Part shown: positions 1-64,000 of the stretch, piece by piece | Position numbering within the stretch: the first letter of the stretch is position 1 | Layout of the letters: every line of letters starts with the position of its first letter | Source of the DNA: Candidatus Spongiisociaceae bacterium | Lineage (GTDB): Bacteria; Actinomycetota; Acidimicrobiia; Spongiisociales; Spongiisociaceae | Assembly (NCBI GenBank): GCA_965202665.1 | Contig: OZ241841.1 | Span: 453,743 to 517,742, forward strand | Direction of reading: 5' to 3' | DNA length: 64,000 nucleotides | The notes under the pieces: model-generated | The model's database searches: none | Told to the model about the DNA's origin: nothing | The model's input: the letters and a program-made list of their open reading frames with translations, nothing else | Position numbers and translations under genes: made by a program

Positions 1-572
1 TCGGGGGGAATCTCCGCCACCCCCCGCCGCACCGTATCCCCAGTTGCGAAAGCCACCGGCCCGGCGAAGGAGAAAGTGACCCCCAAGTCGGCGAACCGGC
101 GGGACCATTTCGGACCGCCCGTCCAGCAGTGCAACACCACCCACGGCCCCGCCCCTTCCCGTTCCAAAATGTCGTGCGTTTCCCGAAAAGCGTCCCGGCA
201 ATGGGTCACCAAAGGTTTACCGATCTGGATGGCGGCACGCAGGTGAGCGGTGAAACTTTCCACCTGCGCCGGGCGGGGGGACAGGTTGCGGTAGAAGTCG
301 AGGCCCGTCTCCCCCACTGCGTCGGCTTCGTCCATCATCGCCCGCAGGCCGTCCCATTCCTCCGGGAAACGGGACGCTTCGTGCGGGTGCAGTCCGGCCG
401 CAAACCGCACCCGCCCCGGAAAGTCCCGGGACAGGCGGCGGGCCGCCCGGCTGGAGGCCAAGTCGACTCCGGGAACCACCACCCATTTGACATGTCCGGC
501 TTCTTCCAAAAGGCGGGCCGGGTCGCGCCCGTCCAGCTGCAAATGGCAATGCGTGTCCACCCATTTTTCCAT
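1..572 (-). CDS. tatD: TatD family metal-dependent hydrolase/DNase (C-terminally truncated by window edge)
   Basis: Reverse complement of 541-572 reads ATGGAAAAATGGGTGGACACGCATTGCCAT = MEKWVDTHCHLQLDG, the TatD signature, continuing ...GLHPHEA...GETGLDFYR. This frame is not in the ORF track because it runs off the window. The listed + ORF 129..587 is its antisense. Confidence 0.75.
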   Translation of the reverse strand, partial: MEKWVDTHCHLQLDGRDPARLLEEAGHVKWVVVPGVDLASSRAARRLSRDFPGRVRFAAGLHPHEASRFPEEWDGLRAMMDEADAVGETGLDFYRNLSPRPAQVESFTAHLRAAIQIGKPLVTHCRDAFRETHDILEREGAGPWVVLHCWTGGPKWSRRFADLGVTFSFAGPVAFATGDTVRRGVAEIPP

Positions 573-716
573 CCCCGACAAGGGTAGTGAATAACTTTTC
601 AACCTGATTACCCTATCACCGGAACCCAACTTGCCGTCGGCAAAGGGCCTTGCGCGCCCCGCCCGGCGGAAAGGTTGGTAGCACGGATAAAGAAACAGGG
701 AAGGAGCGGAGGACCA

Positions 717-1001
717 ATGTCAATGGGCATGTCCCGCAAGCTGGATGACTTGGGCCGCTTGGTTATACCCATCGAAACCCGGCGTATGCTCAGTATCCGC
801 CGGGGGGACAAACTGGGCATCGAGGTGAACGGCAACACCATTGTCCTCACCAAGATGACCCATTCGGTCACGGTAGGCCCCTTTGAGTTGGACGTGGACC
901 GTCAGGCCCTGTCCAACTGGGTCGACCAGATGGTGGATGAGGTCGGCAGCGACGATCCGGAAGCAATCGCGGAGGAGATTCGCCGCCGACTAGGACTTTA
1001 G
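717..1001 (+). CDS. AbrB/MazE/SpoVT-family DNA-binding transcriptional regulator
   Basis: ORF 675..1001. MSRKLDDLGRLVIPIETRRMLSIRRGDKLGIEVNGNTIVLTK matches the AbrB swapped-hairpin N-domain. The likely start is the ATG at 717, 4 nt after GGAGGA; ATGs at 675, 723 and 729 are alternatives. Confidence 0.7.
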   Translation: MSMGMSRKLDDLGRLVIPIETRRMLSIRRGDKLGIEVNGNTIVLTKMTHSVTVGPFELDVDRQALSNWVDQMVDEVGSDDPEAIAEEIRRRLGL

Positions 1002-1017
1002 GGCCATCCGAGCAGTA

Positions 1018-1055
1018 TTGGCCGCGCCCCGCCCCGGGGCGCGGCCAATCTTTCA
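1018..1055. terminator. Bidirectional rho-independent terminator between convergent genes
   Basis: Perfect GC-rich inverted repeat TTGGCCGCGCCCCG-cccc-GGGGCGCGGCCAA followed by TCTTTC. It lies between the stop of the + gene (1001) and the stop of the - gene (1062). Confidence 0.6.
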
Positions 1056-1061
1056 GTGAAA

Positions 1062-2387
1062 CTAGGGGGCGGGCCCGGCGCGGGCGGGCGGTTTTACGGT
1101 TCTGGTCGAGGGCGGAGGGGCGTTGGGCGGTTTGCTCCGGGGCCGGGTTTGCCATCTTTTTCCATTTTTTTCCAATTCCAGGTTGTGTTCCTGCAACTGC
1201 CGGTGATGGGGCCCGCACAGCAAAGCCAAGTTGTCGATGTCGGTGGGACCCCCGTCGCGCCAGTCCAGCAGGTGATGCAAATCCGTCTGGTGGGAAGAAA
1301 TGTCGCATCGGACGCATCCCCGATCCCGCACCGCGGCGGCCAGCCGTTGCGCGTCGTTGCCCAAGCGACGGCTGCGTCCCAGCCACAGCACCCGCCCGTC
1401 GCCGCCGAAGATAATCCCGCACACGTTGTCGTCCGGGGAGAGGTCCGCCAACAGGGAAGGCGGAACCGGCCCGCTGCCCAAAATCTCGCATGACCCGTCG
1501 GGGCGGGTCCCGTCCAACAACCCCAGGTCGGCCACTACCACCAACTGCGTAACCGCTTTACCCGACTTATTGTCGGGAAGGGGACGCATGGTGTCGGCGT
1601 CCCGGCCGGTCAACAGTTCCACCAAAGCGTCCGCCCGCCGTTGCGGGTTGGTGCGGATGTCATCGGGATGAGCCTCCCCGCCGGAGTCGGCCCGCCGCAG
1701 ATTCTCGGCGTGCAAGTCCAAGGCCTGCCGCACCTGCCCGAACCGGATGGGATCCAACTCGGCGTGCAAGATTCCCATCCCGGTTCCCGGTTCGGTGAAC
1801 ATTTTCACTTTCCGCAGGCGCCGTTGCCGTTCCAGCAGTTTCTCCCCCCGGTCGGCGGAGTGGGCGTTGGCCCACTGCTTGGCCTCCTTGCGGAAATGGT
1901 CCGGGTTGGTTCGGGCGGCGTTCTCCAACAAGTCCCGGTTCTGATCGACCTGCGCCGCCCCGCACTCCCCCGCCGCCGCGGTCAGCGCCGTGGCGTTCTC
2001 CAAAGTGATCTCCCCCGCCTGCAACTTGGCCCGCGTGTTGGGCATCTCCTCCAACTTCTGCGCTACCCGTGAGAGGTGCTTGGCCCCATGGTTGGTCATG
2101 CCCAACTGGTCCCGCAACACATGGTCCGCCCCGGCCCCTCCGTCGGCGCGGCTCAGTTGTCCGGCCAAGTCGCATTTCAAAGAGGACACCTGGGCTTCCA
2201 TCCGTTTCACCGTCTCCGCCAGCTCGCCCAACGCCGCCCGGGACAGGCCCGCCCCCACCTGCCCGCGCAACTCAGCCACGGCGTCGGCGGTGGCGGCCTC
2301 GGCCCGCTGGCAGACCCGCCGCAACTTGTCGGTAATAGGGTTGTGCTGTTTCATAGTGTTCACCATAGTAAATAGAGGGTGTGACAT
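1062..2387 (-). CDS. DUF222 (13E12-repeat) domain protein with C-terminal HNH endonuclease motif
   Basis: 441-aa ORF. The C-terminal ...DIDNLALLCGPHHRQLQEHNLE is the HNH signature, and the N-terminal architecture is typical of actinobacterial DUF222-HNH proteins. Alternative starts are M at 2354 or 2387. Confidence 0.7.
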   Translation of the reverse strand: MSHPLFTMVNTMKQHNPITDKLRRVCQRAEAATADAVAELRGQVGAGLSRAALGELAETVKRMEAQVSSLKCDLAGQLSRADGGAGADHVLRDQLGMTNHGAKHLSRVAQKLEEMPNTRAKLQAGEITLENATALTAAAGECGAAQVDQNRDLLENAARTNPDHFRKEAKQWANAHSADRGEKLLERQRRLRKVKMFTEPGTGMGILHAELDPIRFGQVRQALDLHAENLRRADSGGEAHPDDIRTNPQRRADALVELLTGRDADTMRPLPDNKSGKAVTQLVVVADLGLLDGTRPDGSCEILGSGPVPPSLLADLSPDDNVCGIIFGGDGRVLWLGRSRRLGNDAQRLAAAVRDRGCVRCDISSHQTDLHHLLDWRDGGPTDIDNLALLCGPHHRQLQEHNLELEKNGKRWQTRPRSKPPNAPPPSTRTVKPPARAGPAP

Positions 2388-2436
2388 TTTTGGATTGTAT
2401 AGGGTATAACCGATTAGAGAACTATATTATTCCCAT

Positions 2437-2465
2437 ATTCTACATTATTTAAAAATATCTGTCAA
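2437..2465 (-). promoter_or_regulatory. Sigma70-like promoter (TTGACA-17 bp-TAGAAT) in an AT-rich island, reading toward the HNH gene
   Basis: The reverse complement of 2437-2465 reads TTGACAgatatttttaaataatgTAGAAT. The 2390-2470 stretch is strikingly AT-rich compared with the ~70% GC flanks. Confidence 0.45.
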
Positions 2466-2599
2466 ATCGGAAGATGCCAGTAGTAGGAAAGGGCACAGGA
2501 AAAATCAAGGAACGGCGAGCGGGGGTGGAGGCGCCGATCCCGACCGCCAGTTTCCCGCCATGGGGCTGGCAACGGCTCGCGTTGGGCGGCGGGCTCTAA

Positions 2600-3060
2600 G
2601 AAAACTTTTCGCGTTCTCGAAAAATTTAAAAATTCGGGGTACCCACCCACCCCCCGCCCACCCGCCCATAACATACGGCGATTTTTTGGAAAATTCAAGG
2701 GGGGCGATAGAGATATTTTTCGCGTTCTGGAATACCGCCGATGGCCACCGGCTTCCAGGTCAAGTTCCGCATGGGGCCACAGTGATATTTTTCGCGTTCT
2801 GGAATACCGGGGCCGCGAAGGCAACCGCCTGGGGTGTGCTTTCCGCACCCACCCCAAACATCACGCCACTAGCCGAACCGGAACCGCGAAAGCAACCGCC
2901 AGAAGCATGCTCACCGCACCCACCCTAAACGTTGCGCCGCTGGCTGAACCGGAACCGCGAAGGCAACCGCCAGAAGCATGCTTGCCGTTTAGCCACCACT
3001 TCCTTTCCTCCGTCCGATGAGGCGCAACGCGAAGGCAATCGCCTGGGGCGTACTGCTGTT
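2600..3060. repeat. Degenerate ~70-bp tandem direct repeats, noncoding
   Basis: TTTTCGCGTTCT(G/C)G occurs at 2606, 2718 and 2790. GAACCGGAACCGCGAA(A/G)GCAACCGCCAGAAGCATGCT occurs at 2874 and 2944. GCGAAGGCAA(C/T)CGCCTGGGG occurs at 2815 and 3030. GCACCCACCC(C/T)AAAC occurs at 2845 and 2915. The period is ~69-73 bp. Confidence 0.6.
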
Positions 3061-3084
3061 TCAGCCGTACACCGGGTCAGTGGC

Positions 3085-3150
3085 CGAATGCCTGCTGGGC
3101 GGGGGCGGCGGCCTCGTGGGGGTGTTGCAGGATGTTGTTCCAGATCCATA
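3085..3150 (-). pseudogene. Relic 3'-end fragment of a fourth DUF1156-family methyltransferase copy
   Basis: The reverse complement reads ...IWNNILQHPHEAAAPAQQAFGH*. Compare the paralog C-termini ...[20 protein letters not shown]. The DNA motif GGCGGCCTCGTGGG(G/C)GTGTTGCA..GTTGTTCCAG is shared with the 3' ends at 3177-3226 and 5999-6050. Confidence 0.55.
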
Positions 3151-3157
3151 GGAAGGG

Positions 3158-5536
3158 TCAGGATTGAAAGATTTGCTGGGATGGGGCGACGGCCTCGTGG
3201 GCGTGTTGCAAAAGGTTGTTCCAGGAAACAATCAGCGAATTATAAGCCACCGCATCCTCAGTGCGACCGGCTCCGTTGGCCACCTCATACAGCAAGTAGG
3301 CCAGATGACGGGCGTAGTCGCCCAAACCCGGTCCCGCCCGAGCCAGCAACACCCCGGCCTGGGCATCCGACCTGCCCTGGCGGGCCACCAAATGCTGAGT
3401 GAGCTCCCACACCGTCAACCGCCGATCCTCCGCCGGATCCCACTCCGGATCCAACTCATCCCTGGTCAACAACCGCACTCGGCCCCCTTTGGATTCCGCC
3501 ACCTCCGCCTCCACCACCCCCGACACTGACGTGTTCATCGCCTTCGCCAACGTCTCCGCATCCCCAAACGGACCCGGCTGATGACCGAACTGCCGATACC
3601 AGGTAAGGGCGAACCTGCTGTCGGCATCCAAATCGGTCTCCTCCTGGGACAGGATTTCCTCCAGCACCCCGTTAATCAGAGCCAGGGCGGTGCGTACCCG
3701 CATCGTGGAACCGTCTGCTTCCACCACCCGCTTATACCGGGAGAACACCCGCATACCCGGCCCGATAGCCGACTGCGCCATATCCACCGGCGGGATAGCC
3801 TGCTCCTGCAACAAACCCACCGCCTCCGGCAACTCCTCCCGCAACGCCGCCAAAAACCCACCCCGCGTCTCCAACCGAGCATCCACCCCCCGAGGCCGAC
3901 AAGCCAACACCACCGACGACGACAACGCCGCGGCACCCTCGGCCACCGCCCGATTCGCCATCTCAGTTCGAACCGGCCAAGTCGCAGTAACCTCTAACCC
4001 AGCATCCACCAAGCCCTGCAAAAACGTCTCCCAACCGGTAGATGTTGTTGTCCCCTCTTTTATTTCCTGCTGTTTGAAACCATAAAAAAGGGTTGACGGA
4101 AAGTCGGAATGTTGATTTTGGGCTATCTGTTCCATTACTGCCAACATCCCCGACTCAAAATGTTTCCTCGCGTCATCTTGGGAACCTGCTCTCCAAGTAT
4201 TAGAAACCAACTCATCTTTTTTTGGCGTCTGCAAGGTAGCACACTCATCCGGCCACACATCCGACAGATTATGACGAAGCCACACATAGAAAAAATCAGA
4301 TATATCCGCATACTGAATATTGTCATAGTAGGGAGGATCAGTGCAAACAAGCGGTCTCTCCACTTCAACCAACCGAGCTGCCGCATCCCGTTGTAAAATC
4401 TCCCCAATATCGGAAGCTGGAAAATGAGCAACAGCCTTCGCTACCCAGTTCACCTGCCCCAGCCAGTTACCAGTTGATCCAGAAAATGGATTAACCTCAG
4501 CATAATCCCAAATCATCGCTATTGCCTGCCTTCCGAATGTACAACGGATTTTTTCGGATCTGTTTTGCCAACTGCACACTGAGGACCAGTAATCGGCGCA
4601 CCTATCAACTGCGAAAGCCAAATAGGTAACCAACGCATCAGCATACGCAACTACGCCCAACCCACCATCACGAACCCTTGTTCCATCATCAATCCACCCA
4701 ACATTACGAATATCCTGCTCAACCTTCTCTCTCAATTCGGATAACAAATCGGAAAAGGTCGTCAAAGCAACCAACTGACGAGAAGTAAACAAATCACCCC
4801 ACTCGGTCATACCATACGCAGGAACACTGTCAGTAGCTTTTCCTTGTAACTTACCAGATGGCCTCCATCGTGGCTCCGGAACATCCGGTTTTTCAGGTGG
4901 CGATACGTACTCGCGACCTCTGCTCCCTTCAACTACAGCACCTATACATTCTTCCCTCATCAATCCACGCTGACCCTGCTCCCTTACATATCCGAGCGCA
5001 ATCGGCGCTCCGGTCGCCACGCAGATGCCTCCTCCCCTGGCGATGGTGCCTCCCTTTGGAGTTCCGCCTTCCCTCACCTGGTAGGTCACTGTTTGGGTGT
5101 CCCGGTTCACAATCGGTTCTACCCACACCACCGGCTTGCCCGGCTTGTTGCGCAGCACCCCAGATTTGAGCAGGGGCACATGGCCTTTCCAGGACGGGTC
5201 GGGGGACTGGACGGTCCTGGCCCACAACCAGGCAATCACCGTTTTGCCATCCACCTTTGGGTATAGATGGCCTATTTGTTCCCACGCCCGCTCCCGCATC
5301 CACTCTCCGTAGTATCTGATGTCCTCGGCTAAACCCTGCGCACCCTTCCAAGTCTTCAACCCCGACTCCCCACGGCTGACGGGATTGACCGGGGGCCGTC
5401 CCGCGAAGCGAGGCGGAATCTCCACCATCGCCTTTGTTATCAAGACGGGGACGGGGTTTAGATCGCCCCCGTAAGCGGACAGGCCCAACCGTTGGGCCTC
5501 TAGTGGAATCGTCCCGCCGCCGCAGAACGGGTCCAA
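3158..5536 (-). CDS. DNA methyltransferase, DUF1156-family paralog 1, catalytic body (motif I DPFCGGGT, motif IV DPPY). It is separated from its N-terminal domain by a frameshift inside a (GT)12 tract.
   Basis: 792-aa ORF starting [15 protein letters not shown], then ...[22 protein letters not shown]. The frame stays open upstream through the dinucleotide repeat as (HT)n. It is 90-99% identical to copies 2 and 3 at both ends and divergent in the middle. Confidence 0.8.
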   Translation of the reverse strand: MDPFCGGGTIPLEAQRLGLSAYGGDLNPVPVLITKAMVEIPPRFAGRPPVNPVSRGESGLKTWKGAQGLAEDIRYYGEWMRERAWEQIGHLYPKVDGKTVIAWLWARTVQSPDPSWKGHVPLLKSGVLRNKPGKPVVWVEPIVNRDTQTVTYQVREGGTPKGGTIARGGGICVATGAPIALGYVREQGQRGLMREECIGAVVEGSRGREYVSPPEKPDVPEPRWRPSGKLQGKATDSVPAYGMTEWGDLFTSRQLVALTTFSDLLSELREKVEQDIRNVGWIDDGTRVRDGGLGVVAYADALVTYLAFAVDRCADYWSSVCSWQNRSEKIRCTFGRQAIAMIWDYAEVNPFSGSTGNWLGQVNWVAKAVAHFPASDIGEILQRDAAARLVEVERPLVCTDPPYYDNIQYADISDFFYVWLRHNLSDVWPDECATLQTPKKDELVSNTWRAGSQDDARKHFESGMLAVMEQIAQNQHSDFPSTLFYGFKQQEIKEGTTTSTGWETFLQGLVDAGLEVTATWPVRTEMANRAVAEGAAALSSSVVLACRPRGVDARLETRGGFLAALREELPEAVGLLQEQAIPPVDMAQSAIGPGMRVFSRYKRVVEADGSTMRVRTALALINGVLEEILSQEETDLDADSRFALTWYRQFGHQPGPFGDAETLAKAMNTSVSGVVEAEVAESKGGRVRLLTRDELDPEWDPAEDRRLTVWELTQHLVARQGRSDAQAGVLLARAGPGLGDYARHLAYLLYEVANGAGRTEDAVAYNSLIVSWNNLLQHAHEAVAPSQQIFQS

Positions 5537-5567
5537 GACTTTGATGTTTTGGAGGGCTTTTAGATGG

Positions 5568-5921
5568 TTAGTGTGTGTGTGTGTGTGTGTGTGTTACTAC
5601 ACTATTTATGATTTCTTGACGAGCCTCATCCAAAACATCCTGATCGTTGCTACTCTCCCAACGCACCAACCGTTCCAGAACGCCGAACAGACGCTTGCGC
5701 TCAATCTTCTGGTCTTCCACCGTTGGGAAAACATCCGGACGGGAAGACGGATCATCCACCAGCGACGCCCACAACACCGCCCGCGCCGCCGCCAACGGAC
5801 GACGGGCCCACCACAAATGCAAAGTCGAAGGATGGCCGTGACGAATAGACTTCTCGCGGGCCGACTCCCGGCTTATCACCTCCAACGGCAACGCCACCTC
5901 AATAAGTTTCCTTTTTTTCAA
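5568..5921 (-). CDS. N-terminal DUF1156 domain fragment of methyltransferase paralog 1 (terminates right after the (GT)12 tract)
   Basis: ORF 5568..5948. [58 protein letters not shown], then ...[12 protein letters not shown]. The probable start is the TTG at 5921, 4 nt after GGAGG. The product is encoded as (TH)n from the repeat, then TAA. Confidence 0.7.
5569..5592. repeat. (GT)12 dinucleotide simple-sequence repeat inside methyltransferase paralog 1 (inter-domain linker)
   Basis: gtgtgtgtgtgtgtgtgtgtgtgt at 5569-5592. A repeat length congruent to 1 mod 3 (for example 11 or 14 units) would fuse 5568..5921 with 3158..5536 into one ~920-aa ORF. Confidence 0.9.
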
Positions 5922-5985
5922 GCAACCTCCCAGAGCAAAGCCGTGCAAAAGCCTACCTGCACCACATCCGGGGGGTGGGGCAGGA

Positions 5986-8688
5986 TTAGAGGGTTTGCTG
6001 GAAGGGGGTGGCGGCCTCGTGGGCGTGTTGCAGGATGTTGTTCCAAGACAGGACCAGCGAATTGTAGGCTACCGCGTCCTCGGTGCGGCCGGTGCTGTTG
6101 GCCGCCTCGTATAACAGGTAGGACAAATGACGGGCTTGGTCGCCCAAACCGGGTCCCGCCTTCGCCAGCAACCACCCGGCTTGGGCGTCCGACCTGGCCT
6201 GGCGGGCCGCCATATGCTGAGTGAGCTCCCACACCGTCAACCGCCGATCCTTCGGCGGATTCCACTCCGGGTCCAACTCGTCCCTGGTCAGCAACCGCAC
6301 CTTGCTCCCCTTGGACTCCGCCACACCGGCATCCACTACCCCGGACACCGACGTGTTCATCGCCTTCGCCAACGTCTCCGCATCCCCGAACGGACCCGGC
6401 TGATGGCCAAACTTCTTATACCAAGTCAGGGCGAACCGGCTGTCGGCATCCAAATCGGCCTCCGCCGTTGACAGGACTTCTTCCAGCACCCCGTTAATCA
6501 GAGCCAAAGCGGTGCGCACCGGCATTGTGGAGCCGTCCGCTTCCACCACCCGGCGATACCGGGAGAACACCCGCATGCCCGGGCCGATAGCCGACTGCGC
6601 CATATCCACCGGCGGGATGGCCTGCTCCTGCAACAACCACACCGCCTCCGGTAACTCTTCCCGCAACGCCGACAAAAACCCGCCCCGCGTCTCCAACCGC
6701 GCATCCACCGACCGAGGCCGACACACCAACACCACCGACGACGACAACGCCGCGGCGCCCCTGGCCGCCGCCCGATTCGCCCTCTCGGTTCGAATCGGCC
6801 ATGTGGCGGTTACTTCTAAGCCGGCATCCACCAAACCCTGCAACATCTCCCAGCCGCCTGATTTCACGTCCTGCTGTTTGAAAGCGCAAAAGATCGTCGC
6901 TGGAAAGTCAGCGTGTTGATTATGGGCTATCTGTTTCATTACCGCGGACATTCCCGACTCAAAATATTCTCTTGCTTTATCTTGCGAACCCGCTCGTTGA
7001 ACATTAGCTACCAGTTCTTCTTTCTTTGGCGTCTGCAAAGTGGCGCACTCTTCCGGCCACACATCCGACAGGTTACGACGAAGCCATACATAGAAAAAAT
7101 CGGAAATATCCGCATATTGAATGTTATCATAATGGGGCGGGTCTGTACAAATAACCGGTCTCTCCACTTCAACCAATCGGGCTACCGCATCTCCTTGCAA
7201 AACCTCCCCGGTATCAGAACCCGGCAAATTGGCAACGGCCTTTGCTATCCACTCCACCTGCCCCATCCAGTTACCGGTTGACCCAGAAAACGGATTACCC
7301 TCAACATAATCCCAAATCATCGCTATTGCTTGCCTTCCAAATGTACCGCGAATGATTTCCCTACTGCTATTCCAACTGCACATTGAAGACCAATAATCGG
7401 CGCACCTGTCAACTGCGAAAGCCAAATAGGTTACCAAAGCATCAGCATAGGCGACCACACCCGACCCGTCATCCCGAAGCCTGATTGCATCATCAACTCC
7501 ACTCACGCTGCGGGCGTCTCGCTCAACCATCTCCCTCATCTCGGATAGCAAATCAGAAAAGGTCGTCAGGGCAACCATCTGACGAACGGTAAACAAATCC
7601 GCCCACTCATTTATCCCATACAAGGAAACATTGCTACCTGCTTTTCCTTGTAACTTACCGGATGGCATCCATCGCGGCTCCGGAACATCCGGCATTATGG
7701 GCGGAACGACATATTCACAACCGCCACTACCTTCAACCACTGCGCATACGCACGCTTCCCCCATCAACCCCCGCTGACCTTGCTCTCTTACATAATGGAG
7801 CGTAATGGGGGCTCCGGTCGCAACGCAGACGCCCCCGCCCCTGGCGATGGTGCCTCCTTTAGGCGTTCCGCCTTCCCTCACCTGAAAGGCCACCGTTTGG
7901 GCATCCCGATTTGCTATTGGCTCCACCCACGCCGCCGGTTTGCCCGGCTTGTTGCGCAACACCCCGGATTTGAGCAGGGACACATGGCCTTTCCAGGCCG
8001 GGTCGGGGGACTGGACGGTTCTGGCCCACAACCAGGCGATCACCGTTTTGCCATCCACCTTCGGATACAGACGGCCGATACGCTCCCAGGCTCGCTCCCG
8101 CATCCACTCCCCGTAAAAACGGATGTCCGCGGCCAACCCCTGCGTCCCCTCCCAAACCTTCGAACCCGACTCGGCAAGGCGGGAAGGATTGACCGGCGGC
8201 CGTCCCGCAAAGCGGAACGGGATCTCCACCATCGCCTTCGTTATCAAAACCGGAACCGGATTCAAATCGCCCCCGTACGCGGACAGGCCCAAACGTTGGG
8301 CCTCCAACGGAATCGTCCCGCCCCCGCAGAAGGGGTCCAACACGTTGGGCAAATCATCCCCGCACGACGCCCCAATCTCGGCCTTGGCTTCAGCCAACAC
8401 CTCCTGATTGTTGCTGTTTTCCCACACCACCAAGCGTTCCAAAATGTCAAACAGGCGCTTGCGCTCCCTCTTCTGGTCTTCAACCTTAGGGAACCTGCCG
8501 GGATGGGCGGACGGGTCGTCCACCAGCGACGCCCACAACACCGCCCGCGCCGCCGCCAACGGACGGCGGGCCCACCACAAATGCAAAGTGGAAGGATGGC
8601 CGTGCCGGATGGATTTCTCCCGGGCCGACTCCCGACTGATCGCCTCCAACGGCAACGCCACCTCAATCAGTTTTCTTTTCAGATTCAA
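5986..8688 (-). CDS. DNA methyltransferase, DUF1156-family paralog 2 (intact, no SSR in linker)
   Basis: 900 aa, starting (M)[42 protein letters not shown], then ...[15 protein letters not shown]...[22 protein letters not shown]. The start is the TTG at 8688, preceded by GGGAGGTGG. The linker is [17 protein letters not shown] with no repeat. Confidence 0.85.
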
Positions 8689-8751
8689 ACCACCTCCCAG
8701 AGCAAACCGCCAAAAGCCTACCCCGCATCACATTCCAAGGGAAGGTCGGGA

Positions 8752-11541
8752 TTAGAGGGTTTGCTGGACGGGGGCGACGGCCTCGTGGGCGTGTTGCAGA
8801 AGGTTGTTCCAGGAAACAATCAGCGAATTGTAAGCCACCGCATCCTCAGTGCGGCCAGCACTGTTGGCCACCTCATACAGCAAGTAGGCCAGATGACGGG
8901 CATAGTCGCCCAAACCCGGTCCCGCCCGAGCCAGCAACACCCCGGCCTGGACATCCGACCGGCCCTGGCGGGCCACCAAATGCTGAGTAAGCTCCCACAC
9001 CGTCAACCGCCGATCCTCCGCCGGATCCCACTCCGGGTCCAACTCATCCCTGGTCAACAACCGCACCTTGCCGCCCTTAGATTCCGCCACCTCCGCCTCC
9101 ACCACCCCCGACACCGACGTGTTCATCGCCTTCGCCAACGTCTCCGCATCCCCAAACGGACCCGGCTGATGCCCAAACTGCCGATACCAGGTAAGGGCAA
9201 ACCGGCTGTCGGCATCCAAATCGGTCTCCTCCTGAGACAGGATTTCCTCCAGCACCCCGTTAATCAAGGCAAGGGCGGTGCGCACCCGCATCGTGGAACC
9301 GTCCGCTTCCACCACCCGCTTATACCGGGAGAACACTCGCATACCAGGTCCGATAGCCGACTGCGCCATATCCACCGGAGGAATGGCCTGCTCCTGCAAC
9401 AACCCCACCGCCTCCGGCAATTCTTCCCGCAACGCCGCCAAAAACCCACCCCGCGTCTCCAACCGAGCATCCACCGACCGCGGCCGACAAGCCAACACCA
9501 CCGACGACGCCAGTAACGCTTTAGTCTTAGAACCCAATTTTCCAGGCCTTTCAGTCCGAATAGGCCAAGTCGCAATTACCTGCAAACCAGCATCCACCAG
9601 ACTTTGCAGAAACGTCTCCCAACCGGTAGATGTAGTCTCACCAGATTTGATCTCCTTCTGTTTGAAAGCATAGAAAATCGTCGACGGGAAATCGGGATGT
9701 TGATTATGGGCTATCTGCTCCATCACTTTAAACATTCCTGACTCAAAATGTTCTTTTGCTACTTCTTTGGACCCTGCTCGCCAACGATTAGCAACTAACT
9801 CCTCTTTCTTTGGCGTCTGTAGTGTTGAACATTCATCTGGCCATACATCCGACAGGTTACGACGGAGCCATACATAGAAAAAATCTGAAATATCGGCATA
9901 AAAAATATTATCATAATAAGGCGGATCCGTACTAATAACCGGTCTTTCCACCTTACCTAACTGTGCTACTGCATCTCGTTGCCAAATATCACCAAACGGC
10001 GAACTTGGTAAATGAGCAACGGATTTAGCTACCCATTCAATCTGGCCTAACCAATTACCAGTTGAAAAAGAGAATGGGTTGGCTTCCGCAAAGTCCCAAA
10101 CCATACCTATTACCTGCCTACCAAAAAGGCTTGCGATTTTTTCGGCACCGTCCTGCCATCTTGATAAGCTATTCCATCGGTCAGTACACCTATCTATAGC
10201 AAAAGCTAGGTATGTTATAACTGCATCTGCATAGGCAATATTACCAATCCCACCATCCCTGAAACCTCTTTTCTCATTAGTCAGTCCCCTGTGAATTGCG
10301 TCTTCCTCTACCATCGCTCTTATGTCTAATAGTAAATCGGAAAAGATATTTAAAGCAATCAACTGGCGATTAGTAAACAAGTCTCCCCACTCAATCATCC
10401 CGTACAAAGGAACATTACCTGAGGCCTTGCCATGCAAAGTACCAACAGGCATCCAGAAAGGTGCCGGAATATCGGGTATTACAGGCGCAGAAACATACTC
10501 ACGACCTCTGCTTCCTGCAACTACAACCCCTATACATACTTTTCGTATTAATCCTTTCTTGCCTTGCTCCTTAATATAATCGAGCAAAATCGGGGCACCG
10601 GTCGCAATGCAGACACCTCCTCCCCTCCCAATAGTGCCTCCACTCGGCGTTCCACTTTTCCTTACTTGGTAGATCACTGTTTGGGTATCCCGGTTCACAA
10701 TTGGCTCTACCCACACCACTGGCTTGCCCGGCTTGTTGCGTAGCACCCCGGATTTGAGCAAGGGCACGTGGCCTTTCCAGGACGGGTCGGGGGACTGTAC
10801 CGTCCTAGCCCACAACCAGGCGATCACCGTTTTGCCATCCACCTTTGGGTATAGATAACCTATTTGTTCCCACGCCTTCTTTCGCATCCACTCTCCGTAG
10901 TATCTGATGTCCTCTGCTAAACCCTGCGCTCCCTTCCAAGTCTTCAACCCCGACTCCCCACGACTGACAGGGTTGACCGGCGGCTGTCCCGCGAACCGAG
11001 GTGGGATTTCCACCATCGCCTTGCTGATTAGTACTGCAACAGGGTTTAGGTCACCCCCATACGCGGAGAGGCCCAAACGTTGGGCCTCCAGTGGAATCGT
11101 CCCTCCCCCACAGAAGGGATCTAAAACCTTGATTTTTGATAGAATCTCTGCTAGGTTATCATTAGCTGTTGTGTTGTGTTGTGTTGTGTTGTGTTGTGTT
11201 GTGTTGTGTTGTGTTGTGTTGTGTTGGCTATTTGCGATTTCTCTTCGGGCTTGATCCAACACGTCCTGGTTGTTGGAATTTTCCCAAACCACAAGCCTTT
11301 CCAGGATTCCGAATAGTCTTTTTCTCTCGACCTTTTGATCTTCTGCGGTGGGGAACTGGTCGGGGTGGGAGGACGGGTCATCCACCAGCGACGCCCACAG
11401 CACCGCCCGCGCCGCCGCCAGCGGGCGGCGGGCCCACCATAGATGCAGGGTGGAAGGGTGGCCGTGCCGGATGGCTTTCTCGCGGGCGGATTCCCTGCTT
11501 ATGGCCTCCAGGGGCAGGGCTACTTCTATCAGTTTCTTCAT
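8752..11541 (-). CDS. DNA methyltransferase, DUF1156-family paralog 3 (in-frame (GTGTT)12 linker repeat)
   Basis: The ORF track gives 8752..12360. The real start is the ATG at 11541 ([40 protein letters not shown]); upstream of that the frame overlaps rsmI. The linker is ...[45 protein letters not shown]. Confidence 0.85.
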   Translation of the reverse strand: MKKLIEVALPLEAISRESAREKAIRHGHPSTLHLWWARRPLAAARAVLWASLVDDPSSHPDQFPTAEDQKVERKRLFGILERLVVWENSNNQDVLDQARREIANSQHNTTQHNTTQHNTTQHNTTANDNLAEILSKIKVLDPFCGGGTIPLEAQRLGLSAYGGDLNPVAVLISKAMVEIPPRFAGQPPVNPVSRGESGLKTWKGAQGLAEDIRYYGEWMRKKAWEQIGYLYPKVDGKTVIAWLWARTVQSPDPSWKGHVPLLKSGVLRNKPGKPVVWVEPIVNRDTQTVIYQVRKSGTPSGGTIGRGGGVCIATGAPILLDYIKEQGKKGLIRKVCIGVVVAGSRGREYVSAPVIPDIPAPFWMPVGTLHGKASGNVPLYGMIEWGDLFTNRQLIALNIFSDLLLDIRAMVEEDAIHRGLTNEKRGFRDGGIGNIAYADAVITYLAFAIDRCTDRWNSLSRWQDGAEKIASLFGRQVIGMVWDFAEANPFSFSTGNWLGQIEWVAKSVAHLPSSPFGDIWQRDAVAQLGKVERPVISTDPPYYDNIFYADISDFFYVWLRRNLSDVWPDECSTLQTPKKEELVANRWRAGSKEVAKEHFESGMFKVMEQIAHNQHPDFPSTIFYAFKQKEIKSGETTSTGWETFLQSLVDAGLQVIATWPIRTERPGKLGSKTKALLASSVVLACRPRSVDARLETRGGFLAALREELPEAVGLLQEQAIPPVDMAQSAIGPGMRVFSRYKRVVEADGSTMRVRTALALINGVLEEILSQEETDLDADSRFALTWYRQFGHQPGPFGDAETLAKAMNTSVSGVVEAEVAESKGGKVRLLTRDELDPEWDPAEDRRLTVWELTQHLVARQGRSDVQAGVLLARAGPGLGDYARHLAYLLYEVANSAGRTEDAVAYNSLIVSWNNLLQHAHEAVAPVQQTL
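11166..11225. repeat. (GTGTT)12 pentanucleotide simple-sequence repeat inside methyltransferase paralog 3
   Basis: ctgtt followed by 11 gtgtt units, 60 nt in total, encoding (QHNTT)4 in frame. A change of one or two units gives a frameshift. Confidence 0.9.
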
Positions 11542-11555
11542 CGGGGCAACCTTAG

Positions 11556-12380
11556 TTACTTGGCCCGGAGCGTGGCCTGATATAGGGCCCGGCGGCTTAG
11601 GCCTGTGTTTTCGGCTACTTGGCGCACTGCGTCCGACATGGCCGCGCCCGCCTCCATTCGGGACAGCACTTCGGTTACCGCTTCGTCCAGCGGGGCTTCC
11701 CCGGCCTCCGCCCCCTCGACGACCAGGGTGAATTCGCCTTGGGGCTTTTCCGACCCCCATTTTTCCTCCGCCTCCTCCAGCGTGCCCCACCATATTTCTT
11801 CGTGCATTTTGGTCAGCTCCCGGGCGGCGCACGTCCGCCGGTGGCCGCCCAGGGCTTCGGCCAAACTTTCCAGGTCGTCCAACAGGTGGTGGGGGGCGAT
11901 GAACAGCACCATCGGGCGTTCCTCCCCGGCCAAGGATTCCAGGCGCCGGGCGCGGTCGCCTCCTTTGCGGGGCAGAAACCCTTCGAACGTGAACCGGTCG
12001 GCGGCGAACCCGGATACGGCCAGGGCGGCCGGGACGGCGCAGGGGCCGGGAATCACCGACACTTCCGCCCCGGCCCGCAGGGCGTCCGCCACCGCCCGGC
12101 GCCCCGGATCGGCCACCCCCGGCGTCCCGGCGTCGGTGATCAGGGCCGCCGTCCCCCCCGCCTCCAACATGCGCGCCAGCCGCTCCGACTTCTGCGCTTC
12201 GTTGCCCGCGTAATAAGATTCGGGGCGGACGGACGCCCCGCAATGTTCCAGCAAAATCCGGGCCCGGCGGGTGTCTTCGGCGAACACCGCGTCCGCTTCC
12301 CGCAACGTTTCCAGCAGGCGGGCGGAAACATCCCCCAGGTTGCCGATGGGGGTGGCGCACAGAATCAGCCGGCCGCTCAT
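11556..12380 (-). CDS. rsmI: 16S rRNA (cytidine1402-2'-O)-methyltransferase RsmI
   Basis: 274 aa. MSGRLILCATPIGNLGDVSARL...ITDAGTPGVADPG...TFEGFLPRKG...TKMHEE is the RsmI/tetrapyrrole-methylase fold. The start is the ATG at 12380. The ORF-track N-terminal extension is spurious. Confidence 0.85.
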   Translation of the reverse strand: MSGRLILCATPIGNLGDVSARLLETLREADAVFAEDTRRARILLEHCGASVRPESYYAGNEAQKSERLARMLEAGGTAALITDAGTPGVADPGRRAVADALRAGAEVSVIPGPCAVPAALAVSGFAADRFTFEGFLPRKGGDRARRLESLAGEERPMVLFIAPHHLLDDLESLAEALGGHRRTCAARELTKMHEEIWWGTLEEAEEKWGSEKPQGEFTLVVEGAEAGEAPLDEAVTEVLSRMEAGAAMSDAVRQVAENTGLSRRALYQATLRAK

Positions 12381-13927
12381 TCTTCGGCCCTCATCTGGGC
12401 GGCGGCCCGTCTTCCCGCCTCGGCGTCGTCGGCCACCACCAAAGTCAGCGTCTCCCCCTGTCGGCCCAGCAGGGCGTACACGTCCCCGCCCGGCCATTCC
12501 AAAGTGGTGCCCGACAGGGTGGAAATCCCCACCGGCAACCCGCCCACCAGGTCCACCAGGGCGGCGGCCATGCGCGAGGCGTCCGCGAAAGAGTCGCCCC
12601 GGTAGCGCACCGCCCACACCAGATGCCCCCGCTCCGGGTTCCACAGCAGTTGGAACCGGTCGCCCCCCCATCCCCGGGCGGCGTCGGCGGCCTGCGCGAA
12701 CCGGCCTCCGCCGCCCAGCAGGGCCCGCCATCCCCGTTCCCCCCAAGTTCCCTCCTCCGCCGTCTCGTAGCCTTCCAACGCCACCGCGAACGGCTCCAGC
12801 GGGACGGGCGGCTCCATCCGGTTGTACAGGTCGGGGTGCAGCACCTGTTCGGTGGAGACGGGCGGGGCGGCCAAAGCCCGGTCCAACCCGGTCGTCCCCT
12901 CCTGCCGGTAAAGATGCAGGGCCAGGGCGGAACCGGCCGCCGTCGCGAACCGGGCCTGCTCCGCCAGGAAGGGCGGCCCCTGGGCGAACCCGGGCCGGGC
13001 GTCGGCCGCGGCCTGCTCGGCCAGGGCCGCCCGCCGCTCCTCCGGCAGGGCGTCGGCGTACAAGGTCTGAACGAGGGCCGCCTCCCCGGCCAGCAACGCC
13101 CCCACGGCAGCCGCCCGGTCGGGATCGCCGTCTTCCGCCAAAGCCGAATGTTCCTCCACCGTTTCCGGATAGTGCAGATGGGCCAGCATCCGGGTCAAAG
13201 CCCCCGCCAGGGCCCACTGCTGATACTCGTCCAACCCGTCCAAGCCCTCCCCCTCCCCCTCAGGTTGCGCCCCCTCCGGCGACGCAGCGTCTTCCCCTTC
13301 CCCCTCAGGTTGCGCCTGCGGCGGCGGGTCTTCTTCCCCGTCCGGCGGCTCCTCCCCCTCCCCCGCTTCGGCCTCCTCGGCGGGTTGCGGGGGGTCGGGG
13401 GTCAGCGGGATCACCACCCGTCCCCGTTCCGCCTGGTAGAAGGGCAGTTCCGGGGTGCGCCCCGTTTGAAAAGAACGGTAGAAGGATTCCAGGTCGGCTT
13501 CGGGGGGGAGCAGGTTGAACAAGTCCAGAAAAGCCCGCTCATAGTCTTCCGGGACGGTTGGGGGGGCCTCCGCCGCAGGTTGCGTCACCACCAACGGGAG
13601 GGAAGGAAACTTTCTCCCCCGCAACTGTTCGACGCGGGCGGTCAACTCGTTCACCTGTTCTTCCAAAGCACCGGGCAGGGGCGGACGGGGGGGGACGGTG
13701 GTGGTCGTGGTAGGCGGGAGGGTGGTGGTGGTGACGACGCGGGTGGCAGGGGGGACGGTGGTGGCGACGGAAACGGCGGAGGTGGCGGCCGGCGCGGCGG
13801 ACGGGGGCGGGGCGGTGGGCCCGGCGGTTTCGGAACCGCACCCGGCGACTACCGCCAGCAGGACGGACAGTATCGTCGCCCGCAACGCGGGGCGGTTGAA
13901 TATCACGGGTTTCACGGGCGATGCCAA
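12377..13927 (-). CDS. Putative lipoprotein of unknown function (Pro/Glu-rich linker). Its stop overlaps the rsmI start in an ATGA overlap.
   Basis: 516-aa ORF with signal peptide and lipobox (LLAVVAGCGSE), a (T/P)-rich segment, and an acidic PEGEGE low-complexity insert. High-GC codon usage is consistent with a real gene. Confidence 0.5.
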   Translation of the reverse strand: MASPVKPVIFNRPALRATILSVLLAVVAGCGSETAGPTAPPPSAAPAATSAVSVATTVPPATRVVTTTTLPPTTTTTVPPRPPLPGALEEQVNELTARVEQLRGRKFPSLPLVVTQPAAEAPPTVPEDYERAFLDLFNLLPPEADLESFYRSFQTGRTPELPFYQAERGRVVIPLTPDPPQPAEEAEAGEGEEPPDGEEDPPPQAQPEGEGEDAASPEGAQPEGEGEGLDGLDEYQQWALAGALTRMLAHLHYPETVEEHSALAEDGDPDRAAAVGALLAGEAALVQTLYADALPEERRAALAEQAAADARPGFAQGPPFLAEQARFATAAGSALALHLYRQEGTTGLDRALAAPPVSTEQVLHPDLYNRMEPPVPLEPFAVALEGYETAEEGTWGERGWRALLGGGGRFAQAADAARGWGGDRFQLLWNPERGHLVWAVRYRGDSFADASRMAAALVDLVGGLPVGISTLSGTTLEWPGGDVYALLGRQGETLTLVVADDAEAGRRAAAQMRAEE

Positions 13928-13991
13928 ACCAACAAGAGGAGGGTAGCGTTCCCCAACCCGTAAACGGGGTTGCGGTTGCCCGTATCATAGA

Positions 13992-15335
13992 ATGGAAACC
14001 GTGCGGATAGCGCTTATCTCCACCTACGAACTCGGCCATCAGCCGGTTCATCTGGCTTCGCCGGCCGCCGCCCTGCGCCGCCGGGGGCACCAGGTGGCCG
14101 TCTTGGATCTGGCGGTGCAGCCCTGGGACGAAGGCTTGGCAGAATGGGCGGAGGGGGTTGCGTTCAGCGTTCCCATGCACACCGCCCTGCGCCTGGCCAC
14201 CCGGGCCGCCCGCCGCCTGCGGGAGGAGCGCACCGGTTTGCCGATCGCCGCCTACGGCCTGTACGCCCCGTCCGCCGAAGACGACCCGGCGTTTGACCGC
14301 GCCATCGGGGGGGAATACGAAACGGGGCTGGCGGAATGGGCGGAGGGGATAGGCCGGGGCCGGGCGGAGGCGGGGGCCTCCGTCTACCGGGGGCGCACGG
14401 TTTTCGAAGTGCCGGACCGGACCGGCCTGCCCTCCCTGGACCGCTACGCCCGGCTGGAAACGGGGGGCGTCCGGCGGTTGGCGGGGGCGGTGGAAAGCGG
14501 CCACGGATGCCGGCACCGTTGCCGCCACTGCCCGTTGCCCGCCGTCTACGACGGGCGGTTCCGGGCCGTTCCCCGGGAGACGGTCCTGGCCGACATCGGG
14601 CAACTGGCGGAGGCGGGGGCGGAGCATATTACCTTCGCCGACGCCGACTTTTTCAACGGCCCGCAACATTCGTTGCGCATCGTTCGGGAAATGCGCCGCC
14701 GCTGGCCCCGTCTCACCTTCGACGCCACCGTCAAAGTGGAGCATCTGCTGGTTCATTCCGGGCTGTTGGGGGAGTTGCGGGACAACGGGTGCCTGTTCGT
14801 AGTGTCGGCTTTTGAAAGTCTCAACGACCGCATACTGGAGATTTTGGACAAGGGGCACACCGCCGCCGAAGCGGGGGCGGCGTTGCATCTGGTTCGGCGG
14901 GCCGGGCTGGAAATCCACCCCACCTGGCTGCCGTTCACGCCTTGGACGGAGATGGGGGACGTAGCCGACATTTTCGCTTTTGTGGCGGATCACGACCTGG
15001 TGGAAATCACCGACCCGGTGCAACTGTCCATCCGGCTGTTGGTTCCCCGCCGGTCGTTGCTGGCCGACCACGCGGAGTTTGCGCCCCACCGGGGGGAATA
15101 CGACCCGGAGGCGGCCACTTACCGATGGCGCTCCCCCGACCCGGGGGTGGATGAGTTGGCCGAGCGCCTGGCGGCCATCGCGGAAGAGGGGACGGGCCGG
15201 CCGCCCCGGGAAACTTTTACCCGAATGCGGAGGGCGGTGCGGGAGGCGGCCGGTGGCGACCGGCGTTTGGCGGAGGCCATTCCCGGAGGAGCGACGGAGG
15301 GGAGGCCGCGGCTAACCGAGCCGTGGTTCTGCTGA
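13992..15335 (+). CDS. B12-binding-domain radical SAM protein
   Basis: 447 aa. CRHRCRHCP is a CxxxCxxC radical-SAM cluster motif. The N-terminal region (IALISTYELGHQPVHLASPAAALRRRGHQVAVLDL) looks like a B12-binding/Rossmann domain. Confidence 0.6.
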   Translation: METVRIALISTYELGHQPVHLASPAAALRRRGHQVAVLDLAVQPWDEGLAEWAEGVAFSVPMHTALRLATRAARRLREERTGLPIAAYGLYAPSAEDDPAFDRAIGGEYETGLAEWAEGIGRGRAEAGASVYRGRTVFEVPDRTGLPSLDRYARLETGGVRRLAGAVESGHGCRHRCRHCPLPAVYDGRFRAVPRETVLADIGQLAEAGAEHITFADADFFNGPQHSLRIVREMRRRWPRLTFDATVKVEHLLVHSGLLGELRDNGCLFVVSAFESLNDRILEILDKGHTAAEAGAALHLVRRAGLEIHPTWLPFTPWTEMGDVADIFAFVADHDLVEITDPVQLSIRLLVPRRSLLADHAEFAPHRGEYDPEAATYRWRSPDPGVDELAERLAAIAEEGTGRPPRETFTRMRRAVREAAGGDRRLAEAIPGGATEGRPRLTEPWFC

Positions 15336-15499
15336 GCGGAACCCACCGCGGACCAGTTAGGTTCGCTAACCCCAACCTAAAACCGGCCCCGCCGTTTCCC
15401 CCGCCCGCATCTCGGCCCTAAACATCCGAAAAATATTTTCCGGTTTTGGACGCGGCGGGTTTAATCCTGTGATAACGTAGAGGAATAAGGGCAAGCGAG

Positions 15500-15781
15500 A
15501 TGCACCAGCAAACCAACCCAATGTTTGAAACACCGCCAAAGATAGCACTGTGGGCAGTCGTAACATTACTGTTAGCAGGTTGCGCTAGTGCCTCCAACAG
15601 CTCCTCTGCGTCCACCATCAACGATGGGATTGTTCCATTGTATTTGGAGGAGGTGGTTCCGCCGTGTGTTCCCACTGAGTTGGAACCTGATCCTTGTCCG
15701 CCGGATTTACCTGCTCATATTGTAGAATCTAACCATCAGGGGCTTGCTGCCGTGCTTATGCGTGGTTCCTTCCTTCAATGA
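15500..15781 (+). CDS. Lipoprotein signal-peptide ORF (probable N-terminal part of the following surface protein, separated by a frame change)
   Basis: MHQQTNPMFETPPKIALWAVVTLLLAGCASASNS carries a lipobox LAGC. It ends at 15781, where GC content drops abruptly. Confidence 0.4.
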   Translation: MHQQTNPMFETPPKIALWAVVTLLLAGCASASNSSSASTINDGIVPLYLEEVVPPCVPTELEPDPCPPDLPAHIVESNHQGLAAVLMRGSFLQ

Positions 15782-17030
15782 AAGGCTATTGTGGGATCCC
15801 CAAATGGATGGATCTAGTAGTATCCATATTGTTGTAAGAGGAACTGTTAAAACCAACACTACCAGATGCGATCTCTATAAAGATAAAGTAGCTGATTATG
15901 TAGTAAAGTTATATACAACAATTCGTGTGGTTGATCAATACCTAGTAGATTATTATGATTATAATTGCTTTGCAGAAGTCGCAGTGAAAGAATATATAGT
16001 AGGCGAAGGCCCACCTTCTCTAACAGTAATAACTTATAAACAAGGTATGCATAGGAGTCATCTAGATTCTGAGGGAAATGTTAGTGATTATTTCTTAGAA
16101 TATATTGATCCCAAAACGAAAGCAATCGCTCATGAAGGTAGAGAAATTATCTTTTTCCTGGGTCCTTCTCCGTCTATAGAAGTAGAGGCCTGGGCTGGAT
16201 TAGGGGGTGGAAGCATGTGGTTCCTGCAACAGACCGAAGATGGCATAAGGGCCATAGCTGATTACTATCGAATAGCCGTACTAGAAGAACATCGCCAAAA
16301 ATTGAATCTGCCGCTAGATGAAATGATAGAAGACATCAAACAAGCCGCCATAAATAGAGCCACCCTGACCGGAGGACGGATAGGAACCGATCCGGAACTA
16401 CCCATGTATATTACCGATGCCAACAAACTACGCGACCACTATATCGAAGTAGGAGCCGTATACGATGCTACCGAACAAGCAACCAAATTACCTCCACCGG
16501 TTCCTGGGGAAGGTGATCCTCCTGCGCCTACTATTCCAACCAACGATGGAACGACGGGAACCACCGTACCGGCACCGGGGGCAGAACCGACCATTCCACC
16601 ACCGACGGATGATGCGGGACTTTCCATCGAGCAGGAAACCACAACCACCACCGAAACAACTACTACCACCACCACCACCACAACAGAGGTTGCGTCCGTA
16701 GTGTCGACCACTACCGAACCGGTGGCAACCACGACCACTACTGCGGGAACCGTAACGGAACCTGTCACTGGTACGACTACCACATCCACCACAACTACAT
16801 CGGAACCACCGGGCGGGGAAAATGATGCTCCGTCTGTGAATGTCGGTCCTCCGGAAGAAGAACAGACCACCACCACTACAGAAACGCCAGAGTCAGGGGA
16901 AGGCGACATTCCGGAGGAAACCCCCTCAACAACCGTCCCAGCCGGCGACAGCATTCCCCCGCCCGCCGAAGACAACCAACCCGGCCAAGAACCGGCGCCT
17001 GCCGGCCCGGTTGATGAACCCGCAAGCTAA
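15744..17030 (+). CDS. Thr/Pro-rich secreted or surface protein of unknown function. Its N-terminal domain is encoded by an AT-rich (~40% GC) island.
   Basis: 428-aa ORF. 15790-16480 is AT-rich. The C-terminal half is TTTTTETTTTTTTTTT..PPPAEDNQPGQEP low-complexity linker. There is no signal peptide in this frame, whereas the upstream ORF in another frame supplies one. This suggests a frameshift or pseudogene. Confidence 0.45.
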   Translation: MLPCLCVVPSFNERLLWDPQMDGSSSIHIVVRGTVKTNTTRCDLYKDKVADYVVKLYTTIRVVDQYLVDYYDYNCFAEVAVKEYIVGEGPPSLTVITYKQGMHRSHLDSEGNVSDYFLEYIDPKTKAIAHEGREIIFFLGPSPSIEVEAWAGLGGGSMWFLQQTEDGIRAIADYYRIAVLEEHRQKLNLPLDEMIEDIKQAAINRATLTGGRIGTDPELPMYITDANKLRDHYIEVGAVYDATEQATKLPPPVPGEGDPPAPTIPTNDGTTGTTVPAPGAEPTIPPPTDDAGLSIEQETTTTTETTTTTTTTTTEVASVVSTTTEPVATTTTTAGTVTEPVTGTTTTSTTTTSEPPGGENDAPSVNVGPPEEEQTTTTTETPESGEGDIPEETPSTTVPAGDSIPPPAEDNQPGQEPAPAGPVDEPAS

Positions 17031-17158
17031 TCCAATGTTTGACGCTCCGGCGCCCGGCGGGGCGGCGCCTATCCGTCCGCCGGTTCAACCGGCTAGCGAT
17101 GTTCCGGCGCCGACGGGGGTGGTTCGGTTAGCGGCGCGGAGGGGTTATCATCGGGGAG

Positions 17159-17938
17159 ATGGAAATACCGGTTGACAGCTGGGGCGACCGCCCGGGGGAC
17201 TATGTGCCGCCCGGCGGGTGGTTGCGGACGGCGTGGAACTACTGCTGGAAACACGGCCTGACGCAACCTTTCCCGCACGACTCCGAAACGTTGGACGGCC
17301 TGCGGCGGGGACTGCGCGCCCATCTGCGGGAACGAGGGGCCCCCTCCTACAAGTTGGAGGCCCTGGCCGACTGGGGGATGGACCAGTACCACGTCAAACG
17401 GCGGCGGCGGGCCGAGCCGCAACCCTCCTACGAGGAGCGAACCAGAATGCTGGGGCGGCCCCCGATACGGCCCCGGCCTTATCTGCTGATACCGGAACTG
17501 CCGCCCATGATGCGCCCGCCCAACATCCGGGGCCGTTTCCGCCCGTTGGTGCAGTACTGCAAAGACTGGGCGGCGCAACCGGCGCACCGGGGGAAGATGA
17601 TGGCCGACCGGCCGCCCTCCGACACCGAACCAGCCATGGCGGCCTCCATCGCGGCGGTGGTGCACGCGCTGTGCGACCTGGACGAACTCCCCCCGGCGGA
17701 ATGGGTGTACGAATACCGCTTCCCGTATCCGATGGGCCCGTGGGGGACAATGCCCCTCGACCTACAAAAAAGCTATGACAGGAGAATGATCGCCGAAGCG
17801 CCCGCCGCCTGCGCCTATCACAATGTCTTCTTCGACGACTCCTTCATTGAAGGGCCGTTGTGGATCAACCCCCCCGTGGACAACCCGATCAGCCCGGAAC
17901 GAATACCGCCCCGCTACCGCAATGCCGCAACGGCCTGA
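17159..17938 (+). CDS. Hypothetical protein
   Basis: 259-aa ORF with normal high-GC coding bias. I do not recognise a family. Confidence 0.3.
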   Translation: MEIPVDSWGDRPGDYVPPGGWLRTAWNYCWKHGLTQPFPHDSETLDGLRRGLRAHLRERGAPSYKLEALADWGMDQYHVKRRRRAEPQPSYEERTRMLGRPPIRPRPYLLIPELPPMMRPPNIRGRFRPLVQYCKDWAAQPAHRGKMMADRPPSDTEPAMAASIAAVVHALCDLDELPPAEWVYEYRFPYPMGPWGTMPLDLQKSYDRRMIAEAPAACAYHNVFFDDSFIEGPLWINPPVDNPISPERIPPRYRNAATA

Positions 17939-18572
17939 GCAGGAACTGGACGGCCGGCGCATCCTGGAGCTGTACGGCAAAATCGACTCCCGGCTGAAAA
18001 GGCCCACCGAGGTGCTGGTAGTGGGCGGGGCCGCCCTGGCGGTGCATTGGTTCGTAAAAGGAACCTACCCGCGCGGCACGGCCGACATAGACGCCGCCCA
18101 TACGCAATCGGTTTTCACCGACCCGCGCCGCACCACCTTCATAATCGATACCATCAACCCTTTTTTGCCTCCCCATCTGCAACAAGTGTTGGACGATGTA
18201 GCGCAACGAGAAGGGTTGGAAGAAGATTGGTTCAACAACAAGGTGATCAACACCATGCCGGACGGAGTGGAATATGAGCCGCTGATGGCTTATCGCGGGG
18301 AACGGTTGGGCGTTTACCGGCCCAGCCTGAAAATTCTGCTGGCTATGAAACTCAAATCATCCCGGCGGCACAAGGACTTGGAAGACGCGGCGCGGCTGGC
18401 GGATGAAACCGGAATCCATCTGGTCCGGGATCTGACGGACCTGGTGGAAGAGGTCTACGGGCCCGGGCAGATCACCCCGCGGGTGGAAGAGTTCATTGAC
18501 AGGACGGTGGAACAATACCTGCAACTGCGCTGGCAAAAGGCCGGACGGGAGATTGACCTCCGGGACTGGTAG
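17922..18572 (+). CDS. Hypothetical protein, possibly nucleotidyltransferase-fold
   Basis: ORF 17823..18572. The likely start is the ATG at 17922 (MPQRPEQELDGRRILELYG...LVVGGAALAVHW...RRHKDLEDAARL). The family assignment is weak. Confidence 0.35.
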   Translation: MPQRPEQELDGRRILELYGKIDSRLKRPTEVLVVGGAALAVHWFVKGTYPRGTADIDAAHTQSVFTDPRRTTFIIDTINPFLPPHLQQVLDDVAQREGLEEDWFNNKVINTMPDGVEYEPLMAYRGERLGVYRPSLKILLAMKLKSSRRHKDLEDAARLADETGIHLVRDLTDLVEEVYGPGQITPRVEEFIDRTVEQYLQLRWQKAGREIDLRDW

Positions 18573-18590
18573 AGGATGTGCACCGGCCGG

Positions 18591-20327
18591 TCAGGCCAGG
18601 CCCATATGGGCGGCTAAGGCGTCGGCTACCGAACCGGCCTGGGACGCAATCCGCCCCTCCAGGCGGAACGGGTCGGTCCCTTCCGGGACGAAGCCGGGCA
18701 GGTCAACGTAGATTTTCAGTTTCGGTTCGGTTCCGCTGGGACGGGCCAAAGTGCGGCCCCCGCCCTCCAAATCCAGGGCGATCACCGGCGCGGCGTTCCG
18801 CCAGCGGGGACGGGTTTCGTCGCCGAACCGGTAATCGGTCACCCCCCGCACCGCCCGCCCGGCCAACTCCGCCGGAGGCGAATCCCCCAGTTTTTCCATC
18901 GCCCCCTCCAACTCCTCCTTCCCGCCCGGCCCGGGCCGGGCCACGCTCCGTTGCGCGGAAGCCCACAACCCGAACCGCCGGTAGAGGGAGGACAGCCGGT
19001 CCGTGAGCGTCGTCCCCGACCGGCGGCATTCGGCGGCCAGATCGGCCAAAGCCAGGGCCGCCCCCACCCCGTCTTTGTCCCGCACCACCGAACCCACCGC
19101 ATAACCCAGCGCCTCCTCGTAGCCGAAGGCGAACCGAACCGGGTGGTCCGCTCCCCCGGCCGCCTCCGCCTCCAATTCCATGGCGGCGGCGGCGATCCAT
19201 TTGAAACCGGTGAAAGTGGTCTCGCAGCGGGCCCCGTGGGCGGCCGCCACCGCCCCCAGCATGGGCGAAGAGACGATGGTGTTCAACACCAGGGGGGCGG
19301 CCTCCTCCCCCGGCGGAAAATGGGACAGGACGTAGTCGGCCAGCAGAATCCCCACCTGGTTGCCGGTCAGAACCTTCCAGCCGCCGCCGCGGGGAACCGC
19401 CGCCGCCAGCCGGTCGGCGTCCGGGTCGTTGGCCAGCAACAGGTCGGCCCCCGTCTCCTCCGCCAAGTCCAAAGCCAAATCCAGGGCCCCCGGCTCCTCC
19501 GGGTTGGGAAAGGCAACGGTGGGAAACCGCCCGTCCGGCTCCGTCTGCTCCGGCACCGGACGCACCTCCCGGTACCCGGCCCGCCCCAAAACTTCCCGCA
19601 CCGGCCCCCATCCCACCCCGTGCAACGGGGTGTAAACGATGCGCAGCGACCCGTCCCCCGCCCCGGCCGGGCGCAAAGCGGCCAAGTCCCGGAAGTAGTC
19701 TTCCAGGGTTTCCCGGCCGATGGGCTCCGCCCCGGCCAACCCTTCCCGCATCGGCACCCGGTTGGCCGGGCCCGCCCGTTCCATGGCGGCGGCGATGGCC
19801 GCGTCGGCGGGCGGGACGATCTGGGCCCCGGCCCCGTCGTACACTTTGAACCCGTTGTCCCGGGGCGGGTTGTGGCTGGCGGTGATCACCACCGCCGCGC
19901 ACGCCCCCAGGGACAGGGCGGAATAGGCGACCAGCGGGGTGGCGACCGGTTCCTCCCAGAAACGGACCGGCAAACCGGCCGCGGTCAGAACTCCCACCGC
20001 ATCGGCCATGAAACGGGCGCTGGAAAGGCGGGCGTCCCTCCCCACCGCCACCGGGCCGGGCGGAACCCCCCCATGGCGCTCCAAAAGAAAGTCGGCCAGG
20101 CCGCGGGCGGCCCGGATCACCACCGCCCGGTTCATCCGGTTGGAACCGGCCTCCACCGCCCCCCGCAAACCGGCCGTCCCGAAAGCCAGGTTTCCCGCCA
20201 TCCGGTCGGCCACCTCCGCCCCGTCCCCGGATTCCATCAGCCGGGCCAACTCGGCCCTGGTTTCCGGGTCGGGGTCGCCTTCCATCCACCGCCGGGCCCG
20301 TTCCGCAACCCGGGCCGGGCCGGTCAT
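18591..20327 (-). CDS. Phosphomannomutase/phosphoglucomutase family phosphohexomutase
   Basis: ORF 18591..21011. The real start is MTGPARVAERARRW (ATG at 20327). It contains the TASHNP active-site serine loop and the GTEPKLKIY sugar-binding loop. Its start overlaps the upstream gene's stop in an ATGA overlap. Confidence 0.85.
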   Translation of the reverse strand: MTGPARVAERARRWMEGDPDPETRAELARLMESGDGAEVADRMAGNLAFGTAGLRGAVEAGSNRMNRAVVIRAARGLADFLLERHGGVPPGPVAVGRDARLSSARFMADAVGVLTAAGLPVRFWEEPVATPLVAYSALSLGACAAVVITASHNPPRDNGFKVYDGAGAQIVPPADAAIAAAMERAGPANRVPMREGLAGAEPIGRETLEDYFRDLAALRPAGAGDGSLRIVYTPLHGVGWGPVREVLGRAGYREVRPVPEQTEPDGRFPTVAFPNPEEPGALDLALDLAEETGADLLLANDPDADRLAAAVPRGGGWKVLTGNQVGILLADYVLSHFPPGEEAAPLVLNTIVSSPMLGAVAAAHGARCETTFTGFKWIAAAAMELEAEAAGGADHPVRFAFGYEEALGYAVGSVVRDKDGVGAALALADLAAECRRSGTTLTDRLSSLYRRFGLWASAQRSVARPGPGGKEELEGAMEKLGDSPPAELAGRAVRGVTDYRFGDETRPRWRNAAPVIALDLEGGGRTLARPSGTEPKLKIYVDLPGFVPEGTDPFRLEGRIASQAGSVADALAAHMGLA

Positions 20328-21295
20328 AGGATGGCGTACGCCTTGGGCCTCGACTCTTTGGGTTCCATCTGCTGCGCCGTCATCAGCAACTCCCCTTCGG
20401 CGGTCAGCTCCGCCTCCCCCACCACCAGCGGGGCGATCAACCGGCTGTCCTCGTCCGCCCACTGGTAGGTGACGGTGAACAGCGAACCGGTGATGGACTC
20501 CTGCACCCACTCCTCCTCCGGTTCCAGTTCGCCGTCTTCGGCCAGGCAGGCCACTTTGGCGCTGGTTCCGGTCCCGCACGGCGAACGGTCGTAGGTTCCG
20601 CTGGGGCACAGCACGAAGTTGCGGGAGTCGGCTTCCGGAACGGTGGGCGGCCCGTACAATTCGATATGGTCCACGTCTTTGTAACCGGAGTCGCGGGCGC
20701 CGGCCATAATCGCCTTGGTGATGGAAAGCAGATCCTCCACCGGCTGGCCCAAGTCGATCTCCGGGCTTTTCACCAGCAGGAAAGTGTTGCCGCCGTAGGC
20801 GATGTCGGCGGTCACCTCCCCCACCCCTTCGGCCTTCAAGGTGACGTCGGAGGCCAGGCGGCGGCTGGGAACATTGCTCAACGCCACTTTGCCGTCCGGG
20901 AGGCATTCCACATGCACCGACCCCACCGGGGTGTCCAGCCGGTGGGAGCCTTCCCCGATGCGGCCCAGGGCGCGCAGGGTGTGGGCCAGCCCGATGGCCC
21001 CGTGCCCGCACATTCCGATCACCTCCGCCTGATCGAAGAAGATGACCCCGGCGGCCGCTTGCGGCGTGTCGGGCTGGACCAGCAGGGCGGCCACCATGGC
21101 CTCGTTGCCGCGCGGCTCCGCCACCACCGCCCGCGTCAGGCCGCCGAAACGGCGGGCCAGGTCTCCCCGCCGTTTGGCAACCGACTGCCCCTGCAAGGCG
21201 GGGAAGCCGTCGGTGATAACCCGGGTGGGCATCCCACCGGTGTGGGAGTCGATCACCGAAATTCTGGAAAAGTCGTTGGACGTTATTTGAGTCAT
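20324..21295 (-). CDS. Proline racemase family protein (4-hydroxyproline 2-epimerase / hydroxyproline dehydratase-like)
   Basis: 323 aa, with both catalytic-Cys motifs, MCGHG and SPCGTGTSA. Confidence 0.85.
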   Translation of the reverse strand: MTQITSNDFSRISVIDSHTGGMPTRVITDGFPALQGQSVAKRRGDLARRFGGLTRAVVAEPRGNEAMVAALLVQPDTPQAAAGVIFFDQAEVIGMCGHGAIGLAHTLRALGRIGEGSHRLDTPVGSVHVECLPDGKVALSNVPSRRLASDVTLKAEGVGEVTADIAYGGNTFLLVKSPEIDLGQPVEDLLSITKAIMAGARDSGYKDVDHIELYGPPTVPEADSRNFVLCPSGTYDRSPCGTGTSAKVACLAEDGELEPEEEWVQESITGSLFTVTYQWADEDSRLIAPLVVGEAELTAEGELLMTAQQMEPKESRPKAYAIL

Positions 21296-22593
21296 TGGAA
21301 TCTCTCCGGCGAACAGGGTCCTATGTCAATTTCAGTTGGCTCCCCGCATATTACCCGCGTCGCCAGCCGTCCGGTGGCCGGAGCCAAAGAAAGTCCGAGC
21401 AGGGCGTGCCCGGCGGCGTAAGTCAAATTGCGCCACCCGGGGGCCCGGCCGATTACGGGGAGCCCGTCCGGGGTCACCGGACGGAACCCCGCCCACCGTT
21501 GCGCCACCCGCAGGTCGGAGTCCAGTTGGAGGCGGGAACGTGCGTTGCGCTCCACCTGCGCCAAGCGGGCGGGGGGCAGGCGGGAGTCCAGCCGCCCCAG
21601 TTCGAACCAGCCGCTCATCCGCAGGAGATCCCCCATCGGGGCCACCGCCACGTATTTTTCCCCCAGCAACATGCGGAGCCGGGGGCCGCGGCGGGGGCGG
21701 CGCACCGTGATGCTGTAACCTTTGGCGGGCTGAATGGGCAGGCGGTTGCCGAACCGGGCGGCCAACTGCGGGGTCCAAACCCCGGCGGCCAGCACCGCCT
21801 CCCCCGTCCGGATTTCCCCCCGGGTGGTGATCAGGCGCCGCACCGTTCCGCCTCCGGTTTCCGCCCCCAGGACTTCGGTGTTGGGAACCACTTTCACCCC
21901 CCGCCGGACGGCCGCCTCCGCCAACCCGGCCATGAACCGGCCCGGGTCCAGCCCGGCGTCGTCCGGGTAGAAGACCGCTCCCGTCACCGACCCGTTCAAA
22001 GCCGGTTCTTTTTCCCGCGCCCCGTCCCCGTCCAGAATTTGGATGGGGACCCCGAATTTGGCCTCCCATTCCGCCCGGCGGCGCCCTTCGGCGAACTCCC
22101 GCCCGCCGCCGAACACGTTCAACAGGCCGTTCGGCTCATAGGCGCATTCGATTCCCTCCGCAGCCAGCCATTCTTTGAACAGTCCGGCGCTCAGGTTGCC
22201 GAGGGCGGCCAGCGCCGGAGCGGCCGCTTCCACCGCCTGCGGCCGGCAGTTGCGCAGAAAAGCCGCCGCCCACCGCCACAGGCCGGGGCTGAGGGGGGAG
22301 CGGACGGTCACCGGGCCTTTTCCGCTCAGCATGGAACGCACCGCGAGGGAGAACATCCCCGGCTCCGGCACCGGTATCACATGGCTGGGAACCACGAACC
22401 CGGCGTTGCCCGACGAAGTCCCCACCCCCACCGAGCCCCGTTCGATGACCGTAGTGTCCACTCCCCGCCCGGCCAGTTGGTAGGCGATGGACATTCCGAC
22501 CGCGCCCGCCCCCACCACCACCGCCTCCGCCGCGTCGGGCAGGGCGCCCGCGGCGGTCCCGTCGGCGTTGCGTTCGCTGCCAGGTTGGCTCAC
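21292..22593 (-). CDS. FAD-dependent oxidoreductase (DadA/D-amino-acid or D-hydroxyproline dehydrogenase-like)
   Basis: 433 aa. VVVGAGAVGMSIAYQLAGRG is the GxGxxG FAD motif. GTG start after GGAG. There is a 4-nt overlap with the downstream gene. Confidence 0.75.
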   Translation of the reverse strand: MSQPGSERNADGTAAGALPDAAEAVVVGAGAVGMSIAYQLAGRGVDTTVIERGSVGVGTSSGNAGFVVPSHVIPVPEPGMFSLAVRSMLSGKGPVTVRSPLSPGLWRWAAAFLRNCRPQAVEAAAPALAALGNLSAGLFKEWLAAEGIECAYEPNGLLNVFGGGREFAEGRRRAEWEAKFGVPIQILDGDGAREKEPALNGSVTGAVFYPDDAGLDPGRFMAGLAEAAVRRGVKVVPNTEVLGAETGGGTVRRLITTRGEIRTGEAVLAAGVWTPQLAARFGNRLPIQPAKGYSITVRRPRRGPRLRMLLGEKYVAVAPMGDLLRMSGWFELGRLDSRLPPARLAQVERNARSRLQLDSDLRVAQRWAGFRPVTPDGLPVIGRAPGWRNLTYAAGHALLGLSLAPATGRLATRVICGEPTEIDIGPCSPERFQ

Positions 22594-22712
22594 CTCGACT
22601 CCTCCAGGCCGATTCCGGACCCGGCGCCCCGGACCGCCCGGCCAACTATGATTGCCGCGTAAGCAAACGGCGGGCGGGCGACCGGTTCGCCCGGCAACAA
22701 GGAGTGTAATCC

Positions 22713-23660
22713 GTGGGCCGTGACATTTTCCGGGGATGCATCCCCGCTCTTATGACCCCCTGCGACGCCGCCGGCGTCCCCGACTTCGACCGACTGGTGG
22801 AAAAAGCCCGCTGGCTGATCAGCCGGGGGATGTCGGGGGTGGTCTACTGCGGTTCCATGGGCGAATGGCCGTTGCTGTCCCCCGCCCAGCGGAAAGAAGG
22901 GACGGCCCGGCTGGTGGAAGCGGGGGTGCCGGTGGTGGTGGGAACGGGGGCCCCCAATCCGACCGAAGCCGCCGACTACGCCGCCCACGCCCGGAAGATA
23001 GGAGCGGGCGGGCTGATGGTCATCCCCCGGGTGCTGTCCCGGGGGCCCTCCTACGCCGCCCAGCGCAGTCATTTCGCCGGTATTCTGGAAGCGGCCGGGG
23101 AGGTTCCGGCCGTCATCTACAACAGCCCCTACTACGGGTTTGAAACCAAAGCCGACCTGTTCTTCGACCTGCGCGGCCAATATTCCAACCTGGTCGGATA
23201 CAAGGAGTTCGGAGGCCTGGATTCCCTCACCTACGCCGCCGAGCACATCACTTCCGCCGACGACGACCTGTCGCTGGTGATCGGGGTGGACACCGGGGTG
23301 GTGCACGGCTACGTCAACTGCGGGGCGGCCGGGTGGATCACCGGCATCGGCAACGTGCTGCCCGAAGAAACTTTGGCACTGGACCGGCTGTCCGCGTTGG
23401 CGGCCGCCGGGGATCAAACCGCCCACCGCCTGGCCTGCGAGTTGGATTCTGCCCTGCTTCCCCTGTCCCGGCTGGACTCCGGCCCCGATTTGGTCCTCTA
23501 CTTCAAGCATTTGACAGTGTTGCGGGGCGACTCCGCCTACGCCCATCCGTTGCTGGCCGGGGATGTGCTGTCCCCCGCCCAAGCCAACCATTCCGCCGCC
23601 CAGCTGCGCCGGTTTGAAAGCTGGTGGTCGGACTGGGAGGGGAAAAACTACCGGTCGTAA
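22713..23660 (+). CDS. Dihydrodipicolinate synthase/N-acetylneuraminate lyase family protein (candidate pyrroline-4-hydroxy-2-carboxylate deaminase)
   Basis: 315 aa. IPALMTPCDAAG...VYCGSMGEWPLLS...GYKEFGG is the DapA-family fold. GTG start after AAGGAG. It is divergent from the epimerase/dehydrogenase pair. Confidence 0.7.
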   Translation: MGRDIFRGCIPALMTPCDAAGVPDFDRLVEKARWLISRGMSGVVYCGSMGEWPLLSPAQRKEGTARLVEAGVPVVVGTGAPNPTEAADYAAHARKIGAGGLMVIPRVLSRGPSYAAQRSHFAGILEAAGEVPAVIYNSPYYGFETKADLFFDLRGQYSNLVGYKEFGGLDSLTYAAEHITSADDDLSLVIGVDTGVVHGYVNCGAAGWITGIGNVLPEETLALDRLSALAAAGDQTAHRLACELDSALLPLSRLDSGPDLVLYFKHLTVLRGDSAYAHPLLAGDVLSPAQANHSAAQLRRFESWWSDWEGKNYRS

Positions 23661-23667
23661 CCGGGGG

Positions 23668-24489
23668 TCAGTCGCCGGGCGGTTCCTCCGGGGTTTCCTT
23701 GTCCGGGGAGGAAACCTGGTCGCCGGCCGGGGGCGGGGCGGAAAACATGGGCGGCGGGGGGCCGGGAGGGGCGGCCGGCGGTTGGGCGGCGGGCGGGCGC
23801 CTCCGTTGATAGTAAAACAGGTCCGAGCCGGCGAAGGCCAGCACCAGCACGGCCCCGATGCGGAGATCCCGTTGCCAGAGCCACACTGCGGCCGCCACCC
23901 CCACAATCAAACCGATGATGCGGGCATGGAGGTCGCCGCTCGGCCCCAAAAGTTTTATCAGCACCTCCCGGAGCATCTTGGAGCCGTCCAAACCGCCGAT
24001 GGGCAGCCAGTTGACCAGCCCCCACACCACCGACACCCAAATGAAGGCGCCGACTGCGAACACCAGATACTCCCCCATTCGGTCGGCCGTTCCCAGATAC
24101 ACCCGCCAGGGGGTTTCTATGAGCAGGCGGGCGGGGTTTCCCAAACCTCCCAGGGCGGTCAGCAGATACAGCCCCAACCCGGCGAACAGGCCCACCCCCG
24201 ACCCGGCCGCCGATACCAGAAAACTCCGCCAGCCGCGGATGGGTTTGTCCTTCTCCCGCCACAGGGTGGCCCCGCCCAGGGCGTAGATGGTGATGGCCTC
24301 CACATGTCCGCCGAACCGGCGCACCGTCGCCGCGTGCCCCAACTCGTGCAACAGCACGGATACCAAAATGGCGGCCGTCCACAACCCGACCGCCGCCGGG
24401 CTCCAATCGGCGTAGATGAAAAACACCAGCAACAGCAGAAAACTGAGGTGGATATGGACCGGAAACCCAAGCACCCGAAACCGAAGCAT
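23668..24489 (-). CDS. Site-2 protease family (M50) membrane metalloprotease
   Basis: 273 aa, multi-TM, with the HELGHA zinc motif and a GGLDG (LDG) motif. The C-terminal tail is Pro-rich. Confidence 0.75.
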   Translation of the reverse strand: MLRFRVLGFPVHIHLSFLLLLVFFIYADWSPAAVGLWTAAILVSVLLHELGHAATVRRFGGHVEAITIYALGGATLWREKDKPIRGWRSFLVSAAGSGVGLFAGLGLYLLTALGGLGNPARLLIETPWRVYLGTADRMGEYLVFAVGAFIWVSVVWGLVNWLPIGGLDGSKMLREVLIKLLGPSGDLHARIIGLIVGVAAAVWLWQRDLRIGAVLVLAFAGSDLFYYQRRRPPAAQPPAAPPGPPPPMFSAPPPAGDQVSSPDKETPEEPPGD

Positions 24490-24625
24490 CCCCCCAGACT
24501 AGACCCCCGGCGCCCCAAAAACGCAAACCGCCGGGCGGACGGCGAACGCCGTCAAGAAAGATTGCGCATCCGAAGCCCGGAAAAACTGTTATCAAAGCGT
24601 CCGGCCGGCGAGCCGGGGCGACGCG

Positions 24626-24844
24626 TCAGCCGCGTTCCCACTCGTCCCGGCTGGGTGCGGCGGCGTCGGGGTTCACGCCGAAGGCGGCGGCCAGCGCGGG
24701 CCCCGGATCCGGATATTCGTCATCGCAGTACGCGTCCAATGCGCGGCTGACTATCTCGGTCATCGTCACCCCCTCCGCCTCCGCCAACCTGCCCAGCCTG
24801 CGAATTTGCTCATCCGACAGGCAAACCTGCGTGCCAGCGTCCAT
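24626..24844 (-). CDS. Ribbon-helix-helix (CopG-like) domain protein
   Basis: 72 aa. LSDEQIRRLGRLAEAEGVTMTEIVSRALDAY resembles an RHH DNA-binding fold. Confidence 0.45.
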   Translation of the reverse strand: MDAGTQVCLSDEQIRRLGRLAEAEGVTMTEIVSRALDAYCDDEYPDPGPALAAAFGVNPDAAAPSRDEWERG

Positions 24845-24928
24845 ACAGCCAGATTATAAGCGCATAGGGTAATTTGGGATGCCGGGAACCGCCAGAGTAC
24901 GCCCTTCCGCCGATGGAGGTTTGGAGAA

Positions 24929-25720
24929 GTGAAAACGTTTGAAGTAATGGAGGTGATGAGTTTCGCCAAAACGGGCGTTGACCGGCTCAACGAAGACAGC
25001 TACGCCATCACCGACTATGCGGCGGCGGTTTTCGACGGGGCTACCGACAAGAAAGGGTCGGCGCCTCCCACGCCCGGTCGCCGCGCCGCGCAGGCCCTCG
25101 CCGAGGCGGTCTCTGAAATCGGCAAAGACTGCGAGCCGGAAGTGTTGGTCAAAAACCTGCATGCCGCGGTGGCTCCGCTGGCGAACGGCGACTGCGAGCC
25201 GACGGCGGCGGGCGCCCTGCTTCACGTCCCCGCCCGCAAAGTCATTCGGGTGGGCGATGTTTCAGTAGCCGTCAACCGGGTGTTTGACATCCCGCGTAAA
25301 CGGGTCGACGAAACAGCCGCCGAGGCCCGGGCCGCCCTGCTCAGGGCCCGTCTGTCCGCCGGAGCATCGGTGGAGCATCTGTTGGAAACGGACCCGGGCC
25401 GGGAAATGATCCTGCCGCTGTTGCGGGAATCGGGCCAGTGGCGGAACCGGGAAGACGATGTTTACGGCTTCGCCGCCATCGACGGAGACGGGACGCCCAC
25501 TTCCATGATCGAGGTGTTCGACATCCCGCCGGACAGCGAAGTGATTTTGGCCACCGACGGATATCCTTCCCCGCAACCCACGTTGGCGGACAGCGAGCGG
25601 ATTCTGGCCGCCTCCCTGCGGCGCGATCCGCTCCGACTGGGTCCTCCCGCCGCCACCAAAGGCGTGAAACCGGGACATGTCAGTTTCGACGACCGCACCT
25701 TCCTGCGCGTTGGGCTGTAA
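24929..25720 (+). CDS. PP2C-like serine/threonine phosphatase domain protein (tentative)
   Basis: 263 aa. DSYAITDYAAAVFDGATD and ILATDGY resemble PP2C metal-binding motifs. The last ~60 nt plus the 3' flank are duplicated at 38740-38870. Confidence 0.45.
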   Translation: MKTFEVMEVMSFAKTGVDRLNEDSYAITDYAAAVFDGATDKKGSAPPTPGRRAAQALAEAVSEIGKDCEPEVLVKNLHAAVAPLANGDCEPTAAGALLHVPARKVIRVGDVSVAVNRVFDIPRKRVDETAAEARAALLRARLSAGASVEHLLETDPGREMILPLLRESGQWRNREDDVYGFAAIDGDGTPTSMIEVFDIPPDSEVILATDGYPSPQPTLADSERILAASLRRDPLRLGPPAATKGVKPGHVSFDDRTFLRVGL

Positions 25721-25777
25721 CTCCTCTTAGGTCGCCAAGAAAGCCGCCGGTTGGCGCGCGGAGCAACCGGGGGTGGG

Positions 25778-28700
25778 TTATGAGCTGGCGCCGGCGTCGT
25801 CGTTGGTGGGGGCTTGGTTTATTACTCTTACGAAGAAAGATGCCATCTGGGCGCGGGTTACCGGGTTGTTGGGGCAGTACCTGAGGGGGGGCGTGGTGGT
25901 GCATCCTCTGGTTACTTCGCTTTCGGCTATGCCTTCGATAGCCCGCACCACGGCCGCGTCCAGGTTGGCGGTGTCGGCGAACAGGTTTTGCGATTCGGTT
26001 ACGGCTTGGATGTGGGGGAAAGCGGCGACCATCATCACGGCCATGTCGGCTCGGGTTACTATGCCCCGGGGGTTGAAGTTCCCATCGTCTAGTTGGAAGG
26101 CCCCGATGCTTACCAGCCAGTCGGCGTAGGGGCGGTAGCTGGCGTCGGCGGGGACGTCGGCGATTTCTATGCCGGTGGGAATTTGGATGGGCCAGCGGGG
26201 GTTGACGGCCCGGTAGATGAAAGTGGCCATTTGCCTGCGGGTGATTTGGGCGCTGGGGCAGTATTTGGTGGGATCGTTGGCGTCGCATCCGACGGTTATT
26301 CCCCATTCGGCCATCAACTCGATGTTTGGTTCGTGGACGCTGCCGTCGTCGTCGCAGAACCGACCCTGGCAGGCCACCGGCGCGGGGGGCGCCACCGGAG
26401 CGACGGGTGCGGCGGGACCGGCCGGGGGCGGGGCCCCTCCTCCGGCGGGGGGCGGGGCTCCTCCGCCTCCGCCTCCTCCACCACCTCCACCGGCGGCGGG
26501 GGGCGGCGCGGCCGGAGGCGGCGCGCTTCCACCCCCACCTCCTCCTCCTCCACCTCCTCCTCCACCACCTCCTCCTCCACCACCTCCGGTGGGTGCGCTT
26601 GGTGTGCTGGTTGGCGGCGGCGGTGGGGGTGTGTATGTGTTGGCGGGAATGGTGAGGGCGGCGGGGGTGATGGTAAATCCGTCGGCGGCGCCGGTTATGT
26701 TGATTCGTTCGGTTGGTTCTCTGGGTATTTGGTCGGTTTTGATGTTGATGGTGAAGGTTCCGGAGCCGGATGATGCCGCGGGGCGGATATTTATGGTGGT
26801 GAGCTGGCTGGTGATTTGGTAGTCGTCGTTGGGGGTGGCGGTGCTGTCGGGGCCGGGGATGGTTATAGCCACGGAAGTGGCTTCAAACCGGGTGGTGGAG
26901 CCGTCCAGCCGGGCGGTGACGGTAACCCGACGGTTGGTTTCTCCTTCAGATAGGCTGGCGGAGGGGCCGACAGTGAGGGTGATGCCGGTGGGTGGATCGT
27001 CGTTGTCTTTGATAGTAAATGCCACGGGTTCGATAGCGATCCCAGCGGAGGTTCCGGTTATTTGTATGGTTTCATCCGGTTCGTCGATGCTGTCATCGGT
27101 GATGGGCAGGCTGAGGGTTCGGGTGGCGCTGTTTTGATTAGCGGAGATGGTCAGCGGGGTGAGGGCGGGGGCGGTGTAGTCGTCTCCGGCGACGGCGGTT
27201 CCACCGAAGGCCAAGGTTACGGTGTGGGCGTTGGGAAGCGTTTCCGTGCCCGGGTAGGCGGCTTGCAGGGTTACGGACGTGCCGGTGTCCCCTTCGGTCG
27301 CTTCAGTTGTTGGGGTGAGGGTTAGCGTGACGGTCAGGTCGTCGTCGATGATGGTGAGGGTGTCTTGCGCGATAGTGAAACCGGCGAGCGTCCCACCGGC
27401 AACGGTTAGCGTTTCCGGCCCCTCGAAGGCGTCGTCGTTATATGTTCCGTCGGTTTTGAGCAGGAAAGTTGCGGTTCCGCTGGTTTCGTAGCCGGAAATT
27501 CGCACGTTGAAGGCATCCACCGTTTCATAGTCGGTTCCCTCAGTTGCTTCCCCAGTAGCCGTTTTGCCGACCACGATGGGTACGAAGGTAGCGGCGGAGC
27601 GGGTGGCGGTACCCTGGAAAGTGGCTACCACCCGCACCCGAATCTCTTGGTTTTCGTGGGCTTGGGTGAGGTGTTCCCCGCTGCTGTCGGCTCGGGTGCT
27701 GTGCAGGGAGAGGGTGACAGCGGTAGGAGGAGCGTCGTTATCGTTCAAAGCCAAAGCGACGGCTACCGTGTGATAATCCACGTTGTTGATGGTTACTTGA
27801 CTGCCGTTGATGACTATCCGTCTCGCCGGTTCATCGACGTTGTCGTCGTTCACCGTGACTTGGATGTCGACGTAGCCGGTTTTAGTACCGGCGGGGATGG
27901 TGATGCCGGTGTCGTATCCGGAGGGAGTTGAGGCTGGTCGGGAGGGCCAAACTATCCGGTAGTCTTCCCGGTTCGTCCAAACGTTGTTGGAGTCCGCGGT
28001 GGCGGTACTGTCCTCGTCTATCTCCAAACCCACTACCACACCCCCGGTAGGGGCGTTCACCGGCAGGGTAGCGGTAACCCGCACAGTGGTTGTTCCGCTG
28101 TTTTCCCCCAATGCGGACAGGGCGTTGTTGTTGGAGGGGTTGGTTAGGGCGAGGGTGATGCCGCTGTCCGCAATGTTGATAGTCGTAGAATCGGAGGCGG
28201 CCGTTCCGGCGACGGTGGCCGAACCGCTGATTTTCACCGTTTCCGCAGTAGTTTCCGCGTCAGTATCAACCCGGGCGGTCAGCTGAAACGACCCCGTATG
28301 ATGATGCTGCCCAGCGGGAATGCGGATAGTGAACGAGTTGCCCGTCTGGTCAGTGCACACATCTTCAGTCATCGACTGAGAACACGCTGTCGCCACCGTA
28401 GCCCCGTTGGTGTCCCCGGCCGCTATTGTTACCGTCACGTCAGTGTTGGTCGCCAGCGCGGAGGAGGTCGCTCCGGCGAACCCGGCGGTTACCGTTACGT
28501 TGTGGGCGCTGGCGCTTTCCGTCACCCTCCCCGGCGAGGCGGTTACCTCCAAAGCGGTGTCGCTGGCCCCGATAGTCAACGTGTCCGGGGTAATCCCCAC
28601 GCCGCTGTTCACCGACGTCCCGGCGATCCTGAACGTTTCCGCCAGCTCGGTTATCGCATCGTCTGTTATCGCTAATCCGGTTAGGTTGGTCCAGGCGCTT

Positions 28701-31700
28701 TGCGTTTGCCCGGCGGGGATGGACACCGTAACCGGGGTAGCGGGAGGAGTGAAATCGATTCCCCCCGCCTCCGCCGACGCCGGCGACAAAGCCTCCGCAG
28801 TCACCCGCACCTGCAAAGCAGATCCTATATCGTTGCTGGTGGCGGTGGTGAACGCGGCCCGTACCCGCACCGCAACCGTTGAGCCCTCCGACAAAGTTTT
28901 CTGATTCCCGCTTTCCACACCGTCAGTATCCGCCGTCAGGGTCACTTCTAGATCATCGTCTGTGATAACCAGCGTCGTTCCACTAACCGCAAACCCCCCG
29001 GCGGTACCGTCGATGTCAATACTCTCCGCGTCCTCCGCGATGGCGTCCCCCGTAATCAGCAAACCAGACAGAGCAACCGCCGAACTACTAGTAGAACCAG
29101 CCGGGATGGTCACCGTCACCGCCGTACCCGGGGCGGTGAAATCCGTCGCTTCCGCGTTCTCTCCCGCCCCGAACGATAAGGTTACGTCGGTGGCTTGAGT
29201 GAGCGAGGAGCTGGACGCCCCGGCGAATGAGGCGGTAACGGTTACGGCTCCGGCGTTGGCGTCTCTTTCATCCACCGTGGACTGACTGAGGGCCAAAGTG
29301 ATCGTTTCCAAAATCGGCAAATCAGCTACCGCGGGCAGATACCCGCCGGTAGCGGAAGCGGTGAAACGAATAGTCTCCGCCCCCTCCACCGTCCCATCAT
29401 CCCGGGGAGTGAGCACAACATCCGCCGTCCCACTGGTTTGGCCGCTAGCGATGGTGATAGTCGCAGTGCTACTCCCGCGGGTGTAATCCCCGGTCGCTCC
29501 CAAAGCGGCGGTTCCGCCCGCGGCCCCTACGTTTACCATCACCGTGGCGGACGATGAAGCGGCTGCGCCGAGGGTGGCTTTCACCCGCACCGTCTGCGCT
29601 CCCCCATCCTCGGTAATCCCCGACAAGGCCGGAGCGGCGCTTGTCGCTTGATGGAAGGACAAAGTAACCGCCCGACCCGGATCGAAAACGCCCATCTGAG
29701 CGGACGCCACCTGACCTATAGAAGTAGAACCAGTCAGTTTCAAATACTCGATACCCTCAGTATCATCCCCATCGACGCGGGCCCGCAGCTGAAAAGAACC
29801 CGAACCGCTAACATCCCCGGCGGGGATACTGACCGTGAACTGATTGCCCGTCTGGTTAGTGCACACATCCGCTGTCATCGTCATCGTAGAACATACCGCG
29901 GTATGCACCGTCGCGCCGCTGGTGTCCCCCGACCCAACCGTTACCGTCACCGGAGTCGCCGCCGACAACACCGACGTAGCCCCCTGAAAACGGGCTGTCA
30001 CCATTATCTGATGATCCGCCGTCCGCTCCACCACCTCCGCCGGAGACGCCGACAAAGACACATCCACATCATCATCAACAATAGTCACCGTCTCCGCAAC
30101 CACCGTCCCGCCTGTCGCGGTACCGGTGATGAGAAACGTCTCCGCTCCCTCCGCTATAGTATCATCCGCCACCGACAACCCGGTCAGATTCACCCAACCG
30201 CTCTGCAAGGCGGTTCCGACGGGCATAGTCACCGTCGCCGCCGCGCCCGGGGCGGTGAAATCAACACCCCCACCGGTCGCCGACACCGGAGAACCCTCCC
30301 CCGCAGTTACCTGAACCGTATACGCGGCGGTCAAGTCGTTGGTAGTAGCTGATGTGAACCGGGCCCGCACCCGCACCGCCGCCTCCTCACCCTCCGGCAA
30401 AGTCTGCTGCACCCCAGAAGCGCTGTCCGTGTCCGCCGTTAAAGTAACCCCCAGATCATCGTCGGTTATCGCCAGCTCCGTTCCGCTCACCACAAACCCA
30501 TCCGCCGTCCCCCCAACATCGATCTTCTCCTCCCCCTCCGCAATCGAATCAGACGTAATCAGCAAACCAGTCAAAGCAGTAGCGGAACTGGAGGTGGAAG
30601 AAGCCGGGATGCTCACCGTGATCGCCGTACCGGGAGCGGTGAAATCCGCCGCCTCCCCGTTCTCGCCCGCCCCGAACGACAACGTAACAACCGTCGCCCC
30701 CGTCAACGTCGAAGTAGACGCCCCCGCGAACGCCGCCGTCACCGACGCCGCCCCCGCGTTCGTTGCGCCCTCGCCTACCGATGACTGGCTGAGCGTCAAC
30801 GTAATCTCTTCCATAATTTTCAAATCAACCGGAACAACCCTGAACCCAGTGGCGGAACCGGTGAACTGAACCGTTTCCTCCCCCTCCGCCACCGTATCCG
30901 ACAAAGGAGTGATCGTCACATCCGCCGTCCCGGAAGTCTCACCCGACGCAATCGTCACATCCACCGTCGCCGCCCCCCGGTCGTAGTCGCCGCTCGAACA
31001 CGACCGGGACTGGCCGCTCCCCGTGCACGTCCCCAACGTCGCCGTACCCCCCGCCGCCCCCACATTCACGCTAATCGTCGTATCCGAACTCACCATCGCT
31101 CCCGCCGTAGCTTTCACCCGCACCGTCTCCGCCCCCCCACCCTCCGCTATCCCCCCCAAAGCCGCCTCCCCCGCCGTCGCCTCATGCAACGACAAATCCA
31201 CCCGCGTCCCCACATCCACAATCGGCAAATCCACCGACTCCACCGCCACCGCCGCCCCGCCCACCGACGCCGACCCCGACAGCGTCAGATTCTCCCCCGA
31301 CTCGCTCGTACTATCATCAGGAACCGTCACCATAAACGTGCCGCTCCCCGACGTCCCACCCGCCGGAATAGACACCGTCATCTGATTATTAGTCAAACTC
31401 GTACAAGCATCCTGCCCGCTAGTTGTCGGACACGACGACCCCAACGAAGCCCCACCCGACCCCGCCACCGACACCGTCACAGTTGTAGCAGTCGTCAGAA
31501 TCGACGACGAACCCTTAAACCGGGCGGTCACCGTAACCTGCTGCGCCGTCGCCTGCTCATCCACCGACAATGGAGACACCTCCAACTCAATATCAGCGTC
31601 ATTATCATAAATCGTCAACGTGTCCGCCGTAGCGGATCCCAGCACCGACGACCCACCCACCAAAAAGGTTTCCGGCCCCTCCACAATCGCATCATCGGTG

Positions 31701-32953
31701 ATCGTCAACCCCGCCAACGTAGCCGAACCCGAAGCAGTAATACTCCGAGCCGGGAAAGAAATCGTATTCGCCGTGGACGGAGCATACGAAAAATCAGCCG
31801 TCGTCGCCTTCCCCGCCCCCGCCGGAGTCTCCGCCGCCGTCGACAGCGTCACTGCCGTCGCCGAAGACAACGCCGAAGACGTCGCGTTCCAAAAACTAGC
31901 CGACACCGACACCCCCGAACCGGAATCCCCCTCAGATATAATGTCTTGATTCCCCATAGCCTCACTATCGGTATCCACCGTCAAATCCACACGACTATTA
32001 GCATCCTTAACAGTTATCGGTGTCTTATACTGGGTCCAATCCGGAACGTCCACCCTAAGATAAAATATCTCGTCCGGCTCCACCTTCCCATCAGTTACCG
32101 TTGTTAAAGAAAGTCTAATAGGTGTGAAAGTTCCGGAAAGAGAGTTGGCGTTTATCGTTACAGACAAAGGATCATTCCAATGATCATGCTGATGATAGAT
32201 ATCGTGGGCACCACTTGTATCCGAGGTGCTTACCGTAGCTGTCCCGCTGTCAATTCTTATTTGCTTATCCGAAATATTTTGGCTGTACGTCGAAGAAGTA
32301 GAAGCAGTGAACACACCGTTAGTCACCCCACCCACGATAGCCTTCGGCGTAGTAAAATTGCCTTTACCATAGTTAATAAAACCCGAAGATTCACCTTCTT
32401 TTAGCTCCGACAATACTAAATAATTCGATGGTACAACTACCTTAACCGCCCGGTCCTGATCGGTAATCGTCAAAGTAGCCGGAGCCACCCTATACCCAGA
32501 AGGGCCGGTGCCGGAGAAAATGATGGTCTCATGCTCTTCCGTAATCCTATCCGACCGCAAATCCATCGTAAAACTATTAGACGTAACACTCCTTTGATTC
32601 CTATGAATAGTTACATTCCAAGGCTCACGAGTACAGTAATCACCAGAATTGCAAACATATCTCGGAGGACGACCCGGATCAAACCTATTCACATTTATAG
32701 TCGCTCCTTGAGTGGCTGTACCGGATAACCTACTGATGCTAATCCGCAAATCGGAGGACGGCGCCGAGGCCACCGACGCCTTCAACCGCAACACCTTCGA
32801 ACCGCTGTCCTCCCCCACCGAAGTCACCGCGTTGCCCGAAGCATCAACCACACTGAACGTAATAGTCGTCTGCGCCCCCACCACCGCAGGCGCGGCCGGC
32901 AACAGTGACAGGACCAAACCCGCCGCCAACGCCAACAGCCCCAGCCGTCGCAT
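25778..32953 (-). CDS. Giant SLH-anchored cell-surface protein, paralog A (signal peptide, Calx-beta-like repeat array, poly-Gly/Pro linker, 3 C-terminal SLH domains)
   Basis: ORF 25778..32980. The real start is the ATG at 32953 (MRRLGLLALAAGLVLSLLPAAPAVVGAQT) after GGAGGTTGGGTG. The ~100-aa repeats carry ...DY...F..GET...TI.DDD..E..E.. motifs. The C-terminus reads FCDDDGSVHEPNIELMAEWGIT...ITRRQMATFIYRAV / ...VTRADMAVMMVAAF / ...VTRAQMASFFVRVI, which is three SLH domains. Confidence 0.85.
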   Translation of the reverse strand: MRRLGLLALAAGLVLSLLPAAPAVVGAQTTITFSVVDASGNAVTSVGEDSGSKVLRLKASVASAPSSDLRISISRLSGTATQGATINVNRFDPGRPPRYVCNSGDYCTREPWNVTIHRNQRSVTSNSFTMDLRSDRITEEHETIIFSGTGPSGYRVAPATLTITDQDRAVKVVVPSNYLVLSELKEGESSGFINYGKGNFTTPKAIVGGVTNGVFTASTSSTYSQNISDKQIRIDSGTATVSTSDTSGAHDIYHQHDHWNDPLSVTINANSLSGTFTPIRLSLTTVTDGKVEPDEIFYLRVDVPDWTQYKTPITVKDANSRVDLTVDTDSEAMGNQDIISEGDSGSGVSVSASFWNATSSALSSATAVTLSTAAETPAGAGKATTADFSYAPSTANTISFPARSITASGSATLAGLTITDDAIVEGPETFLVGGSSVLGSATADTLTIYDNDADIELEVSPLSVDEQATAQQVTVTARFKGSSSILTTATTVTVSVAGSGGASLGSSCPTTSGQDACTSLTNNQMTVSIPAGGTSGSGTFMVTVPDDSTSESGENLTLSGSASVGGAAVAVESVDLPIVDVGTRVDLSLHEATAGEAALGGIAEGGGAETVRVKATAGAMVSSDTTISVNVGAAGGTATLGTCTGSGQSRSCSSGDYDRGAATVDVTIASGETSGTADVTITPLSDTVAEGEETVQFTGSATGFRVVPVDLKIMEEITLTLSQSSVGEGATNAGAASVTAAFAGASTSTLTGATVVTLSFGAGENGEAADFTAPGTAITVSIPASSTSSSATALTGLLITSDSIAEGEEKIDVGGTADGFVVSGTELAITDDDLGVTLTADTDSASGVQQTLPEGEEAAVRVRARFTSATTNDLTAAYTVQVTAGEGSPVSATGGGVDFTAPGAAATVTMPVGTALQSGWVNLTGLSVADDTIAEGAETFLITGTATGGTVVAETVTIVDDDVDVSLSASPAEVVERTADHQIMVTARFQGATSVLSAATPVTVTVGSGDTSGATVHTAVCSTMTMTADVCTNQTGNQFTVSIPAGDVSGSGSFQLRARVDGDDTEGIEYLKLTGSTSIGQVASAQMGVFDPGRAVTLSFHQATSAAPALSGITEDGGAQTVRVKATLGAAASSSATVMVNVGAAGGTAALGATGDYTRGSSTATITIASGQTSGTADVVLTPRDDGTVEGAETIRFTASATGGYLPAVADLPILETITLALSQSTVDERDANAGAVTVTASFAGASSSSLTQATDVTLSFGAGENAEATDFTAPGTAVTVTIPAGSTSSSAVALSGLLITGDAIAEDAESIDIDGTAGGFAVSGTTLVITDDDLEVTLTADTDGVESGNQKTLSEGSTVAVRVRAAFTTATSNDIGSALQVRVTAEALSPASAEAGGIDFTPPATPVTVSIPAGQTQSAWTNLTGLAITDDAITELAETFRIAGTSVNSGVGITPDTLTIGASDTALEVTASPGRVTESASAHNVTVTAGFAGATSSALATNTDVTVTIAAGDTNGATVATACSQSMTEDVCTDQTGNSFTIRIPAGQHHHTGSFQLTARVDTDAETTAETVKISGSATVAGTAASDSTTINIADSGITLALTNPSNNNALSALGENSGTTTVRVTATLPVNAPTGGVVVGLEIDEDSTATADSNNVWTNREDYRIVWPSRPASTPSGYDTGITIPAGTKTGYVDIQVTVNDDNVDEPARRIVINGSQVTINNVDYHTVAVALALNDNDAPPTAVTLSLHSTRADSSGEHLTQAHENQEIRVRVVATFQGTATRSAATFVPIVVGKTATGEATEGTDYETVDAFNVRISGYETSGTATFLLKTDGTYNDDAFEGPETLTVAGGTLAGFTIAQDTLTIIDDDLTVTLTLTPTTEATEGDTGTSVTLQAAYPGTETLPNAHTVTLAFGGTAVAGDDYTAPALTPLTISANQNSATRTLSLPITDDSIDEPDETIQITGTSAGIAIEPVAFTIKDNDDPPTGITLTVGPSASLSEGETNRRVTVTARLDGSTTRFEATSVAITIPGPDSTATPNDDYQITSQLTTINIRPAASSGSGTFTINIKTDQIPREPTERINITGAADGFTITPAALTIPANTYTPPPPPPTSTPSAPTGGGGGGGGGGGGGGGGGGGGSAPPPAAPPPAAGGGGGGGGGGGAPPPAGGGAPPPAGPAAPVAPVAPPAPVACQGRFCDDDGSVHEPNIELMAEWGITVGCDANDPTKYCPSAQITRRQMATFIYRAVNPRWPIQIPTGIEIADVPADASYRPYADWLVSIGAFQLDDGNFNPRGIVTRADMAVMMVAAFPHIQAVTESQNLFADTANLDAAVVRAIEGIAESEVTRGCTTTPPLRYCPNNPVTRAQMASFFVRVINQAPTNDDAGASS

Positions 32954-33004
32954 CACCCAACCTCCATCTTTCGCTTCCACCCGTATCAGGGCCGATTACG
33001 AAAA

Positions 33005-33032
33005 ACGCTACCCCCCCCCCCCAATTTGTCAA
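33005..33032 (-). promoter_or_regulatory. Promoter-like element of paralog A: TTGACA-aatt-G12-TAGCGT (16-bp spacer)
   Basis: The + strand reads acgcta C12 aatt tgtcaa. It lies ~52 nt upstream of the start codon. The same element precedes all five paralogs with G-tract lengths of 11-13. Confidence 0.5.
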
Positions 33033-33074
33033 ATCAAACCTCGATGAAGGCGTCTTCTATGTTGCTTATGTTCC

Positions 33075-36000
33075 TCAGTTCCCGCCGGTGGCGGCGGGGG
33101 CGAGGTTGACGGCGCGGACGAAGAAAGAGGCCATCTGCGCTCTGGTTACCGGTTTGTTCGGGCAGTAGTTGAGGGGGGTGGTGGCGCAACCTCTGGTTAC
33201 GCCTCTGCCGTACATTCCTTCAATAGCCCGGATGATGGCGGGGTCTAGTCCTGTTGCGTCTTGGAAGAGGTTTTGGGGTTCTTCCACGGATTGGAGGTGG
33301 GGAAAGGCGGCGATCATCATGATGGCCATATCGGCCCGGGTTACCACACCGCCGGGGTTGAAGTTTCCGTCGGTGAGCGCGAAGGCGTTTACGGAGACGC
33401 CCCATTCGGCGTAGGTGCGGTACCAAGCATCGGCTGGAACATCGCTGATTTCTATGTCCTCGGGGGGTTGGATGGTCCAGCGTTGGGAGACGGCGCGGTG
33501 GAGGAAGGCGGCCATTTGCCTGCGGGTGATTTGGGCTCCGGGGCAGTATTTGGTGGAGTCTTCGGTGTCGCAGCCGAGGGTGATTCTCCATCCGGCTATC
33601 CGTTCGATGTTGGCTTCATGGACGCTGCCGTCGTCATCGCAGAACCGGCCCTGGCAGACCGGTTCGGGGGGAGGCGCAGGGGCCGGCGGGGGCGCGGCGG
33701 GCGGCGGGGTGCCGCCTCCTCCCCCTCCGCCTCCACCTCCCCCGCCGCCGCCTCCTCCTCCGCCGCCGCCTCCGCTACCCCCTCCGCCGCTGGGGCTGGG
33801 GGGCGGGGCGTCGTTGGCGGGGATGGCGAGGGTGAGGGTGGCGGGGCTGGGGGTTAAACCGGCTGGGGCGGTGGCGGTGAGAACGATTCGTTCAGCTCGT
33901 TCTGGGGTGTTGTCGTTGATGATGGTTATGGTCAGGTTGGGGGCCTGGGTTTGCCCGGCGGGAATGACCGCGGTCAGGTTGCTTATCCGATAGTCGGAGT
34001 TACGGATGGCGTCTCCGCCGAGGCTGAAGGTAACGGCGGTGTCGGTGGAAAGCGGGTTCGATCCGGCGGGGAAGCGGGTAGCGATAGCGGCGGTGGCGCC
34101 GGTAGTTTCAGCCACGCTGGTTCGGGAGAGGCTGATTTGGACGCTGGTGGGCGGAGCGTCGTTGTCTTTGATGGTGAGCGTAGCCGGTTCGACGGTGAAC
34201 CCGGCCAGCGTTCCGATTATCTGCAAGGTTTCGTCCCCTTCGGCGATGTTGTCGTCGGCCACGGCGGACAGGGTGATGGTTTGAGGGGTAGCGCTGTTTT
34301 GGTTAGCGGAGATGGTCATATCAGCAAGCGCGGAGGCGGTGAAGTCAGACGAAGAAGCGGTACCCCCGTAGGCCAGACTGACGGTCTGGGAAGCACCTAA
34401 AGTTTCCGTACCCGGATAGGCGGCCCGCAGGCTTAGAGTGATGTTGGCGTCCCCTTCGGTCACCTCGTCTGGCGTGACGGCAAGAATAACAGTCAGGTCA
34501 TCGTCGAGGATGGACAGCGTGTCCTCCCCGATAGTGAAACCGGCGAGGGTCCCCCCGGCGACGGTCAACGTTTCCGGCCCCTCAAAAGCCGCATCATTGT
34601 ATGTTCCATCAGTTCTAAGAACAAAACTGCTAACCCCGCTGGATTGGTAAGCGGGAATGGCAACAGTAAAGTCGCCTACCGTTTCGTAATCCGTTCCCTC
34701 AGTGGCCTCCCCGGAAGGCTTTCCGACCACAATCGGCACGAAAGTAGCGGCGGAACGGGTGGCGGTTCCTTGAAAAGCGGCCCGTACCCGCACGGTGGTG
34801 CTTGTTCCGCCTTCGGGTACTTGGGTCAGCTCCGCTCCTACCTCGCCGCCGTCATCTTCATAAAGAGAGACATCGATGACGGTAGGAGGAGAATCGTTGT
34901 CGTTTAGGGTCAAACTGGCATCTACCGTCTGGTAGGTGTCGGCGCTGATAGTTACATCACTGCCTTCGAAAAGAATGGTCTTCGCCGGTTCGGCAACGCT
35001 GTCGTCATTTACAACAATGGTGACATCAGCGAAACTGTTGGTGCTTCCTTGGGCGATGGTGATGCCGGTGGAGTATCCGCCGGGAGTTCCGGTCGGTTTG
35101 GAGGGCCAAGTCACACGGTAGTCCTCCCCATCCGCCCATACGTTGTTAGAGGCCGCAACGGCGGTACTGCCCTCGGCTATTCTCAGGCCTACTACCACTC
35201 CACCCGAGGGGACGGTGACCCCGGTGGGCAGGGTAGCGGTCACCCGTATAGTGGAGGATCCGCTGTTCTCATCCAACGCAGACACGGAACTCCCGGACTT
35301 AGCCAGAGTGAGGGTGATGGCGCTGTCTACTACGTTGATAGTGTCAGTATCTGACTCCGATTCTCCAGCGACGGTGGCGCTTCCGGTTATTTTCACCGTT
35401 TCAGTGGTGGCTTCCTGTGTTCCATCGTCCCGGGCGGTCAGCTTGAATGTTCCCGTATGGCTGACTTCCCCGGCGGGGATGGTAATGGTAAACGAGTTGC
35501 CCGTCTGATCGGTGCAAACATCGTTCTGACCGATCGCGGAGCACGACGCCGCCATCGTCGCCCCGTTGGAATCCCCGGCCGCTACCGCCACCGTCACATC
35601 GGTGCCCGCCGCTAAAGCGGAGGAGGACGCTCCCGCGAACCCGGCGGTTACCGTAACATCATGGGCGGCGCCGCTTTCATACACCGTTCCCGGCGACGCG
35701 GTGACTTCCAAAGCGGTGTCGCTAGCCCCGATAGTCAACGTGTCCGAAGTTACCGTCACGCCGCTTCTCCCAACAACAGTACCGGTGATGGCAAACGTTT
35801 CCGCCGCCTCGGTCTCCGCGTCGTCTGCAACCGACAAGCCCGACAAGTTCACCCAAGGGCTTGCCAGACTGCTTTGCCCGGCGGGGATGGACACCGTGAC
35901 CGGCGTAGCGGGAGCGGTGAAATCAACACCACCGCCCGCCGCTGACTGCGGCGACGAAACCCCGGCGGTGACGCGCACCTGCAGAGCGGATCCTAAATCG

Positions 36001-38636
36001 TTGGAAGTAGCAGATGTGAACCTGGCCTGTACCCGCACCGCCGCCGTTGCCCCCTCCGACAGGGTCTTCTGCTCCCCGACCATCACATCCGTATCCGCTT
36101 TTACAGTCACCCCCAAATCATCATCGGCGATAACCAACGATGTTCCGCTGACCGAAAACCCCGTCGCGCTGCCCCCAATGTCGATGCTCTCCGCTCCCTC
36201 CGCGATCGTATCCCCGTCAATTAGCAAACCGGTCAACGCCGTAGCCGAGCTGGAGATGGAACCAGCCGGGATGCTCAACGTCAACGCCGTGCCCGGAGCG
36301 GTGAAATCCGCCGCCTCCGCGTTCTCACCCTCGCTGAACGACAACGTAACAGACGTGGCCCCGGTCAGCTCCGAAGTAGACGCCCCCGCAAACGCGGCCA
36401 TCACCGACGCCGCACCCGCGTTTGTCGCTCCCTCGCCCACCGACGACGAGCTGAGCGTCAACTCTATCATTTCCGTGATTTTCAAATCCGCGGGAATAAC
36501 CGTAAACCCGGCAGCGGAACCGGCGAACCGAATCGTTTCCTCCCCCTCCGCCACCGTGTCCGACAGGGGAGTAATGGTCACATCCGCGGTTGCCGACGTA
36601 TCACCCGACGGGATCACCAAGTCCACCGTTTCCGCTCCCCGGTCGTAGTCGCCGCTCGAACAAGACCGGGACTGGCCGCTCCCCGAACACACCCCCACCG
36701 TCGCCGTCCCACCCATAGCACCCACGTCTACGACGACGGACGTCTGCGAAGTCACCGCGGTTTCGGCGGTGGCTTTCACCCGCACCCTCCGCGCCCCCCC
36801 ACCCTCCGCTACCCCCGCCAACGCCGCCTCCCCGCTCGCCGCCTCATGCAAAGACAAATCCACCCGCGTCCCCGCATCGATAATCGGCAAATCCACCGAC
36901 TCCACCACCACATCCGACCCGCCCACCGACGCCGTACCCGACACCACCATCTTCTCCCCCGACTCACCCGTACCATCATCAAGAACCGTCACCGTAAACG
37001 TTTCGCTCGCCGACGTCCCACCCGCCGGAATGGAAATCGTGGTCGCATTACCCGTCAAACTGGTACAAGCATCATCCCCGCCAGACACCGGACACGACGA
37101 CGACAAAGCCGCCCCGCCCTCCCCCGCCACCGTCACCGCCACATCAGTAGCAGCTGTCAGAATAGACGACGACCCCTTAAACCGAGCCGTCACCCTAACC
37201 TGCTGCGCCCCCGCCTGCTCCTCCACCGACGACGGAGACACCTCCAACTCAACATCAGCGTCATCATCATAAATAGTCAACACAGACGACCGAGCGTCCC
37301 CCAACGCCGACGACCCACCCACCAAAAAAGTCTCCGGCCCCTCCACCACCGCATCATCGGTGATCGTCAACCCCGCCAACGTCGCCGTACCCGACGCAGT
37401 CACACTCCTAGCCGGAAAAGAAATCGTATTCGCCGTCGACGGAGCATACGAAAAATCAGCCGCCGCCGCCTTCCCCGCCCCCGCCGGAGTCTGCGCCTCC
37501 GCCGACAACGTCACCACCGTCGCCGAAGAAATCACCGACGACGTCGCATTCCAAAAAGCAGCCGCCACCGACACCCCCGAACCAGACGCCCCCTCCTCCA
37601 ACACAGCCTGATTCCCATCTTCGCCACCATCGGTATCCACCGTAAAACCCACCCGATTCGCATCCTTGACAGTAAGCGGGGTTGGGAACGCCGTCCAACC
37701 CATCGGAACACCTTGATTTAGCCTAACGTAAAATATCTCATCCGGCTCCACCACCCTATCTCTCATAACCCTCAGACCTATATAAGAGATACCACCACCC
37801 ACACCACTGTGAGTAGACTGAGAAACAGTATTGGCGGGTATGGTCATCCGCTGAATCTCGTCCCAATTATGTAATTGGTAGACATCGGTGGGACTGCCTT
37901 TCGAATCTTTCTGTATAGCGGTCCCGCTATCGAAATACAATTGCATATCCGCCAAAGCTTGGCCGTATGTCGAAGAAGTAGACTGGGTGAACACACCATT
38001 CGTCACCCCACCCAATACAGCCGTCGGTGCAGGTTCATATATATGACCATCGGGTCTATTCATAGATTCACCCTCTTCCTTCTCCGGCAAAACCTCATAC
38101 GACATGTTCACCTTAATCGCCCGATCCTGATCGGTGATAGTCAAAGTAGTCCCAGTCACCGTATACCCAGACTTAGAAGCGGTACCGGAGAAGGTGATAG
38201 TCTCATGCTCCTCCGTAATCCTATCCGCCCGCGTAAAAAGTTGCCAAGGGATTATATTATAACCGATCGTCTGACCCACACCAATAGTAACATTAAAATT
38301 AGTAGATGAGTCAATACACGCATCACCACCTCGACACTCCATCCTAGTTTCCAGTAGGGTAACGGTCCTGTACACATTATTTACGGTAGCGGTCCCACCC
38401 CGAGTAACCGTCACCGTCACACTAGAAGTCACCGCCGAAGGCACCGACGCCCTCAAAAAAAGGTACTTACCCGAAGTAGCACTGTCCTCCCCCACCGAAG
38501 TGATCGCGGCTCTGGCGCTCGTCGCCTCCACCACGCTGAGCGTAATCGCCGTCTGCGCCCCCACCGCCGCCGGCGCAACCGGCAACACCGACCACACCAA
38601 CCCCGCCGCCAACGACAACACCGCCAACCGCCGCAT
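33075..38636 (-). CDS. Giant SLH-anchored cell-surface protein, paralog B (shorter; B/C-type SLH anchor)
   Basis: ORF 33075..38687. The start is the ATG at 38636 (MRRLAVLSLAAGLVWSVLPVAPAAVGAQTA). It has Calx-beta-like repeats, a (G)25 linker, and a C-terminal anchor HEANIERIAGWRITLGCDTEDSTKYCPGAQITRRQMAAFLHRAV... that is nearly identical to paralog C. Confidence 0.85.
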   Translation of the reverse strand: MRRLAVLSLAAGLVWSVLPVAPAAVGAQTAITLSVVEATSARAAITSVGEDSATSGKYLFLRASVPSAVTSSVTVTVTRGGTATVNNVYRTVTLLETRMECRGGDACIDSSTNFNVTIGVGQTIGYNIIPWQLFTRADRITEEHETITFSGTASKSGYTVTGTTLTITDQDRAIKVNMSYEVLPEKEEGESMNRPDGHIYEPAPTAVLGGVTNGVFTQSTSSTYGQALADMQLYFDSGTAIQKDSKGSPTDVYQLHNWDEIQRMTIPANTVSQSTHSGVGGGISYIGLRVMRDRVVEPDEIFYVRLNQGVPMGWTAFPTPLTVKDANRVGFTVDTDGGEDGNQAVLEEGASGSGVSVAAAFWNATSSVISSATVVTLSAEAQTPAGAGKAAAADFSYAPSTANTISFPARSVTASGTATLAGLTITDDAVVEGPETFLVGGSSALGDARSSVLTIYDDDADVELEVSPSSVEEQAGAQQVRVTARFKGSSSILTAATDVAVTVAGEGGAALSSSCPVSGGDDACTSLTGNATTISIPAGGTSASETFTVTVLDDGTGESGEKMVVSGTASVGGSDVVVESVDLPIIDAGTRVDLSLHEAASGEAALAGVAEGGGARRVRVKATAETAVTSQTSVVVDVGAMGGTATVGVCSGSGQSRSCSSGDYDRGAETVDLVIPSGDTSATADVTITPLSDTVAEGEETIRFAGSAAGFTVIPADLKITEMIELTLSSSSVGEGATNAGAASVMAAFAGASTSELTGATSVTLSFSEGENAEAADFTAPGTALTLSIPAGSISSSATALTGLLIDGDTIAEGAESIDIGGSATGFSVSGTSLVIADDDLGVTVKADTDVMVGEQKTLSEGATAAVRVQARFTSATSNDLGSALQVRVTAGVSSPQSAAGGGVDFTAPATPVTVSIPAGQSSLASPWVNLSGLSVADDAETEAAETFAITGTVVGRSGVTVTSDTLTIGASDTALEVTASPGTVYESGAAHDVTVTAGFAGASSSALAAGTDVTVAVAAGDSNGATMAASCSAIGQNDVCTDQTGNSFTITIPAGEVSHTGTFKLTARDDGTQEATTETVKITGSATVAGESESDTDTINVVDSAITLTLAKSGSSVSALDENSGSSTIRVTATLPTGVTVPSGGVVVGLRIAEGSTAVAASNNVWADGEDYRVTWPSKPTGTPGGYSTGITIAQGSTNSFADVTIVVNDDSVAEPAKTILFEGSDVTISADTYQTVDASLTLNDNDSPPTVIDVSLYEDDGGEVGAELTQVPEGGTSTTVRVRAAFQGTATRSAATFVPIVVGKPSGEATEGTDYETVGDFTVAIPAYQSSGVSSFVLRTDGTYNDAAFEGPETLTVAGGTLAGFTIGEDTLSILDDDLTVILAVTPDEVTEGDANITLSLRAAYPGTETLGASQTVSLAYGGTASSSDFTASALADMTISANQNSATPQTITLSAVADDNIAEGDETLQIIGTLAGFTVEPATLTIKDNDAPPTSVQISLSRTSVAETTGATAAIATRFPAGSNPLSTDTAVTFSLGGDAIRNSDYRISNLTAVIPAGQTQAPNLTITIINDNTPERAERIVLTATAPAGLTPSPATLTLAIPANDAPPPSPSGGGGSGGGGGGGGGGGGGGGGGGGGGTPPPAAPPPAPAPPPEPVCQGRFCDDDGSVHEANIERIAGWRITLGCDTEDSTKYCPGAQITRRQMAAFLHRAVSQRWTIQPPEDIEISDVPADAWYRTYAEWGVSVNAFALTDGNFNPGGVVTRADMAIMMIAAFPHLQSVEEPQNLFQDATGLDPAIIRAIEGMYGRGVTRGCATTPLNYCPNKPVTRAQMASFFVRAVNLAPAATGGN

Positions 38637-38687
38637 CACCCAACCTCCAATCCTCCACACGGCGCCGCGAACCGGCACCCTACGCAA

Positions 38688-38714
38688 ACGCTACCCCCCC
38701 CCCCAATATGTCAA
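38688..38714 (-). promoter_or_regulatory. Promoter-like element of paralog B: TTGACA-tatt-G11-TAGCGT (15-bp spacer)
   Basis: The + strand reads acgcta C11 aata tgtcaa. It is a variant with the duplicated -35 region TTGACTTGACA. Confidence 0.45.
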
Positions 38715-38855
38715 GTCAATCCCCCGCGCCAAGCGGTCGCGTAAACCGGGACATGTCAGTTGCGATGACCGCACCTTCCTGCACGTTGGGCTGTAACTCC
38801 GCTTAGGTCGCCAAGAAAGCCGCCGGTTGGTACGCGGAGCGGAGGGGGGCGGGGG

Positions 38856-41800
38856 TTATGAGCCGGCGGCGGCGGGGGCGAGGTTGACGGCGCGGACGAA
38901 GAAGGAGGCCATCTGCGCTCTGGTTACGGGTTTGTTGGGGCAGTAGTTGAGGGGGGTGGTGGTGCAGCCTCTGGTTACGCTTCTGCCGTACATTCCTTCG
39001 ATGGCCCGTATTATCGTCGGGTCTAGTCCTGTTGCGTCTTGGAAGAGGTTTTGGGGTTCTTCTACGGGTTGGAGGTGGGGGAAGGCGGCGATCATCATGA
39101 TGGCCATGTCGGCTCGGGTTACTACTCCGCCGGGGTTGAAGTTTCCGTCGGTGAGTTCGAAGGCGTTTATGGAGACGCCCCATTCGGCGTAGGTGCGGTA
39201 CCAGGCGTCTTGGGATACGTCGTTGATTTCTATGTTTTGGGGGTTTTGGATGGTCCAGCGTTGGCTGACGGCGCGGTGGAGGAAGGCGGCCATTTGCCTG
39301 CGGGTGATTTGGGCTCCGGGGCAGTATTTGGTGGAGTCGGTGGCGTCGCAGCCGAGGGTGATTCTCCATCCGGCTATCCGTTCGATGTTGGCTTCATGGA
39401 CGCTGCCGTCGTCGTCGCAGAATCGTCCTTGGCATGCCGGTTCGGGGGGAGGCGCGGGGGCGGGTGGGGGCGCGGTCGGCGGGGCGGCCGGGGGCGGTGG
39501 GGCTGGGGCGCCGCCGCCTCCTCCTCCGCCGCCACCTCCTCCGCCGCCACCTCCCCCGCCGCCACCTCCGCCTCCGGCGGGCGGGTTTCCTCCGCTGGGA
39601 GCGGGGGGTGGGGCGGGGGGTGGGGCGTCGTTGTCGGTGATGGTGAGGGTGAGGGTGGAGGGGTTGGGGGTTAATCCGGCTGGGGTGGCGGCGGTGAGGA
39701 CGATTCGTTCGTTTGGTTCGTCGTCGGTGTCATGGAGGATGGTTATGGTGAGGTTGGGGGCTTGGGTTTGCCCGGCGGGGATGACCGCGGTCAGGCTGTT
39801 TATTCGGTAGTCGGAGTTGCGTTGGGCGTTTCCGCTGAGGGTGAAAGCGACGGCGGTGTCGGTGGGGAGCGTGTCGGACCCGGCGGGTAAGCGGGTGGCG
39901 ATGGTAGCGGTAGCGCCGGTAGTTTCAGCCAGGTTGTTGGCGGAGAGGCTGATTTGGATGCCGGCGGGCCGGTCGTCGTCGTCTTTGATAGTGAAGACGG
40001 CGGGGGTGACGGCGTATCCGGCGACCGTTCCGGTTATTTGCAAGGTTTCGTCTCCCTCGGCAATGCTGTCTTCGGTGGTTTGCAGGGCGAAGGTGGGGAG
40101 GGTGGCGCTGTTTTGGTTGGCGGGGATGGTCAGAGAGGTAAGAGAGGGGGCGGTGTAGTCAGCTCCGGCGACGGCGTCTCCTCCGAGGGCCAGGTTTACG
40201 GTTTGGGAAGTGGTGAGGGCCGCGCCCGGGTAGGCGGCTCGCAGGGTTGCGGCCGCGACCGCGTCGCCTTCGTTCACCTCGTCTGGGGTGAGGGTGAGGG
40301 TGATGGTTTCGTCGTCGATGATGGTGAGGGTGTCTTGCCCGATAGTGAAACCGGCGAGGGTTCCGCCGGCGACGGTCAACGTTTCGTTCCCTTCAAGGTT
40401 TTCGTCGTCATATGTTCCGTCGGTTTTGAGGGTGAAAGTGCCGGTTCCGCTGGTTTGGTAGGGGTCGATCACCAAGTTGAAGGCGCTTACCGTTTGATAA
40501 TCGGTTCCTGGTGTGGATTCCCCGGCGGCTTTACCGACCACAATCGGCACGGAAGTTGCGGCGGAGCGGGTGACGGTTCCCTGAAAAGAAGCCCGCACCC
40601 ACACTACATCTTCGCCGCCTTCAGGTACTTGGGTAAGCGCCGCCCCGATGTCGCCTTCGTCGTCGCGGTGGAGGGCGAGGTCGATGTTGGCGGGCGGGTC
40701 GTCGTTGTCGCTGATAGTAAGCGCGGCGGCTACCGCGTGGTAGACGACGCTGCTGATGGTTACCGTGCTGCCGTTGACGGTTATGGTTTTGTCCGGTTCG
40801 TCTACGCTGTCGTCGTTTACCGTGATGGTAATATCGGCGGCGCCGCTGGTTTGCCCCTGCGCGATGGTGACGCCGGTGGCGTATCCATCAGGAGTGGAGG
40901 CTGGTTTGGGGGGCAGGCTGATCCGGTAGTCTTCTTGTTCCGTCCAGACGTTGTCGGAGTCCGCAGTAGCGCTACCGGCTATGTTCAGGCCTACAACCAC
41001 CCCGCCGGAGGGGACGGTCGTACCGGTGGGGATGGTGGCGGTCACCCGTATGGTGGCAGACGCGCTGCTCTCGGACAACGTAGATATGGCGTTGTTGTTG
41101 GAGGCGTTGGTTAGGGAAAGGGTGATGCCGCTGTCTACAACGTTGATAGTGTCGGAATCCGATTCTGATTCTCCGGCGACGGTGGCCGAGCCGGTTATTT
41201 TCACCTTTTCCACGCTTTCCGGCGTGTTGTCGTCCCGGGCGGTCAGCTGGAACGTTCCCGTATGGCTGGTTTGCCCGGCGGGGATGGTGACGGTAAACGA
41301 GTTGCCCGTCTGATCGGTGCAAACATCGTTCTGTCCGATCGCGGAGCACGACGCCGCTACCGTCGCTGGGTCGGTGTCCCCGGCCGCTACCGCTACCGTC
41401 ACCGCGGTGCCCGCCGACAAAGCCGATGAGGTCGCTCCGGCGAACCCGGCGGTCACCCTTATCGTATGAGCAGAACCGCTTTCATGCACCGTCCCCGGCG
41501 ACGCGGCAACCTCCAAAGCGGTGTCGCTGGCCCCGATAGTCAACGTATCCGAAGTTATCGTCACGTCGCTTCTCCCGGAAACGGTACCGGTGATGGCAAA
41601 GGTCTCCGCCGGTTCAGTCACAGTGTCGTCCGTAACCGCAAGTCCTGTCAGGTTCGCCCATGCGCTTTCCAGGCTGCTTGTACCGGTGGGAATGGACACC
41701 GTAACCGGCGTAGCGGGAGCGGTGAAATCTGTTCCCCCGCCCACCGCCGACTCCGGCGACGAAACCCCGGCGGCGACGCGCACCTGCAGAGCGGAACCTA

Positions 41801-44800
41801 AATCATTGGAGGTAGCGGTGGTGAACTTGGCCCGTACCCGCACCGCGGGGGTGGTTCCTTCCGACAGGTTTTTTTGCTCCCCGTTCATTACGCTGTCCGT
41901 ATCCGCCTCTACGGTCACTCCCAAATCGTCGTCTGCTATCTCCAGCTCGGTTCCGCTGACTCGGAAGCCCCCCGCCGTGCCTCCGATGTCGATCTTCTCC
42001 GCTCCCTCGGCGATGGCATCCCCCGTGATCAGCAAACCGGTCAAGGCGGTAGCCGAGCTGGAGACGGAACCAGCGGGGATGCTCACCGTTAGCGCGGCGC
42101 CCGGGGCGGTGAAATCCGCCGCTTCCGCGTCCTCACCCGCCCCGAAAGTCAACGTGACATCCGTTGCTTGGGTGAGTAAGGAGCTAGACGCCCCAGCAAA
42201 GGAAGCCGTCACCGACGCCGCTCCCGCGTTTCCCGCTCCCTCACCCACCGAAGACCGGCTGACCGTCAACTGGATGGCTTCAGTGATGGACAGGTCGGCG
42301 GAGTCGGGCAGATACCCAGTAGCGGAGGCGGTGAAACGAATAGTTTCCGCCCCCTCGGCTGTTCCATCATCCCGGGGAGTGAGCACAACGTCGGCTGTTC
42401 CATCGGCTTGGTTGCTGTTGATGGTGATAGTCGCGGTGGCGCTCCCGCGGGTGTAATCCCCAGTGGATCCCAGGGTGGCGGTCCCGCCTGCGGCCCCCAC
42501 GTTTACGGTCACTGTGGTAGCCGACGCGGCGTTTCCGCCGAGGGTGGCTTTCACCCGTACCGTCTGCGCGCCCCCGTCCTCGGTAATACCCGACAGGGCA
42601 GGGTCGCCGCTGGAGGCCTGATGGAAGGACAAAGTAATCTGCCGGTCTGGGTCGTAAACGCCCATCTGGGCGGGAGCTACCGAGCCTATGGAAGTAGCAC
42701 CGGTGAGCTTCAAGTATTCGATATCCTCGGTGTTATCCTCGTCGACGCGGGCTCGCATTTGGAAGGAACCCGAGGCGTTGACGTCCCCGGCGGGGATGCT
42801 GATCGTAAACTGATTGTTCGTTTGGTCGGTGCACACATCCGCCGATGACGAAAAAGGACACGCCGCCGTCTGTACCCCTGCCCAGTTGGTGTCCGCTGGG
42901 GCGACTGTCACTGTTACCGGAGTCGCCGCCGACAACACCGAAGTGGCCCCCTGGAAACGGGCGGTTACCGTAATCTGATGCGCCGCCGCTTGCTCCACCA
43001 CCTCCGCCGGAGACGCCGACAAAGTCACGTCAACGTCATCATCAACGATAGTCACCGTGTCCGAAGCCACCGTCGCGCCGCCCGTTGCGGTACCGGTGAC
43101 GAGAAACGTCTCCGACCCTTCCGCTACCGTATCATCCGCTACCGACAACCCGGTGAGATCCGCCCAGCTGCTTTGCAAGCTGGTCGACCCGGTTGGTATA
43201 GACAACACCACCGCCGTACCGGGAGCTGTGAAATCAACACCCCCTCCAGTCGCCGACGCCGGCGACGAAGCCCCCGCGGTGACGCTTATTTGCAGAGCGG
43301 ATCCTAAACCATTGGAAGTGGCGCTAGTGAAAGCGGCACGCACCCGCACCGCCGCCGCCTCACCCTCCGACAGGTTTCTCTGCACCCCGGACGCGCTGTC
43401 CGTGTCCACCGTCAAAGTAACCCCCATATCATCGTCGGTTATCGCCAACTCCGTTCCGCTCACCCCAAACCCCTCCGCCGTCCCCCCAACATCGATTTTC
43501 TCCTCCCCTTCCGCGATCGCATCCCCCGTAATAAGCAAACCAGACAAAGCGGTAGCGGAACTAGAAGTGGAAAAAGCCGGGATGCTCAACGTCAACGCCG
43601 GGGCGGTGAAATCCTGAGCCTCCGCGTTCTCGCCCGCCCCAAACGACAACGTAACAACCGTCGCCCCGCTCAACTCTGAAGTAGTCGCCCCCGCGAAGGC
43701 GGCCGTCACCGTCGCCGCTCCCGCGTTCGTTGCGCCCTCGCCAACCGATGACTGGCTAAGCGTCAACGTAATCTCTTCCGTGATTTTCAAATCAACGGGA
43801 AACACCGTGAACCCGGAAGCGGAACCGGTAAATCGAACAGTTTCCTCCCCCTCCGCCACCGTATCCGACAAAGGAGTGATCGTCACATCCGCCGTCCCGG
43901 AAGTCTCACCCGACGCAATCGTCACATCCACCGTCTCCGCCCCCCGATCATAATCACCGCTCGCGCAAGACCGGGACTGACCGCTCCCCGAGCACGTCCC
44001 CAAAGTCGCCGTCCCCCCCGCCGCCCCCACGTTCACGCTAATGGTCGTGTCCGAGGTCACCGCCGCCCCCGCAGTAGCCTTCACCCGCACCGTCTCCGCC
44101 CCTCCATCCTCCGCTATCCCAGCCAACGCCGCCTCCCCGCTCGTCGCCTCATGCAACGACAAATCCACCCGCGTCCCCGCGTCGATAATCGGCAAATCCG
44201 CCGACTCCACCGCCACCGCTGTCCCACCCACCGACGCCGCCCCCGACACCGTCAACTTCTCCCCCGTCTCGCTCGTACTATCATCAGAAACCGTCACCAT
44301 AAACGTGTCGCTCCCCGACGTCGCACCCGCCGGAATAGACACCGTCATCTGATTATTAGTCAAACTAGTACAAGCATCGTTCGTATTCGCCGGACACCCC
44401 AAAGAAGCCCCGCCCGCCCCCGCCACCGTCACCGCCACGTCAGTAGCCGACGTCAAAACCGACGACGAACCCTTAAACCGAGCCGTCACCGTAACCTCCT
44501 GCGACCCCGCCTGCTCAGACACCGCCAACGGAGACACCTCCAACTCAATATCAGCATCGTTGTCATAAATCGTCAACGTGTCCGCCGTAGCGGATCCCAG
44601 CGCCGACGACCCACCCACCAGAAAAGTTTCCGGCCCCTCCACTATCGCGTCGTCGGTGATCGTCAACCCCGCCAACGTAGCCGTATCCGAAGGAGTGACG
44701 CTTCTAGCCGGGAAAGAAATCGTATTCGCCGTGGACGGAGCATACGTGAAATCAGCCGATGTGGCCTTCCCCGCTCCCGCCGGGGTCTGCGCCGTCGCCG

Positions 44801-45926
44801 ACAACGTCACCGTCGTCGCCGAAGAAATCACCGACGACGTCGCGTTCCAAAAACTAGCCGACACCGACACCCCCGACCCGGAATCCCCCTCCGTCAACAC
44901 ATCCTGATTCCCCATAGCCTCACTATCGGTATCCACCGTCAAATCCACCCGACTATTAGCATCCTTAACAGTTATCGGTGTCTTATACTGTGTCCAACCC
45001 GGAACGTCCACCCTAAGATAAAAAGTCTCATCCAGCTCCACCTTCCCATCAGTTACCGTTGTTAAAGAAAGTCTAATAGGTGTGAAAGTTCCGGAAAGAG
45101 AGTTGGCGTTTATCGTCACAGACAAAGGATCATTCCAATGATCATGCTGATGATAGATATCGTAGGCACCACTTCTATCCGAGTGGCTTACCGTAGCTGT
45201 CCCGCTGTCAATTCTTATTTGCTTATCCGAAATATTTTGGCTGTACGTCGAAGAAGTAGAAGCAGTGAACACACCATTAGTCACCCCACCCACGATAGCC
45301 TTCGGCGTAGTAAAATTGCCTTTACCATAGTTAATATAACCCGAAGATTCACCTTCTTTTAGCTCCGACAATACTAAATAATCCGATGGTACAACTACTT
45401 TAACCGCCCGGTCCTGATCGGTAATCGTCAAAGTAGCGTCAGTCACCGTATACCCGGAAGCGGTGCCGCTGATCAGGATGGTCTTATGATCCTCCGTAAT
45501 CTTATCCGACTTCAGATAGAATTTAGTGGCAAAACGATCAGTATAGGTAGTAGTGCCCGCGCTGATTGTTACTGAAGAAGGTACGTTAACACAGTAATCA
45601 GCACCATTGCAAACAATCCTCGGAGGACGCCCTAATCTATAATCCTCGGTGGTTCTAGCATCACGCCATGTTGATCCAGAGGCGGTACCGCTCGGCGTAC
45701 TATCAAGCGACACCCGCAAATCGGAGGATGGCGCCGAGGTCACCGACGCCTTCAAACGCAAATCCCTCGAACCGATGTCCTCCCCCAACGCGGTCACCGC
45801 GTTGCCCGAAGAATCAACCCAACTGAGCGTAACCACATTTGCCTGCGCCCCCACCCCCGCAGGCACGGCTGGCAACACCGACAGTACCATCCCCGTCGCC
45901 AACGCCAACAGCCCCAGCCGTCGCAT
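38856..45926 (-). CDS. Giant SLH-anchored cell-surface protein, paralog C
   Basis: ORF 38856..46010. The start is the ATG at 45926 (MRRLGLLALATGMVLSVLPAVPAGVGAQAN). It has Calx-beta-like repeats, a (G)24 linker and three SLH domains. Confidence 0.85.
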   Translation of the reverse strand: MRRLGLLALATGMVLSVLPAVPAGVGAQANVVTLSWVDSSGNAVTALGEDIGSRDLRLKASVTSAPSSDLRVSLDSTPSGTASGSTWRDARTTEDYRLGRPPRIVCNGADYCVNVPSSVTISAGTTTYTDRFATKFYLKSDKITEDHKTILISGTASGYTVTDATLTITDQDRAVKVVVPSDYLVLSELKEGESSGYINYGKGNFTTPKAIVGGVTNGVFTASTSSTYSQNISDKQIRIDSGTATVSHSDRSGAYDIYHQHDHWNDPLSVTINANSLSGTFTPIRLSLTTVTDGKVELDETFYLRVDVPGWTQYKTPITVKDANSRVDLTVDTDSEAMGNQDVLTEGDSGSGVSVSASFWNATSSVISSATTVTLSATAQTPAGAGKATSADFTYAPSTANTISFPARSVTPSDTATLAGLTITDDAIVEGPETFLVGGSSALGSATADTLTIYDNDADIELEVSPLAVSEQAGSQEVTVTARFKGSSSVLTSATDVAVTVAGAGGASLGCPANTNDACTSLTNNQMTVSIPAGATSGSDTFMVTVSDDSTSETGEKLTVSGAASVGGTAVAVESADLPIIDAGTRVDLSLHEATSGEAALAGIAEDGGAETVRVKATAGAAVTSDTTISVNVGAAGGTATLGTCSGSGQSRSCASGDYDRGAETVDVTIASGETSGTADVTITPLSDTVAEGEETVRFTGSASGFTVFPVDLKITEEITLTLSQSSVGEGATNAGAATVTAAFAGATTSELSGATVVTLSFGAGENAEAQDFTAPALTLSIPAFSTSSSATALSGLLITGDAIAEGEEKIDVGGTAEGFGVSGTELAITDDDMGVTLTVDTDSASGVQRNLSEGEAAAVRVRAAFTSATSNGLGSALQISVTAGASSPASATGGGVDFTAPGTAVVLSIPTGSTSLQSSWADLTGLSVADDTVAEGSETFLVTGTATGGATVASDTVTIVDDDVDVTLSASPAEVVEQAAAHQITVTARFQGATSVLSAATPVTVTVAPADTNWAGVQTAACPFSSSADVCTDQTNNQFTISIPAGDVNASGSFQMRARVDEDNTEDIEYLKLTGATSIGSVAPAQMGVYDPDRQITLSFHQASSGDPALSGITEDGGAQTVRVKATLGGNAASATTVTVNVGAAGGTATLGSTGDYTRGSATATITINSNQADGTADVVLTPRDDGTAEGAETIRFTASATGYLPDSADLSITEAIQLTVSRSSVGEGAGNAGAASVTASFAGASSSLLTQATDVTLTFGAGEDAEAADFTAPGAALTVSIPAGSVSSSATALTGLLITGDAIAEGAEKIDIGGTAGGFRVSGTELEIADDDLGVTVEADTDSVMNGEQKNLSEGTTPAVRVRAKFTTATSNDLGSALQVRVAAGVSSPESAVGGGTDFTAPATPVTVSIPTGTSSLESAWANLTGLAVTDDTVTEPAETFAITGTVSGRSDVTITSDTLTIGASDTALEVAASPGTVHESGSAHTIRVTAGFAGATSSALSAGTAVTVAVAAGDTDPATVAASCSAIGQNDVCTDQTGNSFTVTIPAGQTSHTGTFQLTARDDNTPESVEKVKITGSATVAGESESDSDTINVVDSGITLSLTNASNNNAISTLSESSASATIRVTATIPTGTTVPSGGVVVGLNIAGSATADSDNVWTEQEDYRISLPPKPASTPDGYATGVTIAQGQTSGAADITITVNDDSVDEPDKTITVNGSTVTISSVVYHAVAAALTISDNDDPPANIDLALHRDDEGDIGAALTQVPEGGEDVVWVRASFQGTVTRSAATSVPIVVGKAAGESTPGTDYQTVSAFNLVIDPYQTSGTGTFTLKTDGTYDDENLEGNETLTVAGGTLAGFTIGQDTLTIIDDETITLTLTPDEVNEGDAVAAATLRAAYPGAALTTSQTVNLALGGDAVAGADYTAPSLTSLTIPANQNSATLPTFALQTTEDSIAEGDETLQITGTVAGYAVTPAVFTIKDDDDRPAGIQISLSANNLAETTGATATIATRLPAGSDTLPTDTAVAFTLSGNAQRNSDYRINSLTAVIPAGQTQAPNLTITILHDTDDEPNERIVLTAATPAGLTPNPSTLTLTITDNDAPPPAPPPAPSGGNPPAGGGGGGGGGGGGGGGGGGGGGGAPAPPPPAAPPTAPPPAPAPPPEPACQGRFCDDDGSVHEANIERIAGWRITLGCDATDSTKYCPGAQITRRQMAAFLHRAVSQRWTIQNPQNIEINDVSQDAWYRTYAEWGVSINAFELTDGNFNPGGVVTRADMAIMMIAAFPHLQPVEEPQNLFQDATGLDPTIIRAIEGMYGRSVTRGCTTTPLNYCPNKPVTRAQMASFFVRAVNLAPAAAGS

Positions 45927-45982
45927 CACCCAACCTCCATCTTCGCTTCCGGTCCAACCCGTAAACGGGACCGATGCGAAAA

Positions 45983-46011
45983 ACGCTACCCCCCCCCCCC
46001 AATTTGTCAAA
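45983..46011 (-). promoter_or_regulatory. Promoter-like element of paralog C: TTGACA-aatt-G13-TAGCGT (17-bp spacer)
   Basis: The + strand reads acgcta C13 aatt tgtcaa. Confidence 0.5.
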
Positions 46012-46092
46012 TTAAGCCTCCGCGCCAGCGGAGGCGTTGAACCACTTTGCGCCGTTTCCCCAATTAGGCCACCTTTTGAACAGGAGGGTGGG

Positions 46093-49000
46093 TTATGATT
46101 CTCCGGTGGTAGTGGGGGCTTGGTTGATTACTCTTACGAAGAAGGATGCCATCTGCGCCCGGGTTACCGGATTGTTGGGGCAGTACCTGAGGGGGGGCGT
46201 GGTGGTGCATCCTCTGGTCACTTCGCTTTCGGCTATGCCTTCGATAGCACGCACCACCGCTGCGTCCAGGTTGGCGGTGTCGGCGAACAGGTTTTGGGAT
46301 TCGGATACGGCTTGGATGTGGGGGAAAGCGGCGACCATCATGACGGCCATGTCGGCTCGGGTGACTATGCCGCGGGGGTTGAAGTTCCCGTCGTTTAGCT
46401 GGAAGGCTCCGATGCTGACTAGCCAGTTGGCGTAGGGGCGGTAGCTGGCGTCGGCGGGGACGTCGTTGATTGTTATTCCGGTGGGGATTTGGATGGGCCA
46501 GCGGGGGTTGACTGCGCGGTAGATGAAGGTGGCCATTTGCCGGCGGGTGATTTGGGCGCTGGGGCAGTATTTGGTGGGGTCGTTGGCGTCGCATCCGATG
46601 GTTATTCCCCATTCGGCCATTAGCGCGATGTTGGGTTCGTGGACGCTGCCGTCGTCATCGCAGAACCGTCCCTGGCAGACCACCGGCGCAGGCGGCGGCG
46701 CAACCGGCGGGGCGGGCCCAGCAGGCGGCGGGGCCCCTCCTCCGGCGGGGGGCGGGGCTCCTCCGCCTCCAGCGGCGGGTGGCGGGGCGGCCGGCGGCGG
46801 CGCACCCCCTCCTCCTCCGCCCCCTCCACCACCTCCACCTCCTCCGCCACCACCACTACCGGTGGGTGCGCTTGGTGTGCTGGTTGGGGGCGGCGGGGGC
46901 GGCGGCGGGGGTGCGCTGTTGCGGATGGTGAGGACGGCGGGGGTGATGGTGAAGTCGGCGGCGGTTCCGGTTATTTGGAGGGTTTCGTTTGGTTCGGGGC
47001 CGTCGGTGTTGGGGATGGTTATGTTGAAGGTTGCGCTACCGGTTTGTGTCGCGGGGCGGATGGTTATGGTAGTGGGTTGGTTGGTGATTTGGTAGTCGTC
47101 GTTGGGGGTGGCGGTGCTGTCGGGGCCGGGGATGGTTATAGCCACAGAGGTGGCTTCAGAGCGGGTGGTGGTACCATCCAGCCGTGCGGTGATGGTGATC
47201 TGACGGTTGGTTTGTCCTTCGGGTAGGCTGGCGGGGTTGACGGTGAGGGTGATACCGGTGGGTGGATCGTCGTTGTCTTTGATAGTAAACGCGGCGGGTT
47301 CGATGGTGATTCCGGCGGAGGTTCCGGTTATCTGTACGGTTTCATCCGGTTCATCGATGCTGTCGTCGGTGATAGGCAGGCTGAGGGTTCGGGTGGCACT
47401 GTTTTGATTAGCGAGGATGGTTAGGGGGGTGAGGGCGGGGGCGGTGTAGTCGGCGGCGACGGCGGTTCCACCGAAGGCCAGGTTTATGGTGTGGGGGTTG
47501 GGGAGAGTTTCCCCGGTCGGGTAAGCGGCTTGTAGGGTTACGGACGTGTTGGTGTCTCCTTCGGTCCCTTGGTTTGGGGTGAGGGTTAGGGTAACGGTCA
47601 GGTCGTCGTCGATGAGGGTGAGGGTATCTTGCGCGATAGTGAAACCGGCGAGCGTTCCACCGGCGACGGTCAGCGTTTCCGGCCCCTCAAAGTTGTTGTC
47701 GTTATATGTTCCGTCGGTTTTGAGCAGGAAAGTGTCGGTGCCGCTGTTTTGATAGCCGGGGATTTCCACATTGAAGGCATCCACCGTTTCATAGTCAGTT
47801 CCCTCAGTTGCTTCCCCAGCAGCCGTTTTACCGACCACGATCGGGACGAAGGTAGCGGCGGAACGGGTGGCTGTTCCCTGGAAGGTGGCTACCACCCGCA
47901 CCCGGGTTTCTTCGTTTTCATGGGCTTCGGTGAGGTGTTCCCCACTACTGTCGGCACGGGTGCTGTGCAGGGAGAGAATGATAGCAGTGGGAGGGCCGTC
48001 GTTGTCGTTGATGGTGAGGGCGGCGGCTACCGTGTGATAATCCACATTGTTGATTGTTACATGACTGCCGTCGATGATTATCCTTCTCGCCGGTTCATCG
48101 ACGTTGTCATCGTTCACCGTAATATCTATATCCACATAACCGGTTTTGGTACCGGCGGCGATGGTGATACCGGCGGCGTAGCCGGAAGGGGTTCCGCTCG
48201 GTTTAGAGGGCCAGGCCACCCGGTAGTCCTCCCGGTTGGTCCAAACCCGGTTGGAGTCCGCGGTGGCGGTGCTGTCCTCGTCGATCTCCAAACCCACTAC
48301 CACACCCCCGGTAGGGGCGTTCACCGGCAGGGTAGCGGTAACCCGCACAGTGGTTGTTCCGCTGTTTTCCGCCAACGCGGACACCGCGCTGCTATTGGAG
48401 GGGTTGGTCAGGGCCAGCCGGATGCCGCTGTCCGCGATGTTAATGGTGGCGGCATCGGAGGTGGATGTTCCGGCTACGGTGGCCGAACCGCTGATTTTCA
48501 CCGTTTCCGCAGTAGTTTCCGCATCAGTATCAACCCGGGCGGTCAGCTGAAACGACCCCGCATGATGATGCTGCCCAGCCGGAATGCGGATAGTGAACGA
48601 GTTGCCCGTCTGGTCGGTGCACACATCTTCAGTCATCAACGGAGAACATGCCGTCGCCACCGTAGCCCCGTTGGAGTCCCCGGCCGCTACCGTCACCGTC
48701 ACGTCAGTGTTGGTTGCCAGCGCGGAGGAGGTCGCTCCCGCGAACCCGGCGGTCACCGTTACGTTGTGGGCGTCGGTGCTTTCCGTTACTCTCCCCGGCG
48801 AGGCGGTTACTTCCAAAGCGGTGTCGCTGGCCCCGATAGTCAACGTATCCGGGGTAATCCCCACGCCGCTGTTCCCCGACGTCCCCGCGATCCTGAACGT
48901 TTCCGCCAACTCCGTCACCGCATCATCGGTAACCAACAGGCCCGTCAAGTTCGTCCAAGCGCTCTGCGTTTGCCCGGCGGGGATGGACACCGTAACCGGG

Positions 49001-52000
49001 GTAGCGGGAGGCGTGAAATCGATTCCCCCCGCCTCAGCCGACGCCGGCGACAAAGCCTCCGCAGTCACCCGCACCTGCAAAGCAGACCCTAAATCGTTGC
49101 TGGTAGCAGTAGCGAACGCCGCCCTTACCCGCACCGCGACCGTCTCGCCCTCCGACAAGGTTTTCTGATTCCCGCTTTCCACGCCGTCAGTATCCGCTGT
49201 CAGGGTTACGTCTAGATCGTCGTCGGTGATGACCAGCGTCGTTCCGCTGACCGCGAACCCCCCGGCGGTGCCGTCGATGTTGATGGTTTCCGCGTCCTCG
49301 GCGATGGTGTCCCCTGTTATCAGCAAACCAGACAAAGCGACCGCGGAGCTGGTGGTGGCGGAGGCGGGGATGGTCACCGTTACCGCAGTGCCTGGTGCGG
49401 TGAAATCCGCCGCTTCCGCGTTTTCGCCCGCCCCGAACGACAAAGTTACGTCGGTGGCTTGGGTGAGAGAGGAACTGGACACCCCCGCGAATGAGGCGGT
49501 AACGGTCACCGCTCCGGCGTTGGCGTCTCTTTCATCCACCGTGGACTGACTGAGAGCCAAAACGATCGTTTCCAGAATGGGCAGGTCAGCGACTGCGACC
49601 GCCGGTAGATACCCGGTGGCGGAAGCGGTGAAACGGATGGTTTCCGCTCCCTCCATTGTCCCGTCATCCCGGGGAGTGAGCACGACATCCGCCGTCCCGC
49701 TGGTATCACCGCTGTTGATGGTAATAGGCGCCGTAGCGGCCCCGCGGGTGTAATCCCCGGTTGCCCCCAGAGTGGCGGTCCCGCCCGCGGCTCCTACGTT
49801 TACCGTGACTGTAGTGTTGGACGCGGCGGCTTTGCCGAGGGTGGCTTTCACCCGCACCGTCTGCGCGCCTCCGTTCTCGGTAATCCCCGACAGAGCAGGG
49901 GCGTCGCTGGACGGCTCGTGGAACGACAAAGTAAGTGCCCGGGTTGGGTCGTATACTTCCAGCTGGGCGGGGGTTACCGAGCCTATGGTGGTGGTACCGG
50001 TGAGTTTCAGGTTTTCTATGTCCTCGTTGTTGTCCATGTCATTGCGGGCTTGCAGTTGGAAGGAACCCGAGGCGTTGAGGTCCCCGGCGGGGATGCTGAC
50101 CGTGAACTGATTGTTCGTCTGATTAGTACACACATCCGCCGCTGTCGGCGTTATGGAACATACCGCTGAATCTACCGTCGCGCCGTTGGTGTCCCCCGCC
50201 CCGACCGTGACTGTCACCGGGGTGGCCGCTGACAGTACCGAGGTGGCTCCTTGGAAGCGGGCGGTTACCGTTATCTGATGAGCCGCCGCTTGTTCCACCA
50301 CCCCGGTAGGCGACGCCGACAGCGTCACGTCAACATCGTCGTCGACGATGGTCACCTTCTCTGAAGCCACCGTCGCTCCGCCTGTTGCGGTGCCGGTGAT
50401 GAGGAACGTTTCCGCTCCTTCCGCTATCGTGTCATCCGCTACCGACAACCCGGTTAGGTTCACCCAGCCGCTTTGCAGGGCGGTTCCGGTGGGTATCGTC
50501 ACCGTCGCCGCCGCGCCGGGGGCGGTGAAATCGACACCCCCGCCGGTAGCTGACACCGGCGAACCCTCCCCGGCGGTTACTTGAATCTGGTAAGCAGCGG
50601 ACAGGTCGTTGGTAGTAGCGGTGGTGAACGCGGCCCGTACCCGCACCGCCGCCGTTTCCCCCTCCGGCAAAGTTTGCTGCTCCCCGGTGGCGCTGTCGGT
50701 GTCCGCGGTTAACGTAACTCCCAGGTCGTCGTCGGTTATGGTCAGCTCCGTTCCGCTCACCCCGAACCCGTCCGCCGTTCCCCCAACATCGATTTTCTCC
50801 TCCCCTTCCGCGATCGTATCCCCCGTAATCAACAAACCGGTCAAAGCGGCGGCGGAACTGGAGGTGGAACCAGCCGGGATGCTCAACGTGAGCGCGGCGC
50901 CCGGGGCGGTGAAATCCAGCGTCTCCGCCTCCTCACCCGCACCGAACGACAACGTAACAGCCGTCGCCCCGGTTAGCGTCGAAGAAGACGCCCCCGCAAA
51001 CGCCGCGGTTACCGTCGCCGCCCCCGCGTTTGTTGCGCTCTCGCCTATTGATGACTGACTGAGCGTCAACTCAATCGTTTCCGTGATCTTCAAATCAGCG
51101 GGAAAAATAGTGAACCCGGCAGCGGAACCGGTGAACCTAATCGTCTCCGCTCCCTCCACCACCGTGTCCGACAAACCGGTGATCGTCGCATCCGCCGTAC
51201 CAGACGACTCACCCGACGCAATCGTCACATCCACCGTTCCCGATCCCGGGTCGAAGTCGCCGCTCGTGCACGACCGCCCCGGACCGCTCCCCGTGCACGT
51301 CCCCAACGTCGCCGTACCCCCCGCAGACCCCACATTCACGCTGATCGTCGTGTCCGAGGTCACCGCCGCCCCCGCAGTGGCCTTCACCCGCACCGTCTGC
51401 GCCCCCCCATCCTCCGCGATCCCCGCCAAAACAGCCTCCCCCGCCGCCGCCTCATGAAAAGACAAATTAACCTTCGTCCCCGCATCGATAATCGGCAAAT
51501 CCGCCGACTCCACTACTACCGCCGACCCGCCCACCGACGCCGAACCCGACACCCTAAGCTTCTCCCCCGACTCACCCGCACCATCATCAGGAACCGTCAC
51601 CGAAAACGTAGCGCTCGCCGACGTACCACCCGCCGGAATAGAAATCGTCGTCGCATTGCCCGTCAAACTGGTACAAGCATCATTCCCGCCGGCCACCGGA
51701 CACGCCGACGACAAAGAAGCCCCACCCGCCCCCGCCACCGACACCGCCACAGCAGTCGCAGTTGTCAGGATCGACGACGACCCTTTGAACCGGGCCGTCA
51801 CCGTAACCTGACGCGCCGCCGCCTGCTCCTCCACCGACGACAAAGACCACCCCAACTCAATATCAGCATCATCATCATAAATCGTCAACTCCGACTCCGC
51901 AATCGTGTACTCAGAACCCAAACTAGACGTCCCCCCGCCAAACGTCAACGTCTCCGGCCCCTCCACCACCGCATCATCAACCACCGACAAACCCGCCAAC

Positions 52001-53241
52001 GACCCATTACCGCTCTTCACCGCGCCAGCGGGAATAGAAAACGTGCTCGCAGACGACGAAACATAATTGACATCCGCGTCCCCCGCCTCCCCCGCCGCCG
52101 GCGAAGCCTTCTCATCCACCGACAAAACAGCCGTCGTCGCCGACGCATGAGTCGACGACCCAACCCCATCCGGCCACCCCGCCCACGCCACCACCCCCGA
52201 ACCCGACGCCCCCTCCGCCAACACAGACTGATTCCCCTCAGTTTCACTATCGGTGTCCACCCTGAACACCACCTGCGAATCCACCAAATCCCTAATAATC
52301 ACCGGGCCTCTCTCCACCGTAAACCCCGCGACAGAGCCATAAACCCCTAACCGTATGTGCACCCGGTCCGCATCTGCGGTATTATTCGCATGCAAACCGT
52401 AATAATAATTACTGGTGGTAGAGGTTAACCTACCACCCGAAAAGTTTAAAAACCTCTTTTCTGATGGGTGCCATTTATTTCTTGAATTTATGCCTGAAGA
52501 GATAGTGCCAAGCTGTATAAAGTGATTCCACACCTGTACTGAGTTTGCCGGATCGAGTGATTTGTTCTGAGTTTGTATTGTTCCTGTGTATGTAGAAGAT
52601 GTAGAAGAAGTGAACCGGCCACCCGACAAACCTCCCAAAGTACCAGTAGCATTAACATAAATTCTATTTTGATACGTAGCCGCCTCGTATACCACAATCG
52701 GGCTGATTTTGATAGTCCGATCCTGATCCGTAATAGTCAAATCAGTCGGAGAGACCGTATACCCAGCAACGGTGGTAGTACCGGTCAACCGGATTGTCTC
52801 ATGATCCTCTGTAATCCTATCCGACCGCAGAAAGAGTGTAGCGTCAAAAGGATAAGTATAGCTAGTAGCACCCGCCCTAATAGTTATACTAGGAGGCGCG
52901 CCCCTAATACAGTAATCACCAGCAGAGCAAACCCACCTCGAAGGACGACCCTGTCTTCGCTCCTCGTAAGATGTCGCATCACGCGCTACTCCTTGAGTGG
53001 CGGTACCACTTATCAAAGAATTGACATTCACCCGCAAATCGGAGGACGGCGCCGAGGGCACCGACGCCTTCAACCGCAAAGCCTTCGTACCGCTGTCCTC
53101 CCCCACCGAGGTCACCGGGTTGCCCGCAGGATCAACCCAACTGAGCGTAATCGCCGTCTGCGCCCCCACCACCGCAGGCGCGGCCGGCAACACCGACAGG
53201 ACCAAACCCGCCGCCAACGCCAACAGCCCCAGCCGCCGCAT
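46093..53241 (-). CDS. Giant SLH-anchored cell-surface protein, paralog D
   Basis: 2382 aa, starting MRRLGLLALAAGLVLSVLPAAPAVVGAQTA. It is nearly identical to paralog E over most of its length. It has a (G)18 linker and an A/D/E-type SLH anchor. Confidence 0.85.
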   Translation of the reverse strand: MRRLGLLALAAGLVLSVLPAAPAVVGAQTAITLSWVDPAGNPVTSVGEDSGTKALRLKASVPSAPSSDLRVNVNSLISGTATQGVARDATSYEERRQGRPSRWVCSAGDYCIRGAPPSITIRAGATSYTYPFDATLFLRSDRITEDHETIRLTGTTTVAGYTVSPTDLTITDQDRTIKISPIVVYEAATYQNRIYVNATGTLGGLSGGRFTSSTSSTYTGTIQTQNKSLDPANSVQVWNHFIQLGTISSGINSRNKWHPSEKRFLNFSGGRLTSTTSNYYYGLHANNTADADRVHIRLGVYGSVAGFTVERGPVIIRDLVDSQVVFRVDTDSETEGNQSVLAEGASGSGVVAWAGWPDGVGSSTHASATTAVLSVDEKASPAAGEAGDADVNYVSSSASTFSIPAGAVKSGNGSLAGLSVVDDAVVEGPETLTFGGGTSSLGSEYTIAESELTIYDDDADIELGWSLSSVEEQAAARQVTVTARFKGSSSILTTATAVAVSVAGAGGASLSSACPVAGGNDACTSLTGNATTISIPAGGTSASATFSVTVPDDGAGESGEKLRVSGSASVGGSAVVVESADLPIIDAGTKVNLSFHEAAAGEAVLAGIAEDGGAQTVRVKATAGAAVTSDTTISVNVGSAGGTATLGTCTGSGPGRSCTSGDFDPGSGTVDVTIASGESSGTADATITGLSDTVVEGAETIRFTGSAAGFTIFPADLKITETIELTLSQSSIGESATNAGAATVTAAFAGASSSTLTGATAVTLSFGAGEEAETLDFTAPGAALTLSIPAGSTSSSAAALTGLLITGDTIAEGEEKIDVGGTADGFGVSGTELTITDDDLGVTLTADTDSATGEQQTLPEGETAAVRVRAAFTTATTNDLSAAYQIQVTAGEGSPVSATGGGVDFTAPGAAATVTIPTGTALQSGWVNLTGLSVADDTIAEGAETFLITGTATGGATVASEKVTIVDDDVDVTLSASPTGVVEQAAAHQITVTARFQGATSVLSAATPVTVTVGAGDTNGATVDSAVCSITPTAADVCTNQTNNQFTVSIPAGDLNASGSFQLQARNDMDNNEDIENLKLTGTTTIGSVTPAQLEVYDPTRALTLSFHEPSSDAPALSGITENGGAQTVRVKATLGKAAASNTTVTVNVGAAGGTATLGATGDYTRGAATAPITINSGDTSGTADVVLTPRDDGTMEGAETIRFTASATGYLPAVAVADLPILETIVLALSQSTVDERDANAGAVTVTASFAGVSSSSLTQATDVTLSFGAGENAEAADFTAPGTAVTVTIPASATTSSAVALSGLLITGDTIAEDAETINIDGTAGGFAVSGTTLVITDDDLDVTLTADTDGVESGNQKTLSEGETVAVRVRAAFATATSNDLGSALQVRVTAEALSPASAEAGGIDFTPPATPVTVSIPAGQTQSAWTNLTGLLVTDDAVTELAETFRIAGTSGNSGVGITPDTLTIGASDTALEVTASPGRVTESTDAHNVTVTAGFAGATSSALATNTDVTVTVAAGDSNGATVATACSPLMTEDVCTDQTGNSFTIRIPAGQHHHAGSFQLTARVDTDAETTAETVKISGSATVAGTSTSDAATINIADSGIRLALTNPSNSSAVSALAENSGTTTVRVTATLPVNAPTGGVVVGLEIDEDSTATADSNRVWTNREDYRVAWPSKPSGTPSGYAAGITIAAGTKTGYVDIDITVNDDNVDEPARRIIIDGSHVTINNVDYHTVAAALTINDNDGPPTAIILSLHSTRADSSGEHLTEAHENEETRVRVVATFQGTATRSAATFVPIVVGKTAAGEATEGTDYETVDAFNVEIPGYQNSGTDTFLLKTDGTYNDNNFEGPETLTVAGGTLAGFTIAQDTLTLIDDDLTVTLTLTPNQGTEGDTNTSVTLQAAYPTGETLPNPHTINLAFGGTAVAADYTAPALTPLTILANQNSATRTLSLPITDDSIDEPDETVQITGTSAGITIEPAAFTIKDNDDPPTGITLTVNPASLPEGQTNRQITITARLDGTTTRSEATSVAITIPGPDSTATPNDDYQITNQPTTITIRPATQTGSATFNITIPNTDGPEPNETLQITGTAADFTITPAVLTIRNSAPPPPPPPPPTSTPSAPTGSGGGGGGGGGGGGGGGGGAPPPAAPPPAAGGGGAPPPAGGGAPPPAGPAPPVAPPPAPVVCQGRFCDDDGSVHEPNIALMAEWGITIGCDANDPTKYCPSAQITRRQMATFIYRAVNPRWPIQIPTGITINDVPADASYRPYANWLVSIGAFQLNDGNFNPRGIVTRADMAVMMVAAFPHIQAVSESQNLFADTANLDAAVVRAIEGIAESEVTRGCTTTPPLRYCPNNPVTRAQMASFFVRVINQAPTTTGES

Positions 53242-53298
53242 TCTCCAACCTCCATACTCGCTTCCGGCCAGCCCGTAAAACAGGACCGATTACGGGAA

Positions 53299-53325
53299 AC
53301 GCTACCCCCCCCCCCAATTTGTCAA
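53299..53325 (-). promoter_or_regulatory. Promoter-like element of paralog D: TTGACA-aatt-G11-TAGCGT (15-bp spacer)
   Basis: The + strand reads acgcta C11 aatt tgtcaa. Confidence 0.5.
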
Positions 53326-53364
53326 ATCAACCCCCGATGAGGGCGTCGACGTTGCCTAGCTGGC

Positions 53365-56300
53365 TCAACCCGATTCTTCGGTGGTGGTGGGGGCTTGGTT
53401 GATTACTCTTACGAAGAAGGACGCCATCTGGGCGCGGGTTACCGGATTGTTGGGGCAGTATCTGAGAGGCGGCGTGGTGGTGCATCCTCTGGTCACTTCG
53501 CTTTCGGCTATGCCTTCTATGGCCCTTACCACGGCCGCGTCCAGGTTGGCGGTGTCGGCGAACAGGTTTTGGGATTCGGATACGGCTTGGATGTGGGGGA
53601 AAGCAGCTACCATCATGACCGCCATGTCGGCTCGGGTTACTATGCCCCTGGGGTTGAAGTTCCCGTCGTCTAGTTGGAAGGCCCCGATGGATACTAGCCA
53701 GTTGGCGTAGGGGCGGTAGCTGGCGTCGGCGGGGACGTCGTTGATTGTTACGCCGGTGGGGATTTGGATGGGCCAGCGGGGGTTGACGGCGCGGTAGATG
53801 AAGGTGGCCATTTGCCTGCGGGTGATTTGGGCGCTGGGGCAGTATTTGGTGGGGTCGTTGGCGTCGCATCCGATGGTTATTCCCCATTCGGCCATTAGCG
53901 CGATGTTGGGTTCGTGGACGCTGCCGTCGTCGTCGCAGAACCGACCCTGACAGGCCACCGGCGCGGGAGGCGGCGGTGCGGGCGCGGCGGGCCCAGCCGG
54001 GGGTGGGGCCCCTCCTCCTGCGGCGGGAGGCGGGGCTCCGCCTCCTCCTCCTCCGGCGGCGGGGGGCGGCGCGGCCGGCGGCGGCGCGCCTCCACCGCCT
54101 CCTCCGCCGCCGGTGGGTGGGTTGGGGGTGGTGGTTGGTGGCGGCGGGGGCGGGGGCGGGGGTGCGCTGTTGCGGATGGTGAGAACGGCGGGGGTGATGG
54201 TGAACCCGGCGAGGGTTCCGTTTATTTGGAGGGTTTCGTTTGGTTCGGGGCCGTCGGTGTTGGGGATGGTTATGTTGAAAGTTGCGGTTCCGGTTTGCGT
54301 TGCGGGGCGGATGGTTATGGTGGTGGGCTGGTTGGTGATTTGGTAGTCGGCGGGGGTGGTGGTGCTGTCGGGGCCGGGGATGGTTATAGCCACGGAGGTG
54401 GTTTCAGATCGGGTGGTGGAGCCGTCCAGCCGGGCGGTGATGGTGATCTGACGGTTGTTTGCTCCTTCGTCTAAGCCGGATGGGCTGGTGGTGAGGGTGA
54501 TGCCGGTGGGTGGGTCGTCGTTGTCTTTGATAGTGAAGGTGGCGGGGGTGATAGTGATTCCGGCGGAGGTTCCAGTTATCTGTACGGTTTCATCCGGTTC
54601 ATCGATGCTGTCATCGGTGATAGGCAAGCTGAGGGTTCGGGTAACGCTGTTTTGATTAGCGAGGATGGTTAGGGGGGTGAGGGCGGGGGCGGTGTAGTCG
54701 GCTCCGGCGGTGGCGGTTCCTCCGAGGGCCAGGGTTATGGTGTGGGGGTTGGGGAGGGTCTCCCCGGTCGGGTAGGCGGCTTGTAGGGTTACGGACGTGT
54801 TGGTGTCTCCTTCGGTCCCTTGGTTCGGGGTGAGGGTGAGTGTAACGGTCAGGTCGTCGTCGATGAGGGTGAGGGTATCTTGCGCGATCGTGAATCCGGC
54901 GAGCGTTCCACCGGCGACGGTTAGCGTTTCCGGGCCCTCAAAGTTGTTGTCGTTGTATGTTCCGTCGGTTTTGAGCAGGAAAGTATCGGTGCCGCTGTTT
55001 TGGTAGCCGGGGATTTCCACATTGAAGTCGGCTACCGTTTGGTAGTCGGTTCCTTCGGTGGCTTCCCCGGTTTTGCCAACCACGATGGGGACGAAGGTGG
55101 CGGCGGAGCGGGTGGCTGTTCCCTGGAAGGTAGCTACCACCCGCACCCGGGTTTCTTCGTTTTCATGGGCTTCGGTGAGGTGTTCCCCACTACTGTCGGC
55201 CCGGGTGCTGTGCAAGGTGAGAGTGACAGCAGTGGGAGGGCCGTCGTTGTCGTTGATGGTGAGAGCGGCGGCTACCGTGTGATAATCCACATTGTTGATT
55301 GTTACATGACTGCCGTCGATGATTATCCTTCTTGTCGGTTCGTCGACGTTGTCATCGTTTACCGTAATATCTATATCCACGTAGCCGGTTTTGGTACCGG
55401 CGGCGATGGTGATACCGGTGTTGTAGCCGGAGGGGGTTCCGCTCGGTTTAGAGGGCCAGGCCACTCGGTAGTCTTCCCGGTTGGTCCAAACCCGGTTGGA
55501 GTCCGCGGTGGCGGTGCTGTCCTCGTCGATCTCCAAACCCACCACCACACCGCCGGTAGGGGCGTTCACCGGCAGGGTAGCGGTAACCCGCACAGTGGTT
55601 GTTCCGCTGTTTTCCGCCAACGCGGACACCGCGCTGTTGCTGGAGGGGTTGGTCAGGACAAGCCGGATGCCGCTGTCCGCGATGTTGATAGTCGTAGAAT
55701 CGGAGGCGGCTGTTCCGGCGACGGTGGCCGAACCGCTGATTTTCACCGTTTCCGCAGTAGTTTCCGCATCAGTATCAACCCGGGCGGTCAGCTGAAACGA
55801 CCCCGTATGATGATGCTGACCAGCCGGAATGCGGATAGTGAACGAGTTGCCCGTCTGGTCGGTGCACACATCTTCAGTCATCGACGGAGAGCATGCCGTC
55901 GCCACCGTCGCTCCGTTGGAATCCCCGGCCGCTACCGTAACCGTCACGTCGGTGTTGGTTGCCAGCGCGGAGGAGGTCGCTCCGGCGAACCCGGCGGTGA
56001 CCGTTATGTTGTGGGCGTCGGTGCTTTCCGTCACCCTCCCCGGCGACGCGGTTACCTCCAAAGCGGTGTCGCTGGCCCCGATAGTCAACGTATCCGGGGT
56101 AATCCCCACGCCGCTGTTCACCGACGTCCCCGCGATTCTGAACGTTTCCGCCAACTCCGTCACCGCATCATCCGTAACCAACAGGCCCGTCAAGTTCGTC
56201 CAGGCGCTTTGGGTTTGCCCGGCGGGGATGGACACCGTGACCGGGGTGGCGGGAGGGGTGAAATCTATTCCCCCCGCCTCAGCCGACGCCGGCGACAAAG

Positions 56301-59300
56301 CCTCCGCGGTCACGCGTACTTGCAGAGCGGATCCTATATCGTTGCTGGTAGCAGTCGTGAACGCGGCTCGTACCCGCACCGCAACCGTCTCTCCCTCCGA
56401 CAAAGTTTTCTGATTCCCGCTTTCCACGCCGTCAGTATCCGCCGTCAGGGTCACTTCTAGATCATCGTCTGTGATAACCAGCGTCGTTCCGCTAACCGCA
56501 AACCCCCCAGCGGTACCGTCGATGTCAATACTCTCCGCGTCCTCCGCGATGGTGTCCCCCGTAATCAGCAAACCGCTCAACGCAACGGCGGAGCTGGTGG
56601 TGGCGGAGGCTGGGATGGTCACCGTGATCGCGGTGCCCGGGGCGGTGAAATCCGCCGCCTCCGCGTTCTCACCCGCCCCGAACGACAAGGTTACGTCGGT
56701 GGCCTGGGCGAGCGAGGAACTGGACGCCCCCGCAAAAGAGGCGGTAACAGTCACGGCTCCGGCGTTGGCGTCTCTTTCATCCACCGTGGACTGACTGAGG
56801 GCCAAAGTGATCGTCTCCAGGATCGACAAATCAGCGACCGCGGGCAGATACCCGCCGGTAGCGGAAGCGGTGAAACGAATAGTTTCCGCCCCCTCAATCG
56901 TCCCATCATCGCGGGGAGTGAGTACGACATCCGCCGTCCCACTGGTTTGGCCGCTAGCGATGGTGATAGTCGCCGTGCTACTCCCGCGGGTGTAATCCCC
57001 AGTCGCTCCCAAAGCGGCGGTTCCGCCCGCAGCCCCTACATTTACAGTCACCGTGGCTGACGACGAAGCGGCTGCGCCGAGGGTGGCTTTCACCCGCACC
57101 GTCTGCGCCCCCCCATCCTCGGTAATCCCCGACAAGGCCGGAGCGGCGCTGGTCGGCTCATGGAAAGACAAAGTAACCGCCCGACCCGGATCGAAAACAC
57201 CCATCTGAGCGGACGCCACCTGACCTATAGAAGTAGAACCAGTCAGTTTCAAATACTCGATACCCTCAGTGTCATCCCCATCGGCGCGGGCCCGCAGCTG
57301 AAAAGAACCCGAACCGCTGACATCCCCGGCGGGGATGCTGACCGTGAACTGATTGTTCGTCTGGTTAGTGCACACATCCGCTGTCATCGTCATCGTAGAA
57401 CATACCGCGGTATGCACCGTCGCGCCGCTGGTGTCCGCCGACCCAACCGTTACCGTCACCGGAGTAGCCGCCGACAACACCGAAGTAGCCCCCTGAAAAC
57501 GGGCCGTTACCACTATCTGATGATCCGCCGTCCGTTCCACCACCTCCGCCGGCGACGCCGACAAAGACACATCCACATCATCATCAACGATAGTTATCGT
57601 CTCCGCAACCACCGTCCCGCCTGTCGCGGTACCGGTGATGAGAAAAGTCTCCGCTCCCTCCGCTACCGTGTCATCCGCCACCGACAGGCCGGTGAGATTC
57701 ACCCAGCCGCTTTGCAGGGCGGTTCCGACGGGCATAGTCACCGTCGCAGTCGTGCCGGGGGCGGTGAAATCAACACCCCCGCTGGTCGCCGACACCGGAG
57801 AACCCTCCTCCGCGGTCACCTGAACCGTATACGCGGCGGTCAAGTCGTTGGTAGTAGCTGATGTGAACCGGGCCCGTACCCGTACCGCCGCCGCCTCACC
57901 CTCCGGCAGGGTTTGCTGCTCCCCGTTCGTGCCGCTATCGGTGTCCGCCGTTAACGTAACCCCCAGATCATCGTCGTTTATGGTCAGCTCCGTTCCGCTC
58001 ACCACAAACCCATCCGCCGTCCCCTCAACATCGATTTTCTCCTCCCCCTCCGCGATCGAATCAGACGTAATCAGCAAACCGGTCAGAGCGGTAGCGGAAC
58101 TGGAGGTGGAAGAAGCCGGAATACTCACCGTGATCGCGGTGCCGGGAGCGGTGAAATCCAACGTCTCCGCGTTCTCGCCCGCCCCGAACGACAACGTAAC
58201 AACCGTCGCCCCCGTCAACATCGAAGTAGCAGCCCCCGCGAACGCGGCCGTCACCGTGGCCGCCCCCGCGTTCGTCGCGCTCTCGCCTATTGACGGCTGG
58301 CTGAGGGTCAACGTAATCTCTTCGGTGATTTTCAAATCCGCGGGGAACACGGCAAACCCGGCGGCGGAACCGGTGAACTGAACCGTTTCCTCCCCCTCCG
58401 CCACCGTATCCGACAAAGGAGTAATAGTCACATCCGCCGTCCCGGAAGTCTCACCCGACGCAATCGTCACATCCACCGTCGCCGCCCCCCGATCGTAGTC
58501 GCCGCTTGCGCAAGACCGGGACTGTCCGCTACCCGTGCATGTCCCCAAAGTCGCCGTACCCCCCGCCGCCCCCACATTCACGCTAATCGTCGTATCCGAG
58601 GTCACCGCCGCTCCCGCCGTAGCCTTCACCCGCACCGTCTCCGCCCCCCCACCCTCCGCTATCCCCGCCAGCGCCGCCTCGCCCGCCGTCGCTTCATGCA
58701 ACGACAGATCCACCCGCGTCCCCACATCCACAATCGGCAAATCCACCGACTCCACCGTCACCGCCGTCCCGCCCACCGACGCCGAACCCGACAGCGTCAG
58801 CTTCTCCCCCGACTCGCTCGTACTATCATCAGGAACCGTCACCATAAACGTGCCGGTCCCCGACGTCGCACCCGCCGGAATAGACACCGTCATCTGATTA
58901 TTAGTCAAACTAGTACAAGCATCGTTCGTATTCGCCGGACACCCCAAAGAAGCCCCACCCGACCCCGCCACCGACACCGTCACATTTGTAGCAGTCGTCA
59001 GAATCGACGACGAACCCTTAAACCGGGCGGTCACCGTAACCTGCTGCGACCCCGCCTGCTCATCCACCGACGACGGAGACACCTCCAACTCAATATCAGC
59101 ATCGTTGTCATATATCGTCAACGTGTCCGCCGTAGCGGTTCCCAAAGCCGACGACCCACCCACCTCAAAAGTTTCCGGTCCCTCCACAATCGTATCATCG
59201 GTGATCGTCAAACCAGCCAACGTAGCCGAACCCGAAGCAGTGATACTCCGAGCCGGGAAAGAAATCGTATTCGCCATCGACGGAGCATACGAAAAATCAG

Positions 59301-60504
59301 CCGCAGTCGCCTTCCCCGCCCCCGCCGGAGTCTCCGCCGCCGCCGACAACGTCACCGTCGTCACCGAAGAAATTTGCGACGACGTCGCGTTCGGAAAACT
59401 AGCCGACACCGACACCCCCGAACCGGAATCCCCCTCCGTCAACACATCCTGATCCCCTATAGCCTCACTATCGGTATCCACCGTCAAACCCACCTGACTA
59501 TTAGCATCCTTAATCGTAACCGGAGCCCTTAACACCGTCCAACCTGACGGGACGGATTGCAACCCAACATAAAAAACCTCATCCGACTCCGCCGCCTCAT
59601 CCCTCATAACTAGTGAAAAGAAAAAAACAAGAGGGCTATCTACGCCGTGAAAACTCCCAGAAACCTGACCGGCGGTTATCCTCGCACCAATAGGATCATC
59701 ATTGTTACTATTATGGGATGAAACGACATCCGCAGGAAAATCATCATTTGAATTGACCGACTGCAGATGGGTAGCGGTTCCCGCCTCTGTCACTATTCGC
59801 ATAAGCCTCGTATCTCCCCTCTGTTGGTACGCTAAATCTTGGCCGTACGTTGAAGAAGTAGAAGCAGTGAACACACCACCCTTCACCCCACCCACCACAA
59901 CCGATGGCCCAGGTCTATGTAGAAAACCATGAGCACGGTTATCACCGGCTGGCGTAACCTGATCCTCCCGCAACACATCCCGCGATAAGTTCACCTTAAT
60001 CACCCGGTCCTGATCGGTAATCCTCAAAGTAGCCGGAGTTACCGTATACCCAGAAGCGGAACCGGAAAAAATGATGGTCTCATGCTCCTCCGTAATCCTA
60101 TCCGACCGCAGTTCAATCGTAAAATTAGTAGACGTAACACTTGTTTGATTCCTATGAATAGTTAAATTCCAAGGCTCATTAGCACAGTAATCACCAGAAT
60201 TGCAAACAAGCCTCGGAGGACGGTGCCGATCATACGCATTCAAATTTACACGCACTCCTTCAGTGGCAGTACCGGATAACGCCCTGATGCTAATCCGCAA
60301 ATTGGAGGACGGCGCCGAAGCCACCGACGCCCTCAACCGCACAACCTTCGAACCGCTATCCTCCCCCAGCGTGGTCACCGCGTTACCCGAAGGATCAACC
60401 ACACTGAACGTAATCGCCGTCGCCGCCCCCACCACCGCAGGCACGGCCGGCAACACCGACAGGACCAAACCCGTCGCCAACGCCAACAGCCCCAGCCGTC
60501 GCAT
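53365..60504 (-). CDS. Giant SLH-anchored cell-surface protein, paralog E
   Basis: ORF 53365..60507. The start is the ATG at 60504 (MRRLGLLALATGLVLSVLPAVPAVVGAATA). It has Calx-beta-like repeats, a short Gly linker and three SLH domains. Confidence 0.85.
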   Translation of the reverse strand: MRRLGLLALATGLVLSVLPAVPAVVGAATAITFSVVDPSGNAVTTLGEDSGSKVVRLRASVASAPSSNLRISIRALSGTATEGVRVNLNAYDRHRPPRLVCNSGDYCANEPWNLTIHRNQTSVTSTNFTIELRSDRITEEHETIIFSGSASGYTVTPATLRITDQDRVIKVNLSRDVLREDQVTPAGDNRAHGFLHRPGPSVVVGGVKGGVFTASTSSTYGQDLAYQQRGDTRLMRIVTEAGTATHLQSVNSNDDFPADVVSSHNSNNDDPIGARITAGQVSGSFHGVDSPLVFFFSLVMRDEAAESDEVFYVGLQSVPSGWTVLRAPVTIKDANSQVGLTVDTDSEAIGDQDVLTEGDSGSGVSVSASFPNATSSQISSVTTVTLSAAAETPAGAGKATAADFSYAPSMANTISFPARSITASGSATLAGLTITDDTIVEGPETFEVGGSSALGTATADTLTIYDNDADIELEVSPSSVDEQAGSQQVTVTARFKGSSSILTTATNVTVSVAGSGGASLGCPANTNDACTSLTNNQMTVSIPAGATSGTGTFMVTVPDDSTSESGEKLTLSGSASVGGTAVTVESVDLPIVDVGTRVDLSLHEATAGEAALAGIAEGGGAETVRVKATAGAAVTSDTTISVNVGAAGGTATLGTCTGSGQSRSCASGDYDRGAATVDVTIASGETSGTADVTITPLSDTVAEGEETVQFTGSAAGFAVFPADLKITEEITLTLSQPSIGESATNAGAATVTAAFAGAATSMLTGATVVTLSFGAGENAETLDFTAPGTAITVSIPASSTSSSATALTGLLITSDSIAEGEEKIDVEGTADGFVVSGTELTINDDDLGVTLTADTDSGTNGEQQTLPEGEAAAVRVRARFTSATTNDLTAAYTVQVTAEEGSPVSATSGGVDFTAPGTTATVTMPVGTALQSGWVNLTGLSVADDTVAEGAETFLITGTATGGTVVAETITIVDDDVDVSLSASPAEVVERTADHQIVVTARFQGATSVLSAATPVTVTVGSADTSGATVHTAVCSTMTMTADVCTNQTNNQFTVSIPAGDVSGSGSFQLRARADGDDTEGIEYLKLTGSTSIGQVASAQMGVFDPGRAVTLSFHEPTSAAPALSGITEDGGAQTVRVKATLGAAASSSATVTVNVGAAGGTAALGATGDYTRGSSTATITIASGQTSGTADVVLTPRDDGTIEGAETIRFTASATGGYLPAVADLSILETITLALSQSTVDERDANAGAVTVTASFAGASSSSLAQATDVTLSFGAGENAEAADFTAPGTAITVTIPASATTSSAVALSGLLITGDTIAEDAESIDIDGTAGGFAVSGTTLVITDDDLEVTLTADTDGVESGNQKTLSEGETVAVRVRAAFTTATSNDIGSALQVRVTAEALSPASAEAGGIDFTPPATPVTVSIPAGQTQSAWTNLTGLLVTDDAVTELAETFRIAGTSVNSGVGITPDTLTIGASDTALEVTASPGRVTESTDAHNITVTAGFAGATSSALATNTDVTVTVAAGDSNGATVATACSPSMTEDVCTDQTGNSFTIRIPAGQHHHTGSFQLTARVDTDAETTAETVKISGSATVAGTAASDSTTINIADSGIRLVLTNPSSNSAVSALAENSGTTTVRVTATLPVNAPTGGVVVGLEIDEDSTATADSNRVWTNREDYRVAWPSKPSGTPSGYNTGITIAAGTKTGYVDIDITVNDDNVDEPTRRIIIDGSHVTINNVDYHTVAAALTINDNDGPPTAVTLTLHSTRADSSGEHLTEAHENEETRVRVVATFQGTATRSAATFVPIVVGKTGEATEGTDYQTVADFNVEIPGYQNSGTDTFLLKTDGTYNDNNFEGPETLTVAGGTLAGFTIAQDTLTLIDDDLTVTLTLTPNQGTEGDTNTSVTLQAAYPTGETLPNPHTITLALGGTATAGADYTAPALTPLTILANQNSVTRTLSLPITDDSIDEPDETVQITGTSAGITITPATFTIKDNDDPPTGITLTTSPSGLDEGANNRQITITARLDGSTTRSETTSVAITIPGPDSTTTPADYQITNQPTTITIRPATQTGTATFNITIPNTDGPEPNETLQINGTLAGFTITPAVLTIRNSAPPPPPPPPPTTTPNPPTGGGGGGGGAPPPAAPPPAAGGGGGGAPPPAAGGGAPPPAGPAAPAPPPPAPVACQGRFCDDDGSVHEPNIALMAEWGITIGCDANDPTKYCPSAQITRRQMATFIYRAVNPRWPIQIPTGVTINDVPADASYRPYANWLVSIGAFQLDDGNFNPRGIVTRADMAVMMVAAFPHIQAVSESQNLFADTANLDAAVVRAIEGIAESEVTRGCTTTPPLRYCPNNPVTRAQMASFFVRVINQAPTTTEESG

Positions 60505-60561
60505 CACCCAACCTCCATCCTTCGCTTCCGGCCCAACCCGTATCAGGACCGACTACGAGAA

Positions 60562-60590
60562 ACGCTACCCCCCCCCCCCAATTTGTCAAA
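60562..60590 (-). promoter_or_regulatory. Promoter-like element of paralog E: TTGACA-aatt-G13-TAGCGT (17-bp spacer)
   Basis: The + strand reads acgcta C13 aatt tgtcaa. Confidence 0.5.
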
Positions 60591-60632
60591 TCAAGCCCCC
60601 CGCGCCAACCGGTCGCGTGGAGGGAGGGGCCG

Positions 60633-61664
60633 TTATCCGTCCAGCTGGGTTAGGGCGGCTTGGGCCAGGCGGGGCACGGCGGCGGCCAGGGCGGGCAAAT
60701 CCGCTTCCCCGGCGTCGCCTCGGGCGCCGTGCCGGTAGCGGGAAAAGACTCCTTCCAGGATGGCGCCCAGACGCCAGTACTGGAAAGCCCGGTAAAAGCC
60801 GATGCCGGACAGGTCGTTGCCGGCGGCCCGGGCGTAACGGGACAGCATTTCCCCCCGGTCGGGAAACCCGTCCAGTTTGGTGACCGGCTCCACCCACAGG
60901 GCCTCTTCGTCCGGCCCCGCCCAGTCGTTGGCCAGATATCCGACATCGGCCAGCGGATCCCCCAACGTGCACAACTCCCAATCCACCACCGCCCGCACCC
61001 GGCCCCCGGCGATGATCAAATTCCCCCACCGGAAGTCGCCGTGCACGATGGAGGACCGCTCCTGGCGGGGGATGCGGGATTCCAACCGGGCCCGGGCTTC
61101 CTCCATCTCCGGGATTTCCCGCTGTTTGACGGCCTCCCACTGCCGGGCCCAGCGGCGAATCTGACGGGCGACGTAGTCCTCCCGCCGGCCCAACTCCCCT
61201 AAACCGACCTCCTCCGGGGACAACGCGTGCAAAGCGGCCAAAGCATCCACCGCGCTTTCCGCCGCCGCCCGCCGCTCCCCCGGCGGAATCTCCGCCCCCG
61301 CCCCGATGTCGTGGGGGACCGCCCCCTCCACGAACCCCATCACATAGAAGGGGGCGCCGTTCACCTCCGGTTCCTCGCACAACCCCAAGGCGGGGGGGAC
61401 GGGAACCCCGGTTCCCCCCAAGGCGGCGATCACCCGGAACTCCCGCACCATGTCGTGGGCGGTGGCCAGCACCCGGCTGAGGGGCGGGCGGCGCAGGGCC
61501 AAATCGGAGCCGTCGGCCCCGGTCACCCGGTAGGTAAGGTTGGAGTTGCCCCCGGGGATCACCTGGAAGCGGAAAGGCGGGCGGGCCCCGGCGATGTTGG
61601 CTTCCAGCCAAGCGCTCACCGCCCCGTGATCGACTCCCGGAACTTTCCTCCCGTCTCGTTCCAT
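60633..61664 (-). CDS. Phosphotransferase enzyme family protein (APH/ChoK-like kinase fold)
   Basis: ORF 60633..62330. The real start is the ATG at 61664 (MERDGRK...) after GAAGG. The Brenner/catalytic loop is IVHGDFRWGNLII and the Mg-binding motif is DWELCTLGDP. The N-terminal extension in the ORF track overlaps the neighbouring gene and is spurious. Confidence 0.7.
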   Translation of the reverse strand: MERDGRKVPGVDHGAVSAWLEANIAGARPPFRFQVIPGGNSNLTYRVTGADGSDLALRRPPLSRVLATAHDMVREFRVIAALGGTGVPVPPALGLCEEPEVNGAPFYVMGFVEGAVPHDIGAGAEIPPGERRAAAESAVDALAALHALSPEEVGLGELGRREDYVARQIRRWARQWEAVKQREIPEMEEARARLESRIPRQERSSIVHGDFRWGNLIIAGGRVRAVVDWELCTLGDPLADVGYLANDWAGPDEEALWVEPVTKLDGFPDRGEMLSRYARAAGNDLSGIGFYRAFQYWRLGAILEGVFSRYRHGARGDAGEADLPALAAAVPRLAQAALTQLDG

Positions 61665-61693
61665 ACCTTCAAGAATAGGGGCCCCGGGCCGGG

Positions 61694-62347
61694 TCAGGCC
61701 CCGGTCGCCGGACGGGGCGCGCCGTCCCCGCTTCGGCGGCCCTCCCCGATTTCCCCCATGTCGAACATGTCCAAGAAGAAATGCACCAGCGGGCCGATCA
61801 GGACCGCGAACGCCAATGTCCCCCATCCCACCGAGCCGCCCAACAGCCAACCGAATCCCAGAACGGCCGCCTCGATCAGGAACCGGGAGAGGCGGATGGA
61901 AAGGCCGCGGGCAGCCAAGCCGGTCATCAGGCCGTCGCGGGGCCCGGTTCCCAGGCGCACCCCGATGTAGAGGCCGGAGCCGACCGCCATGATGAACACG
62001 CCCCCCAGGAACACCGTCCAGCGCAGCGCCCAGCCGGATGGTTCCCCCACCGCCCACAGCACCACGTCGATGATCAGGCCCACCGCCACCACGTTGGCCA
62101 CCGTCCCCCAGCCGATCCGTTGCCGGAGGGGAATCCACATCAGCAGCACCGCCCCGCCCACCAGGATGGCCGTTGCCCCGAAGGTGAGGGGCGTGCGCCG
62201 GGCCAGGCCCTGATGCAACACGTCCCAGGGGGACAGGCCCAGGCCGGCTTCCACCTGCAGGGCGATCCCCGAGCCGAACAGCGCCAGGCCGACCGCCAGC
62301 CGGGGCAGCCGCCGCCGCGCCTCCCGCCAATAATCGCGGCGGTTCAA
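61694..62347 (-). CDS. YczE/YitT-like small integral membrane protein
   Basis: 217 aa, multi-TM. GLGLSPWDVLHQGL is typical of the YczE family. The start is uncertain (TTG at 62347 in the ORF track). Confidence 0.5.
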   Translation of the reverse strand: MNRRDYWREARRRLPRLAVGLALFGSGIALQVEAGLGLSPWDVLHQGLARRTPLTFGATAILVGGAVLLMWIPLRQRIGWGTVANVVAVGLIIDVVLWAVGEPSGWALRWTVFLGGVFIMAVGSGLYIGVRLGTGPRDGLMTGLAARGLSIRLSRFLIEAAVLGFGWLLGGSVGWGTLAFAVLIGPLVHFFLDMFDMGEIGEGRRSGDGAPRPATGA

Positions 62348-62400
62348 GGCCCGGACCGGCGGCGGCGCGGGGCGGGAAAAAGGAAAATCAGGGAGGCCGT

Positions 62401-63420
62401 TCAGGCGGGGGAGGGAAGGGCCGCCATCTTCTCAATCAGATCCACCACCCGGTTGGAGTATCCCCATTCGTTGTCGTACCAGGAGATCACTTTCACCAGG
62501 TTGCCCCCCAGGACTTCGACGGCGGCGGCGTCGAAGATGCTGGAATGGGCGTTGCCGATGATGTCGGAGGAAACCAGCGGTTCGTCGCAGAACTCCAAGA
62601 TGTCCGACATCGGCCCAGCCGCCGCCCGGCGCACCGCTTCCCGCACCTCCTCGGCGTCCACCTCCCGGGAAACTTCCACCACCAGATCCACCAACGAGCC
62701 GTCCGGCACCGGCACCCGCATGGCCAGCCCGTCCAGACGGCCGTTCAACTCGGGGAGCACCTTGCCCACCGCCTTGGCGGCCCCGGTGGTGGTGGGGATG
62801 ATGTTCTCGGTGGCGGCCCGCGAACGGCGGAAGTCCTGGTGGGGGACGTCGGCCAGCCGCTGGTCGTTGGTGTAGGCGTGGACGGTGGTCATCACCCCCC
62901 GCTCAATCCCGAACTCGTCGTGCAGCACTTTGGCCAGCGGGGCCAGGCAGTTGGTGGTGCAGGAGGCGTTGGACACGATGCGGGCGGAGCCGTCCAAATC
63001 CCCGTCGTTCACCCCCAGCACGATGGTGGCGTCTATCTCGTCTTTGGCGGGGACGGTCAGCAGCACCCGCCCGGCCCCCGCCGCCAAATGCTTCTCCAAG
63101 TCGGCCCGGGTGGTGAAAACCCCGGTGGATTCCACCGCCACGTCCACCCCCAGTTCGGCCCAGGGCAGGTCCGCCGGGTCCCGTTCCCGCAACATGCGGA
63201 TGTGATGGCCGCCCACGGTCATCACCCCTTCGCCCACCGTTATCCGGCGATCCAGGGTTCCCATCACCGAATCGCGGCGCAACAGGTAGGCCAGCAGGTC
63301 GTTGTCGGCCAAGTCGTTGACCGCTACCACGTTGATGGGGGCGTCCGGCCGTTCCAAGACGATGCGCAACACCGCCCGGCCGATGCGGCCGAACCCGTTG
63401 ATGGCCACCCGGGCGGTCAT
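62401..63420 (-). CDS. gap: Type I glyceraldehyde-3-phosphate dehydrogenase
   Basis: 339 aa, with INGFGRIGR, the SNASCTTNCLAP catalytic Cys loop, and WYDNEWGYS. Confidence 0.9.
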   Translation of the reverse strand: MTARVAINGFGRIGRAVLRIVLERPDAPINVVAVNDLADNDLLAYLLRRDSVMGTLDRRITVGEGVMTVGGHHIRMLRERDPADLPWAELGVDVAVESTGVFTTRADLEKHLAAGAGRVLLTVPAKDEIDATIVLGVNDGDLDGSARIVSNASCTTNCLAPLAKVLHDEFGIERGVMTTVHAYTNDQRLADVPHQDFRRSRAATENIIPTTTGAAKAVGKVLPELNGRLDGLAMRVPVPDGSLVDLVVEVSREVDAEEVREAVRRAAAGPMSDILEFCDEPLVSSDIIGNAHSSIFDAAAVEVLGGNLVKVISWYDNEWGYSNRVVDLIEKMAALPSPA

Positions 63421-64000
63421 GGCTTCCCCTCCTCCCCCAAATATTGTTTGATGAGTTCCACGATGCGGGCCGCGTACCCCCAGCCGGTGTCGAACCAGAC
63501 CACCGTTTTGAGGAGGGTCCCCCCCACCACCATGGCGGCCAGGCTGTCGTACAGCCCGGAGAAGGCGGAACCCCGCACATCGCTGGACACGATCGGGTCG
63601 TCGGTGAACCCGAGAATCCCCGGATAGCGGTCGGTGGCCGCCACCCGCACCGCCTCGTTTACCTCTTCCGCCGAGGCCGGGGCCGCCAAGCGGGTGACCG
63701 CGTCCACCGTGGAACCGTCGTCCACCGGAACGTTGAGGGACAGGGAGGATATCCGCCCCCGCAGGTCGGGGAAAACGGAGGCCAGAATGTCGCAGGAGTT
63801 GCTTTCGGCGGGGATGATGTTCTCCCCCGCCGCCCGGCTGGTGCGGAAACCCCCGCTGGGCACGTCCCCCAGGCGGGCGTTGTTGGTGTAAGCGTGGACG
63901 GTGGTGAAAAACATCCGCTCCATTTGAAAATGTTCGTTCAGTATTTCCACCAGCGGGGCCATGGCGTTGGAAGTGTTGGAACCCATGGCCACCACCGGCG
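63417..64000 (-). CDS. GAPDH-like paralog (C-terminal catalytic-domain fold). The catalytic Cys is replaced (SNTSNAMAPL). The N-terminus lies beyond the window.
   Basis: Over the whole C-domain it aligns with the downstream gap gene (TTVHAYT..., ...WFDTGWGYAARIVELI), but the Cys loop SNASCTTNCLAPL is replaced by SNTS-NAMAPL. Its stop overlaps the gap start (TCATGG). Confidence 0.7.
   Translation of the reverse strand, partial: PVVAMGSNTSNAMAPLVEILNEHFQMERMFFTTVHAYTNNARLGDVPSGGFRTSRAAGENIIPAESNSCDILASVFPDLRGRISSLSLNVPVDDGSTVDAVTRLAAPASAEEVNEAVRVAATDRYPGILGFTDDPIVSSDVRGSAFSGLYDSLAAMVVGGTLLKTVVWFDTGWGYAARIVELIKQYLGEEGKP

Follow-up and report, generated by a model that had tools for sequence, protein, structure and literature searches.

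Do five giant surface-protein genes, lying side by side in the genome of a sponge symbiont, form a static paralogue family or a system by which the cell varies its surface? The genome belongs to an as yet uncultivated sponge symbiont in the Acidimicrobiia, a relative of "Ca. Spongiisociaceae". The stretch of DNA analysed, hereafter the window, was 64 kb long and contained five tandem minus-strand ORFs, named A to E, for paralogous giant surface proteins, and the ORF coordinates bore out the tandem arrangement described in the first-pass annotation. The true start of all five was the ATG of MRRLG/MRRLA, with a GGAGG Shine–Dalgarno sequence just before it. The genes are located at 25778–32953 (A; ORF 25778–32980; supported by ATG and Shine–Dalgarno sequence, domains and Pfam), 33075–38636 (B; ORF 33075–38687), 38856–45926 (C; ORF 38856–46010), 46093–53241 (D; ORF 46093–53241) and 53365–60504 (E; ORF 53365–60507), and encode 2391, 1853, 2356, 2382 and 2379 aa, respectively. 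The giant size reported earlier stood, with the range of 1870–2400 aa corrected to 1853–2391 aa when counted from the true ATG. Genes for an APH kinase, GAPDH, a DAO oxidoreductase and PGM flank the array.

The product of gene A comprises, in order, a signal peptide, Calx-beta domain 1, a variable tip, 14 more Calx-beta domains, a Gly/Pro linker and a triple SLH domain. Gene B follows the same plan with 11 Calx-beta domains and one four-domain super-repeat missing. Gene C combines an A-type tip with a B-type anchor. The tip of D is unlike those of the other four (25–30% aa identity), and the 3' half of its stalk and its anchor are close to E and A, while E has a middle stalk 92–99% aa identical to that of A and a 3' half close to D.

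The five proteins are predicted, from profile matches and a structural model, to be fixed to the cell wall by the triple SLH domain. Pfam SLH (PF00395) scored 29–32 bits in 5/5 proteins against a gathering cut-off of 20.8; taken singly, SLH2 reached 25.6 bits and SLH3 17.1 bits, and SLH1 was undetected. The AF2 model of the last 197 aa had a pLDDT of 87.3, and Foldseek matched it to Bacillus anthracis Sap (3PYW) with E 2e-8, 179 of 178 columns and TM 0.68/0.74, a match spanning the entire three-SLH domain of Sap. It also matched 6BT4 and the SpaA-SLH entries beginning 6CW and 7SV. The C-terminal triple SLH proposed from the letters was therefore confirmed by both profile and fold. The positions of the TRAE-type ligand-binding motif are occupied by TRRQ, TRAD and TRAQ. 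No csaB (for pyruvylated secondary cell-wall polymer) was found within the 64 kb window.

Two anchor types were distinguished, in agreement with the earlier grouping of A, D and E against B and C. Type 1, marked by HEPNI(E/A)LMAEWGIT, is encoded on the minus strand at 25781–26371 in A (Pfam, AF2 model), 46096–46677 in D (Pfam) and 53368–53952 in E (Pfam). Type 2, marked by HEANIERIAGWRITLG, is encoded on the same strand at 33078–33656 in B and 38859–39434 in C (Pfam in both). Over the last 100 alignment columns, A–D and A–E were 94% identical and B–C 90%, versus 67–70% for cross-type pairs.

The stalk is built of ~115-aa domains arranged as ~500-aa four-domain super-repeats, which were found by segment-wise BLAST, whole-protein self-BLAST being uninformative. 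Proteins A, C, D and E contain 15 Calx-beta-fold domains each, and B, which lacks one of three ~500-aa super-repeats, contains 11. Whole-protein Pfam scores for Calx-beta (PF03160) were borderline in A, B and C (26.5, 28.1 and 29.2 bits; gathering cut-off 27), D and E gave no Pfam Calx-beta match at E<=0.01, and individual domains scored 10.7–18.9 bits. A profile of 41 repeats searched against PDB sequences did not yield Calx-beta at significance, NCX1 appearing only at E 0.4. Only the comparison of folds settled the assignment. One repeat of A (aa 1873–1985; 26999–27337, minus strand) was modelled with AF2 at a pLDDT of 95.7. The 20 best PDB matches of the model, and 26 of the best 27, were Calx-beta domains (CALX CBD1/2, NCX1 CBD1/2 and integrin beta4 Calx-beta; best E 5e-6, TM 0.6–0.7), the sole exception among these 27 being the CLIPPER domain of a fibrillar adhesin at rank 21. 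Most of the 120 matches listed among homologues (E 1e-45 to 1e-295) also carry a precomputed PF03160 annotation. The Calx-beta repeats named in the first-pass annotation were thus upheld by the AF2 fold and by the PF03160 homologues; the Pfam HMM was borderline in A–C and gave no match at E<=0.01 in D and E.

Between stalk and anchor, A has a Gly/Pro-rich linker (26372–26629, minus strand) that includes 20 consecutive Gly codons avoiding GGG; the equivalent linkers of the other genes are at 33657–33806, 39435–39623, 46678–46911 and 53953–54162 on the same strand. Fifteen Ig-like domains in tandem, topped by a tip, suggest a fibrillar adhesin rather than a lattice protein, and the common ground with S-layer proteins is the SLH anchor only. 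The role as dominant surface layer proposed in the first-pass annotation thus found no support.

The variable tip modules are encoded on the minus strand at 31982–32449 (A, aa 169–324), 37644–38120 (B), 44940–45407 (C), 52264–52716 (D, the most divergent of the five) and 59485–60003 (E). The module of A is 94% identical to that of C and 25–48% identical to those of B, D and E. Over alignment columns 201–400, aa identity was 92–96% for A–C, 35–48% for A–E and 22–31% for D–E, so that the common N-terminal blocks earlier ascribed to A and C were recovered; the peptide quoted for them differs at 2 residues between the two proteins. The dN/dS ratio was ~1 in the first 160 codons, 0.5–0.75 in the variable module and 0.1–0.35 in stalk and anchor, a gradient in keeping with selection acting on the tip.

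Every gene is preceded by the cassette TTGA(T/C)TTGACA(A/T)ATT-G11/12-TAGCGTTT, followed by a 50–57 nt leader, GGAGG and ATG. Its core, TTGACA-(A/T)ATT-G(11 or 12)-TAGCGT, was present in 5/5 genes, with the G tract inside the -35/-10 spacer. The cores are located on the minus strand at 33005–33032 for A (TTGACA-AATT-G12-TAGCGT; G tract 33011–33022), 38688–38714 for B (TTGACA-TATT-G11-TAGCGT; 38694–38704), 45983–46010 for C (G12; 45989–46000), 53299–53325 for D (G11; 53305–53315) and 60562–60589 for E (G12; 60568–60579). Apart from these five G tracts, no homopolymer in the 64 kb window reached 9 bases, and the flanks of the invariant core were only ~60% identical. Elsewhere in the window are a G8 run (13687–13694) and a (GT)12 methylase repeat (5571–5594). 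The -35 TTGACA is perfect and the -10 TAGCGT is of the TANNNT type, with a spacer of 15 or 16 nt versus the usual optimum of 17 nt. A generic sigma-70 promoter scan, in which sites were no more numerous than in shuffled controls, missed the cassette, since TAGCGT agrees only poorly with TATAAT (3/6 positions). An Rfam scan of the window returned no known RNA, indicating that the 5' UTRs contain neither a riboswitch nor a known leader family. Intergenic folding gave no structure better than shuffles, save one upstream of the promoter of C, where an 8-bp hairpin is followed by a U-rich tail. Since intergenic terminators were weak except upstream of C, there may be read-through between genes of the array.

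The same cassette was found in a related "Ca. Spongiisociaceae" chromosome (OZ251578.1), in at least 21 copies distributed over 13 regions, with uninterrupted tracts of G11, G12 and, in one case, G19. Downstream of 17 of the 21 is a homologous giant protein with a signal peptide, in one case reduced to a 42-aa remnant in which the signal peptide is fused to the final residues of SLH3; the remaining cassettes precede related secreted proteins (two) or a different SLH protein (two). It also occurs in ENA sponge-metagenome contigs, and none was found in the JGI metagenome contigs scanned. Across the 29 cassettes from the window, OZ251578.1 and the ENA contigs, tract lengths were 11, 12 or 19, none was interrupted, and the flanks were variable.

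We consider it probable that this tandem array of separately promoted fibre genes is a contingency-locus family, comparable to porA and vlp, that varies the cell surface. The poorly matching -10 box, the short spacer and the possible read-through between genes weigh against this reading. Programmed variation, as proposed in the first-pass annotation, is the best reading because the tract lies in the spacer of every copy and is conserved across a large family in relatives; what stands of that proposal is the conserved tract, from which switching is inferred.

The strongest competing explanation is a static paralogue family, in which the G run serves the promoter as an invariable element (for instance a spacer of set rigidity, a G-quadruplex or a factor-binding site) inherited by duplication, lengths of 11 and 12 are fixed differences or homopolymer consensus errors, and no switching takes place. 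It accounts for tract lengths that are almost all 11 or 12 and for the equal length of orthologous promoters from different samples (n=2; B versus L048 and L049 versus L051, all G11), a population comparison that drew on ENA contigs reached via protein matches. Homopolymers are, moreover, error-prone in assemblies. A fixed element does not, however, account for the G19 of one paralogue, nor for a pair of sister-subfamily orthologues from two metagenomes (92.6% nt identical) in which an intragenic tract is G12 with an intact signal peptide in one and G13 with a frameshift in the other. The coding sequences also argue against it: GGG accounts for 36% of all Gly codons across the five genes versus 6/105 codons in poly-Gly runs (P 2.5e-13), and the longest coding G run is 5. 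This strong avoidance of G runs in coding poly-Gly stretches implies that such runs are mutable in this symbiont. Finally, a tract at the same position acts as a switch in porA and vlp. We therefore regard a static family as unlikely and retain the contingency-locus reading.

Pairwise aa and nt identity profiles along the five copies were mosaic. Quartet support switched in blocks between AE|CD and AC|DE (chi-square 224, 24 df, P 3e-34), the closest pair changed from block to block, and the dS between A and C was 0.07 in the tip versus 0.7–0.8 in the stalk, a tenfold range within one gene pair. The sequence comparisons thus provide statistical support for the copies being true mosaics with reticulate ancestry, the pattern noted at first reading. 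The super-repeat missing from B and the 42-aa remnant in OZ251578.1 also speak for recombination. Two details of that reading need correction. D and E, described as near-identical throughout, were 81% aa identical overall, 22–49% in columns 101–500, and 88–98% only from about column 1300 on. Conversion, described as ongoing, is supported by the sequence as history: the exchange among copies is judged not recent because the longest exact run common to any two copies was 114 nt and the lowest dS 0.07, the best nt blocks between copies being 92–97% identical and the best 300-nt window 97%.

The mosaic might instead reflect old duplications followed by uneven divergence under purifying or diversifying selection, or misalignment of repeats, rather than gene conversion. 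The proteins are indeed internally repetitive, with a 500-aa super-repeat, and dN/dS varies along the genes. Yet dS itself is tenfold variable along one pair and the nearest pair differs by block, the topology switches are sharp, with 40–80 informative sites per block, and anchor types and tip types occur in all combinations, which makes uneven divergence a very improbable account. An assembly artefact (collapsed or expanded copies, or chimeric joins), for which a 35 kb run of paralogues in a genome that is likely metagenome-derived might speak, is scarcely credible given that no exact run exceeds 114 nt, that common blocks lack the 100% identity of chimeric assembly, that the reading frames are intact in 5/5 genes, and that a complete, independent chromosome and ENA contigs also have arrays of 2–3 genes of this kind.

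Variation driven by a diversity-generating retroelement (DGR) or an invertase was also considered and rejected, as no reverse transcriptase, recombinase or invertible element was found in the flanks of the array. The closest nuclease-like gene, of the DUF222/HNH kind, lies 23 kb from the array.

Each gene is predicted to encode a fibre of ~240 kDa, fixed to the wall by its C-terminal triple SLH domain, with the Gly/Pro linker and Calx-beta-fold stalk holding the divergent N-terminal tip away from the cell. If the array is a contingency-locus family, slipped-strand mispairing at replication would add or remove a G and thereby make the promoter stronger or weaker. Genes would go on and off reversibly and independently of one another, and every cell would display its own subset of fibres. 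Homologous recombination, by gene conversion and unequal crossing-over, has in the history of the array reshuffled tips, stalk segments and anchors, as the mosaics show, and altered stalk length by whole four-domain super-repeats. The likely benefit would be escape from recognition of the fibre tips by phages, sponge phagocytes or host recognition molecules; alternatively, altered binding by the tip may be what is gained.

Among known systems, porA and opc of Neisseria meningitidis, two genes for surface proteins, resemble the array in having a homopolymeric G/C tract of ~9–13 nt in the -35/-10 spacer. Gain or loss of a single base in the tract shifts the spacing and with it expression; in porA, where a poly-G lies between -35 and -10, expression is high with 11G, two-fold lower with 10G and 13-fold lower with 9G (PMC3639595). 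The Neisseria genes belong to a proteobacterial pathogen and encode porins, whereas those described here belong to a monoderm Actinomycetota sponge symbiont and would encode 240 kDa wall-anchored fibres with a putative switch; there are five tandem cassettes here and at least 20 per genome in a relative. The closest system in layout is vlp of Mycoplasma hyorhinis, a cluster of paralogous surface-protein genes with promoter homopolymers. Each vlp gene has a poly-A tract in its promoter and is transcribed separately, and its product varies in size by gain or loss of internal repeats (PMC10502178). The homopolymer is A in vlp and G in the array, and the vlp products are small lipoproteins without SLH or Calx-beta domains. 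In the array, by contrast, the internal repeats comprise entire 115-aa domains as well as 500-aa super-repeats.

Fibrillar adhesins and giant Calx-beta proteins are similar in architecture, with a stalk of tandem Ig-like or Calx-beta domains, a terminal module and an envelope anchor. Sponge-associated Acidimicrobiia show a statistical enrichment of Calx-beta proteins, counted among the eukaryotic-like proteins (PMC11706023), and distant homologues carry PF03160. The literature on both, as far as it was searchable, makes no mention of SLH anchoring, tandem mosaic arrays or homopolymer promoters.

CwpV of Clostridioides difficile and the sap genes of Campylobacter fetus also concern wall-bound surface proteins with variable repeats that are switched stochastically, and CwpV has been linked to phage resistance. 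Both flip a promoter or leader through site-specific DNA inversion, whereas no recombinase or invertible element was found adjoining the array.

A broader reading is tentative, and we consider it rather doubtful: a combinatorial surface contingency regulon that spans the genome and is peculiar to sponge-symbiotic Acidimicrobiia, comprising at least 20 SLH-anchored fibres, most of them Calx-beta, each behind the same poly-G switch, and forming a host-mimicking coat that would be continuously varied against sponge phagocytes or against phages concentrated by filter feeding. The sponge itself has aggregation and allorecognition factors built of Calx-beta (PMC5400394). If this regulon existed, a mutualist of animals, and not a pathogen, would be using phase and antigenic variation.

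Searches of the literature for phase variation in sponge symbionts or for Acidimicrobiia SLH proteins returned nothing relevant; homopolymer switching is known from pathogens and so far not from sponge symbionts, and it probably operates here. Statistically, no genomic feature marks sponge symbiosis better than eukaryotic-like surface proteins, those with Calx-beta among them. If slippery promoters and recombination act on these genes as proposed, the symbiont would vary its surface stochastically, like mucosal pathogens, and a vague correlation would become testable in terms of which fibres are ON in situ, how these differ between host individuals or with phage blooms, and which ligands the tips bind. 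Homopolymer-promoter phase variation would then extend to the Acidimicrobiia, a non-pathogenic and uncultivated lineage.

Five consecutive minus-strand ORFs of 1870–2400 aa (genes A–E) were recovered by ORF search between 25778 and 60504, where the first-pass annotation had placed them. Every ORF reaches beyond its real start on the upstream side: a GGAGG Shine-Dalgarno sequence lies 7 nt ahead of an ATG and is followed by a typical signal peptide (MRRLGLLALAAGLVLS...AQT). Based on this spacing and the signal peptide, the starts were placed at 32953 (A), 38636 (B), 45926 (C), 53241 (D), and 60504 (E), giving proteins of 2391, 1853, 2356, 2382, and 2379 aa, respectively. A single convincing terminator-like hairpin was found between the genes. 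The 3' flank of A, at the end of the array (25700–25777), is homologous to that of C (38780–38855; ..ACCAACCGGCGGCTTTCTTGGCGACCTAAG.GGAGTTACAGCCCAACG.GCAGGAA) despite the different anchor types of A and C, indicating that the duplication unit took in the downstream flank and that the flanks are mosaic as well. Elsewhere, the window encodes two adjacent GAPDH-like ORFs (62401–63420 and 63417–63995, minus strand, the second reaching the window edge), a DUF222/HNH endonuclease (1062–2387, minus strand), and a B12-binding radical SAM protein (13992–15335, plus strand).

An iterated profile search of the five proteins identified repeats of ~115 aa, 15 in every protein except B, which has 11. Repeats 2–13 form three four-domain super-repeats (~500 aa each, mutual identity 40–67%), of which B has only two copies. 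Pfam by itself leaves the identity of the repeats ambiguous: the summed Calx-beta score was 26.5–29.2 bits in A–C against a cut-off of 27, single repeats scored below the threshold, D and E had no Pfam Calx-beta match, and the repeat profile found nothing significant among PDB sequences. One repeat was modeled with AF2 from 41 paralogous repeats; the model had a pLDDT of 95.7, and Calx-beta domains (CALX, NCX1, and integrin beta4) made up all 20 of its top 20 PDB matches and 26 of the top 27; PF03160 is also present in distant homologues. The predicted structure settles the repeats as Calx-beta, as they had been labeled from the sequence. The triple SLH anchor was also named correctly. A Gly/Pro linker of 50–86 aa follows the stalk of repeats and leads into ~195 aa with three SLH-like motifs. 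This region exceeds the Pfam SLH cut-off in all five proteins, and its AF2 model (pLDDT 87) can be overlaid on the entire three-SLH domain both of Sap from B. anthracis and of SpaA from Paenibacillus. Between repeats 1 and 2 lies a ~160-aa module that resembles no repeat and is flanked by conserved LTITDQDR and TVDTD motifs. We infer a wall-anchored fibrillar architecture with this N-terminal tip at the distal end.

Four very different tips occur in the five genes (A/C, B, D, and E), with mutual identities of 25–48%. The dN/dS ratio was ~1 in the first 160 codons, 0.5–0.75 in the variable module, and 0.1–0.35 in the stalk and anchor, a gradient that marks the distal tip as the fast-evolving part. 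The tip module is rare in public data, with only 72 matches among 1.84 billion cluster representatives, ~20 of them with the full N-terminal layout.

Upstream of all five genes is the sequence TTGA(T/C)TTGACA(A/T)ATT-G(n)-TAGCGTTT, in which n is 12, 11, 12, 11, and 12 for A to E. These tracts are the only homopolymers of at least 9 bases in the 64-kb window, the runner-up being one G8. TTGACA reads as a perfect −35 box, and TAGCGT fits the actinobacterial TANNNT −10 box; on this assignment, the spacer is 15 or 16 nt and consists largely of the G run. The 34-nt promoter core is invariant, and the flanking intergenic DNA is ~60% identical.

The scan for TTGACAWATT with at least nine G after it covered a single genome of each species. 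The exact cassette with TAGCGT is present in at least 21 copies in the complete chromosome OZ251578.1 of a Ca. Spongiisociaceae bacterium, an acidimicrobial sponge symbiont. The PGM gene of the window shares 82% identity with its counterpart there, so the window comes from a relative. The copies occupy 13 chromosomal regions, five of them arrays of 2–3. Seventeen precede homologous giant signal-peptide proteins ending in the same SLH anchor as A–E, two others stand ahead of related secreted proteins, and a further two ahead of a different SLH/FG-GAP surface protein. Tract lengths were 11, 12, and in one case 19 (L033), and none was interrupted. ENA sponge-metagenome contigs also carry the cassette design. 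In both orthologous promoter pairs that could be compared (B with L048, and L049 with L051), the two tracts were of equal length. At one OZ251578.1 promoter (L014, 3080001–3088000, position 5111), G11 is followed by a 42-aa ORF in which the family signal peptide is fused directly to the SLH anchor's final 14 residues (..FFVRAVNYTPPTDN), all that deletion has left of an entire gene. Another protein (L024) ends early, after 395 aa. The different surface protein (1177 aa; L039 2288–5923 and L012 of OZ251578.1) has SLH (79 bits), FG-GAP, and Big_1 domains, showing that the cassette is not confined to the Calx-beta family. The closest relative of gene B (85–90% nt identity) was found in ENA PANK22-1 SAMN12290283 scaffold_162 (L048, 9916–15575), where it has a G11 promoter of the TATT variant, as in B, and stands alone between coaE and uvrB, outside any array; the chromosomal position of family members thus differs between related strains.

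Outside Spongiisociaceae (L001–L047), TTGACA-(A/T)ATT-poly-G with a −10-like box, mostly TATAAT-like, recurs in unrelated MAGs of Patescibacteria, Absconditabacterales/SR1, rabbit-gut Bacilli, Clostridia, and Planctomycetota, a recurrence selected by the search pattern itself, so that the counts carry no enrichment claim. One rabbit-gut Bacilli bin (26% GC) contains seven such loci. At 16 of 27 loci an ORF of at least 50 aa could be read downstream; it often opens with a signal peptide or a membrane helix at the N-terminus, and the ORFs from the Bacilli and Clostridia bins fall into multi-copy families.

Codon choice in the poly-Gly linkers (26372–26629, 33657–33806, 39435–39623, 46678–46911, and 53953–54162) and a natural length difference point the same way, to G runs being mutable in this lineage. 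GGG is the commonest Gly codon of the five genes overall (36%) and accounts for 6 of the 105 Gly codons in runs of 6–22, never two consecutively (binomial P 2.5e-13), which limits the longest coding G run to 5 nt. G runs are thus shunned where slippage would be harmful and retained where it would serve as a switch. In a sister subfamily with the same SLH anchor (P0015/P0016), the G tract lies within signal-peptide codons rather than the promoter. Two orthologues from different samples, 92.6% identical in nucleotides, have G12 with an intact signal peptide (L050, 10060–10071) and G13 with a frameshift (L053, 391–403), a natural ON/OFF difference. A neighboring 2656-aa gene on L050 has an upstream G17 tract at 1779.

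Identity profiles, computed over windows of 100 columns for protein and 300 nt for codon alignments, showed that the closest pair shifts along the genes. A is closest to C in the tip module (92–97%) and to E in mid-stalk (92–99% aa), D is closest to E in the 3' half with A next, and B is closest to C in the anchor. The statement that D and E are near-identical throughout was wrong: they share 81% overall and 22–49% in columns 101–500. Quartet sites of A, C, D, and E favored AE|CD in nt 1–600 and 2701–3900 and AC|DE in nt 601–1200 and 5101–6600 (heterogeneity chi-square 224, 24 df, P 3e-34), and for most pairs the runs of matching polymorphic sites were longer than in all permutations. Within one pair, dS varied tenfold (A–C, 0.07 in the tip and 0.7–0.8 in the stalk), a range that selection alone cannot explain. 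Given these alternating relationships and the dS range, recombination among the copies is real. It had been called ongoing, and that part is not supported, since no two copies have more than 114 identical bases in common in exact-run comparison and the youngest exchanged block has a dS of 0.07. These values also oppose a collapsed or chimeric assembly.

At 3158–12360 (minus strand), in a stretch of lower GC (0.53–0.58), an HmaB-type DNA adenine methylase gene (DUF1156; PADLOC E values reaching 0) is present as three tandem paralogues with mutual identities of 73–82%. The first is interrupted by (GT)12 at 5571–5594, the sole such repeat in the window, which puts the N-terminal 150 aa and the other 792 aa in different frames; one GT unit fewer would fuse them. 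This copy has the appearance of a phase-variable methylase now in the OFF state, which suggests that the organism makes general use of simple-sequence contingency loci.

Inversion and DGR mechanisms are unlikely for A–E because neither a recombinase nor a reverse transcriptase adjoins the array. The most likely mechanism, by analogy, is slippage switching like that established for Neisseria porA and opc, where it alters −35/−10 spacing, and for the promoter spacer of Mycoplasma hyorhinis vlp. Replication slippage in the G tract would alter the spacing and so change promoter strength independently gene by gene, and recombination between paralogues adds a further layer by shuffling tips, stalk length, and anchors. 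The programmed variation system proposed in the first-pass annotation is the interpretation that best fits promoter tracts conserved in relatives and mosaic recombination, current exchange excepted; the finding is genuine, with stronger support than a first reading could have known. The fibers might serve to evade phages, to escape sponge phagocytes, or to vary adhesion. Sponge-symbiotic Acidimicrobiia are known to be enriched in Calx-beta proteins (PMC11706023), and Calx-beta domains are building units of sponge aggregation factors (PMC5400394), which makes host mimicry by the A–E fibers an attractive, speculative candidate. We found no report of such an array or promoter system in the searchable literature. 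The array belongs to a mechanistically well-known class, in which contingency loci are coupled with a surface multigene family whose members recombine; what is new is its setting, in an uncultivated acidimicrobial mutualist and in a protein family previously linked to symbiosis.

Follow-up and report, generated by a model that had tools for sequence, protein, structure and literature searches.

The window, that is, the whole 64-kb stretch of DNA analysed, carries five very large paralogous genes in tandem on the minus strand, here termed A to E, with products of 1853-2391 aa. The genes and the leaders immediately upstream of their start codons are as follows.

25778..32953, minus strand: gene A, 2391 aa; Pfam SLH 30 bits, Calx-beta 26.5 bits (just below the cut-off); leader 32954-33004
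33075..38636, minus strand: gene B, 1853 aa, a shorter paralogue; Pfam SLH 30.8 bits, Calx-beta 28.2 bits; leader 38637-38687
38856..45926, minus strand: gene C, 2356 aa; Pfam Calx-beta 29.4 bits, SLH 29 bits; leader 45927-45982
46093..53241, minus strand: gene D, 2382 aa, with the same architecture as gene E; leader 53242-53298
53365..60504, minus strand: gene E, 2379 aa; leader 60505-60561, untranslated, with a GGAGG ribosome-binding site

The five proteins share an architecture consisting of a signal-peptide-like N-terminus (MRRLGLLALAAGLVLSVLPAAPAVVGAQ, judged by eye), Calx-beta-like repeats, a Gly/Pro linker and a C-terminal SLH region, and their mutual identity is 50-83%. The Pfam profile for SLH (PF00395; cut-off 20.8) scored 29-30.8 bits in the C-terminal parts of A, B and C, and D and E have this same C-terminal sequence. 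Exact-protein look-ups identified independent contigs for B and GAPDH only and returned no record for A, C, D, E or the long APH ORF; a homologue search with the N-terminal region yielded 7 proteins. A riboswitch or other structured leader was considered and rejected, since an Rfam scan of the window gave no match and the leaders of A-E were predicted to fold no better than shuffled sequences (z -1.0 to +0.9).

A pattern search of the 64-kb window located the element TTGACA-(A/T)ATT-Gn-TAGCGT at five minus-strand sites, one for each SLH/Calx-beta gene, and no copy elsewhere in the window. These promoter cores, together with a neighbouring hairpin, are listed below.

33005..33032, minus strand: promoter core A, TTGACA-AATT-G12-TAGCGT; tract 33011-33022; 16-bp spacer
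38688..38714, minus strand: promoter core B, TTGACA-TATT-G11-TAGCGT; tract 38694-38704; 15-bp spacer
45983..46010, minus strand: promoter core C, TTGACA-AATT-G12-TAGCGT; tract 45989-46000; 16-bp spacer
46016..46035, minus strand: GC hairpin resembling a terminator, belonging to gene D; TTAATTT comes next, and the hairpin stops 5 nt short of the TTGACA of promoter C
53299..53325, minus strand: promoter core D, TTGACA-AATT-G11-TAGCGT; tract 53305-53315; 15-bp spacer
60562..60589, minus strand: promoter core E, TTGACA-AATT-G12-TAGCGT; tract 60568-60579; 16-bp spacer

Between the end of TAGCGT and the ATG there are 51, 51, 56, 57 and 57 nt in A, B, C, D and E, respectively. The placement of the element upstream of every paralogue, as proposed in a preliminary description of this DNA, was thus confirmed at 51-57 nt before the ATG in 5/5 genes. 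Some of the accompanying detail required correction. The AATT said to precede every G tract is present in A, C, D and E, but B has TATT, and the conserved sequence noted at the start region is GGAGGTTGGGTGATG in A, B, C and E but GGAGGTTGGAGAATG in D. Tract lengths of 12, 11, 13, 11 and 13 had been given for A-E; those for A, B and D are accurate, whereas C and E each carry G12. The spacers are consequently 16, 15, 16, 15 and 16 bp, with neither C nor E having the 17 bp ascribed to them, and the statement that only 17-bp versions match the sigma-70 optimum has no basis, given that there are no 17-bp copies and the proposed ON state is absent from the data.

The relaxed pattern TTGACA-N13-20-TAGCGT matched 5 times in the window, compared with 0.00 matches expected from 100 dinucleotide-preserving shuffles. 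The G/C runs of the window comprised 301 of length 5, 65 of 6, 18 of 7, 1 of 8, none of 9-10, 2 of 11 and 3 of 12, and all five runs of at least 11 sit inside the element. Given the shuffle result and the confinement of all long G/C runs to the element, the five matches are not the product of chance. G runs are counter-selected outside the element: in the poly-Gly linkers, GGG accounted for 7/113 codons, against 426/1183 Gly codons overall (P about 1e-13). Two matches to TTGACG-N16-TAGCGT, from the 255 kb surveyed for promoter-like sites, were dropped as chance occurrences, being antisense within the giant genes with no ORF downstream.

The -35 hexamer TTGACA is perfect, and the -10 hexamer TAGCGT fits TAnnnT and matches TATAAT at 3/6 positions. 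An E. coli-style promoter scan did not call any of the five sites. They were missed because of the 3/6 matches of TAGCGT to TATAAT and the two 15-bp spacers, and the result was taken to reflect the limited reach of the E. coli consensus in Actinobacteria and not to refute the promoter. Counts of TTGACN-Nx-TAnnnT in 255 kb gave too few sites to reveal a native spacer preference. The position of the terminator-like hairpin adjoining promoter C argues for an own transcription start of gene C.

The same core was found upstream of 20 homologous genes in one related genome, the Candidatus Spongiisociaceae MAG OZ251578.1 (class Acidimicrobiia), and two further copies were present in the sponge metagenome contigs L070 (G12) and L071 (G11), giving 27 distinct copies together with the five in the window. 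The 16 non-G positions were unchanged across the 27 copies except for one substitution, with an information content of 2.0 bits at TTGACA, ATT and TAGCGT and only background directly outside A(T/C)TTGACAAATT...TAGCGTTT. G11 and G12 each occurred 13 times and G19 once, so that 26/27 copies have a 15- or 16-bp spacer and one has 23 bp; G10, G13 and a 17-bp spacer were not seen among the 27. All tracts consisted of pure G, although the search pattern permitted interruptions. The proteins downstream have in common an MRR...signal peptide and a TITLS N-terminus. Given that the window proteins are just ~35-37% identical to the OZ251578.1 homologue P0004, and that A-E are themselves 50-83% identical, the core has been kept by selection and not by gene conversion alone. 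The exact pattern had no copy in the JGI metagenome collection, the looser TTGACAWATT-G9+ recovered from the JGI metagenomes unrelated organisms only, mostly low-GC, and a scan of IMG/VR for the element found nothing. A match in L010 from the genome scan was rejected as chance, the G run being absent. The genes in L070 and L071 are split, with breaks that lie away from homopolymers and resemble artefacts of assembly or chimera formation.

The contig L072 encodes a more distant homologue preceded by TTGATT-AATC-G11-TAGTAT, again with a 15-bp spacer, and its substitutions spare the consensus-critical TTG and TA...T positions. In L073 and L074, poly-G lies equally far from the ATG but no hexamers can be recognised around it, which raises the possibility that the G run itself, and not the spacing, is the conserved feature. 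These tracts would suit a G run that is transcribed from an upstream start or acts otherwise: it might form a G-quadruplex, cause pausing or termination, or promote recombination within the paralogue array. A tract of G11 would be long enough, if barely, for a two-tetrad quadruplex, and L005, a 42-aa deletion remnant, implies that recombination among paralogues occurs. Against such a role, conservation across the 27 copies stops exactly at the edges of -35/-10-like hexamers that are in the right order and orientation, the sequence upstream of TTGACA is unconserved, and terminator-like hairpins lie directly upstream. The Rfam and leader-folding results given above likewise speak against it, and the explanation is considered highly improbable.

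The narrow range of tract lengths can be explained in another way, namely that the G11-12 run is a promoter of fixed geometry or a regulator site, the length of which would be selected, with the 1-nt difference neutral and regulation conventional. Possible forms include a spacer of rigid, A-like geometry, a site contacted by sigma, RbpA or CarD, or a binding site for a regulator dedicated to SLH-protein genes. The restriction of 26/27 copies to 11 or 12 across genomes with ~36% protein identity is in keeping with this proposal, as is the retention of poly-G upstream of homologues that have no hexamers. The same promoter also precedes a different kind of SLH protein, with N-terminal SLH, in L004/L020, as might be expected of a regulon. 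In addition, the E tract is G12 in 4/4 assemblies (the window, L065, L066 and L067), which diverge by up to 0.55%, and one G20 tract is identical between L073 and L074, strains 2.5% apart; the constancy of E and of G20 indicates that length is either held by selection or slow to change. However, the wobble between 11 and 12 still shifts the spacer length, and to our knowledge a change in spacer length alters activity in every sigma-70-type promoter studied. Furthermore, interruptions would stabilise the run, yet 27/27 tracts are pure, a G19 copy exists, and no candidate regulator was identified. A fixed geometry is regarded as somewhat unlikely.

Tract length differs both among paralogues and between two near-identical assemblies. 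Paralogues that are 91-95% identical over 600 nt downstream still differ in tract length, and the concordance in length between nearest neighbours, 15/27 versus 12/27 expected at random, revealed no phylogenetic signal. Contig L069, which is apparently long-read and labelled 3x coverage, is 99.976% identical to the window, with 4 differing positions in 16.9 kb. The A tract is G12 in the window and G11 in L069, and the B tract is G11 in the window and G12 in L069; the other differences are a non-homopolymer +A located 10 nt after the TAGCGT of B and one SNP. Orthologous tracts of G9 and G8 were observed in L073 and L074, respectively, which are 97.5% identical.

It is conceivable that there is one true length and that the 11/12 calls and the A/B switches are homopolymer miscalls. 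Both the window and OZ251578.1 evidently derive from long reads, given that five 7-kb paralogues are resolved, and long homopolymers are known to be miscalled by PacBio CCS, with a large proportion of wrong alleles. The low coverage of the discordant L069 is consistent with miscalling, and the four agreeing E calls are statistically compatible with noisy calling. By contrast, L070 and L071, which from the style of their record names would be short-read assemblies, themselves differ in length; L065 and the Logan contig L067 both have G12 at E; and both G11 and G12 tracts are carried by the L072 contig at 406x coverage. The non-homopolymer insertion and the SNP indicate that L069 is a genuine variant haplotype, and the 7-kb ORFs, despite many G/C runs of 6-7, contain zero frameshifts. 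A technical origin is deemed quite unlikely and, while it would erase the evidence for variation, it would affect neither the element nor its expected mutability.

The poly-G promoters of the giant surface-protein genes probably act as an expression switch that is prone to slippage. Switches of this kind are known; the organism is an unusual one, and here a whole gene family carries the tract. The best explanation, to which a probability of roughly 0.55 is assigned, is a sigma-70-type promoter whose spacer tract would be hypermutable, conferring expression switching on each gene. Here, every giant SLH/Calx-beta gene would have its own housekeeping-sigma (sigma-70/HrdB-type) promoter, presumably the active one, composed of the -35 TTGACA, the actinobacterial-style -10 TAGCGT, and a spacer of AATT plus pure G11 or G12. 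The long G homopolymer would slip at replication in Actinobacteria, where repair of 1-2 bp loops is not known, and each promoter would toggle between a 15-bp and a 16-bp spacer with occasional larger jumps (G19). Switching is presumed to be frequent and reversible, with indirect support from the missing phylogenetic signal in tract length and from the purity of all tracts. The change in spacer would be expected to alter promoter strength for each paralogue independently and, by analogy with porA, a promoter would be more active with G12 (16 bp) and weak or off with G11 (15 bp). Cells in a population may then differ in which giant surface proteins they present, or in how much of each. The core idea of the preliminary description, a phase-variable spacer homopolymer for each paralogue, fits the edges of conservation, the labile length, the A/B differences and the avoidance of G runs, although its 13-G/17-bp specifics were wrong.

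As neither G13 nor G10 was ever seen, a simple random walk in which the optimum is ON and any other length OFF does not fit; the occurrence of G11 rather than +1 in 13/13 cases has P about 1e-4 if +1 and -1 OFF states are equally likely. A tentative extension of the switching model is that G11/G12 is a maintained two-state switch on every member of a family of at least 20 giant SLH-anchored Calx-beta genes, which would generate combinatorial cell surfaces. Lengths would in that case be held to two adjacent values across genera, with operating spacers of 15/16 bp, unlike the canonical 17 bp. On this reading, a contingency-locus system would be described for the first time in an animal symbiont of the Actinomycetota that is not a pathogen.

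According to the summary in PMC7864442, Neisseria meningitidis porA and Treponema pallidum tp0126 have a spacer poly-G in which tract length sets spacer length and thereby transcription. The likeness lies in a surface-protein gene whose -35/-10 spacer is made up mostly of a G homopolymer; in the window, 5/5 genes have a homopolymer of at least about 8 nt between recognisable -35 and -10 hexamers, the -10 fitting TAnnnT only. The active state of porA/tp0126 is a 17-bp spacer among several lengths, whereas the present element has 15/16 bp and never 17. Furthermore, the porA/tp0126 hosts are pathogens, whereas the present host is an uncultured actinobacterial sponge symbiont. The Treponema pallidum tpr genes (tprE, G, J, F, I, L) show 7 to 11 G's within strains when sized by fragment analysis, and reporter activity differs between tracts of 8 and 10 G's. 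They resemble the present family in being several surface-protein paralogues, each with its own promoter poly-G. The tpr tracts, however, lie upstream of or over the -10 and do not act through spacing, whereas the present tracts fill the spacer, are longer (11-12), and serve at least 20 genes per genome encoding SLH-anchored giants.

In Mycoplasma hyorhinis vlp, the spacer contains poly-A and the ON state is a 17-bp spacer, and in Bordetella pertussis fim2/fim3, poly-C lies between an activator site and the -10, the activator BvgA being needed. Both are multigene surface families in which conserved promoters with one homopolymer each switch on and off independently and combinatorially; they differ from the present element in base, tract length, organisms and protein types. 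One conserved repeat-bearing promoter per surface-protein paralogue, as in vlp, tpr and fim, was found at 5/5 genes in the window, 20 in OZ251578.1 and 2 in L070/L071. High-GC Actinobacteria also provide precedents, and the description of such promoters as unexpected in a high-GC organism was overstated: in Cutibacterium acnes, expression depends on whether the promoter-spacer tract HPT_37 is C5 or C7, and a length change in the intragenic 7C of Mycobacterium tuberculosis glpK likewise alters expression. Indels of 1-2 bp are left in place by NucS repair. The HPT_37 and glpK runs are G/C runs that change length, but they are 5-7 long, at single loci and mostly variable between strains, whereas the present tracts of 11-12 are an attribute of a whole paralogous family. 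The best reading of the comparison is that a known mechanism (porA, tp0126/tpr, vlp) would operate in a new lineage at family scale.

Sponge-associated Acidimicrobiia are enriched in Calx-beta proteins and others of the adhesion type (PMC11706023). Sponge symbionts persist in an animal that phagocytoses bacteria, amid abundant phages. We know of no reported mechanism of variation for the adhesion-type proteins of sponge-associated Acidimicrobiia. If the switching model is correct, a hypermutable tract on each gene would let the cell surface diversify stochastically, as a defence against recognition by the host or adsorption of phages. Contingency loci would then be extended from pathogens to mutualistic Actinomycetota. 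The strict 11/12 lengths and 15/16-bp spacers would, in addition, inform the promoter geometry of an unstudied lineage. In OZ251578.1, the 20 genes, at roughly 5.5 kb each, make up about 3-4% of the 3.2-Mb genome.

Five tandem ORFs (genes A-E), encoding proteins of 1853-2391 aa, are each preceded by an element of the form TTGACA-(A/T)ATT-Gn-TAGCGT, in which a spacer containing a poly-G tract separates a putative -35 hexamer from a putative -10 hexamer.

25778-32953, minus strand, ORF of gene A
33005-33032, minus strand, element A (G tract 33011-33022, G12, 16-bp spacer)
33075-38636, minus strand, ORF of gene B
38688-38714, minus strand, element B (G tract 38694-38704, G11, 15-bp spacer; TATT replaces AATT)
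38856-45926, minus strand, ORF of gene C
45983-46010, minus strand, element C (G tract 45989-46000, G12, 16-bp spacer)
46093-53241, minus strand, ORF of gene D
53299-53325, minus strand, element D (G tract 53305-53315, G11, 15-bp spacer)
53365-60504, minus strand, ORF of gene E
60562-60589, minus strand, element E (G tract 60568-60579, G12, 16-bp spacer)

Tract lengths of 12, 11, 12, 11 and 12 in A-E therefore give spacers of 16, 15, 16, 15 and 16 bp, and a 17-bp spacer was present in none of the five window copies. The preliminary description had identified the element, its positions and its context correctly, but had read 13 G's in C and E, where both tracts hold 12; its proposal that a 17-bp spacer represents the ON state is contradicted by the sequence. 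The element lies 51-57 nt upstream of the ATG, which is preceded by GGAGG in each case; D has GGAGGTTGGAGAATG, and the other four copies have GGAGGTTGGGTGATG. The pattern is far above chance (5 matches in the window versus 0.00 expected from shuffled sequences). Counts of G/C runs in the window fall geometrically (301, 65, 18 and 1 for lengths 5, 6, 7 and 8), runs of 9-10 do not occur, and the longer runs are exactly the five element tracts. At promoter C, a terminator-like hairpin stops 5 nt short of the TTGACA, evidence in favour of separate transcription units. The window contained no match to an Rfam family, and no unusual structure was found in the leaders.

The giant proteins have a signal-peptide-like N-terminus (MRRLGLLALAAGLVLSVLP...), Calx-beta and C-terminal SLH matches over the curated cut-off (Pfam) and a long Gly/Pro linker N-terminal to the SLH region; identity among the paralogues is just 50-83%. 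Poly-Gly stretches in the linkers reach 22 residues (e.g. residues 2123-2165 of A), where GGG accounts for 7 of 113 codons versus 36% of Gly codons overall (P ~1e-13) and never occurs twice in succession. The linker coding DNA therefore contains no long G run, and this codon usage suggests that G runs are under counter-selection outside the element. In the contig L072 (ERZ25070167 ctg394334, 406x coverage), an intragenic G12 (9230-9241) lies between signal peptide and mature part of a homologous giant protein, is out of frame as assembled and would be restored to frame by G11. Another frameshift in this gene, near 11290-11310, falls outside any long homopolymer, so the gene may simply be decaying.

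Genes flanking the array include DUF222+HNH, known mainly from actinobacterial genomes, phosphoglucomutase, APH and two GAPDH genes. The latter (62401-63420 and 63417-64000, minus strand) are tandem and overlapping, an arrangement also seen in L065-L067, three independent contigs that overlap the window at locus E. Three further tandem paralogues (3158-12360, minus strand; longest ORFs of 792, 900 and 1202 aa) align with almost the whole of the PADLOC model for HmaB, the DNA-adenine methylase of the Hma defence system (E 1e-264 to 0). DUF1156 is present in two of the three, and the GC content of the region (53-58%) is below that of its surroundings; this triple array may represent a defence locus of variable specificity or one in decay.

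When one genome of each species was scanned, the exact architecture was found in a single one, OZ251578.1, a 3.18-Mb Candidatus Spongiisociaceae MAG (Actinomycetota, Acidimicrobiia), where it occurs at 20 places. A further match, L010, was rejected as a chance match. Downstream of all 20 copies, at 49-105 nt, come a ribosome-binding site and a protein start; the protein is a homologous giant secreted one except at L004 and L020, where it is a different protein with N-terminal SLH domains. Two more copies were reached in sponge metagenome contigs via protein homologues (L070, G12; L071, G11). Outside the G tract, all 16 positions are identical across the 27 distinct copies bar one A-to-T change in B, and information content is at background level directly outside A(T/C)TTGACAAATT...TAGCGTTT. 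Given that the proteins behind the element are down to ~36% identical between genomes, the core is kept by purifying selection and not by gene conversion alone. The conserved block is the footprint expected of a -35/spacer/-10 arrangement, and the points at which conservation starts and ends make it very unlikely that the tract is transcribed or acts in recombination. In L072, at a more distant homologue (the gene with the intragenic G12), the corresponding sequence is TTGATT-AATC-G11-TAGTAT (G11 at 9031-9041, 15-bp spacer); the hexamer substitutions spare the consensus-critical TTG and TA...T positions.

Among the 27 copies, the tract is G11 in 13, G12 in 13 and G19 in one, and G13 and G10 are wholly absent. 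Tract length is without phylogenetic signal (the nearest neighbour has the same length for 15 of the 27 copies, versus 12 expected at random), and copies with 91-95% identity over 600-nt downstream flanks differ in length. Every element tract is pure G, although the search pattern tolerated interruptions. The G19 copy (L016 of OZ251578.1, 4761-4795; 23-bp spacer) precedes a gene whose reading frame stays open over 1044 codons or more. L018, the paralogue closest to L016 (91% identity downstream), has G12, so that L016 has expanded by 7, which should disable a spacing-dependent promoter.

Further assemblies of the window loci were reached by exact-protein look-ups. At locus E, G12 was also present in L065, L066 and L067 (99.45-99.97% identity). 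L069, a near-identical independent contig covering A and B and labelled 3x coverage, shows no more than four differences from the window in 16.9 kb: tract A is G11 versus G12 in the window, tract B is G12 versus G11, an A is added 10 nt after the TAGCGT of B (window 38684, L069 5931), and there is one SNP (~40871). The added A sits about where transcription of B is predicted to start. That L069 is labelled 3x, and that CCS reads miscall long homopolymers, would fit 11/12 calls of entirely technical origin; this is improbable given the non-homopolymer variants in L069 and the occurrence of G12 in L070 and G11 in L071, both of which, judging by how their records are named, are presumably short-read assemblies.

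In another lineage, orthologous loci of two strains, on L073 and L074 (97.5% identity), carry G9 (9620-9628) versus G8 (9619-9626), and an identical G20 before the next gene (12433-12452 and 12434-12453, respectively). These tracts precede the ATG of SLH/Calx-beta homologues by ~63 nt and have no TTGACA/TAGCGT hexamers. The first gene contains an in-frame stop after ~104 codons in both strains. A G run held at 11-12 as a structural or regulator-binding feature, with the 1-nt difference being neutral, would account for the confinement to two adjacent lengths, and is favoured by the lack of G13 and G10, the stable length at E, the identical G20 pair and the L073/L074 tracts without recognisable hexamers; overall, such an explanation is less likely than the switching promoter described below. 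Confinement to two adjacent lengths is also a property of well studied contingency loci, e.g. Campylobacter G9/G10, which the element (11/12) resembles in this respect.

The element is best explained as a housekeeping-sigma promoter with a hypermutable G run as spacer (probability roughly 0.55). Each paralogue would toggle by itself between 15-bp and 16-bp spacers, and the change in spacer would result in weaker versus stronger transcription of that paralogue. The general mechanism of the preliminary description stands as the leading hypothesis, with considerable comparative support, while its specific ON-state model does not. Documented examples of this mechanism are porA, tp0126 and the tpr family, and vlp and fim are also of this kind. 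It is plausible in Actinobacteria because NucS-type repair leaves 1-2 bp indels; given that promoter and intragenic G/C runs modulate expression in Actinobacteria, its unexpectedness in a high-GC organism had been overstated. The mechanism itself is of an already known kind, and no paper was found on the element, or on any phase variation, in sponge-associated Acidimicrobiia. New are the lineage, the conserved restriction to two lengths with 15/16-bp spacers, and the scale, as the element precedes all members of a family that comprises at least 20 giant SLH proteins.

Other family loci of OZ251578.1 were also of note. In L005, an intact G11 promoter (5111-5137) precedes a 42-codon ORF in which the family signal peptide is fused directly to the family C-terminal tail (…FFVRAVNYTPPTDN), apparently what recombination or a deletion has left of a giant gene. 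A truncated family member of 395 aa is found at L011. A second pure G11 (4708-4718, minus strand; context TTGATATC-G11-ACGCGA) precedes the L017 promoter by ~130 nt.

Promoters of the form TTGACAAATT-G9-11-(1-2 nt)-TATACT/TATAAT, with the same -35 and AATT, were observed in low-GC, unrelated organisms (metagenome contigs L023, L025, L031, L042, L044, L046, L053 and L056, 27-34% GC), and like promoters in L022, L026, L028 and similar metagenome contigs of 41-45% GC. The same design therefore recurs outside the Spongiisociaceae lineage. In a contig set at ~43% GC, one locus shows G9, G10, G11 or G12, depending on the sample.
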